Source: a virus. Taken from it: a stretch of DNA of 64,000 bases. The DNA lies in IMG/VR virus record IMGVR_UViG_3300023202_000336, positions 1-64,000 of that record; one strand, written 5' to 3'. The position numbers and the translations under genes were made by a program. The notes beneath the pieces were generated by a model. That model had not been told where the DNA came from and did not search any database. It worked only from the letters and a program-made list of their open reading frames with translations. Below, piece by piece: positions 1 through 64,000 of the stretch. How positions within the stretch are numbered: position 1 is the first letter of the stretch; each line of letters begins with the position of its first letter.

Positions 1-1
1 C

Positions 2-88
2 CTGTGGGCCAGCCTGTGGCACGGCCTGCGGGCCAGCCTGTGGGACAACCTGTGGGACGACCTGAAGGAGTACCGCGATGAAACTTGA
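2..88 (+). CDS. 5'-truncated repeat-array protein
   Basis: Reads LWASLWHGLRASLWDNLWDDLKEYRDET*, the same C-terminus as the downstream units. Confidence 0.75.
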   Translation: MWASLWHGLRASLWDNLWDDLKEYRDET

Positions 89-290
89 TCTGGGCGAGAA
101 GCGAAGCCTGCGGGACAGCCCGTTAGCCAGCCTGTGGCACGGCCTGCGGGCCAGCCTGTGGCACGGCCTGCAGAACGACCTGCGGAACAACCTGTGGGCC
201 AGCCTGTGGGCCAGCCTGTGGCACGGCCTGCGGGCCAGCCTGTGGGACAACCTGTGGGACGACCTGAAGGAGTACCGCGATGAAACTTGA
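78..290 (+). CDS. Tetrapeptide-repeat (xxLx, Trp-rich) small protein, copy A
   Basis: AAGGAG SD 7 nt before the ATG; 11-nt overlap with the previous stop; 14 tetrapeptide units. Confidence 0.75.
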   Translation: MKLDLGEKRSLRDSPLASLWHGLRASLWHGLQNDLRNNLWASLWASLWHGLRASLWDNLWDDLKEYRDET

Positions 291-492
291 TCTGGGCGAG
301 AAGCGAAGCCTGCGGGACAGCCCGTTAGCCAGCCTGTGGCACGGCCTGCGGGCCAGCCTGTGGCACGGCCTGCAGAACGACCTGCGGAACAACCTGTGGG
401 CCAGCCTGTGGGCCAGCCTGTGGCACGGCCTGCGGGCCAGCCTGTGGGACAACCTGTGGGACGACCTGAAGGAGTACCGCGATGAAACTTGA
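280..492 (+). CDS. Tetrapeptide-repeat small protein, copy B (identical to A)
   Basis: Same SD, overlap and translation as 78..290. Confidence 0.75.
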   Translation: MKLDLGEKRSLRDSPLASLWHGLRASLWHGLQNDLRNNLWASLWASLWHGLRASLWDNLWDDLKEYRDET

Positions 493-706
493 TTTGGGCG
501 AGAAGCGAAGCCTGCGGGCCGGCCCGTTGGCCAGCCCGTTGGCCAGCCTGTTGCCCAGCCTGCGGGTCAGCCTGTGGGACAACCTGCAGGACGACCTGCG
601 GGACAACCTGTGGACCAGCCTGTGGGACAACCTGTGGACCAGCCTGTGGGCCAGCCTGCGGGGCAACCTGCGGGACGACCTGAAGGAGTACCGCGATGAA
701 ACTTGA
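482..706 (+). CDS. Tetrapeptide-repeat small protein, copy C
   Basis: Same N- and C-terminal caps; 15 units in a different order. Confidence 0.75.
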   Translation: MKLDLGEKRSLRAGPLASPLASLLPSLRVSLWDNLQDDLRDNLWTSLWDNLWTSLWASLRGNLRDDLKEYRDET

Positions 707-944
707 TCTGGGCGAGAAGCGAAGCCTGCGGGACAGCCCGTTAGCCAGCCTGTTGCACGGCCTGCGGGCCAGCCTGTGGGACAACCTGCGGGCCAGCCTG
801 CGGGACAGCCTGCAGGACGACCTGCGGGACAGCCTGTGGACCAGCCTGCAGAACAACCTGTGGGCCAGCCTGCGGGCCAGCCTGCGGGCCAGCCTGTGGG
901 ACAACCTGCGGGACGACCTGAAGGAGTACCGCGATGAAACTTGA
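696..944 (+). CDS. Tetrapeptide-repeat small protein, copy D
   Basis: Same caps; 17 units. Confidence 0.75.
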   Translation: MKLDLGEKRSLRDSPLASLLHGLRASLWDNLRASLRDSLQDDLRDSLWTSLQNNLWASLRASLRASLWDNLRDDLKEYRDET

Positions 945-1071
945 TCTGGGCGAGAAGCGAGGCCTGCGGGACAGCCCGGTGGACACGCGACGGGACCGCC
1001 CTGGTCCTGAGCCCTGGCCAGACGGCCGCCACCATACGCCCCACGGGGCACAGACGAGGAAGGAGAACACG

Positions 1072-1287
1072 TTGAAGATACAGAAGATCACGAGTCAGAA
1101 CCGGCGCGACTTCACGGTGGTCTATGAATGCGAGCACTGCGGGGCAACCAAAACCGGATACGGCTACGATGACGACAATTTCCATCGGCAAGTCATACCC
1201 GGCATGAAATGTGAACAGTGCGGTAAGACGGCGGGAGACGACTACCGCCCGATGGGAACAAGGTACGCCGAACATGAAGTTGTGTAA
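1072..1287 (+). CDS. Small Zn-ribbon phage protein (alternative in-frame start at 934)
   Basis: AGGAG SD before TTG1072; CEHC...CEQC pairs; the KIxKITSQNRRDF start is typical of a small phage protein family. Confidence 0.75.
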   Translation: MKIQKITSQNRRDFTVVYECEHCGATKTGYGYDDDNFHRQVIPGMKCEQCGKTAGDDYRPMGTRYAEHEVV

Positions 1288-1399
1288 GGCTCGCGTCGAG
1301 CAAGGAGCTTCGTATCTGAGATATGAGAAAGAAGGTCCTCGAGGTACTATTACCTTGTTAGAAGGAGAGATGGTAACAGGGGTCAGGGAGGGCCTGTGA
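1274..1399 (+). CDS. Possible 41-aa hypothetical protein
   Basis: Fills the gap and is GTGA-coupled to 1396; contains GASYLR, also seen at 2.7-2.9 kb. Confidence 0.3.
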   Translation: MKLCKARVEQGASYLRYEKEGPRGTITLLEGEMVTGVREGL

Positions 1400-1788
1400 T
1401 GACGATGATATGGAGAGAACCATTTACTGGCTACGATCAACGGGCAGTCGATTTCGATTGGAAGGCATGGGTACCGGAGGTAGGAGAGATAGTGCGATTT
1501 TTGACGCGAGAAGAGTTTTTCGCACGTAATGCGAAGAAAGGAATCGGCCCGGGTCGTAACCCAGCCGTTCTCGCGACTTGGATTCAGCCCATGAATCATC
1601 TGTACGGTGCGTACGCGGTTATAAAAGTTCTGGGTAGCTGTCATCGCCTCTCTCTTACGGGAATTCAGGTGACTGGACGGACTAGGTTCAGCTATTCGAA
1701 GGATATGATTGTGCCGGTTCGAGCGTTGAGTTTTCGTGAGTTCGTGAAGCAAACGCGAGAGCAAGTAACTCGTGCGGGAGAGGAGTAA
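1396..1788 (+). CDS. Hypothetical protein with C-terminal SFREFVKQT tag
   Basis: GGGAGG upstream; 130 aa; tag shared with the next gene. Confidence 0.75.
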   Translation: MMTMIWREPFTGYDQRAVDFDWKAWVPEVGEIVRFLTREEFFARNAKKGIGPGRNPAVLATWIQPMNHLYGAYAVIKVLGSCHRLSLTGIQVTGRTRFSYSKDMIVPVRALSFREFVKQTREQVTRAGEE

Positions 1789-1793
1789 CCGCT

Positions 1794-2144
1794 ATGACGT
1801 TCTTAGACCAAGCGAGAGAGTGGGCGGAAAAGTACGGTTGGCTCGATTTTCAGGGACGTTACGTCGAGTTGAACAGTGGAAAAATTGGTCGGATCGCATA
1901 CCTAGAAGAGTATGACCAAATCACGTCTGGAGCTCCGATAAAGCTTGTAAATTCTTCCGGTGAGGAGGGTCAATGGGTTGACGGATCTGCGTCGCCGGGC
2001 ATGTTACCGCACGACTGGAGAAATGTCGCTATAGTCTTATCTGAGGGTTGGGATCCAGTAACCCATGCAATGAGTTTCCGCGAATTTGTGAAACATACAC
2101 AAAAGCAGGTAGTTGAAGTTGGAGCGCAGGGCAGGAAGTTATGA
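1794..2144 (+). CDS. Hypothetical protein with C-terminal SFREFVKHT tag
   Basis: GAGGAG SD; 116 aa. Confidence 0.8.
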   Translation: MTFLDQAREWAEKYGWLDFQGRYVELNSGKIGRIAYLEEYDQITSGAPIKLVNSSGEEGQWVDGSASPGMLPHDWRNVAIVLSEGWDPVTHAMSFREFVKHTQKQVVEVGAQGRKL

Positions 2145-2238
2145 GACACCGCTCAGGGCACTCGGTCCGAAGCCGAGTTTCCGCGATTTCGTGAAGCAAA
2201 CGAAAGAGGCGGCATTGTCTCAGTCGCGTCCGAGCTAA
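2119..2238 (+). pseudogene. Gene remnant or micro-ORF carrying a third tag copy (SFRDFVKQTKE)
   Basis: Tag at 2176-2208 in a frame with only TTG starts (2113/2119); stop at 2236-2238. Confidence 0.35.
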
Positions 2239-2513
2239 CCTGCGTAGTAGCGCACGTAGTGCGGCTCCTTTTTCGGGCGTTTGAAGCCAGGGAGGTGCTG
2301 ATCGACTTTCCACGGTGCATCAGCTTCCTTCCTGGCTTGCGCTCGTTCTTTGAAGTAGTCGACGATTTCATCGACACAGTCTTTATCGAGCGAGACCAGC
2401 GCCGCGATCGGACGCCCATGATAGGTGACGATCGTTACCATATCTTTGTTTTCGTAGTGTGCCCAGGCTTGACGGAGCCGCATTTCAGTCGAGGTACGAT
2501 AGGTGACACGCAT
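2235..2513 (-). CDS. Phd/YefM-family antitoxin-like DNA-binding protein, no cognate toxin adjacent
   Basis: VTIVTYHGRPIAALVSLD matches the Phd/YefM ITRHGRPVAVLVS signature; 92 aa; the only credible minus-strand gene in the window. Confidence 0.65.
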   Translation of the reverse strand: MRVTYRTSTEMRLRQAWAHYENKDMVTIVTYHGRPIAALVSLDKDCVDEIVDYFKERAQARKEADAPWKVDQHLPGFKRPKKEPHYVRYYAG

Positions 2514-2532
2514 GAGATGAGTCCGTTACATA

Positions 2533-2548
2533 GTGAACACGTGAACAC
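2533..2548. promoter_or_regulatory. Candidate operator GTGAACAC-GTGAACAC (GTGA-N8-ACAC)
   Basis: 20-35 nt upstream of the Phd-like start, in the divergent gap; each octamer is one mismatch from the P1 Phd palindrome GTGTACAC. Confidence 0.4.
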
Positions 2549-2605
2549 AATTTCGCCACCGAGCGGAATCTTGCATTCAGCGTCTGAAAGGGATAATAAT
2601 GCTTT

Positions 2606-2875
2606 ATGCGCTTCCGACAATTCATAACTAGTCTGAAAAACGGCGCGATAAGACTCTTCAGAGTAAACATTTGCGACATCGCCGGAAACGAAACGGTGAA
2701 CGCGCGTTCACCGTTCGACTATGCGCGCTCAGGAGCTTCGTATCTGGGACGCGACAAGCAGAATCCCCACCGATACTACGGTGACGCCGAGCACATCATC
2801 TACGACTCGAGCGCAGAGTTATACGTTCGCGACGCTCCACGTGGAACATCCTCGCCGCCGGAAACGAAACGGTGA
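2606..2875 (+). CDS. Hypothetical protein (N-terminal MRFRQFITS, internal YARSGASYL)
   Basis: Divergent from the Phd-like gene; AT-rich upstream region; the YARSGAS motif recurs with synonymous changes at 3003. Confidence 0.5.
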   Translation: MRFRQFITSLKNGAIRLFRVNICDIAGNETVNARSPFDYARSGASYLGRDKQNPHRYYGDAEHIIYDSSAELYVRDAPRGTSSPPETKR

Positions 2876-2922
2876 ACGCGCGTTCACCGTTCGACTATGC
2901 GCGCTCAGGAGCTTCGTATCTG
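2680..2922. repeat. Two 67-bp direct repeats (2680-2746, 2856-2922), each with a perfect 24-bp palindrome
   Basis: AACGGTGAACGC-GCGTTCACCGTT at 2692-2715 and 2868-2891. Confidence 0.95.
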
Positions 2923-2975
2923 AGACACGTGCAACCGGTCTCGTAGGAGCTGAGACAGATCGATGAGACTATCAT

Positions 2976-3971
2976 ATGGGTGAGCCGTATCGGGTACCGC
3001 TTTATGCTCGTTCAGGGGCATCGAGTCCGAAGCATGGGAAGCAACAGGGCCTCCTCGGGTACTGGTATTTGCGGAAGTATGGGTCGGCGACGTACAAGAT
3101 CACGTTCCGTTATCCAGGTCAGAAGCACAAGCGGTACGAGGCCGATACGCCCGAGCAGGCTGTTTCCTACTTTTACGATGCCTATACGGATCATCTTCGA
3201 CGTCGCCTGACTCCGATACTTTCGCAACTTGCTCGTCTTCCGAAACGCGAGTACCATAGGCGCGGCTTTCGCAAAGGCTGGCTCCCTCGTCTCAGGAACG
3301 ATCTCGAGACGAAAAAGGCCGATCTGATACGTGAGAGCCGCGAAGAACTGGTGACGAAGTTGGCGGAGCTGAAGGAACGAGGATGGCCGATACCAAAGTT
3401 ACCGCCCGCACCCTGGGATCGGGTCGATGCCTCTAAAGCAGCCTCGGCGCTCTGGTTGCGATCAGCGAATTCTGGATCTCTATCTCAAAAAGGGGTGGTC
3501 GATCAACCGCATTCGTCGGGAGCTTCAGACCACGTACTGGAACGTAAAGAAGGTGCTCAGGAGCGCGGGAGTAGCGATTCATCCGCGCAAGAGTCTCGCC
3601 GGGTCGGCACATCCCTCGTCCAAGCTTTCCTACGAGGCGAGAGAAAAGCTGAAGAGCCAGCTTCAAGCTGGCCGTTCACACTCGGGGTTAGCCAAGGAAT
3701 ACGGGATTTCGCGAGAACGCGTACGGCAGATCGCGAAGGAGATCGGGGCGCCGACCGGGCGCGAGATCCAGAAGCAGCAGCGCCGGGAGCGGAGGAAAGA
3801 GGAAGAGGAGCAGCGGCTGAGTCGGATCAGCCAGCAGGAAGAGGACCGATACCGCCGTTACGCTCCGTGGAGAGAGATGTGGCGTCAGGGCCTCCGGATG
3901 AAGGAGATGGCGAAGAAGCTAGGCCTGAAGGAGAACTCGGTGGGAGTTCGGATCACGACGCTTCGACGTGA
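2976..3971 (+). CDS. Basic hypothetical protein; C-terminal half overlaps the HTH gene
   Basis: First ~150 aa look protein-like; the last 545 nt overlap 3427..4059 in another frame. Confidence 0.55.
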   Translation: MGEPYRVPLYARSGASSPKHGKQQGLLGYWYLRKYGSATYKITFRYPGQKHKRYEADTPEQAVSYFYDAYTDHLRRRLTPILSQLARLPKREYHRRGFRKGWLPRLRNDLETKKADLIRESREELVTKLAELKERGWPIPKLPPAPWDRVDASKAASALWLRSANSGSLSQKGVVDQPHSSGASDHVLERKEGAQERGSSDSSAQESRRVGTSLVQAFLRGERKAEEPASSWPFTLGVSQGIRDFARTRTADREGDRGADRARDPEAAAPGAEERGRGAAAESDQPAGRGPIPPLRSVERDVASGPPDEGDGEEARPEGELGGSSDHDAST

Positions 3972-4059
3972 GTTTCCCGATTGGTTCCCGTTGCGGCGCA
4001 AGTCGCAGAAGTGGAGATTGACCGATGATGAACACGGACAAGAATCGGGGGCGGCGTGA
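3427..4059 (+). CDS. Multi-HTH DNA-binding protein
   Basis: LAKEYGISRERVRQI (sigma70 region 4-like HTH) plus two further HTH-like segments (WSINRIRREL, MKEMAKKLGL); SAHPSSKLS motif. Confidence 0.8.
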   Translation: MPLKQPRRSGCDQRILDLYLKKGWSINRIRRELQTTYWNVKKVLRSAGVAIHPRKSLAGSAHPSSKLSYEAREKLKSQLQAGRSHSGLAKEYGISRERVRQIAKEIGAPTGREIQKQQRRERRKEEEEQRLSRISQQEEDRYRRYAPWREMWRQGLRMKEMAKKLGLKENSVGVRITTLRREFPDWFPLRRKSQKWRLTDDEHGQESGAA

Positions 4060-4081
4060 GCCGCCCCAGCTCTTTCTTTTT
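4048..4081 (+). terminator. Probable intrinsic terminator
   Basis: GGGGCGGC-gtga-GCCGCCCC stem followed after 4 nt by TCTTTCTTTTT; the HTH stop codon lies in the loop. Confidence 0.5.
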
Positions 4082-4170
4082 AGCTATGACAGCTATGACT
4101 CGCCGCTTATGCTCGCTCAGGGGCCTTACATATGGGACGCTATGACTAGCAGTCGCCGCTGGGAAAGGGG

Positions 4171-4206
4171 AGATGATATAGTGTCCGCGAGAACACAATA
4201 TCATCT
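4171..4206. promoter_or_regulatory. Inverted repeat enclosing GTGT-N8-ACAC
   Basis: AGATGATAT/ATATCATCT arms plus GTGT/ACAC, upstream of the structural operon. Confidence 0.45.
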
Positions 4207-4223
4207 GGGTGGGAGAGCGGCCG

Positions 4224-4472
4224 ATGGGTGACGTCACTGATCCTGCGGTTTTCTATCCAAGCGGGTTCATCGGCGTCGGCCCGATGTATAATCTCAATTT
4301 CGTGATCTACTGGACTGAGCCCGATCCGAATCCTGATAACATCCTGTTGGTACGACTTGATAAGCACGGCGCGAGTGACCCGGATACCATCGTCGAAGGG
4401 ACCGACCAGCCGATCATGTTCGATAAAGACGATTTCGAAGCCGCGTACCAGTTCTACATTGATAACTGCTAA
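4224..4472 (+). CDS. Small acidic protein, (W/F)YPSG family paralog 1
   Basis: GGAGAG SD; VFYPSGFIGVGPMYNL...DPNP. Confidence 0.7.
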   Translation: MGDVTDPAVFYPSGFIGVGPMYNLNFVIYWTEPDPNPDNILLVRLDKHGASDPDTIVEGTDQPIMFDKDDFEAAYQFYIDNC

Positions 4473-4768
4473 TGGCCGTTATCAGTCCTTGTATTTGGTA
4501 TCCGAGCGGCACGCCTGGCGACGGCGAGGCCTACGATCTCCGGTTTGTGCTCACGGCGGTCCGAAATCCTGACGGGGTCACCGGGGCGGTCTATTTCCGG
4601 AAACAGGCGCGAGCACCGATCGTGGTCGGCGACTTCGACGAGTTCTGCGACGCCTGGGATGCGTGCCTTGATTCGCTCAGGGACGAGAAGCTCGATACGA
4701 ATATGCAGACTGAGGACCTCTTCAATATGCAGACCGAAGATGATTCCTTCATGCTGACAGAAGGGTGA
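4472..4768 (+). CDS. Small acidic protein, (W/F)YPSG family paralog 2
   Basis: TAATG coupling; IWYPSGTPGDGEAYDL. Confidence 0.8.
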   Translation: MAVISPCIWYPSGTPGDGEAYDLRFVLTAVRNPDGVTGAVYFRKQARAPIVVGDFDEFCDAWDACLDSLRDEKLDTNMQTEDLFNMQTEDDSFMLTEG

Positions 4769-5448
4769 CTCAGATGATCGAACCTCTCAGCTATACTTAC
4801 AAGTTGCTCAGATATGAGGTGATCGATGGCGATACGATCCGCTGCTGGGTCGATCTGAGCTCGTTGCCGCTTGAGACGATCGAGGTAGACCTCGGATTCG
4901 ACATTTCGACGTATCTGCGCCCGGAGATTGCGATCACAAAACAGATCGATGTCCGGATCGACGGAGTGAACACGCCCGAGAAGCGTGGCGATGAGAAGAT
5001 TGCTGGGATCCCGGTGACCTACGTCGTCGAGCTGCTCCTCGAGAATCTTGCGCCGATGAGTTATTATCAGGTACGAAGTAACGAATGGGGCAAGTTTGCA
5101 GGACGGTGCATCGGGGACCTGATCGTAGAAACACCGACTGCAGCCGGCGAGATCATGGAGAGAACGCTGGGTAAGCTCCTCCTGACGCAGCGGCTCGGGA
5201 AGCCCTATCTGGACGAGAACGGTGATCGGACGACTTTTACAGAGGAAGAGTTGTACGAGATCCGCGAGGAATGTCACCGACTACTGCTTCCGTCGATTAC
5301 CGGTCGGTACGACCGCTTCCAGGAGGGGACGTATTTCTTCGTGGAGCACCCAACACATTACTCGACGAATTTCGGTCTGGAGTACGGATATCTGGATGAC
5401 GAGCTGAATCCCACCGATAAGTTGAAGTCCATGGTGACGGATACCTGA
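4765..5448 (+). CDS. Staphylococcal-nuclease (SNase)-like protein
   Basis: VIDGDTI, DLGFDI, VRIDGVNTPE and GKFAGRCIG match SNase catalytic motifs. Confidence 0.85.
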   Translation: MTQMIEPLSYTYKLLRYEVIDGDTIRCWVDLSSLPLETIEVDLGFDISTYLRPEIAITKQIDVRIDGVNTPEKRGDEKIAGIPVTYVVELLLENLAPMSYYQVRSNEWGKFAGRCIGDLIVETPTAAGEIMERTLGKLLLTQRLGKPYLDENGDRTTFTEEELYEIREECHRLLLPSITGRYDRFQEGTYFFVEHPTHYSTNFGLEYGYLDDELNPTDKLKSMVTDT

Positions 5449-6455
5449 TGGCGACCGGCGATCGCCCATGGTCGGACTTTCCGACGTCGACGACACTCGA
5501 CGACAATAGCGATTTTCTCGCGTTCGTTGACGTCTCGCAGCCGCTTCCTGAGGATCGTAATCGAACGATTACGCTCGATAACTTCGCTTCCGAGCTCTAC
5601 ACGAATGGGAGGACGCTCGGGACGCTGGCGGTTCTCAATGCGGCGATCACGGATGCGACGCTCGACGACGCCTCTGATCCAAGGCCTCCGACTGCACACG
5701 CGTCCGATCATGAGTCGGGCGGGACGGATACGATCGATCATGATAATCTCGTCGGATTTGTCGCAAACGAACACATCGATCATAGCTCAGTAGTTCTCAC
5801 CGCTGGCGAAGGAATCGCTGGTGGCGGTGATATTACCGCTTCGAGAACGTTTGATCTCGACATCGACGGTCTCGTTGAAGAGGCGGGTATTGATACCACC
5901 GCCGACTTCGTGGCCTTCTACGACGTCGACGCAGGTGTTCACCGGAAGATCCATCCTGATGATCTTGGTGTTGGTGGAGGTGGAGTCGGGTCAACCGTAT
6001 TCGATTTCGACGCTGATACCGGAACTACGGAAACGACAGTTGACGACGTCGTCGCGTTTTCTTTTCCGAAAGTTGGACCGGTGAGGTCGATAATCGGGTC
6101 TGAGCAGCTTCCGACCGGAATCGATCTTTCGGCGATCGATCCCGATATCACTATTCATTTTGTGATCACATCGACCGGAGGTGGAAGCGCAGACGTTCGT
6201 TTCGAGCTGGAAGCGACTTATATCGCTGACGGAGAACTGACGACGAAAGCAATTGATGAGACACTGACGCAAGATGTAACCGTCACTGATACGTTGAAGA
6301 CTCAGCATAGCGTGACCTTTACGCTCGACCGTACACTTATGTCGCTCAACGATGTCGTTCGTCTCAAGCTGAGCCGATTGAACTCTGATCCGAATGACAC
6401 CTATACCGGCGATGTTGCGGCATATGAGCGCGCTCGGTTCGAGTTCGAAGGATAA
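5448..6455 (+). CDS. Virion structural / tail-fibre-associated protein
   Basis: Acidic and Thr-rich; HASDHESGGTD and LTAGEGIAGGGDITASRT motifs seen in phage fibre proteins. Confidence 0.65.
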   Translation: MATGDRPWSDFPTSTTLDDNSDFLAFVDVSQPLPEDRNRTITLDNFASELYTNGRTLGTLAVLNAAITDATLDDASDPRPPTAHASDHESGGTDTIDHDNLVGFVANEHIDHSSVVLTAGEGIAGGGDITASRTFDLDIDGLVEEAGIDTTADFVAFYDVDAGVHRKIHPDDLGVGGGGVGSTVFDFDADTGTTETTVDDVVAFSFPKVGPVRSIIGSEQLPTGIDLSAIDPDITIHFVITSTGGGSADVRFELEATYIADGELTTKAIDETLTQDVTVTDTLKTQHSVTFTLDRTLMSLNDVVRLKLSRLNSDPNDTYTGDVAAYERARFEFEG

Positions 6456-6460
6456 CTACG

Positions 6461-8716
6461 ATGGTAAAACAGACAGAGATGGTCGAGTTCGAGGATCAGG
6501 GGAGCGGGATTGAAACCCGCACTCCGGTCATCGTAGGGCGACGCCCTCTCGAAATAGCTCATGAGCTTAAAAGAGTTATCTTCGTTGCGAAGACTGGCGA
6601 CGATGCAAATGACGGTCGGTGGTACGGGAATCCAAAGCTTACATTCGCGAGCGCAATGTCTGCAGCAGGGCCGCGTGCACACGGTGAGCTCAACGTTGAC
6701 GAGATACCGGCAAATAATCAGATTGTTCTCGATACTTCCGAGGGGGACGTCACCGCCGCTTTTGAAGCCGACGAAGAATTCAGAATTTCGAAGTCCGCAT
6801 CTGGAAACGATGGCGTCTATACCGTAGCTTCCTCGAACTGGGACGGTACGAATACAACGATTACCACTAATGAAACGACACTTACCACCGTCACGTCACC
6901 CGCCGCTGAGGCCCTCCCGACGCGGAAGATGGAGATCTTTTGCGAGGACGGAGGCGTCTACGTCGAGGACCTCGTGGGAGAACCCTACGTCGATATCGAA
7001 GCTCCGAGTGCGGCGTTGATCCCGGCTACGTCGGCGGCTTCTGGTGGTGCTCAGATCAAAGATAGTGAGACGTGGACGTTTGGGCAGATCACACGCATCC
7101 ACACCGGCGTGCGGATGATCACCAACGGCAAAGCGAAGGTCGTCGTCGACCAGGGCGGTACCGAGACCGGGGCAGTGAACGGACAGTTCTTGTTCTTGGT
7201 CGATTCGCGGCCGTCCGGTACCAGCCCGTTCGGCGTCGACACCGATGGTGGCACGCTCGACGTCGAGATGCGACGGTACGAGGGCGAGGCGAACATCGGC
7301 GGGGTCTACGCCAACCGCGAGGACGCGAACCTCTCGTTGGAGGTCGGGTCGATCCAAGTCGACGACGGAGGGACCGCGACGTGGTGGGATTTCTTCGCCG
7401 AGGGGGTCAGCACCACGAGCAAGAACGCGATCATGAACCTGGACGTCGGGTTCTATAATCGCGACATCGCGGGGCAGGGCTGCTTCCGCGCCTTCGGCTC
7501 ACAGCCCGGGTCGCTGGGTGAGGTTAACGTCGTCGGCGGGCGGATCGTCACCGCCGGGACCGCGTTCGAGACTAGCGGTGCTCAGGCTGACAAGCGGGTC
7601 CAGGCGTTGTGCAACGTCGTCGACGCGGTCACGTTGGTCATCGCGGACAACAACGGTGAGATCAACATCAGGGTGAATCGCATCACGGGGATCGCGTTTC
7701 GGCTGGGTACGCTCGCGACTGTCAGCATCATCACCAGGGACGAAATCGGTACCGAGACGATGAAGGTCACGCGGGATACCCCGTCCACGTCGGATACCAC
7801 CGGCGCGCTCACCGTGGAGGGCGGGATCGGGTGTCGCGGCAACGTGAACATGCAGGCCTCGGGTAAGGGAATTCACACGGCGAACCAGCTCATCGCGAAG
7901 AGTTCCAGTGCAGACGGTAGCGGGAAGGTGCGGTCTGAGCGGGAGAGTGGCGGCTTCGCGGGCTACATCGAGTCCAAGCACAGCAGCGGGCGTCACGGGT
8001 GGGACTTCGACGGGAAGGTGTCATGTGGTGAAGACGCCAACGGATTCGTGGTTGGCCTGAGCGATAACCTCTCGAATGCACGGTTCCGCATCGACAGCAG
8101 CGGCCGGTTGGTGTTTTGGGAGCCGGGCAGCGCACAGTTGCTCACCGTGAAGGCGATTGGTGACTTCGAGGTACTGCGCCGCAATGGGAGCGACGTCGAA
8201 GGCGTCAACCGCGAGGTCCTCCAGACACACCGTCTCCGCCCTTCAGACCTGGAGGACACCAACGACGCTGATTGGGGCGCGATGGTGACGACTCCGGCGG
8301 TCGGTGCGGATACCAACAACGCCTCGCTTCAAGTCATCTCCTTGGATGGCACGGTCGAGGAAGGGTTCGGGTTCCGCGCGTTCGTTCCGTCCGGTGCGAC
8401 GAAGCTCACGATACGGTTCAGGTCCCGCGCCGAGACCGCGCCCGGCGGTGCTGCCGCCGTCGTCCCGCGCCTCTATTTCCGTGGCATCCCCGACGACGCC
8501 ACGATCCCATCCTGGAGTAGCCCGACCCTGCTGACCGCCCTCGACTTCCCGACGAGCGAGCTGTGGCAGTACGACGAGCAGGAACTCGACCTCGCCACCC
8601 TTGGCATCACCGCGAACCAGGAGACGCAGTTCCAGGTTACCCGCGCCGTCGACGACGGCGGGGACACTTTGACCGGCGACTGGACGCTCCTGGTCACCGA
8701 GTTGCTATTTAAGTAA
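6461..8716 (+). CDS. Tail fibre / tailspike-like protein
   Basis: 751 aa, Gly/Thr-rich; FVAKTGDDANDG and STSDTTGALTVEGGIG fibre motifs; beta-helix-like central region. Confidence 0.7.
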   Translation: MVKQTEMVEFEDQGSGIETRTPVIVGRRPLEIAHELKRVIFVAKTGDDANDGRWYGNPKLTFASAMSAAGPRAHGELNVDEIPANNQIVLDTSEGDVTAAFEADEEFRISKSASGNDGVYTVASSNWDGTNTTITTNETTLTTVTSPAAEALPTRKMEIFCEDGGVYVEDLVGEPYVDIEAPSAALIPATSAASGGAQIKDSETWTFGQITRIHTGVRMITNGKAKVVVDQGGTETGAVNGQFLFLVDSRPSGTSPFGVDTDGGTLDVEMRRYEGEANIGGVYANREDANLSLEVGSIQVDDGGTATWWDFFAEGVSTTSKNAIMNLDVGFYNRDIAGQGCFRAFGSQPGSLGEVNVVGGRIVTAGTAFETSGAQADKRVQALCNVVDAVTLVIADNNGEINIRVNRITGIAFRLGTLATVSIITRDEIGTETMKVTRDTPSTSDTTGALTVEGGIGCRGNVNMQASGKGIHTANQLIAKSSSADGSGKVRSERESGGFAGYIESKHSSGRHGWDFDGKVSCGEDANGFVVGLSDNLSNARFRIDSSGRLVFWEPGSAQLLTVKAIGDFEVLRRNGSDVEGVNREVLQTHRLRPSDLEDTNDADWGAMVTTPAVGADTNNASLQVISLDGTVEEGFGFRAFVPSGATKLTIRFRSRAETAPGGAAAVVPRLYFRGIPDDATIPSWSSPTLLTALDFPTSELWQYDEQELDLATLGITANQETQFQVTRAVDDGGDTLTGDWTLLVTELLFK

Positions 8717-8728
8717 AAAGGATTCCAC

Positions 8729-9049
8729 ATGTCCCTCGAAACATCCGACACGATCAACGAAACCGGCAAGCGCCGTGATCGTAACTGGCGTCTTGAGATC
8801 GATACTCCGTTTGGTGGCGACTATTTTATACGGTCACATCGAGAAGAACTTTTCGTGGCGGATTCAGATAGTCGGACTATTTCTCGAGAAGAGCTTCCGT
8901 CGCTTATGCGAAGGTTTTCGGAGGTCAGTGAGGAAACGATAACCTTTGCGACCACACGTCACGGGACGGTGACGGCCACTATCGCTGAACTGGCGACCGC
9001 CATTATAGCGAAACTTGATGAGTGGCAGACGGCGGACAAGGCTGTCTGA
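8729..9049 (+). CDS. Small hypothetical protein, possible fibre chaperone or cap
   Basis: AGGA SD; directly follows a fibre gene. Confidence 0.65.
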   Translation: MSLETSDTINETGKRRDRNWRLEIDTPFGGDYFIRSHREELFVADSDSRTISREELPSLMRRFSEVSEETITFATTRHGTVTATIAELATAIIAKLDEWQTADKAV

Positions 9050-9088
9050 ACCATTACCAACCGCGTTATAGCGTTGAAGGGATTATAA

Positions 9089-9304
9089 ATGGCAGTTACG
9101 AGCCCTCACATCTGGTATCCGAGCGGAGTCGCCGGGACCGGTGTCGCCTACGATCTTCGGAAGATCACGTCTTGGGTTCCGCTTGATCCGAATCCGAACG
9201 ACCGAGTCCTTCTTCGCTTCATCGGCGACACGGTCACGACTATCGAGGTCGACCTCTCTGATTTTGAAACAGCGAAGCAGGCGAGTGTCGATGCCGGCGG
9301 ATAG
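9089..9304 (+). CDS. Small protein, (W/F)YPSG family paralog 3
   Basis: MAVTSPHIWYPSGVAGTGVAYDL is near-identical in pattern to 4472..4768. Confidence 0.8.
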   Translation: MAVTSPHIWYPSGVAGTGVAYDLRKITSWVPLDPNPNDRVLLRFIGDTVTTIEVDLSDFETAKQASVDAGG

Positions 9305-9313
9305 AACACGAAG

Positions 9314-9331
9314 AGTGTTGTCGCGAACACT
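9314..9331. promoter_or_regulatory. AGTGTT-N6-AACACT inverted repeat (GTGT-N8-ACAC)
   Basis: In the 40-bp gap before the 1141-aa gene; same motif as 4181-4196. Confidence 0.4.
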
Positions 9332-9344
9332 ATTAAGGTGACAC

Positions 9345-12300
9345 GTGGCTAAAACCGATGGCTATATCACCGACGATCCAGACGGCGATTGGCGCTTCTC
9401 AAATACCGGGGGCGAAGGTCGCGGTGACGTCACCAACGCGTTTGGTGACGCGTACGCTCGAGTAGAGCGTGAAGAAGACGGTGCGATCGCCGGTACGATG
9501 GTTGACGGTAACGGTGCCGTCAAAGCTGGCGCGAAAGTACTTTTCAATCAGGTAAACGGGCTGCTCTCGGCAAATCCGCCCGAGAACGTGGCGCTTGTTA
9601 ACGACCTCGACGAAGCGCGGAAGAAGCTCTTCATCAAGTGGGCGGGCGTTAGCCCGATGTCGCTTCGCGAAGTCCTGATTGTCTGGTCGACGGATATCGC
9701 GCTTCTCAACAAGAATAAGATCAAGCTCGTCGGTGGTCCGAAAGACATTGAGTCGATCAGTACGACCGGTCGCCTGATGGTGATCGCGATGAACGAGCCG
9801 ATCGCGATCGACGGCGAAGAGAAGTGGACCTTCAGTATCGATGCAGGAGCGGTGGCTTACTATTCGATACTCCAGGATGCTGGCCCTGCAGAAGAAGGCG
9901 ACGGTGGCGCTGAGGACGAAGCCGTCGGTGGTGAGCTCGAGGATCTCGCTGACCCGGAAGAACCGTGCCCTTGCACTGAAGTTCAGGTCGGTGATGCGAC
10001 GCAGGACCCCGAGCAGGGTCAGAATACGCGTGTCAAAGATCCGCTCGTCTTTTGTAAGCTCTGCGACGACGATGATATCGAAGTTGAATCGGGAGCAGTC
10101 GCGGTCGTCAATAGGACGTTTCCGCTCATACCGGTTCGCTGCACGCATCCGTTCATGCTGGTACAACTCAAGATCTGCGGATGCGAACCTGATTGCTGCG
10201 ATGGTGGCGATGATACGTTCGTTCCAGCCGAAGAGCTGACGAACGCTCCTGTCTGGCTTGCTTCGTATCAGCTTTACGGAGCGACGCTTCCGCTCGAGGT
10301 ATTCACGCTTGATCAGCTTCGTGAGATTGATCCGTGCGATATTCGTACGACAGTTCGCGGCGTCCTCAACGATGACGTCGCTTGTCCGACCGAAGGTGGA
10401 TGTCCACTCGTAACGGTCGATGTCATTACGAACGCGGGGCCGTCTGTTACAGTAACTGGCGTCTGGCGGGTCAGGCTCTCCGGATACGCGGGGCAAGCCG
10501 CTTCGGTCAACTATCTTTGTAAAAACGTCTGTCCACCTGACGAGCCAGACTGCGTCAATCCGTGTGACTCGTCGCTGAAGATCGAAGTCAATTCGGACGA
10601 TCATCAGTGCTGGGTCGAAGAAGAGATCCTCAAGCCGCAAGAGCGGACGATTCCGGTCACACATTTCGACTCGATGATCATGGTTTGCACCAATATCACG
10701 GTGCCGCAGATCACGACCGAGATGTTTACGGTCGTCACCGACTGCAAATCGAAAACGGTCGAACTCCTCGATAACATCAAATCGGCGTCGATCGATCTCC
10801 CGACCTCGATTGAAGTAACGACCATTACGATCCCGGTCGGGGTCGGGACGCAGACACTCGATCTGGTGACGAACGTCGATACGCAGGTCTTCACGGCAGT
10901 CACCGATATCGTCCAGGAAGTGGTGACGCTCGTAACCGACGTGGAGACGTCGGTTATCACCGGACCGATCGTAAACGCGGTCACGTCGATCGCGACGATT
11001 CCGATCGTGGCGACGGAAGTCGTCGACGTTTTCACCACGTCGCTCGCGCTCCCGACCGACTTTTCCGTCTCGCCTGAGACGATATTCACCGGAATCGGAA
11101 GTATCACGTCGATCGTTACCGGGGTCGATAAGAAAATACTCAGTCTCGAATCAGAATTCGAGAGTTTCAAAGCCTTCCCGGATCTCTTTTCCATCCCGGA
11201 TACGGTTGCTCTGCCGACTAACTTTGAAGAGCTTATCGTGACGCTTCCGACCGAAGTGAACGTCGGAACGATCACTATTCCGACCGGGACTGGGAATCTC
11301 GTCAACGACGTCTTCACAACCGATCTCGCTGTAGTCGAGGGTGTTCTGTTCGAGACAATTACTGTTCCGACGGGGACTGGGAGTCTTGTCGAATCGGTTG
11401 CGAGTACGAATCTCGACGGAGTCGGCAACGTTCTTTCGACCTCTATCGAGGTCGCGCTGGGTGGAGGCGAGTTCCCGCCACAGGTTGTTGACAGTTTCGG
11501 AACCGTGGCGATTACGTACTGCGATAACAACGGTGACGAGCAGGTCGTTACGGTTGTTACTGATCTGGTGCTCGCAGACATCTCGAGCCAACTGTTGAAT
11601 ATCGTAACACAGGTTTCGACGACACCCTCACCAGTAGTAACCGATGTTTCGGTTGTTCCGGCAGGATCGACTACGGTTCAGCTGGTGACAGGCATACAAA
11701 CGATACCGACGCAGATTGTTACAGACGTTGACATCGTTGCCGCTGGTTCCACCGAGCTTGAGCTCGTGACCAATATTGAGACTGGGGTCGTGACGATTGA
11801 ACATGGTCTCTTCGATGATCTTTTTTCTTTTGCAACTATTACATCTTTTAACGTAGTCGAAGACGTATTTCTTGAGACAGATGGTTCGCCTGCTCTCGAC
11901 GTGGATGTTGTCGTTGACGCTGGAAGCGCCGGTGTTGGCGTAAAATCAGTCGACATTCCGCAATCGTTCGAAACCGAGCTCATCGATCTTGTAACCGATT
12001 TGCAGAGAGCCGCAGCTCCGACGACTGAAATCAACGTGATCGAGAGTTTCGTGACGACGCCAACGATGACCGTACCGAAAGCGGTCTCTTCCGGTGTGGT
12101 GACGATTCCGAATGGTGCATTGACGACGACGTTCGATCTTCCGCAGGTGGTCGATGTCGGTGTTGTCACCGTGCCGACTTCGATTCAGGAGTCGGTGTTC
12201 GAAGTTCCGAAGGATCCGAAGTTCGAGACGGTCAATCTCATCACCGATTTCAATATTCAGACGTGTACATTCGTGACCGAATGTGTGAAGGGTACGATCG

Positions 12301-12770
12301 ATCTCGTGAAGGAAGATGGCGAGATCGAGATCGAGATTCTCAGGAAGACAACGTCAGGTGAAGATCCGGATAGCCCGATCACGATGATCACTGAGGCGCC
12401 GTGCAATGAAGACTCGCCCTATAAGTTTCTGGTCCGCCCGGATGACGTTCTCGAGTGCAACATCGCGCAACGGACGCTTGCGGACTGCTGTGATGATACC
12501 ACTAACTGTACACCCACTTCCGCGCCTTACGAGGTAGGCGATTGCACCAATCTTGTTCTTCTTTCACCGATCCCTGTTTCGATGCCGATAGATCTTAACT
12601 CTTCGGTGAGTTCCTGTCCGTGCTTTACCTGCGAACCGGAACGGCCTTGCGACGATCCGGCTGGAAACGAGCTTGGGACACTCAATGTATCTCAATGCCG
12701 CGGATGTACGGTGAAGTTCAAGAGGCTCCAGCGCGACCACTGTAAGACCTGTAGTACTGATCCGGATTAA
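9345..12770 (+). CDS. Large structural protein with an 11-residue Thr/Val repeat shaft and Cys-rich flanks
   Basis: AAGG SD with GTG start; consecutive 11-mers such as ASIDLPTSIEV/TTITIPVGVGT/QTLDLVTNVDT. Confidence 0.8.
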   Translation: MAKTDGYITDDPDGDWRFSNTGGEGRGDVTNAFGDAYARVEREEDGAIAGTMVDGNGAVKAGAKVLFNQVNGLLSANPPENVALVNDLDEARKKLFIKWAGVSPMSLREVLIVWSTDIALLNKNKIKLVGGPKDIESISTTGRLMVIAMNEPIAIDGEEKWTFSIDAGAVAYYSILQDAGPAEEGDGGAEDEAVGGELEDLADPEEPCPCTEVQVGDATQDPEQGQNTRVKDPLVFCKLCDDDDIEVESGAVAVVNRTFPLIPVRCTHPFMLVQLKICGCEPDCCDGGDDTFVPAEELTNAPVWLASYQLYGATLPLEVFTLDQLREIDPCDIRTTVRGVLNDDVACPTEGGCPLVTVDVITNAGPSVTVTGVWRVRLSGYAGQAASVNYLCKNVCPPDEPDCVNPCDSSLKIEVNSDDHQCWVEEEILKPQERTIPVTHFDSMIMVCTNITVPQITTEMFTVVTDCKSKTVELLDNIKSASIDLPTSIEVTTITIPVGVGTQTLDLVTNVDTQVFTAVTDIVQEVVTLVTDVETSVITGPIVNAVTSIATIPIVATEVVDVFTTSLALPTDFSVSPETIFTGIGSITSIVTGVDKKILSLESEFESFKAFPDLFSIPDTVALPTNFEELIVTLPTEVNVGTITIPTGTGNLVNDVFTTDLAVVEGVLFETITVPTGTGSLVESVASTNLDGVGNVLSTSIEVALGGGEFPPQVVDSFGTVAITYCDNNGDEQVVTVVTDLVLADISSQLLNIVTQVSTTPSPVVTDVSVVPAGSTTVQLVTGIQTIPTQIVTDVDIVAAGSTELELVTNIETGVVTIEHGLFDDLFSFATITSFNVVEDVFLETDGSPALDVDVVVDAGSAGVGVKSVDIPQSFETELIDLVTDLQRAAAPTTEINVIESFVTTPTMTVPKAVSSGVVTIPNGALTTTFDLPQVVDVGVVTVPTSIQESVFEVPKDPKFETVNLITDFNIQTCTFVTECVKGTIDLVKEDGEIEIEILRKTTSGEDPDSPITMITEAPCNEDSPYKFLVRPDDVLECNIAQRTLADCCDDTTNCTPTSAPYEVGDCTNLVLLSPIPVSMPIDLNSSVSSCPCFTCEPERPCDDPAGNELGTLNVSQCRGCTVKFKRLQRDHCKTCSTDPD

Positions 12771-12772
12771 TA

Positions 12773-14824
12773 ATGCCTATTCTCCGTAGCTGCTGCCCGC
12801 CCTGTAATACTCAGGATCCGCAGACTGGCGGATGCATGTTCAATATCGAGTTCTTTGACGCGTGTGAATGTCCCTGTGATCCGAACAGCCCAAACTGGAT
12901 CGATTTCGTTACGGACTGGCTCGCAGCGAGAACCGGTTCGACGATCTTTTCAAGTGAAGACACCTCCGGACCGGGATCGACATGTTCGACGCTTTTTACT
13001 CACGATTTCAGTCCCGGACAACACTACGTTGTTCGTGTCGAATTCATCTCGTCCGCTGCCCCAGAACCTGATTTCTTCGACCCGAGTACACGTTGCGATT
13101 CCCCTATTACTGCCGACTTCGTCGAGATCAGTTTCGATATTTTCGGCGGCGAAGACGCGTCCGGGGATGTGAGTTGCGACGATTGCTTCTCGACTATTTC
13201 GGCTACCGACACCATTATCGCGTACTGCCGACAGACGTGTCCCGATTACGATGGAAGTGACCCGCAGTTCGTCGAAGGTGATTCAGGAGATTACGATTTC
13301 CAGGGATTCTATTGCGCCCCTGGATCTCCGGGCGATGTCGGCGATTTCATTGTCGAAGCCCCCGATCTTTGTGGTTCGTTCTACGATAATTGCCCGGCGG
13401 AATGGTACGTCGCTATTACGGTGGTCACTGATGAGACGCTCGACCCGGATTGTGATATTGACTGCTGCGCTGAGTACTGCAACGGGATCAACTACTCGAC
13501 TTTCGTAGGCGCCGATGATTGTACCATAGGCATCTCGTTTGAGCAGGATTCTTCGCTCGATGACGAGTGCTGCGATGCGGACGTAAGTATCAGTGGAAGC
13601 ACGTCACTCGCTCCCGGTGAAGACCCTGATGCGCCAGATTGCGACCTTGCCACGACCGGAGGCCTTTTTGACGGATTCGGTGATGCGCTCGTTGAAGTTG
13701 AAGGAACATACGATTGTTGGGAATACGTGTTCGATGGTGACATCGATTCTTTCACCGTCGACGACTCGGAGTGTGCCGATGACGGACGCACGTCGGACTG
13801 CTCGAATTACGGTGCCTGTACTGATACGTCCGTAAGCGAGTCGTTCCTTGGAGCGATCCCGAGTTGTTTCAGTACGTTGACGGTGATCGAGCCGGACGGT
13901 ATGGGCGGAACCACTTCGACGAACGTGACCGTTAACGAGTCTGCAACCTGTATCGACTTCGTTGATTCGAACGGATGCTGTTTTGATGGGACCGCGGTTG
14001 GTACACACGTCGAAGATCTCGGGACGCTCGATATCTTTTGCGAGTCAGGGCAGGACTTCATCGAATTCAACTGGAACGACTTGGCATTCGACTGCCCTGG
14101 TAGTACCTCCGTTTATACGTTCACCGAACTCGATGCAAAAAATGGCGAGTTCTTCGATTTCTCCGGTCCAGACGTGAACGGCGATTACGTGCTCAAATGG
14201 CGAGGCCCTGCATGTGGTGAAGTCTCGTTCCTGCTGGAGCATACCAACACTTGCGACGAACCGATCTGTTTGACCGAGATACGATTTACACCGTCCGGCC
14301 CGACGTGCTATCGCTACGACATGACTGCCGACGCCGAAGTGAATATCTCTAGCTCTGACTTCACCGATATCTCGAATGAGATTTCGTCGCTGAACGCAGC
14401 GAATCCGGGAAGCGACCACAAGGCATTCATTCGGTTTCGTCCGGTTGAGTCTGGAACGATCGATTACTGCGAGACTTGCCTTTCCGAGGGGACTGAGATT
14501 ACGAGTTCGGGCATTACGAATGCGCAGCAGCTCACCGGAAAGGTGGCGCTCGATGGGTGCGATCCTGTAAGTGAGAGCGGAAGCGATGATGCCTCCGATG
14601 ACGTCTTGTCGGTTTCGTTGACGCTGGTGACTGGCGACGTTGTGATCATTGACGTGAACGCCGACACTGGCTGCGGGTCGGGAAGTACGATTTGCCTCGA
14701 TGACTGCTCGACGAGTGGCGTGAATCCGTTGCCGTCGCTCGCGGATGGGTCATCGACGATCGATGTTGATTACGCGCTGACGCCTGACGGGTGCCTCGAT
14801 TGCGCCGGGGCCGAGTGCGCTTAG
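12773..14824 (+). CDS. Extremely acidic, Cys-rich protein (probable fibre tip or adhesin)
   Basis: About 47 Cys in 683 aa by my count, many CC/CxC/CxxC clusters; very few Lys/Arg. Confidence 0.8.
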   Translation: MPILRSCCPPCNTQDPQTGGCMFNIEFFDACECPCDPNSPNWIDFVTDWLAARTGSTIFSSEDTSGPGSTCSTLFTHDFSPGQHYVVRVEFISSAAPEPDFFDPSTRCDSPITADFVEISFDIFGGEDASGDVSCDDCFSTISATDTIIAYCRQTCPDYDGSDPQFVEGDSGDYDFQGFYCAPGSPGDVGDFIVEAPDLCGSFYDNCPAEWYVAITVVTDETLDPDCDIDCCAEYCNGINYSTFVGADDCTIGISFEQDSSLDDECCDADVSISGSTSLAPGEDPDAPDCDLATTGGLFDGFGDALVEVEGTYDCWEYVFDGDIDSFTVDDSECADDGRTSDCSNYGACTDTSVSESFLGAIPSCFSTLTVIEPDGMGGTTSTNVTVNESATCIDFVDSNGCCFDGTAVGTHVEDLGTLDIFCESGQDFIEFNWNDLAFDCPGSTSVYTFTELDAKNGEFFDFSGPDVNGDYVLKWRGPACGEVSFLLEHTNTCDEPICLTEIRFTPSGPTCYRYDMTADAEVNISSSDFTDISNEISSLNAANPGSDHKAFIRFRPVESGTIDYCETCLSEGTEITSSGITNAQQLTGKVALDGCDPVSESGSDDASDDVLSVSLTLVTGDVVIIDVNADTGCGSGSTICLDDCSTSGVNPLPSLADGSSTIDVDYALTPDGCLDCAGAECA

Positions 14825-14831
14825 TAGGCTG

Positions 14832-14860
14832 TTGACAAACCGCTGAAACAGAGATATCAA
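14832..14860 (+). promoter_or_regulatory. Sigma70-like promoter candidate
   Basis: Perfect TTGACA, 17-nt spacer, weak -10 TATCAA; located in the intergenic gap. Confidence 0.4.
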
Positions 14861-14881
14861 TTGTCACCGAGAGGGGAGTCC

Positions 14882-15412
14882 ATGGCTGAGAAGACCGAGA
14901 AGGGGCCGGATTCTCGGAGTCGTGCGCAGAGTGCGCTTGCGCTCGAGCAGATGAGTACGAGCAAGAAGTCACAGACTCGGCCGATTACCGTTGACGCGCG
15001 TCGTTTTGCGAACCGTCTCCGCTACGCCGATCCTGAAGACCCGCAGGAAGTTGAGACCAAGTTGATCGAAGGGTTCCTGAAGCAGTTCCCTGAGCAGGCA
15101 GAGAATCTTCGCCAGCTCCAAGAGAATCCTCGTTGCGGCTGCGTTTCAAAGATCTCTCGAGCGGTGGCTTCGAAGGATTCGGTCATTCAGGATCTTCTCG
15201 ATGAGGTATTCGGCGAGGGTGTTTTCGACTTTCGCGCGCCGAAAGTCGGTGGTTACATGGCTGGGAAGTCGAAACTGATCGACGCGACGCCTGAGGCCTA
15301 TGAAGCGATGATGCGAGAGATCGCTCACGATACCGGGGTACGCCCGTACCACGGTCTTACGATCATTCCGGAGGAAAACGATGGGCCCAAGTGGCGAGTC
15401 CTGTTCTGGTAA
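14882..15412 (+). CDS. NPxCxC-motif protein, paralog 1
   Basis: GGGGAG SD; ENPRCGC...PEAYEAMMREI...WRVLFW. Confidence 0.8.
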   Translation: MAEKTEKGPDSRSRAQSALALEQMSTSKKSQTRPITVDARRFANRLRYADPEDPQEVETKLIEGFLKQFPEQAENLRQLQENPRCGCVSKISRAVASKDSVIQDLLDEVFGEGVFDFRAPKVGGYMAGKSKLIDATPEAYEAMMREIAHDTGVRPYHGLTIIPEENDGPKWRVLFW

Positions 15413-15956
15413 AGACCTTCAGATCGACGAGCTCGGCGGTGTCGTTATCGGCGAGCGAAAACTTGGCCCCGGTTCTTCCCCGGTCTTTATCGTGCTCAAT
15501 CGGGCCGCTCCGAGCGATGACCCAAGTAATGAGACGAAAACGTATTTCGCATTCGATAACGGTGAATACTTCTTCGTGCAGCAAGACGAAGGCGATCCCG
15601 ACCGCTATCTGCTTACGGGCGGTGGACTCGGTGAAGCGGTTTTCGCGGCGATCACCGTCTTCGGTTTCGTACCGCATCCGATCATTCTCTCCGAGGTTCT
15701 TCGCCAGAAAGGGGTTTATCCCCCTGTAAAACGGTGCCCTGACTGTGGAGGAGGTGAAGTCGCCCGCTTTTGGTACTTCCCTGAGTTCGATGCCGCACCG
15801 GCACCTGGGATGGATTATTGCGAGGTCACCCTCTTCCGCGGCACCTGTAACTGTGTTCCTGATATAAGCCTCTGCCGTACCCATTTGGGCGCGGTTCGGG
15901 GCTGGAACGCCCATGTTGAGATGATCGAGAGCACGTCTGATGGCACAGTCAGTTGA
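15381..15956 (+). CDS. Hypothetical protein with Cys-rich C-terminus
   Basis: CPDC, YC, CNC and LC clusters; lies between the two NPxCxC paralogs. Confidence 0.7.
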   Translation: MGPSGESCSGKDLQIDELGGVVIGERKLGPGSSPVFIVLNRAAPSDDPSNETKTYFAFDNGEYFFVQQDEGDPDRYLLTGGGLGEAVFAAITVFGFVPHPIILSEVLRQKGVYPPVKRCPDCGGGEVARFWYFPEFDAAPAPGMDYCEVTLFRGTCNCVPDISLCRTHLGAVRGWNAHVEMIESTSDGTVS

Positions 15957-16371
15957 TCTCAATTACGTTCTCAAGCTGCTTCGGGTCGCTGATCCGAAGA
16001 ATTTGACAGCTGATGAACACGCAAAGGCCAAGAAATTCCTCGAGATATGGCCTGAGACCGCGTCGCTACTCGATCGGTACCGTAAGAATCCTAATTGCAG
16101 TTGTAGACATGACTTGCTGGAAGAGATGGCGGGGAATCCGCAAGGCGTCCGCGAATTCCTGAAAGAAGCGCTTCCCGAGGAGGAAGTAACAGTAGATACG
16201 AAGCCGCCGGAAAATATGATCCGAAATCTCGTCGGTCACTTTTTCGATATCGAAGATACCGCTGAGGCGTACAAGAAGCTTATGAAAGATCTTCATCGCC
16301 GAAATAGCATCTATCGTGGTATGCACGTGCGTCCACTCGATGAGGAAACGGTTCGAATCTACTTCTATTGA
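15940..16371 (+). CDS. NPxCxC-motif protein, paralog 2
   Basis: KNPNCSC...AEAYKKLMKDL...VRIYFY aligns with 14882. Confidence 0.8.
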   Translation: MAQSVDLNYVLKLLRVADPKNLTADEHAKAKKFLEIWPETASLLDRYRKNPNCSCRHDLLEEMAGNPQGVREFLKEALPEEEVTVDTKPPENMIRNLVGHFFDIEDTAEAYKKLMKDLHRRNSIYRGMHVRPLDEETVRIYFY

Positions 16372-16407
16372 TTTGTGTTCGCGACTTCACAATGCCGGGG
16401 GCTTTTC

Positions 16408-16779
16408 ATGGAATTTGACGTTCAAGTCGACATCAGCGATGAGGAAGGTCACTTCCATGAGGCGAGCGGGGCACTCTCGTACTGCTTTCTTCGGTCACGC
16501 GATTTTTGGCCACGATCGGTAGCAATCGCGGAAACCGGACAAGTCTTCTTTCGAACGATTATCCCCGTATCAAAAGCTTCCCAGCTCACCATCTATCCCG
16601 ATTACGACAAAGTACTTGTGACGAAACTCTTCGAGCGCGAAGCGCCTTCACTCGTGGTGACCTACCGCGACGGAACACTCACTTTCACTGGACGAGGCGG
16701 GGCGTCACTTGAAGCGCGAAAACTCAGCCGCCTCCCGGTCTGGTCGCATCGCATTTCAGGAAGGTTCTCAGTTCAGTGA
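16408..16779 (+). CDS. Hypothetical protein
   Basis: Fills the gap; GTGA-coupled to the next gene. Confidence 0.6.
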   Translation: MEFDVQVDISDEEGHFHEASGALSYCFLRSRDFWPRSVAIAETGQVFFRTIIPVSKASQLTIYPDYDKVLVTKLFEREAPSLVVTYRDGTLTFTGRGGASLEARKLSRLPVWSHRISGRFSVQ

Positions 16780-17666
16780 GGGACCCTTTTGAGCGTCTTT
16801 TTACCAACCGGGGCGGGGAGCTCGTGAACGCTGGTGGGTCCGTCGTCCCTGATCAGGGAGTCGAGCTTCGTATGACCGTTCGACGGTCACAACTTCAGCG
16901 TGAGAAGGCGATCGCCGCGTATCGACGCAATATCGCGCTCGAGGACGTCCACATAGCTGATCGTCGTGTGCAGAGTGAAGAGCCAGCGGTACTCGGTGAA
17001 GACGGTGAAACGATGACCTGGGAGCGGCGTTGTGAGCTGATGCGCGATAAGGAAACGATGGTCGACGAGCAGGGCCGTGTCCGTGGATATGACGAAGAAG
17101 CAGAACTCGTCGATTATACGGGTCTTTTCGATGGCGCGATCGAGTCTGAGACACTCGGAGAGAGTTCGGTCAAGAGCTGGAAAGGGATCCGAGTCGTTCA
17201 ACCGCGGGAACTTGATATCGAGGTTGAGATCGGCGAATATTTTGGGGAGGATCGAAGCAGATCGGAGCAGGATGCGATGGCAGCGTGTATTTTCACTACC
17301 GGACGGAACGCGATCGATGGCGAGGACCTCTTTCGTAAGTACTTCCACGAGGCGATCGCGAAAGTTCTCAAAGAGACGAAATACCCCGTAACCGAGATCT
17401 GGATATCGAGTGCTGGATACAATATTCTGGTGCGGTGGGGGGTTTTTCCGCAGGCCGAAGAATATGTCTATTACGGTGCGCACGTGAAAATCGATGATCG
17501 GATCGCGAATGAGATTCGTCTCGTTGTCGACGAGAAGCATCCGAGTCGGCCGCGTATCTACGCGTCGCTTTTCTTAGAAAACGAGGAATACGAGTGGGAG
17601 GAGTACCACGCTCGTTCCGAAGATGAAACCGATGAGATAAAGATTGAAGGAGATGAAAATGAGTGA
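16776..17666 (+). CDS. Hypothetical protein
   Basis: 296-aa coupled ORF with genome-typical codon use. Confidence 0.75.
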   Translation: MRDPFERLFTNRGGELVNAGGSVVPDQGVELRMTVRRSQLQREKAIAAYRRNIALEDVHIADRRVQSEEPAVLGEDGETMTWERRCELMRDKETMVDEQGRVRGYDEEAELVDYTGLFDGAIESETLGESSVKSWKGIRVVQPRELDIEVEIGEYFGEDRSRSEQDAMAACIFTTGRNAIDGEDLFRKYFHEAIAKVLKETKYPVTEIWISSAGYNILVRWGVFPQAEEYVYYGAHVKIDDRIANEIRLVVDEKHPSRPRIYASLFLENEEYEWEEYHARSEDETDEIKIEGDENE

Positions 17667-18330
17667 TTTAGCCTCTGGAGCAGTTGATAAGGACGAGATT
17701 CCCGAAGTAGCTCAGGACGGCCGCTGGCGCCAGGTTTTGGCGCGATGCCCTGATGCGATCGCGTATGCGGTCGACCGTTCGGGAATGGTCTGCTGTTTCA
17801 CCGGTCCCGCACAGTACCATGACGGTGTCGGTCGTTGGATGCCAGGGCAAGGCGTCGAACGGCACGATATGGGACTGGCCCCGACTGCGCCAAACTTCGA
17901 CCCGGCAGCATCGCTGACGATCAAGCCTGGGCAGAAGGACGCCTATTATAAGATGCAGTCCGAAGCGATCAGCCCGCCGAAGGATCTTCCGCGGGACGCA
18001 TCGCCTCAGCGTGTCGATAAGGTTGAGCAACCGGTTGATCCTTTCGAACGCGATGAGTCGAAGCCGCAGCACGGAGCGATCCCGTCGACCGATCCGCTTC
18101 CGCGAACGAACGTTGAGAAGGAGCGTGAGCGGAATACAGCGATCCGTCGTCAGATCGAGGCCGAGAAGGCCAAGGAGACGCCGGCGGAAGCTCCGTTGTC
18201 GCTCGTCGAGACGGCGAAGATTCTAGCCGGTGCGGTCGAAGACATCGCTGCCGTGATCCCGAAGACCAAGCAGCCGAAGGTAGCTCGTGCACGAGAGAAT
18301 ATCAAGGAGCTGCTCGAAAGACTGAGCTAG
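17644..18330 (+). CDS. Hypothetical protein
   Basis: GAAGGAG SD near 17646 (start may be 17653/17659); low-complexity C-terminal half. Confidence 0.7.
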   Translation: MKEMKMSDLASGAVDKDEIPEVAQDGRWRQVLARCPDAIAYAVDRSGMVCCFTGPAQYHDGVGRWMPGQGVERHDMGLAPTAPNFDPAASLTIKPGQKDAYYKMQSEAISPPKDLPRDASPQRVDKVEQPVDPFERDESKPQHGAIPSTDPLPRTNVEKERERNTAIRRQIEAEKAKETPAEAPLSLVETAKILAGAVEDIAAVIPKTKQPKVARARENIKELLERLS

Positions 18331-18331
18331 G

Positions 18332-18359
18332 TTGCGCCTGAAACGCGCAAATCTATAAT
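18332..18359 (+). promoter_or_regulatory. Sigma70-like promoter candidate
   Basis: TTGCGC-N16-TATAAT in the intergenic gap. Confidence 0.5.
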
Positions 18360-18385
18360 GACCATGCTCGTATTCGAGAGTCCCT

Positions 18386-19051
18386 ATGCCTGAAGATTCG
18401 GTTCGTGATATTCGTGGCCTTGGGATGCTTCGCCGGAAAGCGGCGACGTCCCAGGGCCCAGCGGATGCTTTCGACTCGGCGACCACCATCGATCCGACGG
18501 GCCTCGTTCGCGAGCACACCAACGACGGGACGGTGGTCGACCGTATCTACGGTGATGGACGGCACTTCACGCCGATCCAGCCTGCTACTCCTGGTGGACC
18601 GCTTGTTCCCGGCCAGTTCTGGCTCGAGCAGCAGGGATCGGACACGTTTCTCTTTTTCGTCGATCATGCGGGCGTTATCCAGAAGGTAGTCGGCGGCGGC
18701 GGACTCCCGACCCCTTCGATCATCAACCTTACGAGCGGTGTTCCAACAACGATCGCGACGGTCAATGTCGATTCGGTCGGTGTGATTGAGTGGGGTCTTG
18801 CCCTCTACAAGGAGGCGACGGGTCAGCGTCACCATTTTCGTCTCGTCGGCGCGCACGACGGGACGAATGTCGCCGATGCGACGACGACCCAGCTGAATCA
18901 ACAGGGAACGATCAGTTTCGGCGTACTGGATGTGACGCTTGCACTGAGCCTGTCCGGTACAGGGGCGGGCCAGGAGATGGATCTCGACGCAACTGCTTCT
19001 TCGACGAACTGGAAAGCAGCGATCGTTGCTGAACGACTGGTGGCGCCCTGA
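18386..19051 (+). CDS. Structural / fibre-associated protein
   Basis: Thr/Gly-rich, beta-rich C-terminal domain; TGATG-coupled to the fibre gene. Confidence 0.7.
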   Translation: MPEDSVRDIRGLGMLRRKAATSQGPADAFDSATTIDPTGLVREHTNDGTVVDRIYGDGRHFTPIQPATPGGPLVPGQFWLEQQGSDTFLFFVDHAGVIQKVVGGGGLPTPSIINLTSGVPTTIATVNVDSVGVIEWGLALYKEATGQRHHFRLVGAHDGTNVADATTTQLNQQGTISFGVLDVTLALSLSGTGAGQEMDLDATASSTNWKAAIVAERLVAP

Positions 19052-20154
19052 TGGCTGACGCATCGACCTTTGAAGCGCTCGGTATTCGGATTGGAAAGCT
19101 CGGTTCGTCAGCTGACCTTGCTATCGCTGCGGCGCTGAGCGACGGAGATCCGTCGATCGACGCCCATACCGACGCGAACCGTATCGGCATCTATTACGAT
19201 CGTACCGGCGGCTCCGAGAAGATCGGCGTCGTTGTTATGGGGACCGACGCGATCGGGTTCTTCGATGATCGCGTCGAAGTGCTCGGAAACGAGACATGGC
19301 ACGCCGGGAACTTCAATCCAGCAGATTATCAGCTGCTCTCTGAGAAGGGAGCAGCGAACGGATACGCTGAGCTCGACGGGACCGGGAAAGTTCCCGCTTC
19401 GCAGCTCCCTCTCACAGGCCTGAATTTCAAAGGGAACTGGGACGCAAATGCGAACTCGCCGACGTTGAGCTCGGGGTCCGGGACCGACGGCGATTGGTAC
19501 AACGTCTCCGTTGCGGGTACGACCAATCTCGACGGGATCACCGACTGGGATGTTGGTGACAAAGCGATCTTCGTCGAATCGGTCTGGCAGAAGATCGACA
19601 ATAGCGACGAGAACAAGGTCCTCGCCTCAGCTGGTGATGCGACGCCTGGGTTCCTCGATGCGAAGGTGGATGGAACGACTATTCAGGTGACTGGCGATCA
19701 GCTTGCAGTGATCGAGGGTGGACTCACGGTCGGCGCGGATCAAGTTACGGCCGATACGGCTTCGTTCGGCGGAATCTTGAGCGGCGCCGATACCAATGTG
19801 CAACTTGCGCTCGATACGATCGATGATCATACGCACGCACTCGATGACCTGAGTGACGTCGTTAATACCGGTGACGTGACGGTGAATGACGCGTCGCTTA
19901 CTACTGTTGATTCCGTTTCGACTGGTACCGTGTGGCTCTGGTTACTCGATATCAACGATGGAAACGCTCACGCCGGTTATCAGATCCTCGCGTCAGCGTT
20001 CGGCGCGAATGATGTCAACTACACGATCCATCCAGCTACACGGATCGATGGAAGCACGATCGTTGTAAACCGATCGGGCGGTACGACGACCCTTGAAGTG
20101 CAGACTGCCGACCCTTCGGTCGATACTGCACGAGCACGAAGAATGACTCTCTAG
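19051..20154 (+). CDS. Tail fibre protein
   Basis: GAANGYAELDGTGKVPASQLP and FKGNWDANANSPTL...GDWYNVSVAG fibre modules. Confidence 0.8.
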   Translation: MADASTFEALGIRIGKLGSSADLAIAAALSDGDPSIDAHTDANRIGIYYDRTGGSEKIGVVVMGTDAIGFFDDRVEVLGNETWHAGNFNPADYQLLSEKGAANGYAELDGTGKVPASQLPLTGLNFKGNWDANANSPTLSSGSGTDGDWYNVSVAGTTNLDGITDWDVGDKAIFVESVWQKIDNSDENKVLASAGDATPGFLDAKVDGTTIQVTGDQLAVIEGGLTVGADQVTADTASFGGILSGADTNVQLALDTIDDHTHALDDLSDVVNTGDVTVNDASLTTVDSVSTGTVWLWLLDINDGNAHAGYQILASAFGANDVNYTIHPATRIDGSTIVVNRSGGTTTLEVQTADPSVDTARARRMTL

Positions 20155-20180
20155 CCTCTCTTTCCCCAGGAGATAACTTT

Positions 20181-20537
20181 ATGACAAAGAACAAGCCGAC
20201 TGAAATCAAACTCACGAGAGGAGCTATCAAGCTCCTTCAGACTATCGTTCCGCAGCCGAATTGGGCGAAGACGCTCGATAACGTGTATCGTGCTGGCCGC
20301 TTCATCGAGATCCTCGAAGAGAAGTTTCCCGAGGAAATGCCGAGGGAACCGGATAAGCAGCGCGACTGGCTGAACGAGTTCGTTCAGTTCAGTATCACGC
20401 CGAAGTATAGGAAGATGCTCGAGGCCTGTCTGGAGCATCACGTAAAGGCTGGTGCGATCGTTCCGACGAAGCATACCATCGTTCTCATGGATGCGCTCGG
20501 CCTCGAATTCGACGATGACGAGGACGACGAAGGGTAG
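20181..20537 (+). CDS. Small hypothetical protein, possible fibre chaperone
   Basis: AGGAG SD; acidic tail; sits between fibre genes. Confidence 0.7.
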   Translation: MTKNKPTEIKLTRGAIKLLQTIVPQPNWAKTLDNVYRAGRFIEILEEKFPEEMPREPDKQRDWLNEFVQFSITPKYRKMLEACLEHHVKAGAIVPTKHTIVLMDALGLEFDDDEDDEG

Positions 20538-20542
20538 CAAAC

Positions 20543-22306
20543 GTGGCCGCTAATCCGCTGATCGCACACTTAGGCTTCCGCACCGAGGACGAAGGTACTT
20601 CTGGTGCGTTGGCGATTGCGGTCGGGACCGCTCTGGACGGGGGTAACCGCACGGGCCTGTACGCGTCCCTGTCCGGGACCGAGCACCTCGGAGCCCTCGC
20701 GGGCGGCTTCGAGGCTGCTCGTTTTTTCAATGACAGCGTCGATAAGACTTTCGAGACGTTCGGTCCTGCGGTATTCGGTGCTCATCTTCAGGTTACCGAC
20801 AAGGACGCGGGTCATACCGAGGTCGACGGTGATATCTGGTATGATACGGGTACGAACGAGTTCCAGTTCCGTGAGAACGGGACGACGAAGACACTCGCTA
20901 CTGGATCTGCTTCGCCTGGTGGCGCTGATACGAACGTCCAGTTCAATAACGCCGGAGCGTTCGGCGGCAGCTCCGAGTTCACTTGGGACGATACCGGTAA
21001 GGTTCTCACTGTTACCGGCAACGCGGTCGTCGCTCAGGGGACGATTACATCGTCTGAGATCGGTATTTCGCATACGGTTGAATGGAACGATGCAGTCACG
21101 CCGTTTACTGCGATCCAGTCGAACGTCACCGATACTGCCTCGGGCTCGGCGTCGCTGCTGCTTGATCTGCAAGTAACCGGGTCGACAGCGTTCTCAGTTC
21201 GCAAAGATGGGTTTATTTTCGGCTCGTTGCTCGATCTTTTCATCGGGGGCGACTTTACCGGAAGTGAAGATGCGCTCACAATACGTGGTACGTGGAACAC
21301 CGGGTCGGATGTCGATGCGATTCTGGTAGACCTCACGAATAGTGCTGCGGGATCTGGCTCGAACCTCATAGATCTCAGAGAAGATGGCTTTTCGCAGTTT
21401 AGGGTCAGAGCGAGCAGCGTCAGCTTCGATCCTGCCGTCCTATCCCGTATCCCGATCGAAGTCGATCTCGAGACGATTACCGACCCCGTTACCGGGTTCA
21501 CGCATCTTGCGATATGGAATGATGGTGCTGATACGTTTACGGCGATCGAAGTTGATATTACAGATACGGCTTCTGCAGTTGCGTCGCTCCTTCTCGATCT
21601 CCAAGTTGGAAGTACTACTCAGTTCTCGGTCCGTAAGGACGGCTTGGCGACGGCGAACCAGCTTCTTGCGGATCAGGGAACGATCGCCGATCCTGCCGTA
21701 GGGATCGAGAACCGTGTCACCTGGAACGATGGTGCCGACACGTTCAAAGCGGTCGAGATCGATATCACCGACACCGCTTCGGCCGCGGGTTCGCTAGCTA
21801 TCGATGTGCTGGTCGATGCTGCAAGCGTCTTTAGCGTCGATAAAGCCGGTAACGTCGATATGGATGGGAAGCTCACTGTTGGTGGGCTTATCGATCCGAC
21901 CGGTCTCGAGCTGACCCCACAGGGGGCGAACCCTGGCGGTGTTCCGGCGAATACGCTTTGGCTCAATAGTGGTGATAGTGATCGTCTCTATCACGGATCG
22001 ACTGCGCTGAAGCTTTCAACCGTGCTCGGTGAGGCGAGCTCGAACTCTACGTTGAGCCGCCATGAGCATCAGTACATCGGTCTCAATACGGTCACCGCGA
22101 GCGGAGCTTTTCAAATCGATCTGCCCGCCTCGCCTGTTGAAGGCGATGAAGTCGAGTGGAAGGACCAGGAGGGAGATGCAGAGGCGACGAATGTTACGAT
22201 AGACGGAAATGGTAATAACATCGACGGGTCTCTGACTTTTACTGTGAACGAGGATTTCCAGGGTGGCCGGCTTATCTTCGCCTTCAGCGAATGGAGAGTC
22301 ATGTAA
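20543..22306 (+). CDS. Tail fibre protein with internal repeats
   Basis: Repeated WND..TFTAIEVDITDTASA..SLLLDLQVG modules; GGADTNVQFNNAGAFGG motif; C-terminal IDLPASPVEGD...IDG domain. Confidence 0.8.
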   Translation: MAANPLIAHLGFRTEDEGTSGALAIAVGTALDGGNRTGLYASLSGTEHLGALAGGFEAARFFNDSVDKTFETFGPAVFGAHLQVTDKDAGHTEVDGDIWYDTGTNEFQFRENGTTKTLATGSASPGGADTNVQFNNAGAFGGSSEFTWDDTGKVLTVTGNAVVAQGTITSSEIGISHTVEWNDAVTPFTAIQSNVTDTASGSASLLLDLQVTGSTAFSVRKDGFIFGSLLDLFIGGDFTGSEDALTIRGTWNTGSDVDAILVDLTNSAAGSGSNLIDLREDGFSQFRVRASSVSFDPAVLSRIPIEVDLETITDPVTGFTHLAIWNDGADTFTAIEVDITDTASAVASLLLDLQVGSTTQFSVRKDGLATANQLLADQGTIADPAVGIENRVTWNDGADTFKAVEIDITDTASAAGSLAIDVLVDAASVFSVDKAGNVDMDGKLTVGGLIDPTGLELTPQGANPGGVPANTLWLNSGDSDRLYHGSTALKLSTVLGEASSNSTLSRHEHQYIGLNTVTASGAFQIDLPASPVEGDEVEWKDQEGDAEATNVTIDGNGNNIDGSLTFTVNEDFQGGRLIFAFSEWRVM

Positions 22307-24129
22307 TGTATCTCGGTAAGCAGACCACGCAGAATGTCCTCAACAATGACGGTCTCGGCAGCGGGGCCGGTGGAGGTACCGGCGGAGTTCTTCCGAACTC
22401 AGCGAAAGGGTTCCATGCCCGTCTCTCCGGTAATTACGACCCGTCTGTTTCCGAAAGTAATATCCCTTTTGATATTGTTGATGTGAATGTTGGGGGTCTT
22501 TTCGATATTACCCAAAACGGGATGGTTGCCAAAGAAGCAGGGCTTCATTTTCTTTCGGTGAATCTTTCGTTCGAAGGCGGCGCCGGCGGTGATGATACGC
22601 TCGAGCTGATGTTTCGGGTGAACGGTGTGAACGACACTGGCACCCGTGTTTTCGATAACCCCGAGTTTCAGACCTCTACGGGACGTGAATACGTCTCTAA
22701 TTACACCGCTATTTTGGATCTGGAAATCGGGGACCTCGTTCAGGCGCGTCTCTTTAGTTTCAATACTGGCACGGACGTTGTCATACTTCGGCACTCGACG
22801 TTCGTTGGGTTCAAGGTAGCCGGTACTTTCGGGCATGCACCCGTTATCGACGGAGTTGATCTTCCTGCAAACCCGACCTGGAATGGGTCCGCGGTACCCT
22901 CGTTCTCTACTCAGGACGGGAAGTACAGCGCCGTCGGAAGTTACGTGAGCGGATACTTTACTGGCGTCCTCAATTCTGGATTGTCGGCCGATACGGTCCG
23001 TATGGATGCGACCGACTTCTTCGGTCTCGGTGCAATCGATGAGTCCAAGCTTCCGGATATAGGATCGGAAGATACAGAAGAGCGTGCAGCGATTGGTGTC
23101 GGCTACATTCGTGACAACACTAGCGCGAACGTAATTTACAACTTCATCGCTTATTATCGAGACGACGACGAGGCCGTTTACTTCTGGTTCACCGATAACG
23201 GCTCCATCGATCGTTGGACCGAGTCGAATCCGGTCGCCGTCGCGTCAGGCGATGTATTTCATTTTCACTTTTTCAACGTCCCCATCGAAGGCCTTCGTGC
23301 CGGTATCGAACCGGATAACTCGGCGTTGACGCTTGCGGAACGTATCGAGATCGGGCCTGCGACGGATACGATCACGTTCGATACGAGCCGTCTCGGGGAT
23401 CGCGCCTATCAGATCCACCTGTTCATTCTGAACGATGATCTCTCGGCGTCGACCTATGAACTGTTTGTGAACGGTGACACGACTTCGACGAACTATAATT
23501 CGACGAAGAGAACGAACGACGGATCGACACAGGCGGTTTCGGCGCCGAATACAGCCGAGATAGCTGAAGCAAATGTGGCCTCCAATTACGCTGAATTCAT
23601 TATAGATCTTCGTACCTTTGTTAATGGCGCTTTTTCGGTGCGATCGGTCGGGCAGAAGTCCGTTTCCACCGGGTCGAGCGCTGATGTGTCGATTGATTAT
23701 AGCATGCGAAAGACTTCGTTGCTTTCCGGGCCGGCTCCTACGATCGACCAGCTTCAACTGAAGGCGTCTCAGGCGGGCGGCTTCGGCACGAATACGGTTG
23801 CGCTGCTTTATACTCGTCACCAGACGACCGGTGCGCAGCTTGGGGCTGTTGCGACGATCGGTACGGCTTCGGATATTACTGCCGAGCGTGTTCCAGATCT
23901 CTTCGTTGGCGTTGATACTACCGGCGGCCCGGTAACGGTGACAGCGAGTCTCAGTCCTTCCGAAGGAGATCGCGTGACCGTGAAGGACGAAGGCGGCGCA
24001 GCAGGTACGGATGCGATCACGTTCGATGGGAATGGGAACAACGTTGACGGTGCTGCAAGCGATACCATCGTGACCGACAATGGATCGAAGACCTACATAT
24101 TCCGCGGTGGGGAGTGGAGAATTACCTGA
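22306..24129 (+). CDS. Tail fibre / adhesin with N-terminal C1q-like domain
   Basis: FHARL...IPFDIVDVNVGG...AGLHFLSVNL (C1q-like); C-terminal VDTTGGPVTVT...GD.V.VKD..G domain paralogous to 20543. Confidence 0.75.
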   Translation: MYLGKQTTQNVLNNDGLGSGAGGGTGGVLPNSAKGFHARLSGNYDPSVSESNIPFDIVDVNVGGLFDITQNGMVAKEAGLHFLSVNLSFEGGAGGDDTLELMFRVNGVNDTGTRVFDNPEFQTSTGREYVSNYTAILDLEIGDLVQARLFSFNTGTDVVILRHSTFVGFKVAGTFGHAPVIDGVDLPANPTWNGSAVPSFSTQDGKYSAVGSYVSGYFTGVLNSGLSADTVRMDATDFFGLGAIDESKLPDIGSEDTEERAAIGVGYIRDNTSANVIYNFIAYYRDDDEAVYFWFTDNGSIDRWTESNPVAVASGDVFHFHFFNVPIEGLRAGIEPDNSALTLAERIEIGPATDTITFDTSRLGDRAYQIHLFILNDDLSASTYELFVNGDTTSTNYNSTKRTNDGSTQAVSAPNTAEIAEANVASNYAEFIIDLRTFVNGAFSVRSVGQKSVSTGSSADVSIDYSMRKTSLLSGPAPTIDQLQLKASQAGGFGTNTVALLYTRHQTTGAQLGAVATIGTASDITAERVPDLFVGVDTTGGPVTVTASLSPSEGDRVTVKDEGGAAGTDAITFDGNGNNVDGAASDTIVTDNGSKTYIFRGGEWRIT

Positions 24130-24758
24130 TGGCCTACTCTCCCGCCGCACAGGTTCGGAACAATCTCGACGCAACAACCGATCCGACTATCAATGACGAC
24201 AGCACGCTCAATTACGATGAGAACAGCGTTTGGTTGAACGTCTCGACTGACAAGGTCTTTTATTGCGCTGATCCGACCGCTGGGGCCGCGGTATGGCTCT
24301 CTTTGAGCGAGACACCTTCGGGCCCGGTGAGTTCTGCTATGCTCACGAAGAGCACGAAGCAGACTGGAATTAACGGAAGCGCGACGCTCACCTGGGATGG
24401 AACCGGATTCGATGTAAACGGTATCGCTGATCTTCCTAACGACGCAATTAAGGCCGATGCGGATGGAATTTGGATAGTCACTTGTAACGTTCGTCTGGAA
24501 AATGTGGGAGGGAACGACTTTTCTCGGCTGATTCCTAGAGTAAACGGTGCGAATCCGACTGACGTTGGAGGCCTTGTATCTTGGAACTTGAGTATTAAGA
24601 ACTTCAGCACCGCTGGCGCTCTTGGGTCAGGTATTTTCCGGCTCGCGACTGATGATTTATTTACCGTAGAGGTTTCTAGCGATGATACGAATTACGATGT
24701 CTTTGATTCAGGTAACGGTTCACATTTAAGTGCTGCCTATTTGGGGGCGGACGCGTGA
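24129..24758 (+). CDS. Adhesin with MAYSP adaptor N-terminus and C1q-like C-terminus
   Basis: TGATG coupling; ~60-aa N-terminus shared with 25156; ADGIWIVTCNV...LATDDLFTVEV. Confidence 0.8.
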   Translation: MAYSPAAQVRNNLDATTDPTINDDSTLNYDENSVWLNVSTDKVFYCADPTAGAAVWLSLSETPSGPVSSAMLTKSTKQTGINGSATLTWDGTGFDVNGIADLPNDAIKADADGIWIVTCNVRLENVGGNDFSRLIPRVNGANPTDVGGLVSWNLSIKNFSTAGALGSGIFRLATDDLFTVEVSSDDTNYDVFDSGNGSHLSAAYLGADA

Positions 24759-25156
24759 GTATAGATTTTGCAAAGCCGGATAACGCGGTCGAAGTCGTGT
24801 TCGATAATCTTCACATCGGCACTACTTTTTGGGATAAGTCCGATAACGCCTGGACTAAAATATCTTCGGGTGAGGCTCGAACGGTAAAGGAGCCCTATCG
24901 CTCCAAACCGTTCGCGAAGAGAACGAATGTGTGCGTAACGCAGCAGGTCGCGAGCCGTCCGAAACGAATCGATCCACCTCCTCCCGATCCAGACGAGGAA
25001 GCATATAGGGAACTTTGTAAATTTCCCGACCGGGTTATTCTCGAATTGATACGTTCTCAGGCCACGGATCCCGAAGGGCGCAAGAAGGCACAGGAGAAGC
25101 TCAGGAAGATGCTTCCCCTTTTCGAGAAGTACGGGCAGTTCGAGGAAGAAAACTGA
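24755..25156 (+). CDS. Hypothetical non-structural-looking protein
   Basis: Coupled at both ends; Lys/Arg-rich, unlike its neighbours. Confidence 0.65.
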   Translation: MSIDFAKPDNAVEVVFDNLHIGTTFWDKSDNAWTKISSGEARTVKEPYRSKPFAKRTNVCVTQQVASRPKRIDPPPPDPDEEAYRELCKFPDRVILELIRSQATDPEGRKKAQEKLRKMLPLFEKYGQFEEEN

Positions 25157-25803
25157 TGGCCTACAGCCCTGATAATCTCGTGAGGAATAATCTTACGGCG
25201 ACAACCGATCCGACCGTTAATAACGACGACGCCGAAAACTATTCCGAAAACAGCGTCTGGCTCAACGTCAACACTAACAAAGCGTTCTTCTGCGCCGATC
25301 CGGCGACCGGTGCAGCTGTCTGGTTGGACCTCAATCCTGCGCTCTTTGATGATTCCGCGGGAAGCGACGTTGCGACGTTTACCACTGGTACTTTTGCTGC
25401 GCAGAAGGCAGTGAAGTTCTATGCCGTGATCGAGGCCGCACTCACGAAGCCTATACGTGGTCCATTCATAAACGGTGATACGACTGCAGCCAACTATCAC
25501 CGAAATCAGTATGGCGCTCAAGATGGCGGCAATCCAGCTGGATTCGAAGATTCTTCGATGTTCGGATACAGTATCAGCGCTGGCGATTTCGTGTTCTTCA
25601 GAGGCACGGTAGTCCACGCTGCGGGGCAAGTGTTCATAGGCATGAGGGCGACTCATCGGGTGAGCGGTACGTCGCTTGATACCGATGTCGTCGATGTTAT
25701 CTGGAACGGTAACGCCGATATCGATGAGCTCTCGTTCGTTGTCGATGATGCGACAAACGGGATCGATAGCCTTTCTGAAATGCAAGTCTGGAAGACATTC
25801 TAG
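25156..25803 (+). CDS. Adhesin with MAYSP adaptor N-terminus and unrelated C-terminus
   Basis: MAYSPDNLVRNNLTATTDPTVNND...SVWLNV...CADP.TGAAVWL is paralogous to 24129. Confidence 0.8.
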   Translation: MAYSPDNLVRNNLTATTDPTVNNDDAENYSENSVWLNVNTNKAFFCADPATGAAVWLDLNPALFDDSAGSDVATFTTGTFAAQKAVKFYAVIEAALTKPIRGPFINGDTTAANYHRNQYGAQDGGNPAGFEDSSMFGYSISAGDFVFFRGTVVHAAGQVFIGMRATHRVSGTSLDTDVVDVIWNGNADIDELSFVVDDATNGIDSLSEMQVWKTF

Positions 25804-25937
25804 CGCTGTAGCAGAGTCATCTAAGTGAAGGTTTCGTCGACACTTAGGTATCTTGTAGATTCTCGTCTGTATCGTAACTTGTATACATTAGCGGGGATCG
25901 TTCCATAGATTCTTGCGTTACTGAGGGGTTATCGCTA

Positions 25938-26972
25938 GTGTCGGATATAGAGCGTCTTATACTCCTTCTCAAGGACGCATCTCCATGGGTAGTTCTCTCG
26001 GGCGCGGTACTGCTCGGCTGGGTTTATTTTCTGCGGCACCGTCGCCTCATGAAGCAAACCGGAGTCGAGCAGCGTGTCGAAGGGAAGCTCGAGGAGAGTA
26101 ACGGTATGCTGAGCAAATTTGTCGCTCGGTACGATGAGGATCGGAAGCGTGATCAGAGGGTCGGCGAGCAGGAAGTCGGCCTCTTACAGAAGCTACACGA
26201 CGAGTTTGTTCATATTTCGGCGGTACTTTCAGGATCACTTTCACCCGAGAACGCGAAACACGCGATTCGTAATCAATGGACTTGGTGTCGTACCTCGACA
26301 GTTCGGATTATAAGACAGTCGATTATCAGCAACAATATCCACGATGACGAAGATCGGATTGCTTATCGCGTACATAAAGCGTGGAAGCACGCGGCCGATG
26401 AGAGTAAGGAATCGCTCGATAAATACAGTGGGCTCGACTATCCGTATGAGAACCTCTACGCACACCTGCCCTCTATCTGGATGGATGTCTGGGATTTGGC
26501 AGTACCACTCTATTACCGAAAACTTGGTGTCTTCCGAACGCTCAATGAGGCACTCGATGATCTCGGTCTTGGGGTCACGTCGCTTTTCGATTCGGCGCTC
26601 GAGACGCATTTCGATATCTGGGAGGACGTAAACAGCGGGCTTATCTACCGCGACGAAGAGGTGAAGAACCGTCTCAAGTTGCATCTTGAGATGCTGAAAG
26701 AACAGCGCGATCGTAATTCGTCAGAACTCGTAAAGGCGATGGCAAGGAGGCTGCGGGAGGAATCGTCGCGGCCGATTACGACAAGTCGTCTTTATCGGAA
26801 TCAGCAGTCGAAGAATATGAGTGACTCGATGCGGAAGAATATGTCCGATGCGATGCGGGCGCTTGAGATCAAGGAGACTGATAGCAGCGACTCGCTCCCT
26901 CCGCCGCATTCGATCTCAGACGACCCCCCGAGCGACCCCTATGTCCCCGATGACGCCCCCGACGAACACTAA
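25938..26972 (+). CDS. N-terminally membrane-anchored protein (lysis or regulatory?)
   Basis: Hydrophobic SPWVVLSGAVLLGWVYFL followed by RHRR; coiled-coil-like soluble part. Confidence 0.7.
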   Translation: MSDIERLILLLKDASPWVVLSGAVLLGWVYFLRHRRLMKQTGVEQRVEGKLEESNGMLSKFVARYDEDRKRDQRVGEQEVGLLQKLHDEFVHISAVLSGSLSPENAKHAIRNQWTWCRTSTVRIIRQSIISNNIHDDEDRIAYRVHKAWKHAADESKESLDKYSGLDYPYENLYAHLPSIWMDVWDLAVPLYYRKLGVFRTLNEALDDLGLGVTSLFDSALETHFDIWEDVNSGLIYRDEEVKNRLKLHLEMLKEQRDRNSSELVKAMARRLREESSRPITTSRLYRNQQSKNMSDSMRKNMSDAMRALEIKETDSSDSLPPPHSISDDPPSDPYVPDDAPDEH

Positions 26973-27043
26973 TACATCGCTTGCAATTTTGCAAGAGTCT
27001 CTTAAGATCTCGGAAACCCCCTTAAGGATCTAAAGGAACTACC

Positions 27044-27676
27044 ATGCGATACGTTACCACCCTCCTTACCACTCTTTTCATTCTGGCGATTACCGCGACT
27101 GGGCTGTTCGCTGGAGAAGCTGCTGCTGAGGCTGTCGAGTCAACTACTGCGGACGAAGGTAGCCTTTGGCTGAAGGTTCTCGGGACGGTTATCACCGCCG
27201 TATTCGCTATCCTGTCCGGCTTTCTCGCGAAGCGATTCAATGCTGACGTCGAGCAGCGAAAGATCGACGCGACCAAGTCGCTTATGGAGCAGAAGAATTT
27301 CATCATCGATAATCGGATCATTCCGTTCGCGATCAGTACGATCGAGCACTGGCAGATTACGCAGCTTCCGAAGATCGTTGCTGATCTCAGCGACGGAGGC
27401 GATTTCAAGTGGAAGGATCACTTCGAAAATCTGAAGTCGTACGTGAAGAAGCGTATCATCAAGAAGTTCGCGAAGGAGAACATCGATATTCTCGAGGAGC
27501 TCGGTGAGGAAGAGCTCGATAACCTGATAGATCGTCTCATAATGAAGCTGATCACGTATCTCCCGCCGAGCGTCAAGCAGTTCCTCCCGAAGCAGATCGT
27601 CGATAAGCTGACCGACTTCGGTACCGCCTTCGCGGTCGAGAAGGGGAAGGAGCTGCTCGGTGTCGACGGGCAATAA
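27044..27676 (+). CDS. Holin-like membrane protein
   Basis: Two hydrophobic segments (TTLLTTLFILAITATGLF; LWLKVLGTVITAVFAILSGFL) ahead of spanin-like genes. Confidence 0.55.
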   Translation: MRYVTTLLTTLFILAITATGLFAGEAAAEAVESTTADEGSLWLKVLGTVITAVFAILSGFLAKRFNADVEQRKIDATKSLMEQKNFIIDNRIIPFAISTIEHWQITQLPKIVADLSDGGDFKWKDHFENLKSYVKKRIIKKFAKENIDILEELGEEELDNLIDRLIMKLITYLPPSVKQFLPKQIVDKLTDFGTAFAVEKGKELLGVDGQ

Positions 27677-27890
27677 GCAGCCGCAGGTGGTGACACCGAA
27701 GTATCGCTGGACCATAGAGATTACACGAGAGGCCGACGGGGAATCCCGTGGAAGCGCAAACGCTCTCATCGGTCGCGATCTGATCAGGTCGCCGTTGATG
27801 CGGTCTCACGATGGCGAGGCGGTTTTCCAGTCCCTGAAGGACTGGATAGAATGCTACGAGGAGCAGCCTGATGTGGTCAAGCATAGTTAA
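27660..27890 (+). CDS. Small hypothetical protein
   Basis: GGAG upstream of GTG; overlaps both neighbours. Confidence 0.45.
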   Translation: MSTGNKQPQVVTPKYRWTIEITREADGESRGSANALIGRDLIRSPLMRSHDGEAVFQSLKDWIECYEEQPDVVKHS

Positions 27891-28101
27891 AGGCGTTGTC
27901 GAAGCCCTCGGCAGCCTCCTGCTCGGTTGGATCAAGGAAGAGCAGGCGAAGTCCCACGAGTGGGCCGCAAAGGCTCGGAAGCATCAAATCGAATCGATGA
28001 AGAAGGCTCGTGAACTGGCGAGGAAGACCTCTGATCGGATCCTCGAGGCGCGGAAGAAGAAGCTCTCGGTAAGCTCCTGGAACGAAGGGGCGACTCGATG
28101 A
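27871..28101 (+). CDS. i-spanin-like (Rz-like) protein
   Basis: GAGGAG SD; N-terminal hydrophobic helix followed by a helical charged domain; ATGA-coupled to a lipoprotein. Confidence 0.6.
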   Translation: MWSSIVKGVVEALGSLLLGWIKEEQAKSHEWAAKARKHQIESMKKARELARKTSDRILEARKKKLSVSSWNEGATR

Positions 28102-28367
28102 ACGCAGTGAAGATCGCGTTGGTCTGCGCTTTTGCGTTTCAGCTTTCCGGGTGTTTTACGCGCTACGTTTCCGCGCCGGAGATGTGGCCAGTTCCCCCGA
28201 AAATCGAGCGTCCAGCCATCCCTGGAGGCGCTGAGGACCTCAGCGAGCGTGAGCAGATTCTCATGCGGTATGCGTTGGAGCTGGAGGCGGCCTATAACAG
28301 TGTTCGCGAGAACACAATCCAGCACAACGTCGATGCTGGACTAATGGAGCCAGAAGAGGTAGAATAG
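28098..28367 (+). CDS. o-spanin-like lipoprotein (Rz1-like)
   Basis: Signal peptide with lipobox LSG-C followed by Pro-rich PVPPKIERP. Confidence 0.7.
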   Translation: MNAVKIALVCAFAFQLSGCFTRYVSAPEMWPVPPKIERPAIPGGAEDLSEREQILMRYALELEAAYNSVRENTIQHNVDAGLMEPEEVE

Positions 28368-28417
28368 ATCCGCTAGCTTGGTAGCTGAAGCTGGCTCTCC
28401 AGGGGGAATGGAGAGGT

Positions 28418-28452
28418 AACTAGGCCCGGCCGACTGGTCGGGCCTAGTTTTT
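28418..28452 (+). terminator. Intrinsic terminator
   Basis: AACTAGGCCCGGCC-gact-GGTCGGGCCTAGTT 14-bp stem followed by a T run. Confidence 0.85.
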
Positions 28453-28491
28453 GAGCCTTTCGAATGTAATATCCCCTAAAAAGGAGCAGCC

Positions 28492-28956
28492 ATGCCGCTG
28501 AAGGGCGATTCCAAAAAGGTTATAGAATCAATGAAGGACACCTACGATTCTGAGCAGAAAGCTGAAGAAGTGTTCTACGCGACGGCGAATAAGGAGGATC
28601 GCGACCCTGAGACCTGGAAGAAAGAGGGCTCGACAGTGCTTAAGTCAGTTCTTCGCAAGAGAGCACAGCTCTCTCCTACTCAGTGGGGTATTTCTGGAGG
28701 CGTTGGTGGCGGTCTTGTAGGTGCTGGCATTGGTACTGCGATCGGAGCTCCTGCGAGTTTACTCTACTACATTATTCAGAAGGCCCGTGGCAGAGACCCC
28801 GAGTTTATTGATACGATTGCGAAGGGTACTGGGGTTGGAGCACTTACTGGTGGTGGTCTGGGCGCTGGTCTGGGTGCTTATAGGGGTGCTACGAGAGCGA
28901 ATGAGTTTAATCGACAGTATTCTCATGCATTGAGTAAGTCCCTTGGCCATGCGTAG
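28492..28956 (+). CDS. Gly-zipper protein, first of the K-x-A cohort
   Basis: AAAGGAG SD; KRA-Q; two GxxxG-rich hydrophobic segments. Confidence 0.8.
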   Translation: MPLKGDSKKVIESMKDTYDSEQKAEEVFYATANKEDRDPETWKKEGSTVLKSVLRKRAQLSPTQWGISGGVGGGLVGAGIGTAIGAPASLLYYIIQKARGRDPEFIDTIAKGTGVGALTGGGLGAGLGAYRGATRANEFNRQYSHALSKSLGHA

Positions 28957-29731
28957 AAGCGCTCCGCCGCGTCCTAAAGCGCAGCTTAAAAATCTCCTCA
29001 TTAAGAACGCAGCCTTTGCGAGGGGCCTGAGAAGAGCGGCAGTTGATATCGGCTCTCCGCTTCTGGGCGCAGGGACTCTTGCTGGTGGTGGTTACGCTAC
29101 TGGCGTTGAGAGTCCTCTGGATCTCGGTGCGCTCGCACTTCTCGGTGCGGCAGGCGGGACGAGAGGTGCTCGGCACACGTATATGGGCGGCACTCCTGGA
29201 GAGGCGCTTCGGCAGGCTCGAAAAGGTAGCTTCGATACCCCGCTCTGGAGAAAAGGGTTCGAGTACACCGATCCGAGTTCCGGCGTAACACGTAGGCTTA
29301 GCCGCGAGACTCCTGTCGAGGATATCGAAGCTGCTCTGAAGCCGCTTGCCTCTCGTCAGAGTGCGCGGGCGGTAACGCTTGGTGCGGGTGGGAAAGCCGG
29401 TATCGGCGCACTTTTCCCTGCGGGACGCGCGATTACTCGGACCTCTGAATTTATCGAAGAAGCTGGGGACGATATCGAAGAGATAACTCGGAAGTACCAG
29501 GAGGAGGGGGTGCCTCTTCGCCTCACGACCGGTGAGGGAGGGGAAAGTCTGGCCGAGGGAATGAAAAAGAGCCTGGAAAAAGGGCTGGAGAAAGGCTTCA
29601 CGGTGAAGCACGAGCTTCCGGGCATTCCCGAAGGCGTGAAACGATATGCGCCGTGGGTACTCGGAGGGGCAGGTGTACTTGGAGCGGCTGGGCTGTTGTA
29701 CTGGTTGCTACGAGATAAAGATAAAGACTGA
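28949..29731 (+). CDS. Gly-zipper, tail-anchored protein
   Basis: KNAA near the N-terminus; C-terminal hydrophobic helix plus RDKDKD. Confidence 0.75.
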   Translation: MRRSAPPRPKAQLKNLLIKNAAFARGLRRAAVDIGSPLLGAGTLAGGGYATGVESPLDLGALALLGAAGGTRGARHTYMGGTPGEALRQARKGSFDTPLWRKGFEYTDPSSGVTRRLSRETPVEDIEAALKPLASRQSARAVTLGAGGKAGIGALFPAGRAITRTSEFIEEAGDDIEEITRKYQEEGVPLRLTTGEGGESLAEGMKKSLEKGLEKGFTVKHELPGIPEGVKRYAPWVLGGAGVLGAAGLLYWLLRDKDKD

Positions 29732-29745
29732 TTACGGGGTGAGGC

Positions 29746-32700
29746 GTGGGCGAGTACGCTCCGGGTATACCTTCTCGTGGAGAATTCGGCGACCCCGCGC
29801 GCCTTCGACCCGGTCTTGCCGAGTGGGTCGTGCAGCAGCATCTCGCCGAGCGAGCCGGCCCGCACTACGATGTGCGGCTCGGAACGCCTGAGACGGGACT
29901 TTTATCGTGGGCGGCGAGGAAAGGACTTCCCGAGCCAGGGAAGCGTCACCTCGCTGTTCAGCAGCCGGTACATACGCTTCCGTATGCTGAGTTCGAAGGA
30001 CGTATTCCGAGCGGGTACGGGGCTGGCGAAGTCAAGAAGGCCGATCGTGGCGAGGTACTCATTCTCGACGCGAAGCCCGATAAGGTGAGCTTCGCAGTTG
30101 CTCATAAGAAGTTTCCGGAATATTTCACGCTGGTGAAACCGAAGGGGTTCGGTGGCGATCGTGACTGGCTTCTGATCAATACGACACCGACGAAGATCGT
30201 CGAGAACAAGAAGATCAGATACACGAAAGTGCCGGCTGAAGAAGTCGAGAAGATGTTCGATGAGCGCTATCTCGCTTCTGAGAAGATCGATGGCGCTTCT
30301 GCACTCGTCCGTTTCTTAGATGACGATATTGATATCATTTCCTACCGTGCATCGAAATCCGGTCGTCCGATCGTTCATACGCACCGCCTCTCTGGTACTC
30401 CGCTGAAGTCGGATGTCCCGAAAGAGTGGAAGAAACGGATACTGAAGGGAGAACTCTACGGTGTCCGGAAATCGACAGGTGAAGCGATCCCACCGCAGGA
30501 ATTGGGAGGGATACTGAATGCGTCGCTTGCTGAAGCGATTCGTAAGATGGGTGAGCAGGATGTGGACCTCAGAGTCGCCCTCTTCGACGTCCTCGGAGAA
30601 GAAGACAAGCCGTACCCCGTTCGGAAAGAACTCCTTGAGGAGGCGCTCAAGATACTTCCGGAGGACAAATTCCACCTCCCTCGAATGGCTGAAAGACCAG
30701 AGGAGATGCGTAAGCTCTGGGAGGAAATCGAAGCAGGCAAAAGCCCCTACACACGAGAGGGACTCGTCTTTCACCCGAGAGAAGGAGGAAAGCCGCTGAA
30801 GGTGAAGCGTACACCGGAGGCGAAGGTTGTCATTCGCGACATCTTTCCCGGGGCGGGACGTCTCGAAGGTACCGGTGCTGGCGGTTTCGAGTACTCGATC
30901 GAAGAGGATGGCCCGGCTGTCGGACGCGTTGGAACCGGTTTCACCGAAGAGATGCGCCGTAAGATGTGGAAGAACCCTGAAGAGTTTGTCGGGCGTGTCG
31001 CTCGGATACGAGCTCAGGATCAGTTCCCGCGTACCGGCGCGTTCCGAGCGCCGGCCTTTATAGCTCTGCATGAGGAGTACGAGAAATTGCCCGAAGAAGA
31101 GGGAGAGGAGAACAAGAAGCAGTTTCCGAAGGTAGCCGGTTTCTGGGCAGACGTCGCTATGGAGGCGCTCAAAGGCGGCCTCAGCGGCGCGTCACTCGGC
31201 GGGTATCTCGGGCACCAGGGGGCCTACGGTTGGCGTGGGTTCGAAGGGGACCCGAGCGCAACTGGTGGAGCTGTGCGGATGGGTCTCGCTGGCGGCGCGG
31301 CAGGCGCGGTTGCTGGTGGTATTTTCAATCGCATCCGCGAGTATTTGCGGGACACTGAGCTTGAGCGAAAGATGCGTGAGTGGGAAGAGCGGATGGAAGG
31401 GAAAAAGAAGAAGAACGAGAAAACTGCCGCGAAAGCTGACGTTGGTCTTTATCGAAACGACGTGAAGTATCCGACAGCGACCGGTGGACGGCCGGTACGT
31501 GCTTCGAATGCGGTGTTGATGGGGCAAATCGGGAAGCCTGAGCGTTATGCTGGTGGCCTTCCTGTTTATAACCAACAGGACGGCGAGCGTACGAAGATTG
31601 CCGAAATCATCGAGAAGGTAAAAGGAAAGATCGCTCAGAATCTTTACCCCGACGCCGGTGAAGACGCGCCTCCGGGCGTACAGCAGGAGATCGATCGTTT
31701 CAGGTCGATGCCCCCAGAGGATCGTGATCGCCCACTTCTTTACTATCTGCTCGGGGAGGGGACGCCTGATTACAAGATGTCGAAGGAGGACGCTGAGTAT
31801 CAGGAAGAGCCGAAAGGCGATCAGAAGTGTGGCAATTGTGAATTCGCGTACAAAAAGGTAGTCCGCAATCAGTTCATCTGTTCGAAGGTCGAGGGCGATA
31901 TTAAGCCGGAGGCATGGTGTAAATTCTGGGCTCCGAACGAGGAGAAGCAGAAGACCGCTGGCGAAGCGCAAAAAGCGCCTTCTGGTGGTAAACAGATTGA
32001 TTGGATCGTTTATGATTACGACGGTAACCTGCTTTGCATCGCATTAGATAATGAGGGCGAGGGTTGGAAGCTGACCGAGTGGGTTAATTTTGAGGGCCTC
32101 TCGCAGAATAAGTTACGAGAGATGCTTGACATGGGGTTTATGACCATGTTGGAGGCAGCGAAAGGGCGCGACAGTTACACCTACATCATAGGTAATCACG
32201 CCTTCGATTGGGCTGACGAGAACAGTTCCTACTTCAAGGAACTGTTAGGCGATAAGTTCGAAGGTAAGAACTCTGTTTCGATTGATATCGATTTGGACGA
32301 GTTCAGATCTCAAGTGGAGAAGCTGGTTGCGCCGAAGGATGTTACTTTCAAGAAGGAGGCCGGTGAGGAGCGCGAACCAGAAGTCGATAATCATTCGTCA
32401 GCGCCACAGCATAAGATGCGACCGAGAGCGGAACTTATCCTTTTCACGAAAGGCGGCGTCTATGCGATTGATAAGGGTGATTACCTCCTCTTTCCTGGTG
32501 GTGGTGTCGACGACGGTGAAGAGCCTCGCGATGCGGCTATTCGGGAGACGATCGAGGAATCGAATCGTCACCCGATCAATGTCGACCAGTCCGGTATCGT
32601 TGAAGCCGTCTGGCCTGAAGACAGTGGAAATGACTTTTGGGACGATTCGAAGTTCGATGGAGAACGGACGTACTTCTTTCTCGGCGTCGATTCCGGAGAA

Positions 32701-34221
32701 GCTGGAGTTACGCATGACGACCAGGAGAAGTTCGAAGTCAAGTCGTTCGATACGATCATCGATCGATTGGGTGAGCTTATCGAAGACGAGAGCCAGCAGT
32801 GGGCCCGGCGGAACAACGAGATTCGACGTGAACTCGTAACGCGAGCGAAAGAGAATGCGCAGCGAGACGAGGGGATGAAGCCGATGAAACGTGCGAGCAG
32901 TTTCGAGGACTTCGTGGTCAAACGGGCTCAGCAGTATCTCGATAAGGGGATGTTGCCGCCTCCGTGGCTCTACGATGAAGTGAAAGAGGGTCAGGAGTAC
33001 GATATCACGCAGCAGGAAGAAGTGGTCGGTGACGCACAGGCCCCGGCGCAGCCGGCGCCACCTCCGATGCAGCAGATTCAGCAAGCGACTCCCGAAGCGA
33101 GATATCAGATTTCAGGAGCGCCAAAAGATTTCGACGAAGCGTTTGCTGATCAACTGCGTCAGCAGGTCACGCCGCAAGCACAGCCGGGGGCGCAGGTCCA
33201 GCCACGAGCCCAGACAGCTCCTGGAGGCGGTGTCGGTGCGCCTTACAAGGCTGCACAGGCGATCACGCATTCAGGAGCGTTTCGTCAGAGTACCCCCGAG
33301 CTTGTTACTTCCGGTGGTTCCGGTGATACGCTTCAGGACGAGCGGGAAGAGTATGGTGTTCCGGAATCGATGATGACGGAGCCCGGAGACGTCGGTAAGT
33401 CGACGAACGCACCTGCGATCGGGACGAATATCGTTCCGCCGCTCCAGAATGATCTCGAGAAAGAAGCGTCATTGAAGGAACGGATACGCCGGAAAGTAGC
33501 TGAAGCTGTTCCGTCGCCCCTTCGCTCGCTTACTGTTTTGATGCAGATAAAGGCTGCCGCTATGGCGCTCGAGGAAGAGTTGCGCGTCGGAACGAAGGAG
33601 GAGCTGGAGCATACGTCCGATCTGGATGAGGCAGAAGAGATCGCGCGTGAGCATCTCGAGGAAGACAAGAACTACTACGATAAGCTCGAAGACGCTGGTC
33701 TTTTGGACGCGACTCGTAACAAGGAGAAGAAAACCGCTGACGTTGTCCAGCTGATGCCGAGGCGTGAACAGATCCTTTTCACCCCTGAGGGAAAGCTGGT
33801 AGCACGTCCGACTGGTCGACGTCGGTTCGAGCTTCCGCAGGAAGGGCCGGGCCGCCCTGTTCCTTACGAGGAGCGTATCCCGTTCATCCCTCCGACTGGT
33901 ATCGAAGAACCCGGCTTCCATGGATATGATGTCGGCCTCCATATTGGCGAGGTTCCAGAAGTTCCCGAAGGGTTCGAAACAGTCGACCCTGAAGAGGCGC
34001 TGAAGCAGTTCTACGGAAGCATGGGTATCGCTGAGAATCGGCCGTATCGGCAGCTCGATCGTGCACGTGCACGCGCGATCCTTCGCTACCTGAAGCGCAA
34101 GAAGAAGGAGCGCGAAGAGGAGCGGCAGGAGCCGGTCACGGACGAGCCGATGAATCGTCCAGAATTTTCTACAACCGAGGGGACATTTAGTGAGGCGCCA
34201 GGGGCTGTTCGGGACTATTGA
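29746..34221 (+). CDS. Polyprotein: LigD-type 3'-phosphoesterase, ATP-dependent DNA ligase, Gly-zipper, HiPIP-like, unknown domain, Nudix, DUF5661-like
   Basis: QQH-x7-HYDVRL...H.LPY (PE); EKIDG, KGELYG, LFDVL, EGLVF, LKVK, VGTGF (ligase/OB); C-x2-C...C...WC (HiPIP); GGGVDDGE-x7-RETIEES (Nudix); EHT.D...A.EIA.EHL.ED.NYY.KL (DUF5661). Confidence 0.9.
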   Translation: MGEYAPGIPSRGEFGDPARLRPGLAEWVVQQHLAERAGPHYDVRLGTPETGLLSWAARKGLPEPGKRHLAVQQPVHTLPYAEFEGRIPSGYGAGEVKKADRGEVLILDAKPDKVSFAVAHKKFPEYFTLVKPKGFGGDRDWLLINTTPTKIVENKKIRYTKVPAEEVEKMFDERYLASEKIDGASALVRFLDDDIDIISYRASKSGRPIVHTHRLSGTPLKSDVPKEWKKRILKGELYGVRKSTGEAIPPQELGGILNASLAEAIRKMGEQDVDLRVALFDVLGEEDKPYPVRKELLEEALKILPEDKFHLPRMAERPEEMRKLWEEIEAGKSPYTREGLVFHPREGGKPLKVKRTPEAKVVIRDIFPGAGRLEGTGAGGFEYSIEEDGPAVGRVGTGFTEEMRRKMWKNPEEFVGRVARIRAQDQFPRTGAFRAPAFIALHEEYEKLPEEEGEENKKQFPKVAGFWADVAMEALKGGLSGASLGGYLGHQGAYGWRGFEGDPSATGGAVRMGLAGGAAGAVAGGIFNRIREYLRDTELERKMREWEERMEGKKKKNEKTAAKADVGLYRNDVKYPTATGGRPVRASNAVLMGQIGKPERYAGGLPVYNQQDGERTKIAEIIEKVKGKIAQNLYPDAGEDAPPGVQQEIDRFRSMPPEDRDRPLLYYLLGEGTPDYKMSKEDAEYQEEPKGDQKCGNCEFAYKKVVRNQFICSKVEGDIKPEAWCKFWAPNEEKQKTAGEAQKAPSGGKQIDWIVYDYDGNLLCIALDNEGEGWKLTEWVNFEGLSQNKLREMLDMGFMTMLEAAKGRDSYTYIIGNHAFDWADENSSYFKELLGDKFEGKNSVSIDIDLDEFRSQVEKLVAPKDVTFKKEAGEEREPEVDNHSSAPQHKMRPRAELILFTKGGVYAIDKGDYLLFPGGGVDDGEEPRDAAIRETIEESNRHPINVDQSGIVEAVWPEDSGNDFWDDSKFDGERTYFFLGVDSGEAGVTHDDQEKFEVKSFDTIIDRLGELIEDESQQWARRNNEIRRELVTRAKENAQRDEGMKPMKRASSFEDFVVKRAQQYLDKGMLPPPWLYDEVKEGQEYDITQQEEVVGDAQAPAQPAPPPMQQIQQATPEARYQISGAPKDFDEAFADQLRQQVTPQAQPGAQVQPRAQTAPGGGVGAPYKAAQAITHSGAFRQSTPELVTSGGSGDTLQDEREEYGVPESMMTEPGDVGKSTNAPAIGTNIVPPLQNDLEKEASLKERIRRKVAEAVPSPLRSLTVLMQIKAAAMALEEELRVGTKEELEHTSDLDEAEEIAREHLEEDKNYYDKLEDAGLLDATRNKEKKTADVVQLMPRREQILFTPEGKLVARPTGRRRFELPQEGPGRPVPYEERIPFIPPTGIEEPGFHGYDVGLHIGEVPEVPEGFETVDPEEALKQFYGSMGIAENRPYRQLDRARARAILRYLKRKKKEREEERQEPVTDEPMNRPEFSTTEGTFSEAPGAVRDY

Positions 34222-34993
34222 GGTTCGTGATTCGGACGGATCACGTGAGTTGCTGATCAACGATCAGCGTCAAGGTGGGTCGTATCTTTTTCCGGATGCC
34301 TCTTCCGTCTCCGATCGCTCCGGTCCTGGCCCGGTTTCGAGTTCGCCGTATCACTATGGTTGGCTCATCGCAGGCGTTATGAATCCGACCGGAAGCGGAC
34401 TCATGACTGGCCTTGGAAGCGGCGCAGGTGCGGTTCAGTTGCTTGCGAACTTTTCAGGCGTTGATCTTACCGTCGTTGAGATCGATCCGAACGTGGTTCA
34501 ACTCGCGCTGAAGGCGTATCCGTTGATCGGCCATTACATTAATCTCGGCCAACTGAATATCGTGATCGACGACGCAGGTTCGTACCTTTCCCGTCGATAC
34601 GATAAATGGGATTTCGGCCTCGTTGATACCTACGATGGCGCTGATGCGCTCATTGATAAGTCGCTTCCGAAAGTCGCCGATCGCTGCGAACATCTCTACA
34701 TCAATGCGATCGATCGGTTCAACGGGCCTTCGATTTCGAAGATCACGGCGATAATGGCGGTACTCGAGAAGCCGATCGTCGAGGTTTTCAAGATCACGAC
34801 GCCAGAAGCAGTCGCTTTCTACGAGGATCGGTCGAACTGGATTCTCACGACAGAAGAGCCAGACTGGGTTAAACTCTCGAAATTCGAGCCGTTTCGGGAC
34901 ATTGATCACCAGAACGCCGATCGGGCCCGATTCATGTGGGACTACTTGCTCTCGAGCTCGATCTCGGAAGTTAACCCGCTCTTGCAAAATTGA
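34190..34993 (+). CDS. Spermidine-synthase-like class I SAM-dependent transferase
   Basis: GLGSGAG, VEIDP, IDDA and LVDTYDG motifs. Confidence 0.8.
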   Translation: MRRQGLFGTIEVRDSDGSRELLINDQRQGGSYLFPDASSVSDRSGPGPVSSSPYHYGWLIAGVMNPTGSGLMTGLGSGAGAVQLLANFSGVDLTVVEIDPNVVQLALKAYPLIGHYINLGQLNIVIDDAGSYLSRRYDKWDFGLVDTYDGADALIDKSLPKVADRCEHLYINAIDRFNGPSISKITAIMAVLEKPIVEVFKITTPEAVAFYEDRSNWILTTEEPDWVKLSKFEPFRDIDHQNADRARFMWDYLLSSSISEVNPLLQN

Positions 34994-35010
34994 GGAAACA
35001 GCGATAGTGT
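34982..35010 (+). promoter_or_regulatory. Promoter candidate
   Basis: TTGCAA-N17-TAGTGT; spacer aligns with the 14832 candidate (GAAACAGnGATA). Confidence 0.4.
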
Positions 35011-35025
35011 TCCACGAGGAACACT
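35006..35025 (+). promoter_or_regulatory. Hairpin sequestering the SD of 35029
   Basis: AGTGTTCC-acga-GGAACACT perfect 8-bp stem overlapping GAGGA. Confidence 0.5.
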
Positions 35026-35028
35026 TCC

Positions 35029-35805
35029 ATGGGTATCAGCTACTGTAAGGACCTCTCCCGTTTACCGGCGAAAGCGAGGGCTCAGAAAGTGGAAGGAAAC
35101 GAGGGGCTCCCGAAGAACGCGGCGGTCGCCGGAGCAACAAGCAGTGCGATCAAGGTCATACGAGGTGAGGATCCGGATTCCCCGGTAGAATATCTCGATG
35201 AGGTCGGAGGCGGGTCTGCACCTGCGCCGAATAACGATGATAAAGCCGTTTACGTCAGGCACCCTCCAGAGGAGCTTTTGAAGCGTGGCATCAAAGAGGA
35301 TCCAGCTGCGCTCAGCCGGGTTCCCGACCGCGTGAAGACGGCCGAGGACGTTCAGAAGGCGCAGGAGAGAAAGCAGGAGGAGCGGTCAGAGGAGCATATT
35401 CGGCCAGCTCCAGCGCCGGAGCCCGCGCCGGTCAAAGCGGCCCCGAGGGCAGCTTCGAAGCCCGAGGGCGGAGAGCGGAAAACGACGAATTTCGTCGGAC
35501 GTCATCCGGCCGCGAAGCCGCTTGAGAAGGTACGTCTTGCGATCTCGAGCCCGACGATGGGAAAGGTGCGAACGACTGCACTTTACGTCTCCGTGTCGCC
35601 CTCTATCGTAGCGATTATCTATTCCGGCGAAGATGAATCGAATATCTTCGAGCCCCCGGCACTCGGCAAAGAGAACCCGATTACGGTCGAATATGATGGG
35701 AATTCGTATGAATGCTGGTGTTTTGGATTCAGTTCAGAAGTCAATATCCCTGCGTTCGGGAATGCGCCGGCTTTGTTGGTTGTTCTGCCCCGCTGTCCTG
35801 AATAA
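35029..35805 (+). CDS. Hypothetical protein
   Basis: 258 aa; Pro/Ala linker and a folded-looking C-terminal domain; precedes the portal. Confidence 0.75.
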   Translation: MGISYCKDLSRLPAKARAQKVEGNEGLPKNAAVAGATSSAIKVIRGEDPDSPVEYLDEVGGGSAPAPNNDDKAVYVRHPPEELLKRGIKEDPAALSRVPDRVKTAEDVQKAQERKQEERSEEHIRPAPAPEPAPVKAAPRAASKPEGGERKTTNFVGRHPAAKPLEKVRLAISSPTMGKVRTTALYVSVSPSIVAIIYSGEDESNIFEPPALGKENPITVEYDGNSYECWCFGFSSEVNIPAFGNAPALLVVLPRCPE

Positions 35806-35832
35806 CCTTGCGTAATTATATAAGCGAGAATC

Positions 35833-38703
35833 ATGCCTTCCAATTTCGCTTTCAGCCCGACTCATAGCTCGCTCATCCCGACGATGAGTAACCAGCCCTT
35901 CGGTGCCGAGCAGCTGACGCCGAATTTCCGAAACTTCCCGACACCGTGGCTCGATTATTCGACGGTCGCGGTGCCCGATAACCACGAACTGGTGATGTGG
36001 TGGGCCCAGTACTTGTGGATCATGGATGGGAACTTCAGAACGGCGATGGAGCGCGTCGCGGCACATTTTGTCACGACCATCGACTTCCCTGACCTTGAGC
36101 CGGGGGAGGAGTCTGTTTGGAAGGACCTTTTCCTTCAGTTCCTCGATTACCGCGCTGAGCTTATGGCTGCGGCGATGGACTACCTGTGTTTCCGAGGCGA
36201 TACGCGGGTGGTGGCTCGCGACGGGATCTATGAGATCTGCGAGCTTGAGGGGAAGGAAGTAGACGTCTTGTCAGAAGGCGGTGTCTATAGGCCGGCCAAG
36301 TTCAAGCGGTTCGGGATCCAGGAGCTTATGGAGGTCGAGTTTAGTGACGGGCGCACCGTGCTCGCTACTCCCGAGCATCAGTGGATCGTTGAAAGTAACG
36401 GTGGATCTATTCGTGTCCCGACTACCCAGCTGGCCGGTCGGCGTATAGAGCGTACCGTAGCTGAGCGTCCCGAGCGCGGTAACGGTTATTCCGAAGGAGT
36501 CCGTCACGGGTTCGTTTTTGGAGATGGATCTACTTATAACAAGCATCGAGAGAATCAGTTCTCGGTAGCGAACTTCTACGGTGATAAGACGGAACTGCTC
36601 CCCTATTTCGAAGGGTTCGGAGGGGAGCCGCGTAAATACGAGTACAGTTACGGAGCTGCCGTTATTAAGATACACGGGCTTCCGGCTCATTATAAACAGC
36701 TCCCGGATCCCGAAGTGAGTGCTGAGTATTGGTACGGATTCGTAAGTGGATTTCTTGCGGCAGACGGGTCTGTCGATACGCATGGTTGTGTTATTCTCAC
36801 TCAGGAGGCGAAAGAGACGCTCGCATCGATAGTCGAACAGCTTCCGCGTATCGGAATGGTCGCAGGACCGATCCGTGGTTACACTCAGGAAAGGACTTTG
36901 CCTGAGTACGACGGAGAGCAGAGGTCTGGTGAGACCACGATGCATTACGTGACGCTTCTGAAGCGTTTCATGCAGCCGGAAGATTTGCTTCTTTCAGGGC
37001 ATCGAGCTAAGTTCGAGGACAAATGGAAAGCGACCAATTACGGTAAATATATTCACGTGAAGAGCGTGAAAGAGACCGGCATCGTCGAAGATGTATACTG
37101 CTGTGTCGAGCACGAGACACACTCTTTCGTTATCGAAAACGGGATACTTACCGGCAATTGCTATGGGAATCTGGTTACGACGCTTTACCTTCCGTTCCGC
37201 CGTTACATGCGGTGCAGGCGGTGCGCACTCGAGCAGCCTATCGAGCGACTCAGCTATAATCTCCAGTTTTCCGCATCACCGCCGCATCTGATCTGGCGCC
37301 GCCGTGCCGATTGTCCGCGTTGCGGCGATAGTGCTCCTTACGAAGTAGTCGATCGTCGTGATAGCGATCTCGGGAAGGTCCGCATTAATCGTTACGATCC
37401 TTCTGATATTGAGATCGCCTGGAACAGGCATAGTCATAAGAAGGATATTTACTGGAGGATTCCCGAGGAGGACCGTCGAGATATTCTCGGAAAAGCCCGT
37501 ATCCATATCGATACGACTCCGCTCGAGGTTCTCGAGGCGGTTGCTGTCAACGGGAGACTTCGTTTCGAAGATAACATGGTCTTCCATCAGGCCGAACCTA
37601 ATATCTCCGGGATCAAGACGAGAGGCTGGGGTATTCCCCGGTCTATCTCGAACTTCAGGACCGCATGGCTTCAGCAATTGATCAACAAGCTCGATCAGGC
37701 AGTTGCGATCGATTACACGCTCGGTATCCGGCTTATCAGCCCGGCTGAGACGTCCGGATCTACTGACCCGCTTCAGACGCAAGGGCTTGAAAACTTTGCC
37801 TCGAAGATGAGTTCGATCGTTCAGGAGCACCGGGCGAACCCGGCGTCGTACCATACGTCGCCGTACCCGGTAAACTATCAGTTCCTCGGTGGCGAAGGCA
37901 GCGACGTCATGCCGGCTGATAAGATCAAGTTCCGTCAGCAGGAGTACCTGAACCAGCTCGGCGTGCCGCTCGAGTATCATCAGATGAATCTGCAGTCGCA
38001 GGCAGCGCCGATGTCGCTTCGGATGTTTGAAGCGTTCTGGCAGGGTATTCCGAGCTTCTACAATCGCCTCCTCGAGTGGGTCACCACGACGCTCTCGCGC
38101 GTGTACAACCTCGAGGATACACGCGTTCAGATGCAGAAGACCACGATCGCTGATGATCTCGAGCGTAAGGCGGTACTGTTGCAGCTGATGTCCGCGAACC
38201 AGCTCAGCCCGGAGACGGCGCTGCGTCCGTACGGCATCGATGCGCACGAGGAAGTGAAGAAGGTCTTCTCGCACGAGGACTACGTGGCGAGATTGCAGCG
38301 TGAGGCGGAAGAGCGTCAGCTGAATCGTGAAGAGATGGGTGTCATGAAGGGCATGTCGGCGCACCCGACTCCGTCGCAGATGGCGATGCAGCAGCAGGGG
38401 GCTGCTGCCGGGGGGATGCAGCCGCCTCCTCCTGGCACCCCGATGGGCGGCGTTCCGGCCGGCGGCCTCCCGCAGATGGGCCCGACCCCGCAGAGTCTCG
38501 AGGCTATGGGCGAGCAGGCCGAAATGATCGCTCAGCAGCTGGTGGGTCTTGATGAGTATACTCGGAAGCAGGAGCTCAAGGCGCTGCGGGAGTCGAATAA
38601 GGATCTGCATGCGCTTGTGACGAAGAGCATGGAGGAGATTCGGAGTGCTGCCCGCTCGGAGGGTGGACACATGCTCCTTTCACAAGGGGCAGGGGGCGTG
38701 TAA
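35833..38703 (+). CDS. Portal-like protein with intein
   Basis: Spliced junction DYL-CYGN matches the portal YGN motif; helical body; Gln/Pro/Gly-rich tail; located in the head block. Confidence 0.65.
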   Translation: MPSNFAFSPTHSSLIPTMSNQPFGAEQLTPNFRNFPTPWLDYSTVAVPDNHELVMWWAQYLWIMDGNFRTAMERVAAHFVTTIDFPDLEPGEESVWKDLFLQFLDYRAELMAAAMDYLCFRGDTRVVARDGIYEICELEGKEVDVLSEGGVYRPAKFKRFGIQELMEVEFSDGRTVLATPEHQWIVESNGGSIRVPTTQLAGRRIERTVAERPERGNGYSEGVRHGFVFGDGSTYNKHRENQFSVANFYGDKTELLPYFEGFGGEPRKYEYSYGAAVIKIHGLPAHYKQLPDPEVSAEYWYGFVSGFLAADGSVDTHGCVILTQEAKETLASIVEQLPRIGMVAGPIRGYTQERTLPEYDGEQRSGETTMHYVTLLKRFMQPEDLLLSGHRAKFEDKWKATNYGKYIHVKSVKETGIVEDVYCCVEHETHSFVIENGILTGNCYGNLVTTLYLPFRRYMRCRRCALEQPIERLSYNLQFSASPPHLIWRRRADCPRCGDSAPYEVVDRRDSDLGKVRINRYDPSDIEIAWNRHSHKKDIYWRIPEEDRRDILGKARIHIDTTPLEVLEAVAVNGRLRFEDNMVFHQAEPNISGIKTRGWGIPRSISNFRTAWLQQLINKLDQAVAIDYTLGIRLISPAETSGSTDPLQTQGLENFASKMSSIVQEHRANPASYHTSPYPVNYQFLGGEGSDVMPADKIKFRQQEYLNQLGVPLEYHQMNLQSQAAPMSLRMFEAFWQGIPSFYNRLLEWVTTTLSRVYNLEDTRVQMQKTTIADDLERKAVLLQLMSANQLSPETALRPYGIDAHEEVKKVFSHEDYVARLQREAEERQLNREEMGVMKGMSAHPTPSQMAMQQQGAAAGGMQPPPPGTPMGGVPAGGLPQMGPTPQSLEAMGEQAEMIAQQLVGLDEYTRKQELKALRESNKDLHALVTKSMEEIRSAARSEGGHMLLSQGAGGV
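36187..37158 (+). mobile_element. Intein with LAGLIDADG homing endonuclease (324 aa)
   Basis: C1 of CFRGDT; TPEH block B; GFVFGDG and GFLAADG motifs; ends FVIENGILTGN with +1 Cys. Confidence 0.92.
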
Positions 38704-38732
38704 GCTATCCTCCGTAGCGAGGAATACCTTCG

Positions 38733-39278
38733 ATGGCGTTATTTTCGAGACTGCGCAGGACACTCGGACGAGCGGGTGAGGGCGCAAGAGAACGTATAGA
38801 GCCGATTCTCAAGTACGACATCAAGGGAGCGCCCGGAGCGGCCTGGAGAGGTGCGCGTCGGGGGGTAAGAGGCGGAATAGAGCGCTACAAAAATCTTTCT
38901 CCTGAGGCGAGAAAGGCGTTGACGGTTGGCACAGGCGGTACCGGAGCAGCTCTGGGGACGTACCATTTCGCGGGGAAACCGCTCGCCGAGAAGTATCAGA
39001 ATTTGGCGTGGCCGGAGCAGGTAGAAGACCCGGACACTCCTGGAGAACTCATTCCTGGTAGGCAGCCGGGTGAGCTTGGCGCGACTGATATGAAGGTTCC
39101 GCTGTCGCAACGTATGGCCGCCGGCACCAGGGAGACCATCCCTGGAAGAACCGGTGAGTTACTCGGCGGTGCGATCGATTTTGCCGGACGACACCCTTTT
39201 ATTACTGCTGGCGCTGTCGGTGTACCCGCGCTCGCTCTTTATTATCTTTTGAGTAAAGACGACGATGAACGCCGATGA
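38733..39278 (+). CDS. Gly-rich, tail-anchored protein
   Basis: GAGGA SD; C-terminal AGAVGVPALALYYLL plus charged tail, as in 28949. Confidence 0.75.
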   Translation: MALFSRLRRTLGRAGEGARERIEPILKYDIKGAPGAAWRGARRGVRGGIERYKNLSPEARKALTVGTGGTGAALGTYHFAGKPLAEKYQNLAWPEQVEDPDTPGELIPGRQPGELGATDMKVPLSQRMAAGTRETIPGRTGELLGGAIDFAGRHPFITAGAVGVPALALYYLLSKDDDERR

Positions 39279-42094
39279 CACTCGCGAAGAAGATCGAGAA
39301 GAGACGGCGCGCGACCATGAAGGGCTCGAAAGGTAATTTGAGCCAGCACCCCGTCCGTAACCTTCATGCTCCGCGTAAAGCGAAGCTGGACGGCGACGGC
39401 TGGGAGTACTTCTACAAGCAGGCGATGCAGAAGTTTGCAGCCGAAGAGAGGAGTCGGCTGCGCCATATCCTTTATGTAATGGGCCGATCTCTCCAGGCTA
39501 TAAGGCCCGAGGCGCTTCAGAAGTTCGACAATAATCCGATGAAGTTTACCAATTATCTTATGGAGAATTCTGAGCATATTATTCCGACCGTGAGCGCTTA
39601 TAGTGCGATTACCGGAGATCCAGAGTTCGCGAGAGCTGCACGGTATCTGACTAGTCAGACGACCGGTCTCGAAAATATCGATGAAGTTAACGATGCGCTG
39701 AAGATAGAAGGACTCGACCTGCTCGGAAGCTTAGCGGTGGTAGGAACTCCGATAAAGGGGCTTACGAGACAGGCTGCGGAGTGGGGACCGAACGCTTATG
39801 CGATACATTATACGCTCGATCAGGTTTCGGGAGGGAAGGCTCGCGAATACATTGCCGAGGCGATAGAGCCACATGTGGACAAGTTGGAAGCGCATATCAA
39901 TGTTCATGAGTCACAGGCGAAGCTCAATAACGCGTTGATGTCGGGGGCTGGCGAGGAGGAAATTGAAGGTCTTCGGAGTCAGCTTCGGAATAACCGTGAA
40001 CGACTTATCGTCGAGAAGTCGCAAGGTTTCGCCCCTGATTACGAGACGACCGCGAAAGAAGTATCGGCTATGCGAGAGCTTGGTCTCGACGGGACAAAGC
40101 TTCTCGCTGAATCTTTTGCGATCGGTCTTTCTCCTATACAATATCCATGGATTCGATTTGGGCTCGAGCACTCTGGCCTCGGGCCAACCGCTATTCAGCG
40201 TACCCGAACCGAGGCGGAAGCGCGTGCTAGAAACGTCTCTGACCCAGGGGTTGAAGGCCAAACTTTACTACGAGGTATCCCTGGGACACCCTATAGGCCT
40301 GGCGACACCGTTACTCCTGAGATAAGGAGCGAGCTTCAACAGAAGGGGGTCGAGACTATCGCGGTAGTTCCCCCTGAGAGTACTGCTGAGAGATCGGCAC
40401 GTTTGGGCGCCGAGATTTCGTCGACAATAGCTGAATCGGCGGTCGGTATGAATGCTCTCCGGAGGGCGAGAGCCGCGGCGAAAGCGGCTCCGCGTGGATC
40501 ATCAAGGCTGTTTACTGCGGCCGGAAAAGCTGGGAGAGGAGCCGCTGCGTTTGGGAAAGCTCTCGCGAAATACTCTCCTCTTATAAGAGGAGTGATAGGG
40601 GGTGCAGAAGGCTATCATGCGATGAAGCCGGGGGCTCGTGAGCAGGTCTCGCAGCGGATAGCGGATATATATCGAGAAGAGAGAGATCTTCCTTGGTACG
40701 AGAGGGCTGGACGTGCGGCGCGGGATATCGGTGAAGGAGTCACCGGTTTAGGAGACCCGCAGCAGGCTCGAGCGCGACTTGCCGCCATGTGGGGTGCCCC
40801 TGGGCCCGAGGGGAAGTCCCGCGAAGAGATTCTTCAGGAACTTGAGCGTACTGAGAACTTCCGGGAGATGACTGCGCAAGCCGCATCAGATGTAACGGAT
40901 ATCATGCCGGGGATCGATCCCATTCGTGCCGAATGGATGGGCGCGACGATTGCGCTCAATCGCCTCCGTATAGCGGAGGGCGAACGCGCCGGTCCCGGGT
41001 ACGTTGCTGACCCTGCGCTTCGTGCACGCATTGAAGGGATGTCTTCGGAAGAACTTCAGACGGAGCTTACTGAGGCGGAGCGTCAGGCTTATCACACTCA
41101 CGCCTTCGATGAAGCGCTGCCTCATATACTCGAAGGCCACCACCCGTACGACGTAACGACGATTGAAAATGCTCGTAGACTTCTGCATCAGATGGGGCCT
41201 GCCGCATTTTCTCGGATGTTTTTAGATGCGGTCGACGAGCAGATAGTACCTACGAGACATGCTCTTGGGAAGCAGCTCCTTCGGCCCAGTGGAAACATTC
41301 CGACAGGTACTATTGTTACTCCCGAGATACAGCAGAAACTCCGTAGCGAGGGGGTAGAAGGCGTCGTAGCGGCGACATATTATCCGAATAGAGAGTTGAT
41401 GACCTATCTTCAGGAAGGTTCGAAAACTCCCGAGGGCGAGAGTAATCTTCTTCCTTATAGAGTAGATCCCGAGAAAAGACCGTTGGTTGCACGATTCACT
41501 GATCGTACGGAGCAGCCGCTTCGTCATCGCATGGAGCAGCAGCGCGAGAGAGCGCATAAGATTCGGAGACGACGTTGGAGAGAGCTGGGGAGGGCGCATC
41601 AGAAGGAGCTCCGTGAGCGAGAGCGGGCACAGCGAAGCGCTGAAACAGAGCGACGGCTCAGCGAAATGGACCGGGAGTTTGAGGAGGAATATCAGAGGTG
41701 GGAGCAAGCCCGTCGTCGACAAGACCGTCAGCAGCAAGAGGCGATGGACCTCCGTCACGCTCAGCAGTCGAAGCTGACGCAACGGGTACTCGACTGGAGT
41801 CGAGGCCGCCGTTCTCCGACAAGAAGGCCTACGATACCGGCGGGGGTGGCTCGTGCTGAGATTGCGCAGCATCTTCAGCGCAAGGGACAGCTTACCCCCG
41901 GTACCAGGAGAGCGATCTCCGAGGCTCGGCATCTCCCTCCGGCGGGGCCGCAGCAGCAGAAGGCGCTTCCGCAGACGCGTTTGAGTGATTACAGAGGTCA
42001 GTTCGAGCCCCCGTCCGTTGACGTCCAGGGTTCTACAGCGCAGAATGTATTCGCGGACGCAGGTCCGCTCGATCTCGTGGAACACGGACCTTAG
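39275..42094 (+). CDS. Large helical internal-virion-like protein
   Basis: 939 aa, ATGA-coupled; KQAM/KFAA near the N-terminus; coiled-coil-like C-terminus. Confidence 0.75.
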   Translation: MTLAKKIEKRRRATMKGSKGNLSQHPVRNLHAPRKAKLDGDGWEYFYKQAMQKFAAEERSRLRHILYVMGRSLQAIRPEALQKFDNNPMKFTNYLMENSEHIIPTVSAYSAITGDPEFARAARYLTSQTTGLENIDEVNDALKIEGLDLLGSLAVVGTPIKGLTRQAAEWGPNAYAIHYTLDQVSGGKAREYIAEAIEPHVDKLEAHINVHESQAKLNNALMSGAGEEEIEGLRSQLRNNRERLIVEKSQGFAPDYETTAKEVSAMRELGLDGTKLLAESFAIGLSPIQYPWIRFGLEHSGLGPTAIQRTRTEAEARARNVSDPGVEGQTLLRGIPGTPYRPGDTVTPEIRSELQQKGVETIAVVPPESTAERSARLGAEISSTIAESAVGMNALRRARAAAKAAPRGSSRLFTAAGKAGRGAAAFGKALAKYSPLIRGVIGGAEGYHAMKPGAREQVSQRIADIYREERDLPWYERAGRAARDIGEGVTGLGDPQQARARLAAMWGAPGPEGKSREEILQELERTENFREMTAQAASDVTDIMPGIDPIRAEWMGATIALNRLRIAEGERAGPGYVADPALRARIEGMSSEELQTELTEAERQAYHTHAFDEALPHILEGHHPYDVTTIENARRLLHQMGPAAFSRMFLDAVDEQIVPTRHALGKQLLRPSGNIPTGTIVTPEIQQKLRSEGVEGVVAATYYPNRELMTYLQEGSKTPEGESNLLPYRVDPEKRPLVARFTDRTEQPLRHRMEQQRERAHKIRRRRWRELGRAHQKELRERERAQRSAETERRLSEMDREFEEEYQRWEQARRRQDRQQQEAMDLRHAQQSKLTQRVLDWSRGRRSPTRRPTIPAGVARAEIAQHLQRKGQLTPGTRRAISEARHLPPAGPQQQKALPQTRLSDYRGQFEPPSVDVQGSTAQNVFADAGPLDLVEHGP

Positions 42095-42095
42095 T

Positions 42096-43145
42096 ATGGC
42101 ACTTCTCCCCGGTTTTGGCTCGTTCGCTCGCGACGCTATTGCGCGTGGTATGAAGAATATCGGTGGTCCTGCCGAGGATACTGTATCTGGGTCCCCTGCT
42201 CAGGAAGGTGTTCAGGCGCCTACTCCTTCGATAGAAGCGAGAAGGGCTTCCGGAGGTCCCCAGGTAGGTGCGCCGGGCGCTGGTACAGCTACTACGAAAC
42301 CTCCTACGACCAAGGCTACGCCTCCTCCTACTGATTTTCTTGGGCGCCCGGTCGGGACCGGAGCTGCTCCTGGTATCGAAGTGCCCCTTCCTGCAGGTGG
42401 TCAGGAGCCGATTCCTTCACCTCCGAAGGGGGAGAACGGCCATAAGCCGAAAGTCCCCACTGACGAGACGCCTCCTGCTGGTGACCGTCCGGCTGAGGTG
42501 ACGGAAAAGCCGGAACCTCTTGGGTTGAAGGCGGAGAAGGCATTCCGGAGTCAGCTTTTGAAGCGGCATGAACAGAGCCTCAAGAAGGCGGAGAATAAGT
42601 CTTTTTGGGATACTACGAAGGAATGGCTTGGGTCCGACTGGAAGAATCTTTTGATTCCGGCCGGCCTTCTCATGATGTTTTTCAATAACAACGTGGCCCG
42701 CCTTCTCGGTGCGGTAGCGATCGGTGCGGGCGGTTATAACCTGTATCAGCGTGGAAAAGCGCTTCTGAGCGACGATCATCCGCACCATGATCTTGTAACG
42801 AATGCAATTGCTCAGAGTGCGTCCTATACCGACCCGCAGACGAAAGAAAACATACCTTTCGGGAACTCTCAACAGGTTGTTGAAAATATACGTCAGACCC
42901 ATGGACCGGAGGCTGCACAGACGGTGAAGCAAGGTCTCATCGATTATCAGATGGCTCACCGGATCGGCGGTACTGATTTCATTATGCGTCAGCTTGCGAA
43001 CAGGCAGGAGCAGGCGCTGCGAGAAAAGTATGGTCGCGACGTTAATCTCGGGTATCAGTCGACGGTTCAGGAGAACCTCGGAAGTGCGCTCGGGTCGGCG
43101 AATCAGTGGATCCAGTCGCAGTGGCAAGGTCTTTGGAATCGATAG
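42096..43145 (+). CDS. Pro-rich protein with a hydrophobic hairpin
   Basis: ATG right after the preceding stop; LLIPAGLLMMFF...LLGAVAIGAGGY. Confidence 0.7.
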   Translation: MALLPGFGSFARDAIARGMKNIGGPAEDTVSGSPAQEGVQAPTPSIEARRASGGPQVGAPGAGTATTKPPTTKATPPPTDFLGRPVGTGAAPGIEVPLPAGGQEPIPSPPKGENGHKPKVPTDETPPAGDRPAEVTEKPEPLGLKAEKAFRSQLLKRHEQSLKKAENKSFWDTTKEWLGSDWKNLLIPAGLLMMFFNNNVARLLGAVAIGAGGYNLYQRGKALLSDDHPHHDLVTNAIAQSASYTDPQTKENIPFGNSQQVVENIRQTHGPEAAQTVKQGLIDYQMAHRIGGTDFIMRQLANRQEQALREKYGRDVNLGYQSTVQENLGSALGSANQWIQSQWQGLWNR

Positions 43146-43808
43146 ATGCCGTATTCGAGTGCAGCTGATTTCGCTCAAGTACAGGATTACCGACGGCGTG
43201 TTGCTGGCGATCCCTCGCGGTCGCTCGTGAGCAAAGCGCGGGCGCTTGCAGACGTCCAGCGCGAAATCGATAAGCCGGAACCTCGTCGGGGAATGACGTT
43301 CGGAGACGTATTCCGCGGTGCGATTGGGGCAGCGGCTGGATATGGTATCGCGAGAGGCGCAGCGAATGCGATGAACGTCGATCCCGAGTACAAAGGAATA
43401 CTGAGCGCCGCAGGTGCCGGATTAGGAGCTCTTATGAATTCAGGTATGCTCAAGCGTGGAGCTTCAGAAGAGGAGCGGACGCATGCTTTCCGTTTCGGTT
43501 TCGTGAAGGCGGCGCGAGACGTCGGTTACTTCGCGAAGGAGTCTGCTTTCTGGCCGATCCCTACGGTACCGATCTCTCCCGGCTCGGTGATGGCGATCCC
43601 GCGAGGTCTCGCCGGAGCTGCGGCTCGCGGCGGTCAGATCGTAGGCTCTGCGATCGGGGCGGCCGATGCTCCTGACGAGGATGAGGTTGAGTTAGCTGAG
43701 ATTCAGGTCCAGAAGGCGTTGCTCGAGGAGCAGCTCGATAGGCTGAAGTCCGAGCGACGCAATCGGGCACTCAAACGCCTCCTTGCGGAAAGGCGGGAAC
43801 AGAGATAG
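43146..43808 (+). CDS. Gly-zipper K-x-A-cohort protein
   Basis: GAIGAAAGYG; FVKAA; KESA. Confidence 0.75.
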   Translation: MPYSSAADFAQVQDYRRRVAGDPSRSLVSKARALADVQREIDKPEPRRGMTFGDVFRGAIGAAAGYGIARGAANAMNVDPEYKGILSAAGAGLGALMNSGMLKRGASEEERTHAFRFGFVKAARDVGYFAKESAFWPIPTVPISPGSVMAIPRGLAGAAARGGQIVGSAIGAADAPDEDEVELAEIQVQKALLEEQLDRLKSERRNRALKRLLAERREQR

Positions 43809-43817
43809 TATACGGCC

Positions 43818-44162
43818 ATGCGCGATGGAATGGCGAAAACGCTTCGGATTCCGCACGGAGTCCCGATAGCGAGGCATAAGCCGGCACCGAAGATCAACGT
43901 CCCGAACGGACGCGAGACGCCGCTCTTTCATCCCGACGACCCTGACGAGAAGAAGCTCCAACAGATCTGGATCGTGAAAGTGCGCATCTTCGATCTCTCG
44001 AAACCGGAAGACGCCAGGGATTATCAGGAAGCGTGGCAGAAGATTACAGACGGACACGCGGTGAAGTCCGAGGACCGGATAGACTTCAATTCTGAGCGGG
44101 GCACATATATCGCTTTCTTGCGTTGGGCGGAGTTCGATTATAGACTCCCTGAAAGCGCATAG
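43818..44162 (+). CDS. Hypothetical protein
   Basis: 114 aa in the operon with tight spacing. Confidence 0.7.
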   Translation: MRDGMAKTLRIPHGVPIARHKPAPKINVPNGRETPLFHPDDPDEKKLQQIWIVKVRIFDLSKPEDARDYQEAWQKITDGHAVKSEDRIDFNSERGTYIAFLRWAEFDYRLPESA

Positions 44163-44170
44163 GAAGTAGT

Positions 44171-45010
44171 ATGCAGAAAGCGGCTGCCCACGAGTGGGCA
44201 ACAGACCCGGGGTACATCCCTGTATTTGCTCTCGGCGGTGCGGCGCTCGGAGGCGGGGCTCGTTTACTGAAGAACCTCTTCGACCTTGGAAGACGTGGCC
44301 CGACGAAGTCTCCAGTGGAGATAGCGCGCCCTCTTGCGGCGCTCTCTGAGGTTCCGGTCGAGGTCTCTAAAGAGGAGGCCGAGGAGTTGCGTAAGCGCGG
44401 CGTCAAGGTTCGGAGGATGCTTTCGAAAGAAGGCGCTCATAAGAAGGAAGGTATTTCACGACTGCTGGGGTCCGCTGGACTTCTCGGTCTTGGAACCCTT
44501 TCGACCGTCGGCGGGTGGCATCTCGCCGATACGCTTATCGATGCTGCTCGGAAGCGGGCGGCGAAGAAAGATGTCGAAGACGTGAAGAAGCGGATACGCC
44601 GTATCCTCGAGGAATCGCCGTCTAATCGTGATGACGAGAAGCTCTTCGGTTACATGAAGGCGGCCGAAGACAAGTACTTCAAGAAAGAAGCGATCCTGAA
44701 GGACATTCCGGTGATTCTTGGCGGGAGCCTCGGTATTAGCGGCGTTCTTGCGGGCCTGGCCGCTTACAATCGTTTGCAGCGGTCTGCTGAGGCGTCTCCT
44801 AAGTTGACCGCATTGAAGTCTATGCTTGCTCGGAGACTTCCGCAGCGTCCGAGTATGACGATGGTGCCTGTTCTGCGAGAAGGCGACGAAGAAGAAAAGG
44901 AGGACGAGGAGCGTATCCAGCCGCGCTTCGTTCCTGTTGAGCGGGTGAGGACGCCCGGGAGCCCAGCAGTACAGGCGGCGAGAAACCGTAGCACCTCCAA
45001 TTGGATTTAG
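44171..45010 (+). CDS. Gly-zipper K-x-A-cohort protein
   Basis: Starts MQKAAA; KEGA, MKAA, KKEA; three hydrophobic Gly-rich segments. Confidence 0.78.
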   Translation: MQKAAAHEWATDPGYIPVFALGGAALGGGARLLKNLFDLGRRGPTKSPVEIARPLAALSEVPVEVSKEEAEELRKRGVKVRRMLSKEGAHKKEGISRLLGSAGLLGLGTLSTVGGWHLADTLIDAARKRAAKKDVEDVKKRIRRILEESPSNRDDEKLFGYMKAAEDKYFKKEAILKDIPVILGGSLGISGVLAGLAAYNRLQRSAEASPKLTALKSMLARRLPQRPSMTMVPVLREGDEEEKEDEERIQPRFVPVERVRTPGSPAVQAARNRSTSNWI

Positions 45011-45018
45011 AGGACGTT

Positions 45019-48000
45019 ATGCCGTTTACGGCTTGGTCCCCTGATCACGCTCGCCCAGGACTGGGGCCGGCTCCATTCGATCCGCCGACTCCGGCCGCGA
45101 AGCCCGTGCAGCTGCGTCGATTCGATGACATCGAACAACAGCGAAAGGCTATCTACGAGTCCGCGCGGAGTGCGTTCCAGAATCTTCGTCCGATTCAGAA
45201 CGCGTCGTACCGAATCGAAGTAGCTGACGTCGATTACGACACCCCTGATTTCGAGCCTTCGATCTCCGACGAAAAGAAGGCGCTTCTGCAGAGCGGGTCG
45301 CTTCATCGCCCCCTTAAGGGCACGGTTCGTCTGGTTGATCAGAATACCGGAGACGTAGTTGGTGAGGAGCGGACGACGCTCGCACACGTGCCACACCTCA
45401 ACAGTCGTGGTATGGTGATCCGAAAAGGAGTTGTCTGGGTTCCGCGGAACCAGGCCCGCTTGAGACCCGGCGTGTATACGCGTCACAAGAAGAGTGGCGG
45501 AATAGAGGCGCAGTTCAATGTGAAGGGTGGTCGCGCCTTCCGTATCGAGCTCGAGCCAGAGTCCGGTCTTTTCAAGATGAATATCGGCCAGTCGACCACC
45601 CGTCTCTATCCGATTCTTCGTGCGATGGGTATCACTGATGACGCGATGCGAGAGGCGTGGGGTGACGAGCTGTTCAAAAAGAACTATCGACGTGAATCCG
45701 GGAGCGACGACAAAGACCTGAGAAAGGTCGTGAAGAAGCTCGGACCTTCGGGGGTGACTGTCGAGGATGATCAGCTCGTTGACGTATTAAAGGAGTCGGT
45801 ACAGAAGTCGAAGGTCGATCCGGACGTCATGGAAATCACGATGGGGGAGCGAGCTGAGAACGTCGCCCCTGAGCATCTCTTTCAGGTGACGAACAAGATT
45901 TTGAACGTGAGTCGCGGGACTGCTGACGGCGATAACCGCGATTCGCAGGCGTTCCAGTCGATTCATTCTGCCGAGGATTTCATACGGGAACGGCTCGAGA
46001 AAGATCAGGTAGGAGCGCTGCGTAAACTCCTCTGGAGGGCGACACGAGAGAAGAAGCTTCCGAAGGTCCAGTCGGGGCTGATGAATAAGAACATCTCTTC
46101 GATTTTCGAAGGCTCCGGTCTCGCGGTCGCTGCAGAGGATATCAACCCGTTCGAGATTCACGACCTACGGCAGGGGATCATTCGACTCGGTGAGGGCGGG
46201 ATCAGCTCAGAGAGGGCTGTGAGCCGCGAGGCACGCGGTGTGCAAGCGAGTTACGCAGGTCTGATCGACTCGGGGAGAGGGCCGGAGTCGGGAAGACTCG
46301 GGTTGGATCTGCGTGTGACCGATGCAGCGCAGAAGGGCGACGACAACCAGCTCTATACCGAGGTGAGAAATCTCAAGACCGGTGAGACTGAAACTGTGTC
46401 TGCGAGAACACTTTCTTCGAAGATCGTCACCTTCCCTGGCGAACTCTCGTCCGATACCAAGAGAATCCCGGCGATTAAAGGCGATAAGATCGTTTACGTC
46501 CCGAAAGACGAGGTCGATTACGAGATTGCGAGTCCGAATGACATGATGTCACGGGCGACCGCGATGATCCCGTTTCCAGAGTCGATCAAGGGCCAGAGGC
46601 TGCTCATGGGCGCGCGTATGACCTCCCAGGCTCTTCCGCTGGAAGAGGCTGAAGCGCCTTATGTGCAGACAGCGTCGAAGGACGGGACTAGCCTTCATAA
46701 ACAGATGGGCCCGGTCGTTGGTGCCCGGGTTTCTCCGGTCGGAGGGGTTGTAACGAAGATTTCTCCCGATTTCATTGAGCTCGCGGCCGATGACGGCAAG
46801 AAGCGTCGTATCGACCTTTACAACAACTATCCGACTGCTCGTAAGACGATGATACATAACGAGCCCACGGTGAAGAAGGGTCAGCGGATCAAGGAGGGTG
46901 ATCTCGTTGCGAAGTCAAATTTTACGAGCGACGACGGGACTGCGGCCGTAGGGCGTAATCTTCGTACCGCATTTGCGATCGCAGAAGGCAATACGATCGA
47001 AGACGCGTTCGTCATTTCGGAGTCGGCAGCGAAGAAGCTCACGTCGCAGCATCTCTATAAGCATGACGTCGATTTGAAGGATCTCGAATCGACGGATAAG
47101 AAGCGGTACGTTTCGATATACGCTGATAAGTGGGGTCCCGAGCAGCTCGATCGATTGGATGATGACGGGGTCATTAGAGAAGGAGCAACGGTAAACGCCG
47201 GAGACCCGGTTGTTCTCGGTTTTGCGAAGAAAAAGAAGCGAGGTGTCGGGGCGCTGATGCGTTCGCCAAGAGATGCTTTCGCTGATAAAACGCAGACGTG
47301 GAATCATCATTCGCCGGGCGTAGTGACGGACGTGGTGAAGGGGCGTAAAGGGATAAAGGTTACGCTCAAATCAAAGGAGGCGATGAAGCCGGGCGACAAA
47401 CTGTGCTATAGCCCTGACCACGAAATACTTACACAGCGCGGCTGGATACCCGTCTCAAAGACACTACACTCTGATCTGATAGCCTCGCTAAACCCGGATA
47501 CGGATGAAATTGAGTACGTTCGTCCGGTGGAAATACATTCTTTCGATCACGATGACGTAATGTATGAGGTCGAGTCTACACAGGTGTCGATGTGCGTTAC
47601 TCCCGACCACAAAGTATATGCTTCTAAAAAGAAGGATAAGAAGGATCTCGATTATCATCTTTTTGAGGCGCGAGAGTTGTTCGGAAGGACATATCGTCTC
47701 AAAAACTCTGGGAGGTGGGCAGGAGAGTCTCCAAGTCACATCGTGTTCCCTGAGTGTCAGGTTAAACACGGTGGAATAGGTAACTCATATCGCACTATTC
47801 CTGAAAAGGCAATATCAATACAGGCTTATTTCGTTCTGTTAGGCCTCTTTCTGTCTGAGGGGAATGTATTTAAACACGTGAAGAGCGGGAGCTACGGTAT
47901 AGACATAACTCAGTGTAAAGAAAGTAATATAATCAAAATAAAGCACGTGTTGGATAGCCACGGTATTAAGTATTCTCGTAATAAGACTAAGTTCCGGCTT

Positions 48001-50544
48001 TACGGGCGTCAGTTGCTTAATTATTTTGAGCAATTTGGAAAGTGCCACGAGAAATATATACCCAACTGGGTTTTTTCGTGTAGCAGTGAGGACCTTAAAA
48101 TACTCTTCGAATGGATGATGCTTGGAGATGGGCACTATAGTGCTACATGCGCTTCTTATGTGACTACGTCTAAAAATCTCGCCGACGACTTTCAGAGGCT
48201 TTGTCTTCATATCGGATACGCCGGAAAGGTAAAAGCTACTAATAGAGAGCCGTGTATTCTCAAGTTTCCGGGTAGAGAAGACGTCACTATTCCTAAAACA
48301 CGGTACGACGTAAGCGTGTATAGGGGTAAGCTGAATCCTACCATTAATCACAGCCATACGAGGCACCAGCGCGGGCAGTCTGAGAGATGGGTTAATTACA
48401 CGGGAAAGGTGCATTGTGTAACTCTTGAGAGGAATCATATACTTTATACGCGTAGGAACGGGAAGGCTCATTGGAGCGGCAATACCTCGCGGTACGGGGC
48501 CAAGGGTGTAATTTCAGAGATTCGACCTGATGAGCAAATGCCGACTGACGACGACAGTCGACCGGTCGAGGTGATTGCGAATAGTCTCGGAGTGATCTCT
48601 CGGACCAATCCTTCCATGCTTGCTGAAGCTATTCTCGGAAAGATCTCAGAAAAAACGGGCAAGCCGTACGTGATCAAGGGGTTCGGAAATTCCGGTGACG
48701 TTGTGGAGTATGCGCTTCGCGAAGGAGTTAAGCATGGGGTCGTAAGTGTCGATGACGAAGGCAATATAACCGACGTTGGCGTACTCACCGATCCGAGGGA
48801 TAACCGGAAGATCAAAAATATGTTCACCGGAATCCCGTATCTGATGAAGCTACACCACGTTGCAGAAGCGAAGATCAGCAGCCGTGATACCGGCGGTTAC
48901 ACCGCTGAAGGAATACCTGCCCGAGGCGGGAAAGAAGGCAGCAAGCGGATTGGGCTTCTCGACGCGCATAGCTTGCTCTCAGCCGGAGCTACCGAGTTTC
49001 TCAAAGATGCGAAGCTCATTCGTGGGCAGCGTAACGACGAGTACTGGCGAGCATTAAAGGCGGGTGATACCCCGTTGCAGCCAACGGTTTCGTTTGCGAA
49101 TGAGATGTTCAAGTCGCAGCTTCGAGCAGCTGGGGTCAATCTTCGTGAAAAAGGGACACGTACCGGTCTCGCGCCGCTCCTTGATCAGGACGTTGATAAG
49201 ATCGCTCAGCATGAGATTGAGCGTCCCGGCACTTTTGATTTCGAAACGATGCGCCCGATCAAAGGTGGTCTTTTCGATTTGACGGCGACTGGTGGAGCGG
49301 AAGGGACTCGGTTCTCGAAGATCACGCTTCCGAGAAAGATTCCACATCCACTTTTCGTCGAGCCGATCCAGCGGGTGCTTGGTCTGACCGGTAAGCAGTT
49401 CGAAAATGTTCTCTCCGGGAAGGAGGAGCTTCACGGCGAAACTGGCCCGGACGCGGTCGAGAAGGCGCTCAAGAGTCTTGATGTAGACCGAGAGATCGGC
49501 CTTGCGAAAGAGGAGATTCGCACCGGAAAGAAAACGCGTCGTGACAAGGCGGTGAAGAAGCTGAATTATCTTACCGGTATCAAGCAGATGGAGATCAATC
49601 CAGAAGATCTGATGATCAGCAAGATCCCGGTGATCCCTCCCCGTTTCCGCCCGATTTCGAAGGCGAAAAATATCGACATCGTCCACGACTTGAACTACCT
49701 CTATCACGACCTGTTAGAGGCGAAGAAGAACTATAACGATGCTCAGGAGGTGTTCGGAGAGGCTGACGACGAATATATGACGATGATGAATGCGGTGAAA
49801 TCCGTCGCGGGGTTGCGTGAACCGGTGAATCCGAAGTCAGTCGATCAGGGCGTGAAGGGCATTCTTCGCTACGCGATTGGAATCGGCGATAGTCCGAAGT
49901 CGGCAACCTTTCAGCGTAAGGTGATAGGAAGTGCGGTCGATACAGTCGGGCGCGGTGTTATTACGGCCGACTCGAACCTCGATATGGACGAGGTCGGTGT
50001 TCCTGAGGATATGGCGTGGAATATCTTCAAACCGTTTACGATGCGTCGACTCCGTCGCTACGGGTATTCTGCTCGTGACTCGCTCAAGGCGGTTAAGGAT
50101 CGCACCCCGGTTGCCAGGAAGGCGCTTGAGGAAGAAATGGCGGAGCGACCGGTCGTTTACAACCGCGCCCCGTCGTTGCACCGCTACAGCTACGTAGGCG
50201 CTTGGGGCAAGATCAGGGACGATGACGCGATTGGTATGCCCTACCATACTTTGAAGGGGCTGGGAGGTGACTACGACGGGGATACGGTGAACATCCATGT
50301 TCCCGTTTCGTCTGACTCGGTCGATGAGGTCAAAGAGAAGCTCATGCCGAGTAAGAACCTCTATTTCACAGGTACCTTCGAGACGCACCTCGAGCCGAAT
50401 CAGGATTATTTGGCCGGACTCTTCCTTGCGAGCATGCCGGATCCGAAGGAAGAGGTAAAAACGTTCGCAAACGAAGAAGAGGCTCGAAAGGCCTATGCGC
50501 GAGGAGAGATCAGCGCACGAACGCCGATCCGTATTCTTGCGTGA
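45019..50544 (+). CDS. rpoB: RNA polymerase beta subunit fused to the N-terminal half of beta', with intein
   Basis: beta motifs QRLLMGARMTSQALPL, GDKL|TSRYGAKGV, NSLGVISRTN, YLMKLHH, GSKRIG; beta' motifs GGLFD, PVIPPRFRP, DLNYLY, DTVGRGVI, NRAPSLH, GGDYDGD, PNQDYLAGL. GAGG SD before ATG45019. Confidence 0.95.
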   Translation: MPFTAWSPDHARPGLGPAPFDPPTPAAKPVQLRRFDDIEQQRKAIYESARSAFQNLRPIQNASYRIEVADVDYDTPDFEPSISDEKKALLQSGSLHRPLKGTVRLVDQNTGDVVGEERTTLAHVPHLNSRGMVIRKGVVWVPRNQARLRPGVYTRHKKSGGIEAQFNVKGGRAFRIELEPESGLFKMNIGQSTTRLYPILRAMGITDDAMREAWGDELFKKNYRRESGSDDKDLRKVVKKLGPSGVTVEDDQLVDVLKESVQKSKVDPDVMEITMGERAENVAPEHLFQVTNKILNVSRGTADGDNRDSQAFQSIHSAEDFIRERLEKDQVGALRKLLWRATREKKLPKVQSGLMNKNISSIFEGSGLAVAAEDINPFEIHDLRQGIIRLGEGGISSERAVSREARGVQASYAGLIDSGRGPESGRLGLDLRVTDAAQKGDDNQLYTEVRNLKTGETETVSARTLSSKIVTFPGELSSDTKRIPAIKGDKIVYVPKDEVDYEIASPNDMMSRATAMIPFPESIKGQRLLMGARMTSQALPLEEAEAPYVQTASKDGTSLHKQMGPVVGARVSPVGGVVTKISPDFIELAADDGKKRRIDLYNNYPTARKTMIHNEPTVKKGQRIKEGDLVAKSNFTSDDGTAAVGRNLRTAFAIAEGNTIEDAFVISESAAKKLTSQHLYKHDVDLKDLESTDKKRYVSIYADKWGPEQLDRLDDDGVIREGATVNAGDPVVLGFAKKKKRGVGALMRSPRDAFADKTQTWNHHSPGVVTDVVKGRKGIKVTLKSKEAMKPGDKLCYSPDHEILTQRGWIPVSKTLHSDLIASLNPDTDEIEYVRPVEIHSFDHDDVMYEVESTQVSMCVTPDHKVYASKKKDKKDLDYHLFEARELFGRTYRLKNSGRWAGESPSHIVFPECQVKHGGIGNSYRTIPEKAISIQAYFVLLGLFLSEGNVFKHVKSGSYGIDITQCKESNIIKIKHVLDSHGIKYSRNKTKFRLYGRQLLNYFEQFGKCHEKYIPNWVFSCSSEDLKILFEWMMLGDGHYSATCASYVTTSKNLADDFQRLCLHIGYAGKVKATNREPCILKFPGREDVTIPKTRYDVSVYRGKLNPTINHSHTRHQRGQSERWVNYTGKVHCVTLERNHILYTRRNGKAHWSGNTSRYGAKGVISEIRPDEQMPTDDDSRPVEVIANSLGVISRTNPSMLAEAILGKISEKTGKPYVIKGFGNSGDVVEYALREGVKHGVVSVDDEGNITDVGVLTDPRDNRKIKNMFTGIPYLMKLHHVAEAKISSRDTGGYTAEGIPARGGKEGSKRIGLLDAHSLLSAGATEFLKDAKLIRGQRNDEYWRALKAGDTPLQPTVSFANEMFKSQLRAAGVNLREKGTRTGLAPLLDQDVDKIAQHEIERPGTFDFETMRPIKGGLFDLTATGGAEGTRFSKITLPRKIPHPLFVEPIQRVLGLTGKQFENVLSGKEELHGETGPDAVEKALKSLDVDREIGLAKEEIRTGKKTRRDKAVKKLNYLTGIKQMEINPEDLMISKIPVIPPRFRPISKAKNIDIVHDLNYLYHDLLEAKKNYNDAQEVFGEADDEYMTMMNAVKSVAGLREPVNPKSVDQGVKGILRYAIGIGDSPKSATFQRKVIGSAVDTVGRGVITADSNLDMDEVGVPEDMAWNIFKPFTMRRLRRYGYSARDSLKAVKDRTPVARKALEEEMAERPVVYNRAPSLHRYSYVGAWGKIRDDDAIGMPYHTLKGLGGDYDGDTVNIHVPVSSDSVDEVKEKLMPSKNLYFTGTFETHLEPNQDYLAGLFLASMPDPKEEVKTFANEEEARKAYARGEISARTPIRILA
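47404..48483 (+). mobile_element. Intein with LAGLIDADG homing endonuclease (360 aa)
   Basis: C1 of CYSPDH; TPDH block B; LGLFLSEG and WMMLGDG motifs; ends HWSGN with +1 Thr; visibly AT-richer than its flanks. Confidence 0.93.
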
Positions 50545-50587
50545 TTGTCCATCTGGTACTGTCGCTACTCGAGAATAGGATACGTAC

Positions 50588-51613
50588 ATGACACCGTTAC
50601 AGCTGAAACTCTACAAGCGGTCCTTCGTTCCGATGGGGCCGTCCGCGGAGAAAACCGGCCAGCAGGCGTCCGGACCCGGCGGAATGCCGGTCGGTCCCGG
50701 CGCTGGCGCTCCTCCGCCTCCGGGAATGATGCCTCCTGGTGGAGGGATGCCTCTGCCTCCTGGCGGCGCCGGCGGGACGCCTCCGCCCCCGGGTATAGGA
50801 CCGATGGATCCGTCAGCTCCGATGGATCCCGCTGCGGGTGGTGCCCCTCCGGCCGACCCTATGGCTGCACTTCCTCCGATGCCGGGGGAGGAAGGGCTCG
50901 ATGTGCCACCGGAGACGCTTCCGGAGGACCTCGGAGCCGCCCCTGAGGGCGGGGGTGACGGTCTTTCTACGGCAGATGCAGAGGCGGCTGCGAAGATCCA
51001 GCAGCAGACGCTCGATATCGTCGAGCGGACGCTGGACATGGTCGGTAAGACCAAGAAGGATAAGCCGCAAGAGGGTGCCCAGGACCTGCAGCAGGACGGC
51101 CAGGAGCAGGCCGATCAACAGCAGGAAGAACCACCTCCTGAGGCTCAGCCGGGACCTATCACCGGTGAGCCCGGCTTTAGCCCGGGCATGATTAATGGTC
51201 CACTTAAGCTGGGCTCGGCATCGATTGTTACGAAGGCCCTCAAGACGGCGGCTGCTCGTCGTGCCGCTACTAAGACGGCTGCGGTGCTCACGCAGCTGTT
51301 GGTTAAGAACGCTCAGTCCTCAGCCGATATCTGGCGTAAGAAGCGTGGAATGAAGCCCGGCCAGCGCGTGACGGCTCCGAGTAAAGCGTATCGTACTGGG
51401 GTTGCTGGAGGGGCAACGGCGATGACTTCTACGCAGACTCCTACGACTACGCAGACTCCTACGACTACGCAGACTCCTACGACTACGCAGTCCTCCGCTG
51501 ATATTTGGCGTCAGAACCGTGGAATGAAGCCCGGCCAGCGCGTGACGGCCCCGACGGAGGGGGCAGGGGCGGTGACTTCTCGGCAGACTCCTACTGGTTA
51601 TTACTCTCTATGA
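50588..51613 (+). CDS. Pro/Gly-rich disordered protein with a duplicated C-terminal module
   Basis: KLGS, KTAA x2, KNAQ; TQTPTT repeats. Confidence 0.75.
   Translation: MTPLQLKLYKRSFVPMGPSAEKTGQQASGPGGMPVGPGAGAPPPPGMMPPGGGMPLPPGGAGGTPPPPGIGPMDPSAPMDPAAGGAPPADPMAALPPMPGEEGLDVPPETLPEDLGAAPEGGGDGLSTADAEAAAKIQQQTLDIVERTLDMVGKTKKDKPQEGAQDLQQDGQEQADQQQEEPPPEAQPGPITGEPGFSPGMINGPLKLGSASIVTKALKTAAARRAATKTAAVLTQLLVKNAQSSADIWRKKRGMKPGQRVTAPSKAYRTGVAGGATAMTSTQTPTTTQTPTTTQTPTTTQSSADIWRQNRGMKPGQRVTAPTEGAGAVTSRQTPTGYYSL
51314..51554 (+). repeat. Duplicated QSSADIWR..RGMKPGQRVTAP module flanking three 18-bp tandem repeats
   Basis: Copies at ~51314-51380 and ~51488-51554; ACGCAGACTCCTACGACT x3 at 51431-51484. 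Confidence 0.9.
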
Positions 51614-53271
51614 GGCTTGGGAAGTTCGCCTTTGGTAAGTCCGCTCAGTACCAGGGCGCACCGGTAGGTGGCGCTGGGATGATGTGGAACCCGATGGGGA
51701 TGTTGCAGCAAGCTCATCAGCAGCGTTTGCAGCACGGGCAGCGCTCCTCGGATTTCGCATATGGACCTCCCGCAGCGCCTGGATTCGTGACAGGGCAGCA
51801 GGCGGCGGTAGGAGGCGCCCAGGCGGTAGCTGGTTCAATCGGCGCGCTGATTATGGGCGTCGCGATGCCTTACATTCAGTCTGTCGCAGGCGAGGCCGGC
51901 GTTGACCTTCATCAGCCGTATCAGATCGCTTACGGGGCGAATCCGGCCGATGCTCGAGAGATCGCACGAGTCACGGGTCAGGTCATGCAGCGTCAGTTCG
52001 AGACGACCGGTGCGAGTGTTCAGGGCCTCATTTCAACGTTGGACGAGCAGGTTGAGAAGAATTTTGGTATCGAGCTTCCTCTTGAGGAGATCCGCCATCT
52101 TCCCGCCGGAGCTGTTGGAAACTTCGTTCAGCAGCTTTCTATGTTCGTTCCCGAGATTCAGACGGTTCTTTCGACGATGGATCCTCGTTATATTTCTGAC
52201 CTCTCACCGATGGTGAAGGCGACTTACGTCGCAAATAATGGTGAGTTCGATCCAAACGTATTTAGAAACGTCGTTCAGGATTTTCAGCAGTCCTACAATA
52301 AAGGGCAGTTCAGAGGAGTCCCTGCCCAGATCGCGATGCATGCGGTACAGTATGCGAAAGAGCGAGGCGGTCCTGGCGCGGGAATGCGGGAAGCGGTAAA
52401 CGCTGCGCAGTCTGCGAACGCATTCGTTCAGGCGGGACTTGCGCCGAGCTTCGGAGAGGCGCTCACGCTTGTAAACGAGGTTGATCCAACTGGTGGCCTC
52501 ATAAATCCGACGAGAGCGATTCGTTACGCATCCCAGCTGAACGAGATGGCGAAACGCGGATTCGTCGATCGGAAGCATATCTTCGAAGCCGCCCGTGTCG
52601 CTCGGCAGCAGGGTCTCCCAATTAGGGCGGCGATGACGGCAGTCGCTGGCGGCGGCCGTGCACGAACGATGGTGCGTGGACCTCGTGGAAGTGAGCTCGC
52701 GGAGACCGCGGCGAGTACGATGGCCCGCATGGGCGAGTCTGACACGATGCGGCTACTCGCGGCAGCGCACCAGCAGAGCCCGAGGGCACGGGGCCTCATT
52801 GAGCGGGCGCTCGAGACGGGCGATAACCGCCTCCTGGACCGCGTTATACAGAAGGCCCAGCAAAGCCCTCGTCTGATGGCCTCGAAGACTCATGTCGACC
52901 CTTCATACCTGATCAACCGGATGGATCCGAATATGATGCGCGGTCAGGTCATGTCAGATGTGCGGCGATTCGCTGCGCAGACTGGCAGCCGCGACCTTCA
53001 GCGGCTCGTGAACCGCCCCGAGGAGCTTCAGAGACGTCTTCGCACGCACGATTTCACTGGTCTTGATCCGCAGGCGGTTCGGTACTTGAGTGAAGGCGGC
53101 CCGACTGGCGGCCGTCTCGGTGCAGCTGCGATGACGTTCGCAGACCCGTTCGGCACCGAGTCTGACCTCTCGAGGTACCATAAGCCTCCGAAGCGGCTTG
53201 GTCTCCCGTTCCCGGAGATGAAGCCGAGCGGCCCTCCCGTGACACAGCGTTTCGATCCGGTCGAACGGTGA
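51610..53271 (+). CDS. Helical internal-virion-like protein with a hydrophobic segment
   Basis: ATGA coupling; KFAF/KSAQ at the N-terminus; Ala/Arg-rich helical body. Confidence 0.75.
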   Translation: MRLGKFAFGKSAQYQGAPVGGAGMMWNPMGMLQQAHQQRLQHGQRSSDFAYGPPAAPGFVTGQQAAVGGAQAVAGSIGALIMGVAMPYIQSVAGEAGVDLHQPYQIAYGANPADAREIARVTGQVMQRQFETTGASVQGLISTLDEQVEKNFGIELPLEEIRHLPAGAVGNFVQQLSMFVPEIQTVLSTMDPRYISDLSPMVKATYVANNGEFDPNVFRNVVQDFQQSYNKGQFRGVPAQIAMHAVQYAKERGGPGAGMREAVNAAQSANAFVQAGLAPSFGEALTLVNEVDPTGGLINPTRAIRYASQLNEMAKRGFVDRKHIFEAARVARQQGLPIRAAMTAVAGGGRARTMVRGPRGSELAETAASTMARMGESDTMRLLAAAHQQSPRARGLIERALETGDNRLLDRVIQKAQQSPRLMASKTHVDPSYLINRMDPNMMRGQVMSDVRRFAAQTGSRDLQRLVNRPEELQRRLRTHDFTGLDPQAVRYLSEGGPTGGRLGAAAMTFADPFGTESDLSRYHKPPKRLGLPFPEMKPSGPPVTQRFDPVER

Positions 53272-53502
53272 ATGCGCATTCACAATGAGGAACGGTTGAT
53301 GATCGTCCGTATCGTCCATGAGAACGGGAAAATCTATGATATGCCGGTCTCCCAGGTCTCGGTACATACTGAGAACGGCGACCCGTGTATGCTCGCTTAC
53401 GAGCACGCAAATCTGATAGTTTGTTCCCATGTGAACGAAAAGGACTTTGAACGGCAGTGTGCGCAGCTGAAAATCGACCGCATCGAGGTGCCCCATGCCT
53501 GA
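53272..53502 (+). CDS. Small hypothetical protein
   Basis: Abuts the previous stop; overlaps the next start. Confidence 0.65.
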   Translation: MRIHNEERLMIVRIVHENGKIYDMPVSQVSVHTENGDPCMLAYEHANLIVCSHVNEKDFERQCAQLKIDRIEVPHA

Positions 53503-53809
53503 CTGTGCGGTAGAGCAAGAAGCAATCGAGCGTCTCAGGTCATTAACCTGTGATGCGATGATGCATTATTTCGAAACTTTCGATGAGTATCCGACGCATC
53601 TGTACGTGAATACTGGGTCTGATGCTGAGAGGATCGTGAGATCAGCGCTTGAGAGGGTCGGTACCACCGAATTTCTTTTTGCGTTGACGGTTGTTCTCCG
53701 GAAGTTCTCTTTCGGGAAATCTGATCTTTTCGTCGGTGAGGACCGGTACGCCTCGGATATGCGGCGCTGCGCGGTGTTGAGCTATCGAAATTACAGTTCA
53801 GGCTCGTGA
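53495..53809 (+). CDS. Small hypothetical protein
   Basis: GAGG SD; ends 3 nt before the beta'-C gene. Confidence 0.65.
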   Translation: MPDCAVEQEAIERLRSLTCDAMMHYFETFDEYPTHLYVNTGSDAERIVRSALERVGTTEFLFALTVVLRKFSFGKSDLFVGEDRYASDMRRCAVLSYRNYSSGS

Positions 53810-53812
53810 GAC

Positions 53813-55687
53813 ATGGCTGATATCACGACTGTTGGTACGATTCTTATTAATGACGCGCTGCCTGAGGATATGCGTAAGAAGGAGCATCGTCTCGATAAAA
53901 AAGGTGTTCACGAGCTGTTTATGGAGCTCGCGAAGAAACATCCGGAGAAATACAGCGCGGTTCTGCAAGAACTTTCGAATGTAGGAAAAACGGCTGCATG
54001 GACCGAGGGGCTGAGCGTGAGTCTCGCGGCGCTTCGTAAATCGAAAGCGAAAGAAGCGATATTGCAGCCGGTCAGAGAGAGAATCAGAGCGATCGTCGAT
54101 GACGATGATCTCAATGATGAAGAGCGAAACGAAGCTATTATTAACGAGCTTATGAAGGTTTCGAACGATCTGACGGAGGCCATTTACGAAGAGTCGAAAG
54201 CGGAGGGATCGCCTTTCGCAGTTCAGATCGAAAGCGGTGCGCGTGGAAAGAAGTCGAATCTCGCAAGTCTCCGAGGGGCCGATTTACTCGCGACTGACCA
54301 AAACGATAACTTCATTCCTGTTCCGATATGGAACTCATATGCCGAAGGGCTCACTCCGGCGCAATATTTTGCTGCGAGTTACGGGCAGCGGAAAGGTATG
54401 CTGAATACGAAGCTCGCGACGGCAGATGCTGGATTCCTCTCCAAACAGCTCGTGAACGCTGCACATCGGCAGGTTGTTACGAGGGACGAGCCTGAGGCGA
54501 CGCGCCTTCCAGTGGGCCTTCCGACGAGGACGGACGATAAAGATAACATTGGAGCCGTTCTCGCCCAGGACGTCGGTAAGTATACAGCTGGAACCGTTCT
54601 CGACGATGAGACGCTCGAAGACCTCCAGGACGAAGGTATCGAGGACATTCTCGTGCATTCGATCATGACCGAGCCGTCTGCGGACGGGGGCGTGAGTGCA
54701 CAAGCGGCAGGACATCGTACCCGTGAAGGACTTCATCAGCTGGGGGACAATATCGGTATCCCTGCCGCGCAAGCGGTTGGCGAACGATTGAGCCAGGGAT
54801 CTTTATCGGCGAAGCACTCCGCTGGAGTTTCAGATCGTGTCAGTAAATCTGGGTTCGAGTACATCAATCGCCTCATCCAGGCTCCCGAGAGCTTTCCCGA
54901 GGCAGGACCGCTCGCGGAAGAAGATGGCTTGGTCGAAGACGTCCGTGAAGCTCCGCAGGGTGGTAACTATATCCGCGTGAAGAAGCGCGAGTATTACATC
55001 CCTCCGGGCTTGAACGTGACGGTCAAGGTCGGCGACGAGGTAGAGCAGGGTGATGACCTCAGCGATGGGACGCCGCACCCAGGAGATCTGGTTCGCCTTC
55101 GCGGGATCGGCGAAGCGAGGCGGGTTTACATGCAGAACCTCAAGGAGGCGCTCGATGCCTCGGGAGTCGACGCACATCGACGCAACGTTGAGGCTGTTAC
55201 GGCCGGGCTGATAAATTGGGCACGTGTGACCGACCCTGACGGCATCGATCAGCACATTTACGATGACGTAGTTCCTTTCAACAACTTGGCTTACAGCTAT
55301 AAGCCTCGTGCTGACGCTGAAGAACTCGAACCGAAGAAGCTCGTAGGACGTTACCTGGAGGAGCCGGTCCTCCATTATACGCCAGGAACACGGGTGACCC
55401 GGAAGATCGCGAAGGATCTCGAGAAGTGGAAGATCAAGAAGGCGTTCGGTCACCAGGATCCGCCCGAATTCGAGCCCCACATGGTCCGCGGTCTTCACAG
55501 TATTTTCCACGATCCGGACTGGAGGACCCGTCTTTCAGGCTTTTATACTGCTTCGGCCTTCCAGAAATCACTTCACCGAGGGCGCGAATCTGATGTCCAG
55601 AGCACGAGTTACGTCCCGTCTCTGACGACACCGCAGGTGCTCGGCCGGCAGCTGAAGACGCTTGGCAAGTACGGTCAGCAGAGATAG
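53813..55687 (+). CDS. rpoC: RNA polymerase beta' C-terminal half
   Basis: SGARG, EGLTPAQYFAASYGQRKG...TADAGFLSKQL (bridge helix), GIPAAQAVGERLSQ...KH (trigger loop), VKVGDEVEQGDDLSDG. Confidence 0.95.
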   Translation: MADITTVGTILINDALPEDMRKKEHRLDKKGVHELFMELAKKHPEKYSAVLQELSNVGKTAAWTEGLSVSLAALRKSKAKEAILQPVRERIRAIVDDDDLNDEERNEAIINELMKVSNDLTEAIYEESKAEGSPFAVQIESGARGKKSNLASLRGADLLATDQNDNFIPVPIWNSYAEGLTPAQYFAASYGQRKGMLNTKLATADAGFLSKQLVNAAHRQVVTRDEPEATRLPVGLPTRTDDKDNIGAVLAQDVGKYTAGTVLDDETLEDLQDEGIEDILVHSIMTEPSADGGVSAQAAGHRTREGLHQLGDNIGIPAAQAVGERLSQGSLSAKHSAGVSDRVSKSGFEYINRLIQAPESFPEAGPLAEEDGLVEDVREAPQGGNYIRVKKREYYIPPGLNVTVKVGDEVEQGDDLSDGTPHPGDLVRLRGIGEARRVYMQNLKEALDASGVDAHRRNVEAVTAGLINWARVTDPDGIDQHIYDDVVPFNNLAYSYKPRADAEELEPKKLVGRYLEEPVLHYTPGTRVTRKIAKDLEKWKIKKAFGHQDPPEFEPHMVRGLHSIFHDPDWRTRLSGFYTASAFQKSLHRGRESDVQSTSYVPSLTTPQVLGRQLKTLGKYGQQR

Positions 55688-55711
55688 ACTTTCTGAAACG
55701 GTAGGATCACT

Positions 55712-58015
55712 ATGCCCAACACGAGTGAGACGGCTCTCGAGAAGACCTTTTCCGACCTGGCGTATTCACATCTCCGGGACCAGAGCCAATCGCTTCTGGA
55801 TTATCTGGTCGGATTCCAGCTTCTGAAGTCCGAGGACGACGGTGAGCGCGCGGTCGGGATTTTCGGTTTCGAGGTCGATAACGACTATTACTACGCCCCG
55901 ATCTTCTTCCTGAACGGAGAGATTCGTGGGCTCGATACGCTTTATTCGGTGAAATCGGATCTCTTTATGCCGATTACCGAGGGCTGGGTCAATCACGTGA
56001 TCAATCGTCGGCAGGCGAATCTCGGCGATTCTGACCGCCGTGACCGTCGTGCTCGTGGCATCAACTACCCGAACTACACCCGATTGAAGATCATTCCCGG
56101 CGGGTCTGGCTCGGTGAATCTGAAGTTGGCGTCTGAGCAGCGTGAGGCGATGATCACGGCGATGACTTCGGAGCGTGAGATCCCGAGACTCAACCTGATT
56201 CAGGGCCTCAAGGAGGCCGGTGCGACCGAGTTCTTCAAGGAGGCGATGGAGCGTCATCCGAGAATGCTGGAGGCGTTCAATCAGTTCTACAATGTTTTCG
56301 ATCTCGAGCCTCAGCGGAAGCAGGCGGCCGAGGAGAAAGATCTTCCCGAGCCGGTGACGATCATTACGTCGATGACGGACGAGGGGGTCGATCAGCTGAC
56401 CGACGAGCAGCGTGAGACGCTTCTTGAAGGCGGCGAGGTTGCGATCGATAACCGTCCGGAAGTCTCTCGTTCGATCCTGTACAAGAAGGAAATCAAGCAG
56501 GTACTCGAGAACCCGACTAAGGGCGGCCTCTACGATGTCCTGTGGTACGATGGTTCGGTCTATCCGGCGCTGATCGCCCCGACCGGATCGTCGAAGAATG
56601 AGGTCACGGTCTATTGCCCTGAATTCGATATGCATTGCGAGATCGACAGTCGCTGTGTGTTCATCGCCCGTCGTTACGGCGATGAAGAGTTGCGCCGCTG
56701 GCTCGAGGATAACGCGGTGCCTGCGAGCGAGGCCCGCCCTGGGCAGTCCGGTATTTTCGTGAGCACCGAAGGCGAAGGGACTGGCGCTTTCTGTATCGAG
56801 GGGGCGACCCAGGGCGTCGACGGTTTGACGATTTACATCGTGCATGACACCTATGAGATGAGGGCGCTCGACGGCCATAGCGGACTGAACGTGATAGGTG
56901 GAGCTTCGCGCGGCAATAACGGAAATCCGACGCCGAATATGTATAAGGAACTGTCTTTCGGCGGAAGCGGGATGCATCACATGATCCCCGGGTTTTCGAA
57001 TCGCCCGGCGGAGGACCCGAACTGCCGCGTCAGTTCGATTATCGTCGCTCCCGAAGGCGGGTCGAATCCTCGGTACTCGAAGGACAAGTGCATCGTCAAT
57101 GACAAACACTTCTACTTCTTGAAGCTGAACAACTTCACGCTTCGTAAGCCTGAGTACGATGACCTTAATACGGCTCGGAGAGAGGAAGAGAAGTACAACG
57201 CGCCGAAGTACGACGTTGTCTTGAGCAAGACCGATTTCGGAAACTACGATACGCTTGCTGAAGGCCTCGATAAGGTTGCGGGCGACCTCAAGTCGTGGAA
57301 CGACGGAGATCAGATCGTGATCGACAGTGAGATCGGTCGTTACTCGATGAACAAGACTGCCGCCTTCAGACACCTGATGGTCGATCAGGGGCTTGGAGAA
57401 GATGACGCGAAGTTGGTGCTCAAGGAAGCCTCGCGTCAGCCGAGTACCTACAAGATCAAGAAGGTCGCAGCGTCCGAGACCCAGCTTCTTCAGCTTCCTG
57501 ATGTCGATGATACCGATGTTGGAGGGCTGCTCTCGTCGTTCCATCGGACACAGGTCCCGTATGCCACGGCGAATCAGGCTCAGACGATCGATAACCGTGA
57601 GTTCTATCGCTACTACTCTCCGTACGGGAGTGGTGGAGCGCCGGATAATGAGACGGACACGTTCTCCGTTCTTGAAGAGGCCGGAAAGACGGGTCAGAAG
57701 GATGTCTTCGATGCAGCGGCGCTTGCGTCGTTGATCAAGAATCATAACCCGACCGATCTCGTCGATCGGTTCCTTCCGACGATCGTTTCCGGGATGGACC
57801 GTATCGGCCGGATGCTGTTCCTGATCTACTGGCACTACGAGGACTTTGAAGAGCGCTACGGGGAGAACGACCTCAGCGAGCTGATCGATAATCTCCGTTC
57901 CGTCTTCGAGCAGCTGGGAGATGTGATCATCTCGGCGAAGAAACGGACGCTTTCTGGCGATCCCGAACATTACGGAATGGAAGCAGCTCCGCTTCTTGAA
58001 GGCGGAATGTCGTGA
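55712..58015 (+). CDS. Large K-x-A-cohort virion/head protein
   Basis: KLAS, KQAA, KVAG, KTAA, KEAS, KVAA. Confidence 0.8.
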   Translation: MPNTSETALEKTFSDLAYSHLRDQSQSLLDYLVGFQLLKSEDDGERAVGIFGFEVDNDYYYAPIFFLNGEIRGLDTLYSVKSDLFMPITEGWVNHVINRRQANLGDSDRRDRRARGINYPNYTRLKIIPGGSGSVNLKLASEQREAMITAMTSEREIPRLNLIQGLKEAGATEFFKEAMERHPRMLEAFNQFYNVFDLEPQRKQAAEEKDLPEPVTIITSMTDEGVDQLTDEQRETLLEGGEVAIDNRPEVSRSILYKKEIKQVLENPTKGGLYDVLWYDGSVYPALIAPTGSSKNEVTVYCPEFDMHCEIDSRCVFIARRYGDEELRRWLEDNAVPASEARPGQSGIFVSTEGEGTGAFCIEGATQGVDGLTIYIVHDTYEMRALDGHSGLNVIGGASRGNNGNPTPNMYKELSFGGSGMHHMIPGFSNRPAEDPNCRVSSIIVAPEGGSNPRYSKDKCIVNDKHFYFLKLNNFTLRKPEYDDLNTARREEEKYNAPKYDVVLSKTDFGNYDTLAEGLDKVAGDLKSWNDGDQIVIDSEIGRYSMNKTAAFRHLMVDQGLGEDDAKLVLKEASRQPSTYKIKKVAASETQLLQLPDVDDTDVGGLLSSFHRTQVPYATANQAQTIDNREFYRYYSPYGSGGAPDNETDTFSVLEEAGKTGQKDVFDAAALASLIKNHNPTDLVDRFLPTIVSGMDRIGRMLFLIYWHYEDFEERYGENDLSELIDNLRSVFEQLGDVIISAKKRTLSGDPEHYGMEAAPLLEGGMS

Positions 58016-58026
58016 AATAGGAACCT

Positions 58027-58248
58027 ATGCGCAAGGAAAACGCAGCTCAGATACTCAGGCGGATCTTTGAGAAGAACGCTGAAGGGGAAGGAGGCCCTCC
58101 GTTGAGGACCGACTCCGGGTATGATTACGGGACCGTCTCTTCGGCTGTCCAGAAGGAATCACCGCAGCAGGGCGAGCGCGGGTTGATGAACAGCTCGAAA
58201 ACTGCTTCGATCCTTTCGAAGACTTTTCATAAGCTCGCAAATCGATAA
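58027..58248 (+). CDS. Small K-x-A-cohort protein
   Basis: AGGA SD; KNAE, KTAS, KLAN within 73 aa. Confidence 0.7.
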   Translation: MRKENAAQILRRIFEKNAEGEGGPPLRTDSGYDYGTVSSAVQKESPQQGERGLMNSSKTASILSKTFHKLANR

Positions 58249-58277
58249 CCTCATAAAACCTTACAGGGAGTAGATTC

Positions 58278-58469
58278 ATGGCTTTGACCAAGAAGGCGGC
58301 TGCTGAGAAGCTGGCGCAGGATGCTCAGAACGATCGCGAGAACGCGTTCGAGTTCGGGTTCTACAAGATCGCGCAGGATCTCGGCCTCAGCGAGGACGAG
58401 TACTCGAACTTCTATCAGGCAGGACTCGACAAGTTCGCGACCGCGTACGAGCAGGAAAACAGTAAGTAA
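58278..58469 (+). CDS. Small K-x-A-cohort protein
   Basis: GGGAG SD; MALTKKAAAEKLAQ; FEFGFYKIAQ resembles FRFGFVKAAR in 43146. Confidence 0.75.
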   Translation: MALTKKAAAEKLAQDAQNDRENAFEFGFYKIAQDLGLSEDEYSNFYQAGLDKFATAYEQENSK

Positions 58470-58473
58470 TTCG

Positions 58474-59265
58474 ATGCTGATAGCGCCGAGCCGCCCTGAC
58501 TGGCGTTGGGCGCGAGTTGCCGAGCTTTCTCAGTATTCGGATACGCGAGCCCTCGCTCGTCTTTCGAAAGACGATCAGCAGACGCAACGTGCGTTTCGCT
58601 TCAAGCGTGCTTTCGACCGTGGTGCCGGTGACGAGTATCCAGAACTACTCGCAGCGCACGATGTTTTCGTCGAAGACCAGGACCGCCGCGGGATTCTCGA
58701 AGGGTTTCTGCTGACAGGGGCTTCGAACGAGGAGATTAGCGAGCATAACTGGGTCGACCCGAAAGTTGTTCAGGACTATCACGATATCTTCTTTGATGTC
58801 CGAGAAGGCCTGAAACACCCGGGATGGATCTGCTCAGCGGTCTTCAACGGGATGCCGCATAAAGGTGCGCACGCCGGTGATAAGATCGGGATGGCACATC
58901 GTTTCGCTTGGTTCGGCGGATTCGACCTCTTCAAGCGGATGGTGGTACAGGGGCTTGCCCCCGCTGAGACTCACGAGGTGCTTAGGAGCATCACTCGGGA
59001 CGTGCTCATGAAGAACTCGGTCGAATCGGCGCTGAGCTATGGGAGTCGCGGCGATATCGCTCACGAGTACATGCGGATGGCCTTTAACAAGGATAACTTC
59101 GAAGACGATGACGCGAAATCGATGGATACCGATTACGAGAAGGCAGTCGACGCGTTCTTTACAGGGATCGGTATCTCCGTTGCGGATGCAACTGATTCGC
59201 GTAATTTGGAAGCACCGAAACAAGAGCCCCGCGAGGCCGATTACGAGGTAGTCAAAGATGGCTGA
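58474..59265 (+). CDS. Hypothetical protein
   Basis: ATG 4 nt after the previous stop; RPDWRW N-terminus; overlaps the next start. Confidence 0.75.
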   Translation: MLIAPSRPDWRWARVAELSQYSDTRALARLSKDDQQTQRAFRFKRAFDRGAGDEYPELLAAHDVFVEDQDRRGILEGFLLTGASNEEISEHNWVDPKVVQDYHDIFFDVREGLKHPGWICSAVFNGMPHKGAHAGDKIGMAHRFAWFGGFDLFKRMVVQGLAPAETHEVLRSITRDVLMKNSVESALSYGSRGDIAHEYMRMAFNKDNFEDDDAKSMDTDYEKAVDAFFTGIGISVADATDSRNLEAPKQEPREADYEVVKDG

Positions 59266-60634
59266 TAATCTTATGAGCGACCAGCGGCATACTGAACTGA
59301 TGAAGGCAGCTGAAGCCTGCATCGGTCTGATGAACGTTGGTGTTCGCCCGAATCCGGCGCTTGCGAAGATCGCTGACGATCATCATATGAACGAGAAGGA
59401 AGTCTCGTTGGTCAGTCATGCGGTGAATAACTCGAAGCAGCTGGCGCACCTTCAGACGACTTCTCCCGAGAAGAGAGAAGAGGAGTTTCCGATTACCGAC
59501 GCCGAAGAGGTGAAGGTGATTCGGACGCAGCCTTTGACGAATGCTGAGGACGACCCAGGTGATCGGTACGGGCCTCAGGACGAGAAGGGTGAGACGACTA
59601 AACAGAAGTATCATGAGAATGATGCGCTCGATATCAAGGAGGAGCTGGATAAGGAAGCTGCCGCCTCTTATAGCGAGAACTCGGACTTCCGCCTTCAGCC
59701 GTCCCAGCCTGATGCCGTTTCGACGCTGAGATCAGCTTGGGGCCTCGAGAAGGGGGTTCCGAAGCTCGCTGAGTACGAGGATCCCAACCCGTTTGCGAAG
59801 CTCGACTACTATCGGATTGGTGTGGAAGAGGCGCGACTCAAGTACGCCGCTGCACGTGATCAGGCCATTTCAGCGATTAATTCGCTTTCGGAGAGCTTTC
59901 GTCGAGTCGATGCGCCGCGTTTCGCTGAGTTCGAGAAAGCGGCGGCTGCAACCGGCGTGTCCCGGCGGACGCTCGATTTCATCTACGAAGCCGGTCGTCT
60001 CGAGAAGTTCGGGGAAGAGCGTGCCGATTTGACCCAGAAGCTGGCGTCGCCGCTCTATATTACTTCGAAGACGAATGAGTATGTTCAGAAGAGTGTATGC
60101 GCGGACAATTTTCTCAAAGAAGCGATCGACGCGTCAGCGGCGCTAAGTGTAATCAAGAAGAGGGCTGAAGCTGCTTCTCCGAAGATCGCTGGAGATACTC
60201 CGACCGGAGTTCCTGGTGACATCTTCAAGATCGACCTCGACCCGCAGCCTGCGGAAGAGGCTCTCTCGAGAGCTCCGTCTGAGTTTCTCGGTCTCGGAGA
60301 GGACCCGGTTGAGGGGATCCGTGGTATCGCTGGGATAGGTGAAGCTGAAAAAGATAAGAAAGAGCCTCGTCTTTCGCAGGAAGCGACGCAGGAGATGGCA
60401 AACTTCGAGGCTCGTGCCGTGCTCGAAGAGTTGATGGAAGACCCAGTGGTCGGCGGGTATAGCATGCCGGAAGTGGTTGAAGCCTATAACGCCGCGATGT
60501 CGGTGAATCCGAACTTTGGAAAGGCGGCGTTGACGAGCTACATGCGTCAGCATCTGGCCACCGAAGGCGCGGTTCCGCTCGATCTCCAGCTGAGAGCTTC
60601 TCCGCGCACGCCTGCTGGGGTGGGAGGAGACTAA
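59258..60634 (+). CDS. K-x-A-cohort head protein
   Basis: MKAA, KEAA, KAAA, KLAS, KRAE, KIAG. Confidence 0.8.
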   Translation: MADNLMSDQRHTELMKAAEACIGLMNVGVRPNPALAKIADDHHMNEKEVSLVSHAVNNSKQLAHLQTTSPEKREEEFPITDAEEVKVIRTQPLTNAEDDPGDRYGPQDEKGETTKQKYHENDALDIKEELDKEAAASYSENSDFRLQPSQPDAVSTLRSAWGLEKGVPKLAEYEDPNPFAKLDYYRIGVEEARLKYAAARDQAISAINSLSESFRRVDAPRFAEFEKAAAATGVSRRTLDFIYEAGRLEKFGEERADLTQKLASPLYITSKTNEYVQKSVCADNFLKEAIDASAALSVIKKRAEAASPKIAGDTPTGVPGDIFKIDLDPQPAEEALSRAPSEFLGLGEDPVEGIRGIAGIGEAEKDKKEPRLSQEATQEMANFEARAVLEELMEDPVVGGYSMPEVVEAYNAAMSVNPNFGKAALTSYMRQHLATEGAVPLDLQLRASPRTPAGVGGD

Positions 60635-60635
60635 C

Positions 60636-61619
60636 ATGCCTTTCGCAGAGGTCGCTGCCGACGTTCTGACTGATCCTCAGAAGCAGATGAAAGTTGCCGC
60701 GGAGGTGGGTGACGAGGAGGCGCAGTCTGCTGAGGAGCGTGCGAAGAGTCGTCGTCTCAAGGCGATTCTTTATACGTTGGCGGGGATCGGTACCGTAGGG
60801 CTTGGTTCTTACTTTCTTCTCAAACACCCCGATAAGGTCGCTGAAGGGGTGAGAAAGGTTTTTGGTGGAGAGGAAGAGCCAGAGCAGACCGCTGCAGAAC
60901 GTTTGAAAGGAGCGGTTACCTCTCCGAGTATAGCGGGCGGTCTTGCTTACCTCGGTGCCGGAACTCGAACTGGCGCTTCGTATCTTCCGAGGACGCTTCA
61001 GAAGTTTCCGTTCTTTACGGGTGACCGTGCGCTTTCGCTCGAAAATCTTCGAAAGCATATTGCCGCGGTCTCAACACCTGAAGGTCAGACAGCAGCCGCG
61101 CAGGCGAAGACCCCTGATCAGAGGCTCGGGGCTCTTATGACGGATCTTCCAGAGCTGGAGCAGCGCAGAAAGTTGCATAAAGAGCTGGGAAGGGCTCGAG
61201 GCAGAGAGGGGTCGATATTGAATCTCATCGCTGCTGATCCGAAACTTAAGCGCATAGATGAGATCTTGCAACTTCCTCGTGCGCAACAGCAGGCGCTGAT
61301 AAAGAAATTGAAGGCCCCGGCAAGGACCATTCCCGGTCTTTCCGGCCTCCAAGACGTACGGTTCATGAAGAACCTTGAGCGCGGCTTAGGAGAACTCGCA
61401 GCACAGGAAGGAAGGAAAACTCCTGGAGCAGGAGAGCGCGCGAGAGCTGTTAGGCGCTTTCTTGGAGCGGATCCTGAGACGCTTCACGGTGCGCTGAGGT
61501 CGTACCGGAAGGCACGTGCTCCGAGAAGTTTCTGGGGAGGCGTCGGGCGAGCTGCTGTTGTTCCGACGGCAACTATGGTCCCCGGTGCGCTTGAGACTTA
61601 TGAGGCATGGACTGACTAA
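60636..61619 (+). CDS. Gly-zipper K-x-A-cohort protein
   Basis: GGAGGA SD; KVAA; ILYTLAGIGTVGLGSYFLL hydrophobic helix. Confidence 0.78.
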   Translation: MPFAEVAADVLTDPQKQMKVAAEVGDEEAQSAEERAKSRRLKAILYTLAGIGTVGLGSYFLLKHPDKVAEGVRKVFGGEEEPEQTAAERLKGAVTSPSIAGGLAYLGAGTRTGASYLPRTLQKFPFFTGDRALSLENLRKHIAAVSTPEGQTAAAQAKTPDQRLGALMTDLPELEQRRKLHKELGRARGREGSILNLIAADPKLKRIDEILQLPRAQQQALIKKLKAPARTIPGLSGLQDVRFMKNLERGLGELAAQEGRKTPGAGERARAVRRFLGADPETLHGALRSYRKARAPRSFWGGVGRAAVVPTATMVPGALETYEAWTD

Positions 61620-63523
61620 TGATTACGAAACTGATCCTTCCGCAGTCGTTTAGTTTCGATGGTCCAGCCGCGTCGTTGGTGCCACTTCATCGCGTCGGAG
61701 GGGCTGATTCGCAATGGTTGCGGAAGCATGCGAGTCATGGAGTCTTTCATGACCTCCTTCGAGACCTGAAGCCGATTCCTGGTAAGTCCGTTATTCATGT
61801 ACTCGCGGTCGGTGACGAGGAGCTGTGGGGCCCGAACCGAAACGGCGACGGGTTCAGTCGTGAAGATAATGTGACCGCGCATCGGACGTTCAAAGACATC
61901 GGTCACGTCTTCAGGCACCACCAGAATGATGATCCGTTCAAGGCCGTCGGTGATATCATCGCTACGGCGCATAACGAGAATATGTCTCGGATCGAGTTAC
62001 TTCTCGGGCTCGATAATACGAAGTGTCGCCGTGAGATCGAAAAGGTCGATAACGACGAAGATCTCCCTGTGAGCATGGGTTGCTTTACGGCCGGTCACTT
62101 TCTGACGCTCGAAGACGGGTCGGTTATTAGGTTAGAGGACGCAGTCGAAGGTCAGCAGGTATTGACGCATTTAGGTAATCGGCTACCTATTACACACGTT
62201 TTTAATCAGGACCCGTATACCGGCACGTTGTATACTCTGAAGGCCCGAACGGTTGAGGACGTTGAGGCTACGGCCGAGCACCCGTTTTTTGTAGTGCGTC
62301 AGGAGCATATTGTTCACACGGGCCGTAAAACACGCCGCGTGGATCCGTCTAAACTTAATCAACTTGATGTTACGTTAGACGCTGACTGGGTTGCTGCGAA
62401 GGATCTTCGGGTAGGCGACTACTTGGTTACTCCCGTGAACCTTGAAGAAGAGCTTCCGGATTACATTCCCCGTACCGACACCCCTGTTCTCGCAAGGCAC
62501 ACGACCAAGGCCTGTCGAGACTTGGAGACTACTCACCGCGGCGGAAGTAGGTTGCGTGTAGATGATTTCATTCTTACACCTATCCGTGATATCTTGTCGC
62601 GAGACGTTGTAGACGAGCCCGTTTACAATATTGAGGTACAGAGTGATAACTCGTACGTGATTAATGGCATCGCGGTTCATAATTCTCTTCAGGATTTCGA
62701 TGTTTGTTCTCATTGTGGTCATAAGGCGCCAACGGCTTCGGATCATTGCGAACATATCAAGAAGATGCTCGGACAGGTCTTGGAGGACGGTACCAAGATC
62801 TACATGAAGAACCCGAAGCCGAAGTACTTCGATCTCAGCCTCGTTTTCAAGCCGGCTGATCGGATCGCGTACACGCTTCGGAAGGTTGCTGCCGCTGGTG
62901 GCGAAGTCATCGGGGGCCACGAACTGGCTGACATGGTTGGTCTCGTCGATTGGACGCATCCGAAGATGGCTGCGAAGCGGACGCTGGCGGCGATGTATAA
63001 AGAGATCCCGATGACGATCCGTCAGGTGACACGTCCGAAGGACGTCCATCCGAATGTCGCTGCGGAGCTCAAAAAGCAGGCGAATCTCCACGGAATCGAC
63101 CAGTTGCTCGGATTCCTGCATTCGAACGGGTGGCTCCTGAGCCCACGTGACTTCGCCGAGGTGATCGGGCACCCCGAGCCTGAGAAGTGCGAAATGGCGG
63201 TTGCGAAGCACGATGGTATGGACGATTTCCTCGACGATCACAGCGAAGTCAAATCGTTGGAAGTCCCTGTCATACAAGACCCTATGACTTTGAGCGGGCG
63301 AGCTCTCGAGGAGCTTGAGGGCGCCTGTTCGATGCATCCTGACAAGGTCCAGAAGCGGGTGATTTCGATTACCGTGACCGGACCTTCAGAGAAGACTGCT
63401 CAGATCGAGGATACGGCTGAAGCGAAGGGGTTGGCAGCGCTGTACAACCACTATAAAGTAGCATTCGCTATGCAGTTCCAGTCTCGGAACGATATCCTTC
63501 GCAACGTCGCAGCTACGTTCTGA
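61619..63523 (+). CDS. Prohead (maturation) protease-like protein with mini-intein and Zn finger
   Basis: NRNGDGF, FRHHQN...GDI (candidate catalytic His) and VSMG (candidate catalytic Ser) resemble HK97/T4-clan proteases; CSHC...HCEH; followed by an acidic scaffold-like gene. Confidence 0.7.
   Translation: MITKLILPQSFSFDGPAASLVPLHRVGGADSQWLRKHASHGVFHDLLRDLKPIPGKSVIHVLAVGDEELWGPNRNGDGFSREDNVTAHRTFKDIGHVFRHHQNDDPFKAVGDIIATAHNENMSRIELLLGLDNTKCRREIEKVDNDEDLPVSMGCFTAGHFLTLEDGSVIRLEDAVEGQQVLTHLGNRLPITHVFNQDPYTGTLYTLKARTVEDVEATAEHPFFVVRQEHIVHTGRKTRRVDPSKLNQLDVTLDADWVAAKDLRVGDYLVTPVNLEEELPDYIPRTDTPVLARHTTKACRDLETTHRGGSRLRVDDFILTPIRDILSRDVVDEPVYNIEVQSDNSYVINGIAVHNSLQDFDVCSHCGHKAPTASDHCEHIKKMLGQVLEDGTKIYMKNPKPKYFDLSLVFKPADRIAYTLRKVAAAGGEVIGGHELADMVGLVDWTHPKMAAKRTLAAMYKEIPMTIRQVTRPKDVHPNVAAELKKQANLHGIDQLLGFLHSNGWLLSPRDFAEVIGHPEPEKCEMAVAKHDGMDDFLDDHSEVKSLEVPVIQDPMTLSGRALEELEGACSMHPDKVQKRVISITVTGPSEKTAQIEDTAEAKGLAALYNHYKVAFAMQFQSRNDILRNVAATF
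62081..62683 (+). mobile_element. Mini-intein (201 aa, no endonuclease)
   Basis: C1 of CFTAGH; TAEHPF block B; ends VYNIEV...YVINGIAVHN with +1 Ser. Confidence 0.93.
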
Positions 63524-63560
63524 GGATTCATTAGAACGTTAACCGCGTAAGGGAACGATC

Positions 63561-64000
63561 ATGACTAAGAGTCGAAACCTGCTGGACGAGCTGGATGGCC
63601 TCATCAAGCGTGCAGGCGCGAAGAAGGCCGAGGAGCTCGAGAAGGCGGAACAGGAAGAGCAGGCTGGAAACGGCGAGGAAAAGACCGCCGGCGAGACCAG
63701 CCGTAAGATGGACAACGAGGACGACAACACCACCGCTGCGACGACCGGGGAACAGGCCGCCGCGAACAAGCGTGACAACCGCGATCACTACTCGGCTGGA
63801 AGTACCGATAAGGGTGCTGAGACGAATCCGAGTGGCGAAGCGGTTGACATGAGTTCGGACATGGCCGACGCCGTCGATTCTGACGGGCAAGAAGGCCCCG
63901 AGCCCGGTCACGTCGCCGAGGGTGGTGTCGGTTCCGAAGGGCCTCAGGGCCCCGGCGAGGAGACCGACGTCCCGAATAAGGCCGGTTGGGATAGCGGCGC
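63561..64000 (+). CDS. Scaffolding or capsid precursor N-terminus (3'-truncated)
   Basis: AAGGGA SD; open to the window end; highly acidic and disordered; KRAG, KKAE, KTAG; directly after the protease. Confidence 0.65.
   Translation, partial: MTKSRNLLDELDGLIKRAGAKKAEELEKAEQEEQAGNGEEKTAGETSRKMDNEDDNTTAATTGEQAAANKRDNRDHYSAGSTDKGAETNPSGEAVDMSSDMADAVDSDGQEGPEPGHVAEGGVGSEGPQGPGEETDVPNKAGWDSG

Follow-up and report, generated by a model that had tools for sequence, protein, structure and literature searches.

A conserved Lys-x-Ala motif in the head proteins of a large phage as the probable cleavage code of its gp21-like prohead protease

The window analysed here is the stretch of 64,000 nucleotides at positions 1–64,000 of IMGVR_UViG_3300023202_000336, from a phage with a 180-kb genome, and the features placed in it below lie on its plus strand. 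At 28420–28457, a hairpin read by eye (9-bp G+C-rich stem, 10-nt loop) is followed by TTTTT. It likely represents the terminator dividing the tail-fibre block from the block after it, and a preliminary description of this DNA had rightly placed one here; a consensus terminator scan missed the hairpin because the scan admits loops of at most 8 nt. The block opens with a small basic Gly-rich protein (28943–29731), a member of a set of Gly-zipper-like small basic proteins, and a 1491-aa multi-enzyme protein (29746–34221). The portal protein (35833–38703) was identified by tblastn, as its residues 445–848 match the 'portal protein' of Salmonella phage Arash. Its residues ∼99–444 form an intein-like insert: they match inteins of phage ribonucleotide reductases in tblastn, score 28.3 bits (below the cut-off) with Pfam Intein_splicing and correspond to a ∼330-aa difference from the shorter orthologues. 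Based on Pfam and PHROG matches, genes for a virion-type multisubunit RNA polymerase, with small genes between them, occupy 45001–55687. One of them (45001–50544) encodes a fusion of beta with the N-terminal portion of beta′ and has a LAGLIDADG intein, and the other (53813–55687) encodes the C-terminal portion of beta′.

The core head module follows with a 767-aa acidic virion protein (55712–58015), a 458-aa acidic helical head protein (59258–60634), a 327-aa basic Gly-zipper-like protein (60636–61619), the candidate prohead protease (61619–63523) and a 493-aa acidic scaffold-like protein of pI 4.2 (63561–65042; the window ends at 64000). The last two genes, one protease-like with an intein and one acidic, end the block as previously described. 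Downstream of the protease gene come those for the acidic 493-aa protein, for proteins of 146 and 221 aa and for the 312-aa capsid protein, an order kept in nine related contigs, in Arash and in Vibrio phage D69. A megablast search of the head module gave no match in cultured phages, nor did tblastn of the 767-aa protein, which is a homologue of Arash gp218. By position, 55712–58015 had been considered as the portal gene, which we rejected because the portal lies at 35833–38703 and the Arash portal annotation is gp204, not gp218. Arash gp218 is abundant in virions (PMC10585845).

The candidate protease consists of an N-terminal domain, a Cys cluster that is probably metal-binding, a linker and a helical C-terminal domain of ∼220 aa. 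Its sole family-level match was a weak one to PHROG 18299 'head maturation protease' (E = 1.6e-5). A Pfam search returned no protease family at E ≤ 0.01 and PDB sequences compared with a 62-sequence protease profile gave no match at E ≤ 10, so the fold comparison is the only link to gp21. An AF2 model of the intein-less orthologue P0047 (pLDDT 85) matched T4 gp21 best (5jbl_B; Z 10.9, rmsd 3.0, 139 of 164 residues aligned, Foldseek probability 1.00), followed by the herpesvirus proteases of VZV, PrV, HSV and HCMV (Z 6–8.5). In this model, the N-terminal domain has the T4 gp21/assemblin fold (MEROPS S77/S21 clan). The candidate catalytic residues, His101 (nt 61919–61921) and Ser152 in V-S-M-G (nt 62072–62074), are invariant in 62 protease sequences, as are three Cys. 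Their spacing of 51 residues resembles that of the gp21 pair His85/Ser140 (∼50 residues), to which they may be equivalent. In contrast to gp21, the protease has a Cys cluster, a 220-aa helical C-terminal domain and, in this genome, an intein.

The intein, a 201-aa mini-intein (residues 155–355; 62081–62683), sits directly after Ser-Met-Gly and matches Pfam PF14890 (E = 7e-11; 42.6 bits versus a cut-off of 35.8). It starts with C155 and ends with H354-N355, followed by S356, and it is missing in eight of nine orthologues, which are ∼200 aa shorter and continuous at the insertion point. Judged by its splicing domain, N-terminal Cys, C-terminal His-Asn before Ser and absence from orthologues, 62081–62683 is an intein. 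The protease would be active only once this element, beside the catalytic Ser, has spliced out.

The preliminary description had reported K-x-A followed by a small residue in most proteins after 28418, and not in the tail block. The motifs were found at the places given. Over the whole range (∼28.5–65 kb), K.A[AGS] occurred 39 times versus 17 expected from composition-matched shuffles (O/E 2.3), and in the tail block 13 times versus 5.6 expected (likewise O/E 2.3), so that this coarse head-versus-tail comparison fails until the blocks are split. When all residue pairs with gaps of 0–2 (1,200 gapped dipeptides) were ranked blind in the core head module (55.7–67.3 kb), K-x-A ranked first of 1,200, with 61 observed versus 24.7 expected (z 7.3; 24.8 and z 7.8 in the block-by-block count), and L-x-K second (z 4.7). 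Longer forms were further enriched: K.A[AGS] was observed 30 times versus 6.5 expected (z 9.8), [LIVMF].K.A 32 times versus 5.5 (z 11.9) and [LIVMF].K.A[AGS] 16 times versus 1.4, or ∼11-fold. The reverse pattern, A-x-K, was depleted (14 observed versus 25 expected), showing that the signal is directional. R-x-A, K-x-G and K-x-S were not enriched over shuffles in the head module, and the T4-like [LI]-x-E and phiKZ-like [SAG]-x-E were at expectation. Around the motif, hydrophobic residues occupied positions −2, +1 and +5 relative to Lys. The residue after Ala was loosely defined, with E, Q, D and T also common besides A, G and S.

Outside the core head module, the O/E of K.A was 1.12 at 1–28 kb, 1.07 at 28–45 kb, 0.88 in the RNA polymerase block at 45–55.7 kb (16 observed versus 18.2 expected) and 1.07 at 100–180 kb. 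Despite its low overall value, the 28–45 kb segment contained [LIVMF].K.A[AGS] seven times versus 1.8 expected; nothing stood out there beyond the 1491-aa protein and a handful of N-terminal sites. K-x-A did not exceed chance in most proteins at 34–55.7 kb, among them the portal and the products of the two RNA polymerase genes. The portal, with a K-x-A count of zero, is an internal negative, and the RNA polymerase subunits showed no K-x-A excess over shuffles, the K-L-A-T-A-D of beta′ being plainly structural. The wording 'most proteins after 28418' was thus too broad, as the signal is concentrated in 55.7–67.3 kb.

An excess of this kind might be a by-product of Ala/Lys/Glu-rich helical composition without specific function. 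The proteins concerned are indeed Ala- and Lys-rich, and the whole-range K.A[AGS] excess is no larger than that of the tail block. Nonetheless, we assign this explanation next to no probability: shuffles within 10–40-residue windows gave the same outcome as whole-protein shuffles and neither ever reached the observed counts, the directionality and residue specificity described above argue against it, and the motif is kept position by position across lineages 25–50% identical. To score joint conservation, K-x-A was compared with background using two relatives ∼50% identical. In head proteins, conservation of K-x-A was 0.49 versus 0.245 for background (permutation z 5.9; reached by 0 of 20,000 permutations), compared with 0.15 versus 0.13 in tail-fibre genes, 0.30 versus 0.225 at 67–100 kb and 0.13 versus 0.20 in non-structural genes. 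Only in head proteins is K-x-A thus conserved at about twice the background level. Among 9–10 orthologues, no other pair had as many sites conserved to 75% or more as K-x-A, with 21, and K and A were fixed while adjoining residues and indels varied, which is the behaviour of a short linear motif.

The motif also recurs across lineages only 25–35% identical. Among the pairs enriched in head modules, K-x-A came first in Arash (46 observed versus 21.1 expected) and in D69 (51 versus 22.4), where it takes the form [LMIV]-x-K-x-A-[SA]; in Eggerthella phage LE2-3, whose protease is related, it ranked second. As a positive control, the identical blind test was applied to T4 head genes. Here, I-x-E ranked first and L-x-E third, with K-x-A unremarkable; I/L-x-E is the proven motif of T4 gp21.

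Conserved sites were found in ∼8 proteins in the window and four just outside, a smaller and otherwise distributed set than had been claimed. A preference for N-termini, in contrast, was borne out, as 14 of 26 head-block proteins but only 31 of 135 elsewhere have a K-x-A within residues 3–60 (Fisher p = 0.003). Examples are L-I-K-N-A-A at residue 21 of the 28943–29731 protein (nt 29003–29011), whose K-x-A-A is kept in the one orthologue found, M-K-V-A-A at residue 19 of the 327-aa protein (nt 60690–60698), kept in the L004 orthologue, and L-I-K-R-A-G at residue 16 of the 493-aa scaffold-like protein (nt 63606–63614). The major capsid protein has K-E-A at residues 25–27, also in lineages only 28% identical. 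Acidic scaffold-like proteins carry the motif many times each; the 493-aa protein has 13 K-x-A, eight of them conserved and two within 22 residues of its C-terminus. In the 767-aa protein, conserved sites lie at residues 138, 176, 203, 521 and 571 (nt 56123, 56237, 56318, 57272 and 57422), with sites 203 and 521 kept in 8–9 of nine orthologues and site 203 within an indel-rich, Pro-flanked stretch. The protease itself has conserved K-x-A at residues 36, 422, 449, 486, 592 and 613, and two low-confidence model segments, 35–37 and 214–229, each hold one of them, whereas K-P-A-D-R in its core is plainly structural. The 458-aa protein contains 11 K-x-A, six conserved in both close relatives, with sites at residues 16, 37, 132, 169, 227, 261, 287 and 309 (nt 59303–60190). 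In a 43-sequence alignment, K132, A134, A229 and K261 are invariant or nearly so; the stretch around residue 309 is unalignable, yet nearly every sequence has a K-x-A of its own there. AF2 modelling put sites 16, 37, 227 and 287 in helices; sites 132, 169, 261 and 309 fell in loops or in regions that were weakly predicted. The earlier assertion that the motifs occupy linkers or domain borders is borne out for the protease and the 1491-aa protein, with a mixed picture in the 458-aa protein.

Roughly half of the conserved K-x-A sites fall in confidently predicted helices (AF2). This counts against cleavage, as do the plainly structural sites named above, the loosely defined residue after Ala and the scarcity of standouts at 28–45 kb. 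The helical sites fit a different function, namely an amphipathic-helix motif for docking or packaging, by which scaffold, protease and cargo proteins would bind a common partner such as the capsid inner face or scaffold core and so enter the prohead. The hydrophobic periodicity would match one helix face, and K-x-A occurs at the extreme C-termini of both scaffold and protease, a location used by coat-binding helices of other phages and of herpesviruses. We consider such a docking role unlikely, as it would require neither 8–13 copies per protein nor sites in Pro/Gly-rich unalignable linkers (767-aa site 203, 458-aa site 309 and protease linker 214–229) nor the marking of module junctions in a multi-enzyme protein, and as the T4 cleavage motif gives the same statistical signature. 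The two functions are moreover compatible, since T4 capsid-targeting sequences terminate in the cleavage motif.

The junctions in question are those of the 1491-aa protein, which combines a LigD-type 3′-phosphoesterase, an ATP-dependent ligase, a HiPIP-like module, Nudix and DUF5661, as assigned by Pfam and PHROGs. Only one of its 14 K-x-A lies inside a Pfam domain, and inter-module sites are found at nt 31129, 31420, 31951, 32353, 32887, 33247, 33460, 33550 and 33730. BLAST segments shared with the relatives G001 and G002 start or stop at most four residues from KTAG736, KEAG870, KRAS1048, KAAQ1168 and KTAD1329, and matching junctions in the relatives also carry K-x-A. The motifs thus mark junctions where relatives gain or lose modules, which makes this phosphoesterase-ligase-Nudix protein a candidate, and probable, polyprotein.

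A motif centred on an invariant Lys with a hydrophobic residue nearby could also be a modification acceptor, for example for ubiquitin-like conjugation by E1/E2 cassettes of the phage. The SUMO consensus is psi-K-x-E, and ThiF/E1-like proteins were above the Pfam cut-off in five of five phages (this one, G001, G002, Arash and D69). As these are only five related phages, the co-occurrence carries little weight. A strict Ala at Lys+2 followed by a small residue resembles a protease S1/S1′ pocket, unlike known E2 consensus sites, the motif is present in linkers of the protease itself as well as at positions of N-terminal propeptides, and neither an E3 nor targeting evidence was found, so that we regard modification as highly improbable. 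If true, a virus-encoded, SUMO-consensus-like modification code would operate in a bacteriophage, marking these lysines of head and scaffold proteins at assembly, in place of cleavage or in addition to it.

We conclude that hydrophobic-x-Lys-x-Ala, in most cases with Ala, Ser or Gly as the next residue, is probably the recognition and cleavage motif of the phage's own prohead maturation protease. Its presence in both flexible segments of the protease model, at the 1491-aa module junctions and near N-termini favours use as cleavage sites. By analogy with T4, phiKZ and herpesviruses, the cut would fall after Ala, so that Lys would occupy P3 and the hydrophobic residue P5. The core of the preliminary description, a protease encoded at 61619 with Lys at P3 and Ala at P1 that acts on the scaffold and other head proteins, came through the tests of enrichment, conservation, recurrence, the T4 control, the fold, the motifs within the protease and the junctions. 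However, P1′ is not restricted to A/G/S, and the upstream hydrophobic P5, absent from that description, is part of the motif. Inside the prohead, the protease would cut itself loose from its helical C-terminal domain and break the acidic scaffold-like proteins down into small fragments. It would also release the enzyme modules of the 1491-aa protein from one another and remove N-terminal propeptides, possibly including residues 1–27 of the major capsid protein. Cleavage itself, the bond concerned and the sites used are what we infer from enrichment, conservation, the protease fold and motif placement. For Arash virions, a study based on ordinary tryptic searches gave coverage figures only, near-complete for several motif-rich proteins (PMC10585845). 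These figures look unreliable, but could mean that uncleaved copies are present. A phage G multi-omics paper contained no cleavage data.

The proposed system shares with T4 gp21 the P3-x-P1 motif architecture, a large number of sites within acidic scaffold or core proteins, propeptides at N-termini, likely self-processing and a matching enrichment signature in the head module. It differs in having Ala at P1, Lys at P3 and an additional hydrophobic P5, compared with Glu at P1 and Leu/Ile at P3 in T4. To our knowledge, cleavage after Glu is common to every T4-type phage head protease characterised, and Lys P3/Ala P1 would be a previously undescribed specificity among T4-type (herpesvirus-like) capsid proteases. 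Giant phages of the phiKZ gp175/SPN3US gp245 type, with ejected proteins, likewise have a large head full of enzymes, including a multisubunit RNA polymerase, and a gp21-type protease that acts on part of their head proteins and leaves many of them uncut (PMC10052503). In contrast to these phages, [SAG]-x-E is not enriched here (O/E 1.05), the small 312-aa capsid protein is HK97-type and the Arash-like lineage is unrelated at the sequence level.

The herpesvirus consensus, at release and maturation sites, is (V/L/I)-x-A cut before S, with Ala at P1 and a small P1′. Besides the fold, assemblins (HSV/PrV pUL26, HCMV UL80a) share a layout with our protease: in pUL26, a site-bearing linker joins the protease domain to a helical, scaffold-like C-terminal part, and another site lies near the C-terminus (PMC4498786). 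However, herpesvirus sites do not feature Lys at P3, the phage has far more sites, there is no evidence of a Ser-His-His triad and the scaffold is encoded by a separate rather than a nested gene. If true, a shift of the whole clade to cleavage after Ala, with Lys at P3, would add a new specificity to the gp21/assemblin fold, the one closest to the herpesvirus Ala|Ser sites, and would bear on the divergence of these proteases. The motif predicts mature ends of a dozen function-unassigned proteins in a large, mostly uncultured phage group that includes Arash and oyster-associated Vibrio phages. The 1491-aa enzymes, if cut, would be released in the capsid and could reach the host alongside the virion RNA polymerase. 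Further along the genome, a 317-aa protein (96617–97570), with no homologue in cultured phages and no family match, is also K-x-A-rich.

The window covers positions 1–64,000 of a phage genome assembled as a single contig of 180,134 bp, in which nearly all genes lie on the plus strand. Metagenomic relatives are abundant at 40–70% identity; no close cultured phage was found, the nearest being Salmonella phage Arash and Vibrio phages D69, D181 and D148, with a protein identity of 25–35%. Tail-fibre and minor-tail genes occupy 19–24 kb, and at 28420–28457 a strong hairpin precedes a run of T. Further downstream are the genes for a 1491-aa multi-enzyme protein (29746–34221), a portal with an intein-like insert (35833–38703) and a virion-type multisubunit RNA polymerase (45001–55687), and then the core head-assembly module (55.7–67.3 kb). 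This module encodes a homologue of Arash gp218 (767 aa), three proteins of 314, 458 and 327 aa, the prohead protease, an acidic scaffold-like protein (493 aa), two further proteins (146 and 221 aa) and the major capsid protein (312 aa); the Arash counterparts of these head proteins were all detected in purified virions (PMC10585845). The first 52 codons of the ORF at 58321–59265 are Ser/Arg/Thr-rich and match no orthologue, alignments beginning at residue 53, and its true start is probably an internal Met. Six small, mostly basic proteins (28492, 28943, 38733, 43146, 44171 and 60636, named by start nucleotide) carry Gly-rich, glycine-zipper-like hydrophobic stretches and may be membrane-active ejection proteins; the homologue of one of them in the relative L009 gave a faint Gly-zipper_YMGG match.

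A preliminary description had proposed a K-x-A-(A/G/S) cleavage motif in most proteins from 28492 to 64000, a pattern said to be missing from the tail block. Taken over the whole of 28.5–65 kb this difference disappeared, as K.A[AGS] exceeded composition-matched shuffles 2.3-fold both there and in the tail block. Enrichment was then computed separately for six blocks of the genome. The core head module contained 61 K.A where 24.8 were expected, 30 K.A[AGS] (6.5 expected), 32 [LIVMF].K.A (5.5 expected) and 16 copies of the full motif, [LIVMF].K.A[AGS] (1.4 expected). The tail and RNA polymerase blocks, like the 80 kb of non-structural genes, had observed/expected ratios of 0.9–1.1 for K.A. Within the core module, the reverse pattern A.K was depleted (14/25), R.A, K.G and K.S showed no enrichment over shuffles, and the K.A excess was unchanged by shuffling within windows of 10–40 residues. 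In a blind ranking of all residue pairs separated by 0–2 positions (1,200 in total) in the same module, K-x-A came first (z 7.3), followed by L-x-K (z 4.7), and the motif is therefore hydrophobic-x-K-x-A. Across 269 conserved instances, a hydrophobic residue filled position −2 in 65%, and 39% of all instances had Leu there; the residue following Ala was, commonest first, A, S, E, Q or G.

Comparison of the head proteins with two complete relatives, G001 and G002, showed K-x-A to be conserved at a rate of 0.49 versus a background of 0.245 (permutation z 5.9; 0/20,000), whereas across the whole genome its conservation in tail-fibre and non-structural genes was at or below background in the same comparison. 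In eleven orthologue sets of 9–10 sequences each, mean joint conservation of K-x-A was 0.48 versus 0.20 under independence, and 21 K-x-A sites were conserved at 75% or more, the most of any pair. Alignment of 43 sequences of the 458-aa protein (32–48% identity) placed K132, A134, A229 and K261 among its few invariant or near-invariant columns; near residue 309 the homologues cannot be aligned, yet almost every one has a K-x-A of its own there. Some conserved sites are clearly structural, among them K-P-A-D-R (protease core), K-L-A-T-A-D (RNA polymerase beta' subunit) and all those of the 87%-identical capsid protein, so function is not to be assumed for every site. A purely compositional origin of the K-x-A excess is contradicted by the block shuffles, the local-window shuffles and the conservation. 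Outside the head module, a 250-aa protein of pI 10 (69537–70289) has about ten K-K-T-A-K-K repeats in tandem at its N-terminus, resembling histone H1 or AlgP, and its K-x-A counts are probably unrelated to the head motif.

Contrary to the preliminary description, conserved sites do not extend to most proteins downstream of the hairpin, and in the window they are confined to about eight (28943, 29746, 51505, 55712, 59258, 60636, 61619 and 63561). The portal has no K-x-A at all, and the RNA polymerase genes and most of 34–55.7 kb are at chance, their few sites being unconserved. Beyond the window, four more proteins have conserved sites: 65073, 65557, the capsid protein and a 317-aa protein encoded on the minus strand at 96617–97570 (L041:2617–3570). 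The latter, located outside the head module and without a match in family and cultured-phage searches, has 18 K-x-A, of which 8 are conserved in both relatives at a spacing of roughly 27–29 residues; possible roles are those of an additional protease substrate, a core protein or a decoy.

The same blind ranking returned K-x-A first in the head modules of Arash (46/21.1) and D69 (51/22.4). Sites in these phages follow a very regular [LMIV]-x-K-x-A-[SA], number up to 10–11 per 300-aa protein and flank small repeated units. L-[VT]-K-E-A-G occurs at residues 25–28 of both capsid proteins; in the studied phage and eight relatives, residues 25–27 of this protein read K-E/A-A. In the distant Eggerthella phage LE2-3, K-x-A was the second most enriched pair. 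As a positive control, genes 20, 67, 68, 21, 22, 23 and 24 of T4 were put through the identical test. The experimentally established cleavage motif of the T4 prohead protease gp21 is I/L-x-E; I-x-E ranked first and L-x-E third, the two ranked first and second in the core proteins alone, and K-x-A was unremarkable. As the control recovers the gp21 motif, the K-x-A signature is of the kind left by a prohead-protease motif.

The protease gene itself (61619–63523) contains a 201-aa intein (residues 155–355; PF14890 above cut-off) directly after V-S-M-G, with Cys1 at its start and His-Asn at its end, followed by Ser; intein-less orthologues measure 426–434 aa. Across 62 homologues, five residues do not vary: a His (residue 101), the S-M-G Ser (residue 152) and three Cys. 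Searches of Pfam and PDB sequences found no sequence-level match. In an AF2 model of an intein-less orthologue (pLDDT 85), the N-terminal domain (model residues 15–210) best matched T4 gp21 (Z 10.9, rmsd 3.0 over 139 residues; Foldseek probability 1.0), herpesvirus proteases being next-best (Z 6–8.5). Besides the N-terminus, only two segments of the model are of low confidence, residues 35–37 and the inter-domain linker 214–229, and each has a conserved K-x-A (K34 and K220, model numbering); other sites, at 247 and 389/392, lie in coil. The order protease domain, site, helical domain, near-C-terminal site is reminiscent of herpesvirus pUL26 and its release and maturation sites (PMC4498786). 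The LE2-3 homologue (MW679026, 8848–11961) was deposited as a 'tRNA synthetase', an annotation that looks wrong; just after S-M-G, near the intein position of the studied phage, it has a Cys-initial insert that is probably also an intein.

Pfam modules of the 1491-aa protein comprise a LigD-type 3'-phosphoesterase, an ATP-dependent ligase, a weak HiPIP-like module, Nudix and DUF5661; of its 14 K-x-A, just one falls within a Pfam domain. G001 and G002 combine homologous modules differently, and the shared segments begin or end within 4 residues of KTAG736, KEAG870, KRAS1048, KAAQ1168 and KTAD1329. Between K-T-A-G-E and K-E-A-G-E the protein has an additional 130-aa module, exactly where G001 has a single K-T-A-G-E. 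This coincidence of module borders with K-x-A supports the protein as a candidate polyprotein.

Since a P3-x-P1 architecture is common to the T4, phiKZ and herpesvirus cleavage motifs and a small residue follows, we consider it likely that the phage's own prohead protease would hydrolyse the bond directly after the Ala of hydrophobic-x-K-x-A. A literature search found no published account of Lys-x-Ala specificity for such proteases. Counting against cleavage, about half of the conserved sites lie in confident helices and the hydrophobic spacing around them fits a helix face. Both features would suit a docking or targeting signal, which is compatible with cleavage but which we regard as improbable as the motif's role. 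A role of the motif's Lys as acceptor in ubiquitin-like conjugation by the clade's own genes is very unlikely; in its favour, ThiF/E1-like genes above the Pfam cut-off occur in all five related phages, as two copies in this genome (124104–124745 and 132154–132696), in G001 and in G002, and as a single copy in Arash and in D69.

Intein-type inserts occur in three essential virion genes of the window (35833–38703, 45001–50544 and 61619–63523). The portal insert (about residues 99–444) resembles inteins of phage ribonucleotide reductases, and that of RNA polymerase beta (about residues 802–1160) has a LAGLIDADG domain. The relatives L004 and L005 are without the polymerase and protease inserts; L006, L007 and L009 have inteins in the beta' gene or the protease instead. 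The ORF at 45001–50544 fuses beta and the N-terminal half of beta' into 1847 aa, and the C-terminal half of beta' has its own gene, 3 kb farther downstream (53813–55687), an arrangement common to Vibrio phage D69 and metagenomic relatives.

Follow-up and report, generated by a model that had tools for sequence, protein, structure and literature searches.

A modular polyvalent protein in the head-gene region of an uncultured phage is probably a cargo precursor cut at K-x-A sites

In a 64,000-nucleotide window of the 180-kb genome of an uncultured phage, we identified a protein (P0001) that combines a DNA ligase, a Nudix hydrolase and several uncharacterised modules on one head-region chain, and we propose that it is a polyvalent protein that is probably packaged in proheads and cleaved after K-x-A sites. 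Because the joints between its modules carry a K-x-A tag that the candidate maturation protease also has, P0001 is probably cut into virion-carried enzymes. A first-pass annotation of the window was aware of no earlier account of such a combination of domains; the class has been published, however, since P0001 is a phage polyvalent protein of the kind described by Iyer et al. 2017 (PMC5512222). The hallmark polyvalent domains InPase, 2H-SAK and SNF2 are present in relatives of P0001, one of which fuses the ligase cassette to an RNAP Rpb1 domain. The cassette, which pairs the ligase with a 3'-phosphoesterase (PE), and the K-x-A code are both absent from that paper, and our literature search found neither a published description of the code nor proteomic, N-terminal or biochemical data on this phage or the motif.

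P0001 is one chain with the domains listed in the first-pass annotation, as both the open reading frame and Pfam matches confirm (LigD_N, aa 30-131, 1e-15; DNA_ligase_A_M, aa 164-330, 1.2e-7; NUDIX, aa 909-999, 1.9e-9; and, below cut-off, DUF5661, aa 1278-1316, 6.4e-5, and HIPIP, aa 675-729, 0.0095). It comprises seven modules, among which the PE-ligase, four-Cys and Nudix modules are recognisable as enzyme or cofactor types. Its features are as follows, with pLDDT values from an AlphaFold model covering residues 462-1491.

29746..34221, + strand: P0001, a single open frame with a GTG start, 1491 aa
29746..31080, + strand: Module 1, LigD-type 3'-phosphoesterase and ATP-dependent ligase cassette (aa 1-445)
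31129..31140, + strand: Joint 1, K462-V-A-G, 17 aa past the cassette end (pLDDT<50)
31141..31419, + strand: Module 2, Gly/Ala-rich hydrophobic, glycine-zipper-like segment and then a charged helix, as read from sequence (aa 466-558)
31420..31431, + strand: Joint 2, K559-T-A-A, at a modelled helix end where low confidence starts
31432..31635, + strand: segment combining a motif found N-terminally in relatives with a helix that carries KIAE617 and KIAQ628 (aa 563-630)
31636..31938, + strand: Module 3, four-Cys HiPIP-like, C-x2-C-x13-C-x12-C (aa 631-731; pLDDT 60-93)
31951..31962, + strand: Joint 3, K736-T-A-G, at the breakpoint cluster at aa 738 (pLDDT<50)
31978..32349, + strand: Module 4, domain of unknown function (aa 745-868; poorly modelled)
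32353..32364, + strand: Joint 4, K870-E-A-G, at the breakpoint at aa 871 (pLDDT<50)
32365..32886, + strand: Module 5, Nudix hydrolase with an intact Nudix box, GGGVDDGEEPRDAAIRETIEES (aa 874-1047; pLDDT 95-98)
32887..32898, + strand: Joint 5, K1048-R-A-S, at the breakpoint at aa 1050, in a predicted helix
32920-32931, + strand: KRAQ after Joint 5
32986..33447, + strand: Gln/Pro-rich disordered linker with KAAQ1168 (aa 1081-1234; pLDDT ~30)
33451..33708, + strand: Module 6, helical DUF5661-like region (aa 1236-1321; helices pLDDT 60-95), with KEAS 33460, KVAE 33493 and KAAA 33550 in its predicted helices
33730..33741, + strand: Joint 6, K1329-T-A-D (pLDDT<50)
33742..34221, + strand: Module 7, conserved C-terminal domain (aa 1333-1466; pLDDT 94-98); a basic tail separates it from the stop codon

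Module 1 contains H-Y-D-V-R in its PE part and K-I-D-G as ligase motif I, matches PHROG 114 (ATP-dependent DNA ligase, 4e-20) and loses homology at aa 443-446. The same cassette is found at the N-terminus, in the middle or at the C-terminus of ~146 other proteins, and relatives also show Gly-rich stretches after it. Module 2 is mostly modelled at pLDDT<50, with a helix at aa 537-561. Many relatives naturally begin with the sequence after Joint 2 (YRND...SN..LMG...PERYAGG), and the segment at aa 563-630 is conserved in alignment A1, with a breakpoint cluster at aa 634. Homologs of Module 3 occur alone as proteins of 100-145 aa, and a stretch of this module is 48% identical in huge phage LR756508. 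Module 4 has stand-alone homologs of 125-190 aa with 17 invariant columns and gave no match in a PDB sequence search.

The Nudix box residues of Module 5 are invariant in alignment A6, and Foldseek matched this module to Ap4A hydrolase, RppH and MutT at ~1e-5. In most homologs listed, K-x-A-G and then E-(E/x)-(R/N)-E-P stand before the Nudix module; among these are Nudix proteins that would stand alone but for an N-terminal leader of 13-21 aa. The end of the module in homologs is (R/K)-P-x-K-(Q/L/Y)-A. DUF5661 scores above the Pfam cut-off in the relative P0009. At Joint 6, K, A and D are invariant between variable flanks in alignment A1, and the tag is K-x-A-D in all but two homologs listed, the two exceptions being K-x-G-D. 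Module 7 is the last module in all relatives listed, with varied modules upstream; it gave no match in a PDB sequence search. Its profile weakly resembles that of the Nudix module (hhalign 47%, E 1.9e-4), but Module 7 has no Nudix box.

All ten K-x-A sites of the first-pass annotation were confirmed at their nucleotide positions, and four omitted from it were added: KKAD 30034, which sits in the PE domain, KIAE 31594, KIAQ 31627 and KAAQ 33247. The resulting count of 14 does not differ significantly from the 9.2 expected (shuffle p=0.06); K-x-A-[AGSQ], a class picked after the data were seen, occurs 10 times versus 2.4 (p=2e-4). The sites share no common DNA-level repeat. Only 1 of the 14 falls in a Pfam-matched stretch, and across nine family members 4 of 73 K-x-A do so, an 8-fold depletion inside domains (0.12 vs 0.93 per 100 aa, p=8.5e-8). 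Linkers with pLDDT<50 hold KVAG462, KTAG736, KEAG870, KAAQ1168 and KTAD1329, and KTAA559 lies at a helix end. Seven sites (KIAE, KIAQ, KRAS, KRAQ, KEAS, KVAE, KAAA) are predicted to be helical and might escape cleavage; the accessibility of Joint 5 is uncertain because it is one of these. Homology breakpoints in P0001 were placed at aa 445, 535, 634, 738, 814, 871, 1050 and 1327, and K-x-A centres at 629, 737, 871, 1049 and 1330 match breakpoints to within 0-5 aa. The earlier proposal that the motifs fall between domains holds for their placement. Among the sites it listed, borders in homologs back no more than about six (462, 559, 736, 870, 1048 and 1329), and the helical ones lack support.

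The first-pass reading of P0001 as a concatenated cargo is partly supported. That the modules are concatenated agrees with the swappable modules seen in silico in homologs, and the exchange at K-x-A borders that the first-pass annotation had suggested looking for was apparent in their sequences. Across 574 breakpoint clusters in 204 related proteins, the median distance to K.A was 8 aa (random: 44), and 43% of clusters lay within 5 aa of K.A (random: 9%). K.A was found at 56% of breakpoints versus 16%, with A.K, R.A, E.A, A.A, K.E, K.S, K.G and other control motifs near random (A.A and E.A mildly enriched; R.A not enriched, at 7.5% vs 12.8% random). K.A was also the top gapped dipeptide at both borders of the PE-ligase cassette (49/72 and 26/34 windows), 15-16-fold over the rest of the sequences and against a background of 1.7% inside the cassette; in fused homologs it follows the HEDY anchor by <=15 aa in 49/72. 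Because junction tags move together with their cassettes, the junction counts do not represent wholly independent events. Stand-alone ligases end at HEG or HEDY and start M-x3-6-FAPG, with no tag at these free ends. N-terminal extensions of 10-25 aa nearly always end in K-x-A-(A/G/S), as in MRLLDFLKTAA before DFAPG and MNKYILSILKRAG before EVNEP; in this they resemble the leaders that target T4 proteins to the capsid and are cleaved at L/I-x-E (PMC9026906). The punctuation is not universal, because in the clade member G009, whose 2223-aa polyvalent frame has 7 K.A versus 15, the ligase border carries no tag; the 2772-aa frame of G024 shows no overall enrichment (17 vs 15.8). Apart from K and A, the logo is weak.

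The candidate protease and the other head genes relevant here are as follows.

61619..63523, + strand: candidate prohead protease, assemblin/T4 gp21 fold, intein-interrupted
62081-62683: mini-intein in the candidate protease (Pfam 7e-11)
62882, 62963 and 63392: protease K-x-A after the fold, K422-V-A-A, K449-M-A-A and K592-T-A-Q
63561..64000, + strand: acidic scaffold-like protein, 493 aa, continuing beyond the window to genome position 65042
35833-38703: putative portal gene
Genome 66273-67211: major capsid protein (MCP)-like gene, 312-aa product with 28% identity to the major capsid protein of Arash

The candidate protease matches PHROG 18299 (head maturation protease, 2.7e-11), and its predicted catalytic residues are Ser152 (VSMG) and His100/101. 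In the family alignment H100 and S151 are invariant, K220 is kept in 46/46 and A222 in 45/46. A model of the intein-less ortholog P0305 (pLDDT 80.8) aligned with T4 gp21 (Z 10.7, rmsd 2.9, 129 aa), with VZV protease (Z 10.6) and with other herpes proteases (Z 7-10); the best unrelated fold scored Z 6.6. A K-V-A-(S/A) tag lies in the disordered linker directly after the protease fold, where it is kept across the family, and a further K-x-A lies ~40 aa from the C-terminus; both persist to ~32% identity among the IMG/VR loci that could be anchored, and the post-fold tag also occurs in the proteases of cultured Arash, Bacillus phage G and mycobacteriophage Spud. This layout mirrors the R and M sites of herpes proteases, and by analogy the protease K-x-A are predicted self-cutting sites.

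The scaffold-like protein carries KRAG and KTAG near its N-terminus and KVAS and KVAA near its C-terminus, of which KRAG16, KVAS472 and KVAA487 are kept in orthologs. Protease, scaffold and MCP are syntenic, with the MCP-like gene ~4 kb after the protease in 75/80 loci; the major capsid protein lacks both a propeptide and a conserved K-x-A at its N-terminus. In a relative encoding P0003 the polyprotein keeps its position in the head block, and contigs carrying P0003 and P0004 also carry a protease ortholog. Within this genome, K-x-A number 36 versus 16 in the head block (28.4-64 kb), as compared with ~1.4-fold elsewhere; in head-block orthologs the K of the motif is conserved in 19/44 (other K, 30/130) and the A in 20/44 (other A, 81/291). 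Mass spectrometry of Arash virions detected RNAP subunits and K-x-A-rich neighbours of the protease (PMC10585845).

It is unlikely that P0001 works as an uncut Swiss-army-knife protein in which K-x-A is a linker, docking or capsid-targeting signature rather than scissile. Full-length function has been reported for N4 virion RNAP and ArdC/TraC1, polyvalent proteins are sometimes delivered unprocessed (PMC5512222), and such a role would fit the weak logo, the half of P0001 sites predicted to be helical and the giant frames of G009 and G024 without K.A enrichment. A docking tag would nevertheless be unexpected at nearly every joint between unrelated modules, at the ends of short leaders and in the post-domain linker of the protease, and the depletion in domains and in the G009 frame looks as if an active cleavage signal were being avoided. 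That K-x-A arises by chance or reflects the composition of charged, Ala-rich linkers is extremely unlikely: the nonsignificant count in P0001 and the slight enrichment of A.A and E.A would suit it, but the excess of K.A over control dipeptides at breakpoints, its first rank at both cassette borders and the invariant columns between variable flanks at Joint 6 speak against it.

The cut might instead be made by a host protease or a phage protease other than that at 61619-63523, perhaps in the cytoplasm ahead of assembly or, once entry has occurred, in the next host; we judge this decidedly unlikely. The link between protease and substrate is inferred only, and Iyer et al. considered post-injection processing (PMC5512222); against this stand the retention of the tag at self-cleavage positions of an assemblin-fold protease across very distant members, the head-block enrichment of K-x-A and the lack of a peptidase domain in P0001 by Pfam search. 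We regard as very improbable a role for the Lys as a modification or conjugation site (e.g. ubiquitin-like): it is strict at borders, never Arg, and K220 is invariant in the protease family, yet placement at leader ends and joints and the natural termini matching the tag are predicted by a cut, not by conjugation, and the tag also occurs in the Arash, phage G and Spud proteases.

On the cleaved-cargo reading, the P0001 precursor would enter the prohead, probably by way of its conserved terminal segments and chiefly through the invariant C-terminal domain. The assemblin-fold protease, active once its intein is spliced, would then cut after the Ala of exposed K-x-A, a scissile position suggested by likeness to L/I-x-E, A-x-E and V-x-A followed by S; the same tag would also serve protease self-release and scaffold degradation. 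The PE-ligase, glycine-rich membrane-type segment, Cys module, Module 4, Nudix hydrolase and C-terminal domain would thereby become individual polypeptides. During infection these would exit together with the DNA and take on early roles, for instance in repairing or ligating ends and in hydrolysing nucleotides or RNA caps to counter host defences.

The source record is a complete virus of 180,134 bp with direct terminal repeats, its first 64 kb forming the window, and the following features were assigned to P0001, the protein under study.

29746-34221, plus strand: P0001, single open frame, 1491 aa
P0001 aa 30-131: LigD_N (Pfam)
P0001 aa 164-330: ATP-dependent ligase (Pfam)
P0001 aa 675-729: HIPIP, sub-threshold (Pfam, 16.6 bits against a 22-bit cut-off)
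P0001 aa 909-999: NUDIX (Pfam, 1.9e-9)
P0001 aa 1278-1316: DUF5661, sub-threshold (Pfam)

PHROGs concur with Pfam on the ligase and the Nudix module, and P0001 contains at least three modules beyond these two and the LigD-type 3'-phosphoesterase (PE). The HiPIP-like module has the cysteine spacing C-x2-C-x13-C-x12-C. The Nudix module fits the box consensus G-x5-E-x7-R-E-U-x-E-E-x-G-U on a Nudix fold, its own box being GGGVDDGEEPRDAAIRETIEES, in which the last G of the consensus is replaced by N; the box residues are invariant in an alignment of Nudix modules (A6). A Pfam scan of P0001 found no peptidase domain and, at E values up to 1, no polymerase or primase domain.

The first-pass annotation had listed ten Lys-x-Ala (K-x-A) motifs in P0001, and a check against the frame found all ten positions to be correct, although four more were omitted. 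P0001 thus contains 14 such motifs, compared with 9.2 expected (shuffle p=0.06), a number that by itself is not beyond chance. The case for K-x-A as a tag rests on the placement of the motif and on the relatives of P0001.

To model the chain, we built an AlphaFold prediction of residues 462-1491 (1030 residues) from an 80-row alignment that misaligns stand-alone homologs of the unknown module, and this module was modelled poorly. Confidently predicted were the Nudix domain (aa 881-1071, pLDDT 95-98), the C-terminal domain (aa 1331-1466, pLDDT 94-98), the Cys module (aa 611-731) and the DUF5661-like helices, with the intervening Q/P linker (aa 1081-1234) disordered. Model confidence drops precisely at KVAG462, KTAG736, KEAG870 and KTAD1329. 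A structure search with the whole 1030-residue model returned a list filled by Nudix matches, in which the Nudix module matched Ap4A hydrolase, RppH and MutT (Foldseek).

The C-terminal domain (33742-34143) aligned with the Nudix module by hhalign (47%, E 1.9e-4, 117 columns), a weak match that lacks the Nudix box; the domain may have arisen as a Nudix-fold copy that degenerated and lost the box. Searches of PDB sequences with profiles of this domain and of the unknown module gave nothing usable, as did an ESM Atlas look-up of the C-terminal domain. Because it is constantly the last module while the cargo varies, we infer that the C-terminal domain is the part by which the polyprotein would be incorporated or anchored. 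A strongly basic tail lies directly after it.

Searching the PE-ligase cassette (P0001 aa 1-445) against 5.8 billion proteins recovered it in N-terminal, central or C-terminal position in proteins with very different partners, including SNF2 helicases, GNAT, SET, InPase, 2H-SAK, histidine phosphatase (His_Phos), glucosaminidase, inteins and an RNAP Rpb1 domain, as well as in numerous stand-alone copies of 443-475 aa. Stand-alone cassettes terminate at HEG or HEDY, and fused ones run on as Y-P-x(1-3)-K-x-A-(A/S/Q). Natural cassette N-termini read M-x(3-6)-FAPGLPD, and internal cassettes carry K-x-(A/S) 3-8 residues upstream of FAPGLPD; where a cassette protein has 10-25 additional N-terminal residues, the extension almost always ends in K-x-A. 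When all gapped dipeptides were tallied without bias, K.A ranked top at both cassette borders. It occurred in 49/72 and 26/34 of the fifteen-residue border windows, 15-16-fold over the remaining sequence, compared with 1.7% inside the cassette, although the independence of these junction counts is limited because the tags are in part inherited along with the cassettes. No K-x-A enrichment was found in bacterial LigDs. One relative, P0025, fuses the cassette to RNA polymerase Rpb1 domain 2, placing a cargo enzyme and a virion-type RNAP piece in one chain. In seven ligase proteins (P0052, P0054, P0060, P0099, P0111, P0101 and P0117) K-x-A is followed by only a 19-30 aa C-terminal tail sharing L-(I/V)-x-(I/V)-M-K-x-R-(R/A), and this tail may be a targeting peptide that can be removed.

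When P0001 aa 462-1491 were searched exhaustively by HMMER, the remaining modules likewise proved to be independent units. K-x-A-G precedes the Nudix module in most relatives, some of which are Nudix proteins that stand alone but for a 13-21 aa leader, and K-(Q/L/Y)-A follows it; K-x-A-D precedes the C-terminal domain in the relatives listed, with two exceptions, and K, A and D are invariant while the flanking columns vary. P0001 homologs have InPase (4e-55), 2H-SAK (1.8e-11) and SNF2 domains. The six closest genomes each encode one polyprotein with the C-terminal domain (520-1396 aa), and the ligase cassette is patchy (5/25 genomes). A tblastn search of public phage records with P0001 found the Cys module in LR756508 only, and a peptide-pattern scan of IMG/VR found no relative.

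Whether homologs swap modules at K-x-A borders had been posed as a check by the first-pass annotation, and the breakpoints bear this out. Across 574 clustered homology breakpoints in 204 proteins, the median distance to the nearest K.A was 8 aa, compared with 44 aa at random positions, and 56% of breakpoints lay within 10 aa of a K.A (random: 16%). Control patterns (A.K, R.A, E.A, A.A, K.E, K.L, K.G, K.S, Q.A, K.P, P.P and E.E) were near random. K.A was also 8-fold depleted inside Pfam-matched stretches (4/73, p=8.5e-8), which agrees with the earlier claim that the motifs fall between domains and not within them. Apart from the four sites of low model confidence, seven K-x-A in P0001 are helical in the model and lack support from homolog borders. 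A DNA-level repeat or recombination scar at the joints was considered and ruled out, since the joints differ in synonymous codons and have unrelated flanks.

One apparent exception to this punctuation was also found. A clade member, a 160,861-bp phage (G009), encodes a 2223-aa polyvalent frame with a PE domain that contains 7 K.A compared with 15 expected (P=0.02; locus L099). Its PE/ligase border is tag-less, yet the protease of the same phage retains K-V-A. The paucity of K.A in this frame fits equally a code that is not universal and selection against being cleaved, and the protein could have been selected to escape cutting. In the genome encoding P0001, a 250-aa protein (locus L001 8538-9290; genome 69537-70289, outside the window) opens with about ten tandem K-K-T-A-K repeats, which look like a histone-H1-like basic repeat and inflate K-x-A counts around this position.

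The P0001 gene is flanked by tail-fibre-like genes and by a block that contains RNAP pieces, a protease, a scaffold and a major capsid protein (MCP). The protease and scaffold features are as follows.

61619-63523, plus strand: predicted prohead protease, assemblin/T4 gp21 fold (fold match and PHROG)
62081-62683 (protease aa 155-355): mini-intein, 201 aa (Pfam 7e-11)
63561-65042, plus strand: acidic scaffold-like protein, 493 aa, K-x-A near both ends, 3' of the protease

The intein is inserted two residues past the serine of VSMG (Ser152, the predicted nucleophile). Most protease orthologs have no intein, and some have larger LAGLIDADG-type inteins (~800 aa total). The intein-less orthologs are ~430 aa and are encoded on 160-215 kb contigs, including those encoding the P0001 relatives P0003 and P0004. 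The intein-containing protease gave nothing usable against PDB sequences, and Pfam Peptidase_S77 and Peptidase_S78 had no match in the genome; the protease is recognised by fold and PHROG only (PHROG 18299, 'head maturation protease', 2.7e-11). For the fold, one intein-less ortholog was modelled using 46 sequences (pLDDT 80.8). This model matched T4 gp21 (5jbl; Z 10.7, rmsd 2.9 Å, 129 aa), the VZV protease (1vzv; Z 10.6) and the pseudorabies, HSV, HCMV, KSHV and EBV proteases (Z 7-10), compared with 6.6 for the highest-scoring unrelated fold. In ortholog numbering, all 46 sequences carry His100 and Ser151.

K-x-A is the short motif common to the protease linker, the conserved sites of the scaffold and the cargo joints. 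In the disordered linker right after the protease fold, K220 is conserved in 46/46 sequences, as are V221 and A222, A222 in 45/46, and K247-x-A249 and K390-x-A392, the latter ~40 aa from the C-terminus, are conserved as well. The protease family spans at least 228 IMG/VR contigs; in anchored IMG/VR loci, K-V-A-(S/A) is kept after the fold down to ~32% identity, with a further K-x-A near the C-terminus. Post-fold tags are also present in the cultured phages Arash (gp222, K218-V-A-N), Bacillus phage G (gp19, K248-V-A-S and K274-I-A-S) and mycobacteriophage Spud (gp97, K219-T-A-G). Spud gp97 (locus L101 4911-9020) is annotated as 'tape measure', starts with an assemblin-fold protease domain, lies two genes upstream of the major head protein and contains 18 K.A compared with 8.3 expected. 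Rather than a tape measure, gp97 is probably a head protein that begins with a protease.

Within the 28.4-64 kb block, K.A[AGSQ] is enriched (36 vs 16), and among orthologs the K and A of K-x-A are more conserved than other K and A residues. The scaffold-like gene is overlapped by a 667-aa minus-strand frame (63531-65534), which was rejected as spurious and of low complexity. After the scaffold comes a 312-aa MCP-like protein sharing 28% identity with the Arash major capsid protein, itself verified by MS; the gene for the 312-aa protein is syntenic with the protease in 75/80 loci. The MCP start residue is identical family-wide, with neither a propeptide nor a conserved N-terminal K-x-A, and for lack of a propeptide MCP maturation cannot serve as a control that informs on the tag. 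Virion mass spectrometry of Arash, a distant relative, detected RNAP subunits and the proteins flanking its protease (PMC10585845), and the latter are rich in K-x-A; this lends indirect support to the predicted packaging.

Other genes in the region were surveyed as well. At the start of two head-block proteins (28943-29731 and 44171-45010), Gly-rich hydrophobic stretches are preceded by a brief leader with K-x-A-A at its end (LLIKNAA and MQKAAA), the same leader-plus-tag pattern as on cargo modules. A 956-aa protein (35833-38703) has a sub-threshold intein match (Pfam 1.7e-6) and a 617-aa ortholog beside P0003; sequence tools, including a PDB sequence search, gave no confirmation of its identity as a portal. 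Two HTH/endonuclease VII-type genes separate the MCP gene from one encoding a TPR and GT41 (OGT/SPINDLY-type) glycosyltransferase in the structural region (locus L001 9334-11247, genome 70333-72246; Pfam Glyco_transf_41 2.6e-44). Nearly all of ~40 neighbouring proteins were blank against PHROG and Pfam, and an INPHARED megablast of 25-45 kb gave no match.

Judged from its sequence, P0001 is by class a phage polyvalent protein. Such proteins occur in phages and conjugative elements and join 2-15 unrelated catalytic or effector domains per polypeptide in highly variable architectures, with hallmark domains such as InPase, 2H phosphoesterase, SNF2, MPTase and MuF (Iyer, Burroughs, Anand, de Souza, Aravind 2017; PMC5512222). 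Like them, P0001 joins unrelated enzyme domains, has extremely shuffled relatives that carry InPase, 2H-SAK, SNF2, GNAT and SET, and is phage-encoded in a late/virion gene context with predicted packaging and delivery with DNA; as to hallmark domains, P0001 itself shows only NUDIX and the sub-threshold DUF5661 match. Processing of polyvalent proteins was proposed to occur via chain-embedded peptidases, either zincin-like MPTase or a C-terminal assemblin-like domain (PMC5512222), whereas P0001 has no peptidase domain and its joint tag matches that of a separately encoded protease. The first-pass annotation knew of no description of this domain combination; the class itself is known, but the LigD-type PE-plus-ligase cassette and the K-x-A code are absent from that account (0 matches for 'LigD' in PMC5512222).

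Among head-maturation systems, T4 internal proteins and Alt bear capsid-targeting leaders that gp21 cuts off at L/I-x-E (PMC9026906). The present system resembles T4 in the fold of its protease and in having short N-terminal leaders with a P3-x-P1 tag of three residues at their end; the diverse enzymes carried in and ejected from the T4 head can likewise be compared with the predicted cargo of P0001. It differs in that the tag is K-x-A and many cargo modules are chained with tags between them, compared with one leader per protein in T4. In phiKZ and SPN3US, gp175/gp245 cleave after A/S/G-x-E, again a tag of the P3-x-P1 type (PMC10052503, PMC5694885). These too are giant phages that have numerous head proteins and keep RNAP subunit genes within the head block, and their protease self-cleaves a C-terminal propeptide, with several cuts within propeptides, a likeness predicted here from the sites. 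Their motif is different, the sequence relation is only remote, and their known substrates shed propeptides and are not chains of separate enzymes.

The herpesvirus assemblin precursor (pUL26 type) consists of a protease, R site, scaffold and M site and is cut at (V/L/I)-x-A|S (Welch et al. 1991, as cited in PMC5512222). Shared with our candidate are the fold (Z 7-10.6), a linker site, a helical domain and a second site ~40 aa from the C-terminus, and by analogy P1 would be Ala followed by Ser or Ala. In contrast, P3 is Lys and not aliphatic, and in this phage system the sites also punctuate cargo enzymes. That the scissile bond lies after Ala is suggested by analogy only. Like bacterial LigD, P0001 joins a 3'-phosphoesterase to an ATP-dependent ligase and has weak full-length matches to annotated LigD proteins; unlike those matches, which carry PF01896 and PF21686, it has no polymerase/primase domain, and its PE and ligase form a mobile cassette inside phage cargo proteins.

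We tentatively propose, with confidence falling slightly short of even, that K-x-A|(A/S/G/D) is a new code by which assemblin-fold prohead proteases of a large family, so far unrecognised, select their sites (the family of the 228 or more IMG/VR contigs, with the same tag after the fold in Arash, Bacillus phage G and Bxz1-type mycobacteriophages), and that it is used as a plug-and-play cargo grammar. Any K-x-A-flanked enzyme could be inserted into the head-cargo polyprotein, which would be loaded via conserved terminal domains, and the modules would be freed as separate enzymes inside the capsid and then injected. Literature searches found no published description of a K-x-A protease code, of a separately encoded assemblin-fold protease reading an inter-module K-x-A tag, or of a PE-ligase cassette in cargo proteins, and the Arash (PMC10585845) and phage G (PMC12484599) proteome papers do not give cleavage sites.

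If this proposal is correct, the system would parallel, in a DNA phage, the polyprotein processing of RNA viruses, and its enzyme would define a new specificity class of capsid-maturation protease (P3 Lys and P1 Ala) that links the T4-type (x-E) and herpes-type (x-A|S) enzymes. It would account for the functional survival of module shuffling at joints and for the exchange, with no loss of function, of cassettes encoding enzymes of counter-defence (ligase/phosphoesterase, Nudix, SNF2, GNAT, InPase and others). A further use of K-x-A could be to package foreign proteins in phage heads, as a tag for loading and release in the manner of the T4 CTS. Both the protease and the tag also occur in phages available in culture, namely Salmonella phage Arash, Bacillus phage G and Bxz1-like mycobacteriophages. 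For uncultured phages of 150-230 kb, which form a large group, the tag would mark capsid-carried proteins and the ends of the mature enzymes.

Follow-up and report, generated by a model that had tools for sequence, protein, structure and literature searches.

The catalytic core of a bacterial-type multisubunit RNA polymerase is encoded by two genes, both on the (+) strand, in a complete 180-kb genome of an uncultured phage, the first 64,000 nucleotides of which were analysed here (the window). The beta subunit is fused to the N-terminal half of beta' in one reading frame that is also interrupted by an intein, while the C-terminal half of beta' is a separate gene downstream, and this partition is conserved across a large group of relatives. 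Taken together with the gene order and with the published proteomics of a cultured relative, the data make it probable that the two products form the core of a two-chain phage enzyme that is carried in the virion, functions independently of alpha and is aided by a sigma factor.

The first gene (45019..50544, +) combines beta, the intein and the N-half of beta' in a single frame, which is open from position 45001; the corresponding database protein record (P0003) begins at the ATG at 45019 and encodes a precursor of 1841 amino acids. Pfam profiles recognize RNA_pol_Rpb2_6 (E 4.6e-36) and RNA_pol_Rpb1_2 (E 4.1e-19) in this chain, with RNA_pol_Rpb1_1 (E 1.6e-06) below the cut-off, and in BLASTP comparisons with the E. 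coli subunits it follows beta from residue 1 to 1337 and then beta' from 154 to 552. The N-extein of beta (amino acids 1-795; 45019..47403, +; E. coli beta 1-224 and 420-884) closes on the GDKL of the beta double-psi barrel and is followed by the intein (47404..48483, +), the C-extein (48484..49152, +; E. coli beta 1069-1337), which extends to the equivalent of the E. coli beta C-terminus, and the beta' N-half (49153..50541, +). The latter contains the clamp helices and the second double-psi barrel but not the zinc ribbon, as indicated by its match to positions 156-533 of the rpoC_TIGR profile and by a MAFFT alignment with E. coli and relatives. The junction alignment (..LRAAGVNLREK|GTRTGLAPLL..) places the boundary at nt 49152/49153, in agreement with the preliminary description, which had beta running into beta' at about 49150; the last residues of beta continue straight into beta' at approximately residue 15. 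The catalytic GGDYDGD (nt 50263-50283) aligns with NADFDGD of E. coli, its DxDGD being kept in at least 90% of the family, and lies 86 residues ahead of the stop, so that the chain does end soon after the catalytic loop, at about residue 552 of E. coli beta'. Read without the intein, the beta barrel motif is GDKL|TSRYGAKG, and both of its lysines (DK and GxKG) are kept in at least 90% of 67 homologues. Both barrels (beta GDK..KG and beta' DxDxD) are therefore on one chain, as had been proposed, and the spliced product, with a predicted length of 1481 residues, aligns end to end with gp206 of Salmonella phage Arash, the intein being the only exception.

The preliminary description recognized the fusion but did not mention the intein, a 360-residue element with a LAGLIDADG homing endonuclease (Pfam LAGLIDADG_3, E 2.3e-07) that splits the GDKL|..|TSRYGAKG motif. 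It has the N-terminal Cys (Cys1, C796), the TxxH of block B (TPDH), the two LAGLIDADG motifs (..LLGLFLSEGN.. and ..MMLGDGH..), the C-terminal Asn (..SGN) and the +1 residue (Thr, where Cys, Ser or Thr is expected) of a class 1 LAGLIDADG intein. The element is absent from 65 homologues, in which the site is seamless and reads DKL(T/S)xR(Y/H/F)GxKG, and its GC content is 0.444 versus 0.54-0.56 in the exteins. All 10 cysteines of the precursor are located within it. Because Gly rather than the penultimate His precedes the terminal Asn (..HWSGN), splicing competence is assumed; not every active intein has the penultimate His, and the inteins of another member of the family (P0115) likewise end in TGN.

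The second gene (53813..55687, +) encodes the beta' C-half, a chain of 624 residues that matches RNA_pol_Rpb1_5 (E 1.1e-18) and RPOC_hybrid in Pfam, positions 549-1059 of the rpoC_TIGR profile (E 2.8e-62), beta' chains in the PDB (E 4.5e-41) and, by BLASTP, residues 713-939 and 1187-1273 of E. coli beta'. Motif alignment and profile matches agree with the earlier assignment of the bridge helix (54365-54466; residues 185-218, aligned with E. coli beta' 769-805) and the trigger loop (54791-54874, with its His kept in ..SAKHSAG..) to this chain, from which SI3 and the second zinc site are missing in the motif alignment. An AF2 model of the chain by itself was poor (pLDDT 53). The break in beta' reads ..PIRILA stop / MADITTVG.., and single-chain relatives read straight through it. 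The likeness to the cyanobacterial and plastid rpoC1/rpoC2 (gamma/beta'') split that had been pointed out extends to the inter-domain region but not to the exact residue: beta' is also divided after the catalytic barrel in those enzymes, and the two halves match TIGR02387 and TIGR02388, but, of the 619 positions in the gamma profile, chain 1 reaches no further than 548, and the match of chain 2 to the rpoC2 profile opens at its residue 26. The rpoC1/rpoC2 enzymes are moreover cellular, with a separate beta and with alpha and omega.

The two genes are 3,268 bp apart, matching the 3.3 kb initially reported, and the gap is occupied by four co-directional ORFs. The first (50588..51613, +; 341 aa, no assigned family) had no match in Pfam, PHROG or NCBIfam searches, its Atlas entry was uninformative, and it is partly conserved in a close relative, L011 (44% identity over 134 aa). 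The second (51610..53271, +) encodes about 553 residues from an ATG, or 588 from a TTG at 51505, and is 34% identical to a 623-aa ORF of L011; the same three family collections gave no match, and its Atlas entry, which starts at residue 36, offers weak, tape-measure-like leads. Immediately 5' of the beta' C-half gene, a small conserved ORF (53272..53502, +; 67-76 aa) is 39% identical to a 74-aa ORF preceding beta'-C in L011 and occurs in L016-L018 and L021 as well. Its AF2 model (pLDDT 81) has five strands and one helix and no PDB match; it is not omega-like. The last ORF (53495..53809, +; 104 aa) may not be a gene; no homologue was found by Pfam, PHROG or NCBIfam searches or by BLAST among the small ORFs of relatives.

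Beyond this interval, the polymerase genes sit between the portal and major capsid genes, as they do in Arash. The portal gene (35833..38703, +; matching the Arash portal protein gp204 by BLASTP at E 2.6e-45) has an intein of its own (Intein_splicing match, aa 132-440), and the major capsid gene, at 66273-67211 of the genome, encodes a 312-aa homologue of Arash gp226 found by BLASTP. Directly downstream of chain 2, in the same head-block context, a 767-aa protein (55712..58015, +; 54% identical to a 765-aa ORF of L011) is by BLASTP a homologue of Arash gp218, which was detected in virions (PMC10585845).

A search of 5.8 billion proteins recovered the same gapless beta-to-beta' junction in more than 100 protein clusters. 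Among the best 120 clusters, which were inspected, beta and beta'-N domains share one chain in all but P0079, which is beta-only, and P0115 is the only one that also carries beta'-C; in 65 intein-free homologues the junction is gapless and every chain ends within one residue of ..TPIRIL, and Arash aligns at both places without gaps. The fused gene lies upstream of a separate beta'-C gene in 43 of 53 IMG/VR loci, on the same strand, the two being 13 bp to 6.0 kb apart in these 43 (elsewhere 4.8 kb in Arash, 0.64 kb in Vibrio phage D181 and 8.6 kb in P0108). This layout is standard across a large phage group to which the cultured Arash (gp206/gp216; OQ632216, PMC10585845) and Vibrio phages D69, D148 and D181 belong. 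These have genomes of about 180-187 kb and show the same partition (about 1500 aa, with about 610 aa downstream), the same portal-capsid position, a beta' that has likewise lost its N-terminal zinc ribbon, and a gene for a sigma-like protein. They differ from the window phage in sequence (28-30% identity), in keeping the four cysteines of the second zinc site and in the intervening genes, most of which are on the opposite strand in Arash; Arash gp206 also lacks the intein. The preliminary description had allowed that the architecture might already be standard in described relatives: it is standard in this clade, published Arash included, but the Arash paper labels the proteins simply beta and beta', with no remark on a fusion (PMC10585845), and we found no paper describing a beta::beta'N fusion with a separate beta'-C.

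The sister group consists of uncultured single chains of about 2,020-2,130 aa in which beta and beta' are wholly fused (P0183-P0216, P0239, L065, and P0115 with three inteins). These share the junction and the loss of the zinc ribbon and are 26-34% identical over both window chains, but their beta' is continuous. In the beta' tree they fall in the same clade as the split type with a support of 100, the order of the fully fused and split states being a polytomy, and a stem of 1.09 changes per column separates the fused clade from bacterial beta'.

Other known systems match less well. The phiKZ/AR9-type polymerases are likewise phage-encoded, lack alpha and omega and have beta' split just past the double-psi barrel, and one form of the enzyme is virion-packaged (PMC7598289; PMC7824862), but their beta is in 2-3 pieces and never fused to beta', they come in two paralogous sets and they have no sigma-70-like factor. 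With beta continuous and fused, and a single set in the genome, membership of this type was rejected; tblastn with the window chains returned no phiKZ/AR9-type sequence at E 1e-5. The mReC phages (Weinheimer & Aylward 2020, PMC7481178) are similarly uncultured and tailed, with bacterial-like beta and beta' that branch outside the cellular clades, and are the deep-branching lineage mentioned in the preliminary description. That identification fails because mReC beta and beta' are taken to be two genes whose products each reach 800 aa, and they are distinct genes, of 920-1563 aa for beta and 902-1370 aa for beta', in the roughly 20 of 97 contigs consulted in Supplementary Data 2 of that paper, as opposed to the fused beta and the 624-aa beta'-C found here, and because the capsids described there are gp23-type (T4-type), whereas PF07068 found no T4-type capsid in the window phage's genome. 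Closer in form, the Helicobacter/Wolbachia rpoBC fusions have the same head-to-tail covalent link, the break in the window falling at positions 1940/1948 of the PRK09603 profile, but those are cellular enzymes of full length, roughly 2,850 aa, that have zinc sites and function with alpha and omega, and the detached beta'-C sets the phage polymerase apart from them.

Profiles for alpha and omega (PF01000, PF01193, PF01192) matched nothing in the complete genome at E 10, with controls matching in 14 of 14 genomes, and a profile search likewise found no alpha (PF01000) in five of five relatives' genomes; since this absence rests on sequence profiles, a divergent analogue or the use of host alpha and omega is possible. 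The earlier statement that no alpha, omega or sigma is recognizable thus holds within the window, but a sigma-70-like ORF is present elsewhere, at 88124-88906 of the genome. It matches Sigma70_r3 (36.9 bits), the FliA and SigBFG profiles (E about 1e-9) and sigma factors in the PDB, while scoring below every curated NCBIfam cut-off, and all 10 related genomes examined have Sigma70_r3 ORFs. Both mature chains are free of cysteine (0 in 1481 + 624 residues), as are 57 of 67 homologues. The first beta' zinc site (Cys70/72/85/88, E. coli numbering) is deleted across the whole fused clade; the second (Cys814/888/895/898) is lost in the window phage, L011 and L015, whereas the full fusions, Arash and Vibrio D181 retain it.

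A virion-carried, alpha-independent polymerase is the likeliest reading because both chains and a sigma-like protein are abundant in Arash virions: in purified particles gp206 was the most-detected protein, with 3516 spectra, above the major capsid protein, accompanied by gp216 (1210 spectra) and the sigma-like gp10 (100% coverage) (PMC10585845). For the window phage, packaging is suggested by gene position and by analogy with Arash, whose chains are 28-30% identical. Chain 1 would be translated as the 1841-aa precursor, from which the intein must splice out to restore GDKL-TSRYGAKG, leaving a 1481-aa protein whose single polypeptide contains the two double-psi barrels as well as the DxDxD loop that binds Mg; the rest of beta', bridge helix and trigger loop included, would come from chain 2 (624 aa), docked non-covalently. 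As no alpha or omega is encoded, the covalent beta-beta' link may take the place of the alpha dimer as assembly platform, while the phage sigma-70-like protein would provide promoter recognition, although it could instead redirect the host polymerase. Such an enzyme would be packed in the capsid and enter the cell along with the DNA, a delivery step that the cysteine-free and zinc-free make-up fits, and would then initiate phage transcription without the host polymerase. The fuller proposal, a self-sufficient cysteine- and zinc-free two-chain core in which the link substitutes for the alpha-dimer scaffold and a sigma-70-family factor is co-packaged, is put forward tentatively.

The strongest competing explanation, which we regard as rather unlikely, is that the same two-chain enzyme is unpackaged and made after infection for middle or late genes, early genes being left to the host polymerase, perhaps redirected by the phage sigma-like protein. 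The genome has one polymerase set only, unlike the virion and non-virion pairs of phiKZ-type phages, neither chain shows a propeptide or conserved processing site, and the Arash authors allow that abundant, highly expressed enzymes may merely co-purify with particles (PMC10585845). Against carry-over stand the position of gp206 at the top of the Arash spectra, exceeding even the major capsid protein (PMC10585845), and the fact that the window, Arash and the Vibrio phages all have these genes embedded among the head genes; the family-wide loss of cysteine and zinc would also bring no obvious benefit to a purely cytoplasmic enzyme.

Clearly less probable is a hybrid enzyme in which the phage chains recruit host alpha and/or omega and the fusion is no substitute for the alpha platform. 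The bacterial beta-beta' fusions of Helicobacter and Wolbachia type still function with alpha, their NCBIfam models (PRK09603, PRK14844) match both window chains, and these chains are far nearer to bacterial beta and beta' than the phiKZ-type enzymes are. However, alpha is not required for the activity of the phiKZ and AR9 cores (PMC7598289), and a virion-delivered polymerase would not bring host alpha with it. The stem of 1.09 changes per column also gives little reason to expect that alpha contacts were retained. Finally, processing is common among the head proteins of large phages, and 16 residues past the junction there is a K-I-A triplet, but cleavage of chain 1 as a polyprotein by a phage protease, yielding separate beta and beta'-N, is highly improbable, given that this Lys is replaced by A, E, R or T in relatives and that the junction is short, gapless and conserved, with no linker between sequences homologous to the beta C-terminus and to beta' residues 15-60.

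Should the fuller proposal of a self-sufficient core with a co-packaged sigma factor prove right, a sigma-dependent holoenzyme of bacterial-type RNA polymerase would for the first time be seen to travel in a virion and be ejected into the host, and the enzyme would stand naturally between the multisubunit and the single-chain forms of two-barrel polymerase. How the large subunits meet without alpha is an open point raised by reviewers of the phiKZ/AR9 enzymes (PMC7598289), to which the fused clade offers a simple answer, beta being tied to beta', in an enzyme that still aligns with bacterial RNA polymerase residue by residue and has both a recognizable sigma-like partner and a cultured member, Arash. 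In nature the clade has this enzyme in two forms, one fully fused and the other with beta'-C split off at a single precise residue, which amount to a ready-made experiment on the covalent links that a two-barrel polymerase needs. Many database entries of the family are nameless or annotated only as 'RNA polymerase subunit beta', labels under which the architecture is hidden.

The window is the first 64 kb of one IMG/VR virus record of 180,134 bp, which has direct terminal repeats and a CheckV completeness of 100%, and nearly all of the long ORFs in the window lie on the + strand. They include the genes for two RNA polymerase chains: chain 1, a beta::beta'N protein (45001/45019-50544, +; open for 1847 or 1841 codons, respectively), and chain 2, the beta'-C protein (53813-55687, +; 624 open codons). 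Pfam places Rpb2_6 (E 4.6e-36), LAGLIDADG_3, a weak Rpb1_1 and Rpb1_2 (4.1e-19) on chain 1, and Rpb1_5 (1.1e-18) and RPOC_hybrid on chain 2. Against E. coli, chain 1 aligns with beta 1-1337 and next with beta' 154-552, and chain 2 with beta' 713-939 and 1187-1273, while the NCBI rpoC profile is covered by chain 1 as far as position 533 and by chain 2 from 549 on, with almost no sequence lost at the break. These matches agree with the fused beta::beta'N and separate beta'-C gene of the preliminary description, every item of which is present in the polymerase genes: the run-on of the beta C-terminus into beta', noted near 49150, falls at nt 49152/49153 (+; ..LRAAGVNLREK|GTRTGLAPLL..), the GGDYDGD motif is encoded at nt 50263-50283 (+) in chain 1, and the bridge helix and trigger loop assigned to the gene at 53813 map to 54365-54466 (+) and, for the trigger-loop His motif, 54791-54829 (+). 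An AF2 model of chain 2 alone (pLDDT 53) was too poor for a structure search.

An artefactual fusion, whether by frameshift or read-through, is ruled out by the conservation of the arrangement. A search with whole-length chain 1 covered 5.8 billion proteins, and all of the 120 best clusters examined carry beta and beta'-N domains on one chain, with the sole exception of P0079 (beta only); Rpb1_5 is also present in just one of them, P0115. Some 65 of these clusters measure 1440-1530 aa, the remainder being longer through one to four intein-sized inserts, and the source contigs of the fused-chain clusters reach 217 kb. When 65 intein-free members were aligned with gp206 of Salmonella phage Arash, the beta/beta' junction proved gapless and well conserved, and every chain ended within one residue of ..TPIRIL. 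In IMG/VR a single-protein scan gave no match and an alignment-based scan was required, which returned 53 loci with beta'-C relatives. In 43 of them a beta::beta'N gene lies upstream on the same strand, as a single HSP spanning the junction and at gaps of 13 bp to 6.0 kb. At L065 the locus consists of a single ORF, and nine loci have no beta::beta'N in the available upstream DNA, which in three of the nine amounts to less than 2 kb. The layout of the window recurs in Arash, where gp206 (1525 aa) and the beta'-C protein gp216 (606 aa) are encoded 4.8 kb apart, and in Vibrio phages D69, D148 and D181, and a close relative (L011, 68% identity) has an identical gene order throughout the polymerase region.

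The partition represents a genuine and conserved form of phage multisubunit RNA polymerase that has so far gone unremarked. The window adds a further member to a large family, one set apart by the intein in its beta catalytic motif and by having lost all cysteine. The preliminary description had allowed that the architecture would be less novel if already standard in described relatives; the layout is indeed common in relatives, the cultured Arash among them, but we found no published description of it. Within an incomplete coverage of the literature, which took in full-text searching, the mReC and Arash papers, two jumbo-phage RNA polymerase reviews, a 2021 comparative genomics overview, a review of jumbo phages from 2026 and the paper on P23-45, neither the beta::beta'N plus beta'-C partition nor a fused phage enzyme of ~2,050 aa was found described.

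The cyanobacterial rpoC1/C2 split, which had been called similar, does fall in the same inter-domain region of beta', but at a different residue: on the gamma profile, which has 619 positions, chain 1 stops at 548, and the match to the rpoC2 profile sets in at chain 2 residue 26. The phiKZ/AR9 enzymes likewise have beta' split after the barrel (PMC7598289), but their beta is also split, and their divergence puts them beyond the reach of tblastn with either chain of the window. Membership of the mReC lineage is rejected on the mReC paper's own tables, where beta and beta' are separate genes in every row covered (one part of the table, ~20 of 97 contigs), and on capsid type, since mReC phages have gp23-type capsids and the window's genome has none. 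Weak hits to two other cultured phages could be set aside, Ralstonia phage RP13 having separate beta' pieces and Rhizobium phage RHph_Y65 a whole beta' of 1128 aa, neither of which is the beta' partition of the window.

Searching with chain 2 for longer proteins yielded many of ~2,020-2,130 aa in which a single chain combines beta with both beta'-N and beta'-C, on contigs of ~13-184 kb and with 26-34% identity to the two window chains. P0115 is such a full fusion, of 3098 aa with three inteins, one at the site used in the window and one just before the trigger-loop His. Where chain 1 stops (..PIRILA) and chain 2 begins (MADITTVG..), the full fusions are continuous across the same point; trans-splicing of beta'-N and beta'-C by a split intein is rejected, because the two ends abut with no extra residues relative to the continuous relatives. 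A beta' tree built by IQ-TREE quick search from 36 rows and 1039 columns unites all fused-type phage enzymes in a clade with a support of 100 and a stem of 1.09 changes per column, well separated from bacterial beta'; RHph_Y65 has a very long branch in this quick-search tree and its sister position is not reliable. The interior of the clade is a three-way polytomy of Arash with Vibrio D181, L015 with the window-L011 pair, and 19 full fusions, and the branch placing the split forms on one side is weak (support 76). A single event, either a fission or a fusion, would be enough to account for this topology, and the tree is compatible with both directions. In many relatives that share 38-45% identity with chain 2 (P0128-P0181 and L015 16166-19339), beta'-C is extended by 500-1100 residues at its C-terminus; this extension has no Pfam match, nor any similarity to the 767-aa protein downstream in the window to which it might have been a fusion.

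Chain 1 is further interrupted by a 360-aa intein (nt 47404-48483), absent from the preliminary description, which splits the beta motif GDK(L)-(T)SRYGAKG. Its features are Cys1, TPDH, a pair of LAGLIDADG motifs and ..SGN at the C-terminus, with Thr as the next residue, and its GC content is 0.444 vs 0.54-0.56 in the exteins. The nearest relatives (65-71% identity) are without it and read gaplessly through DKL(T/S)xR(Y/H/F)GxKG. With the intein removed, mature chain 1 measures 1481 aa, and splicing would be a precondition for polymerase activity. The fused gene is an intein hot spot (P0003-P0122), with intein-sized inserts of ~320-540 aa at roughly a dozen sites (~372-405, 424, 535, 607, 796, 834, 940, 1070, 1186, 1270 and ~1395 in window extein numbering) and up to four per protein; site 796 is that of the window, and ~1395 adjoins the DxDxD loop. 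Elsewhere in the head block, the portal gene (35833-38703) encodes 956 aa vs 579 aa in Arash and matches Intein_splicing over aa 132-440, as does a gp222-like structural gene (61619-63523, 634 aa) over about aa 254-355, so that at least three genes of this block bear inteins. The annotation of Vibrio phage D181 divides the fused gene into two ORFs. What separates them (L002 9431-10342) is a group I intron (RF00028, 100.7 bits) with a homing endonuclease gene after it, and the protein is therefore probably continuous after RNA splicing.

The N-terminal zinc ribbon of beta' (E. coli residues 58-95) is absent across the whole fused clade. The second beta' zinc site has lost its four Cys only in the window's own subclade (window, L011, L015), and is retained in Arash, Vibrio D181 and the full fusions. 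Neither mature chain 1 (0/1481 residues) nor chain 2 (0/624) contains any cysteine, all ten of the precursor falling within the intein; as 57 of 67 intein-free chain 1 homologues are also Cys-free, this is a family trait.

The whole genome has one beta and one beta'-N. Profiles for alpha (PF01000, PF01193) and omega (PF01192) have no match in it even at E 10, with the controls matching in 14/14 genomes, and alpha was not found in 5/5 complete relatives. The Sigma70_r2 profile gave no match. Outside the window, an ORF at genome 88124-88906 (L012 2125-2907) is homologous to Arash gp10 (27% identity, E 4e-17), a 'sigma factor' detected in virions. It clears the Pfam Sigma70_r3 cut-off (36.9 bits), matches regions 2-4 of the FliA/WhiG and SigB/F/G profiles at ~E 1e-9, under the curated cut-offs, and also matches PDB sigma factors; on these similarities it is predicted to be a divergent sigma-70-family gene. 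Sigma70_r3-matching ORFs of 240-356 codons occur in 10/10 related phage records, one of them full-fusion.

The four ORFs between the two polymerase genes are all co-directional, and across 44000-56500 promoter-like and terminator-like sites do not exceed shuffled expectation and an Rfam scan gave no match. Two of these ORFs are kept in L011 and not in Arash, and no family, Atlas or structural match ties any of them to transcription. Those of 341 and 588 aa were rejected as polymerase subunits (no Pfam, PHROGs, NCBIfam or ESM Atlas signal; not shared with Arash), as was the 104-aa ORF upstream of beta'-C as an omega-like subunit (no homologue). A smaller ORF (53272-53502), too short for the 80-aa threshold, has conserved counterparts directly ahead of beta'-C in L011, L016-L018 and L021, and AF2 predicts a confident small fold of five strands and a helix; kept only in this near subclade and without a PDB match, it too was dismissed as an omega-like subunit.

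The polymerase genes are flanked by the portal gene (35833-38703) on one side and by the gene for the major capsid protein (genome 66273-67211) on the other, and downstream of them, as in Arash, are homologues of the Arash virion proteins gp218 and gp222. In the Arash particle proteome gp206 ranks first by spectra (3516), gp216 has 1210 spectra and gp10 a coverage of 100%; its authors suggested a role in early transcription and also allowed for carry-over of abundant proteins (PMC10585845). Because of this proteome and the head-gene position, we read the enzyme of the window as most likely a core that travels in the virion and starts transcription of the phage, probably partnered by the phage sigma-like factor, in which the covalent bond between beta and beta' would take over the tethering role of cellular alpha. 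Packaging, independence from alpha and use of the sigma-like factor are inferences, built on a homology, a partition with its conservation and a gene content that the sequences show. A conserved Lys-x-Ala cleavage site at the beta/beta' junction was considered and rejected, as it is not conserved.

Among the database matches, two Salmonella enterica contig records in the phage collection and several unannotated 'phage' records named for Staphylococcus, Listeria or Enterococcus (hits H5-H8, H26-H27 and H35-H46) all match at the level to be expected from ordinary bacterial rpoB/rpoC, and these entries look like host DNA filed as phage.
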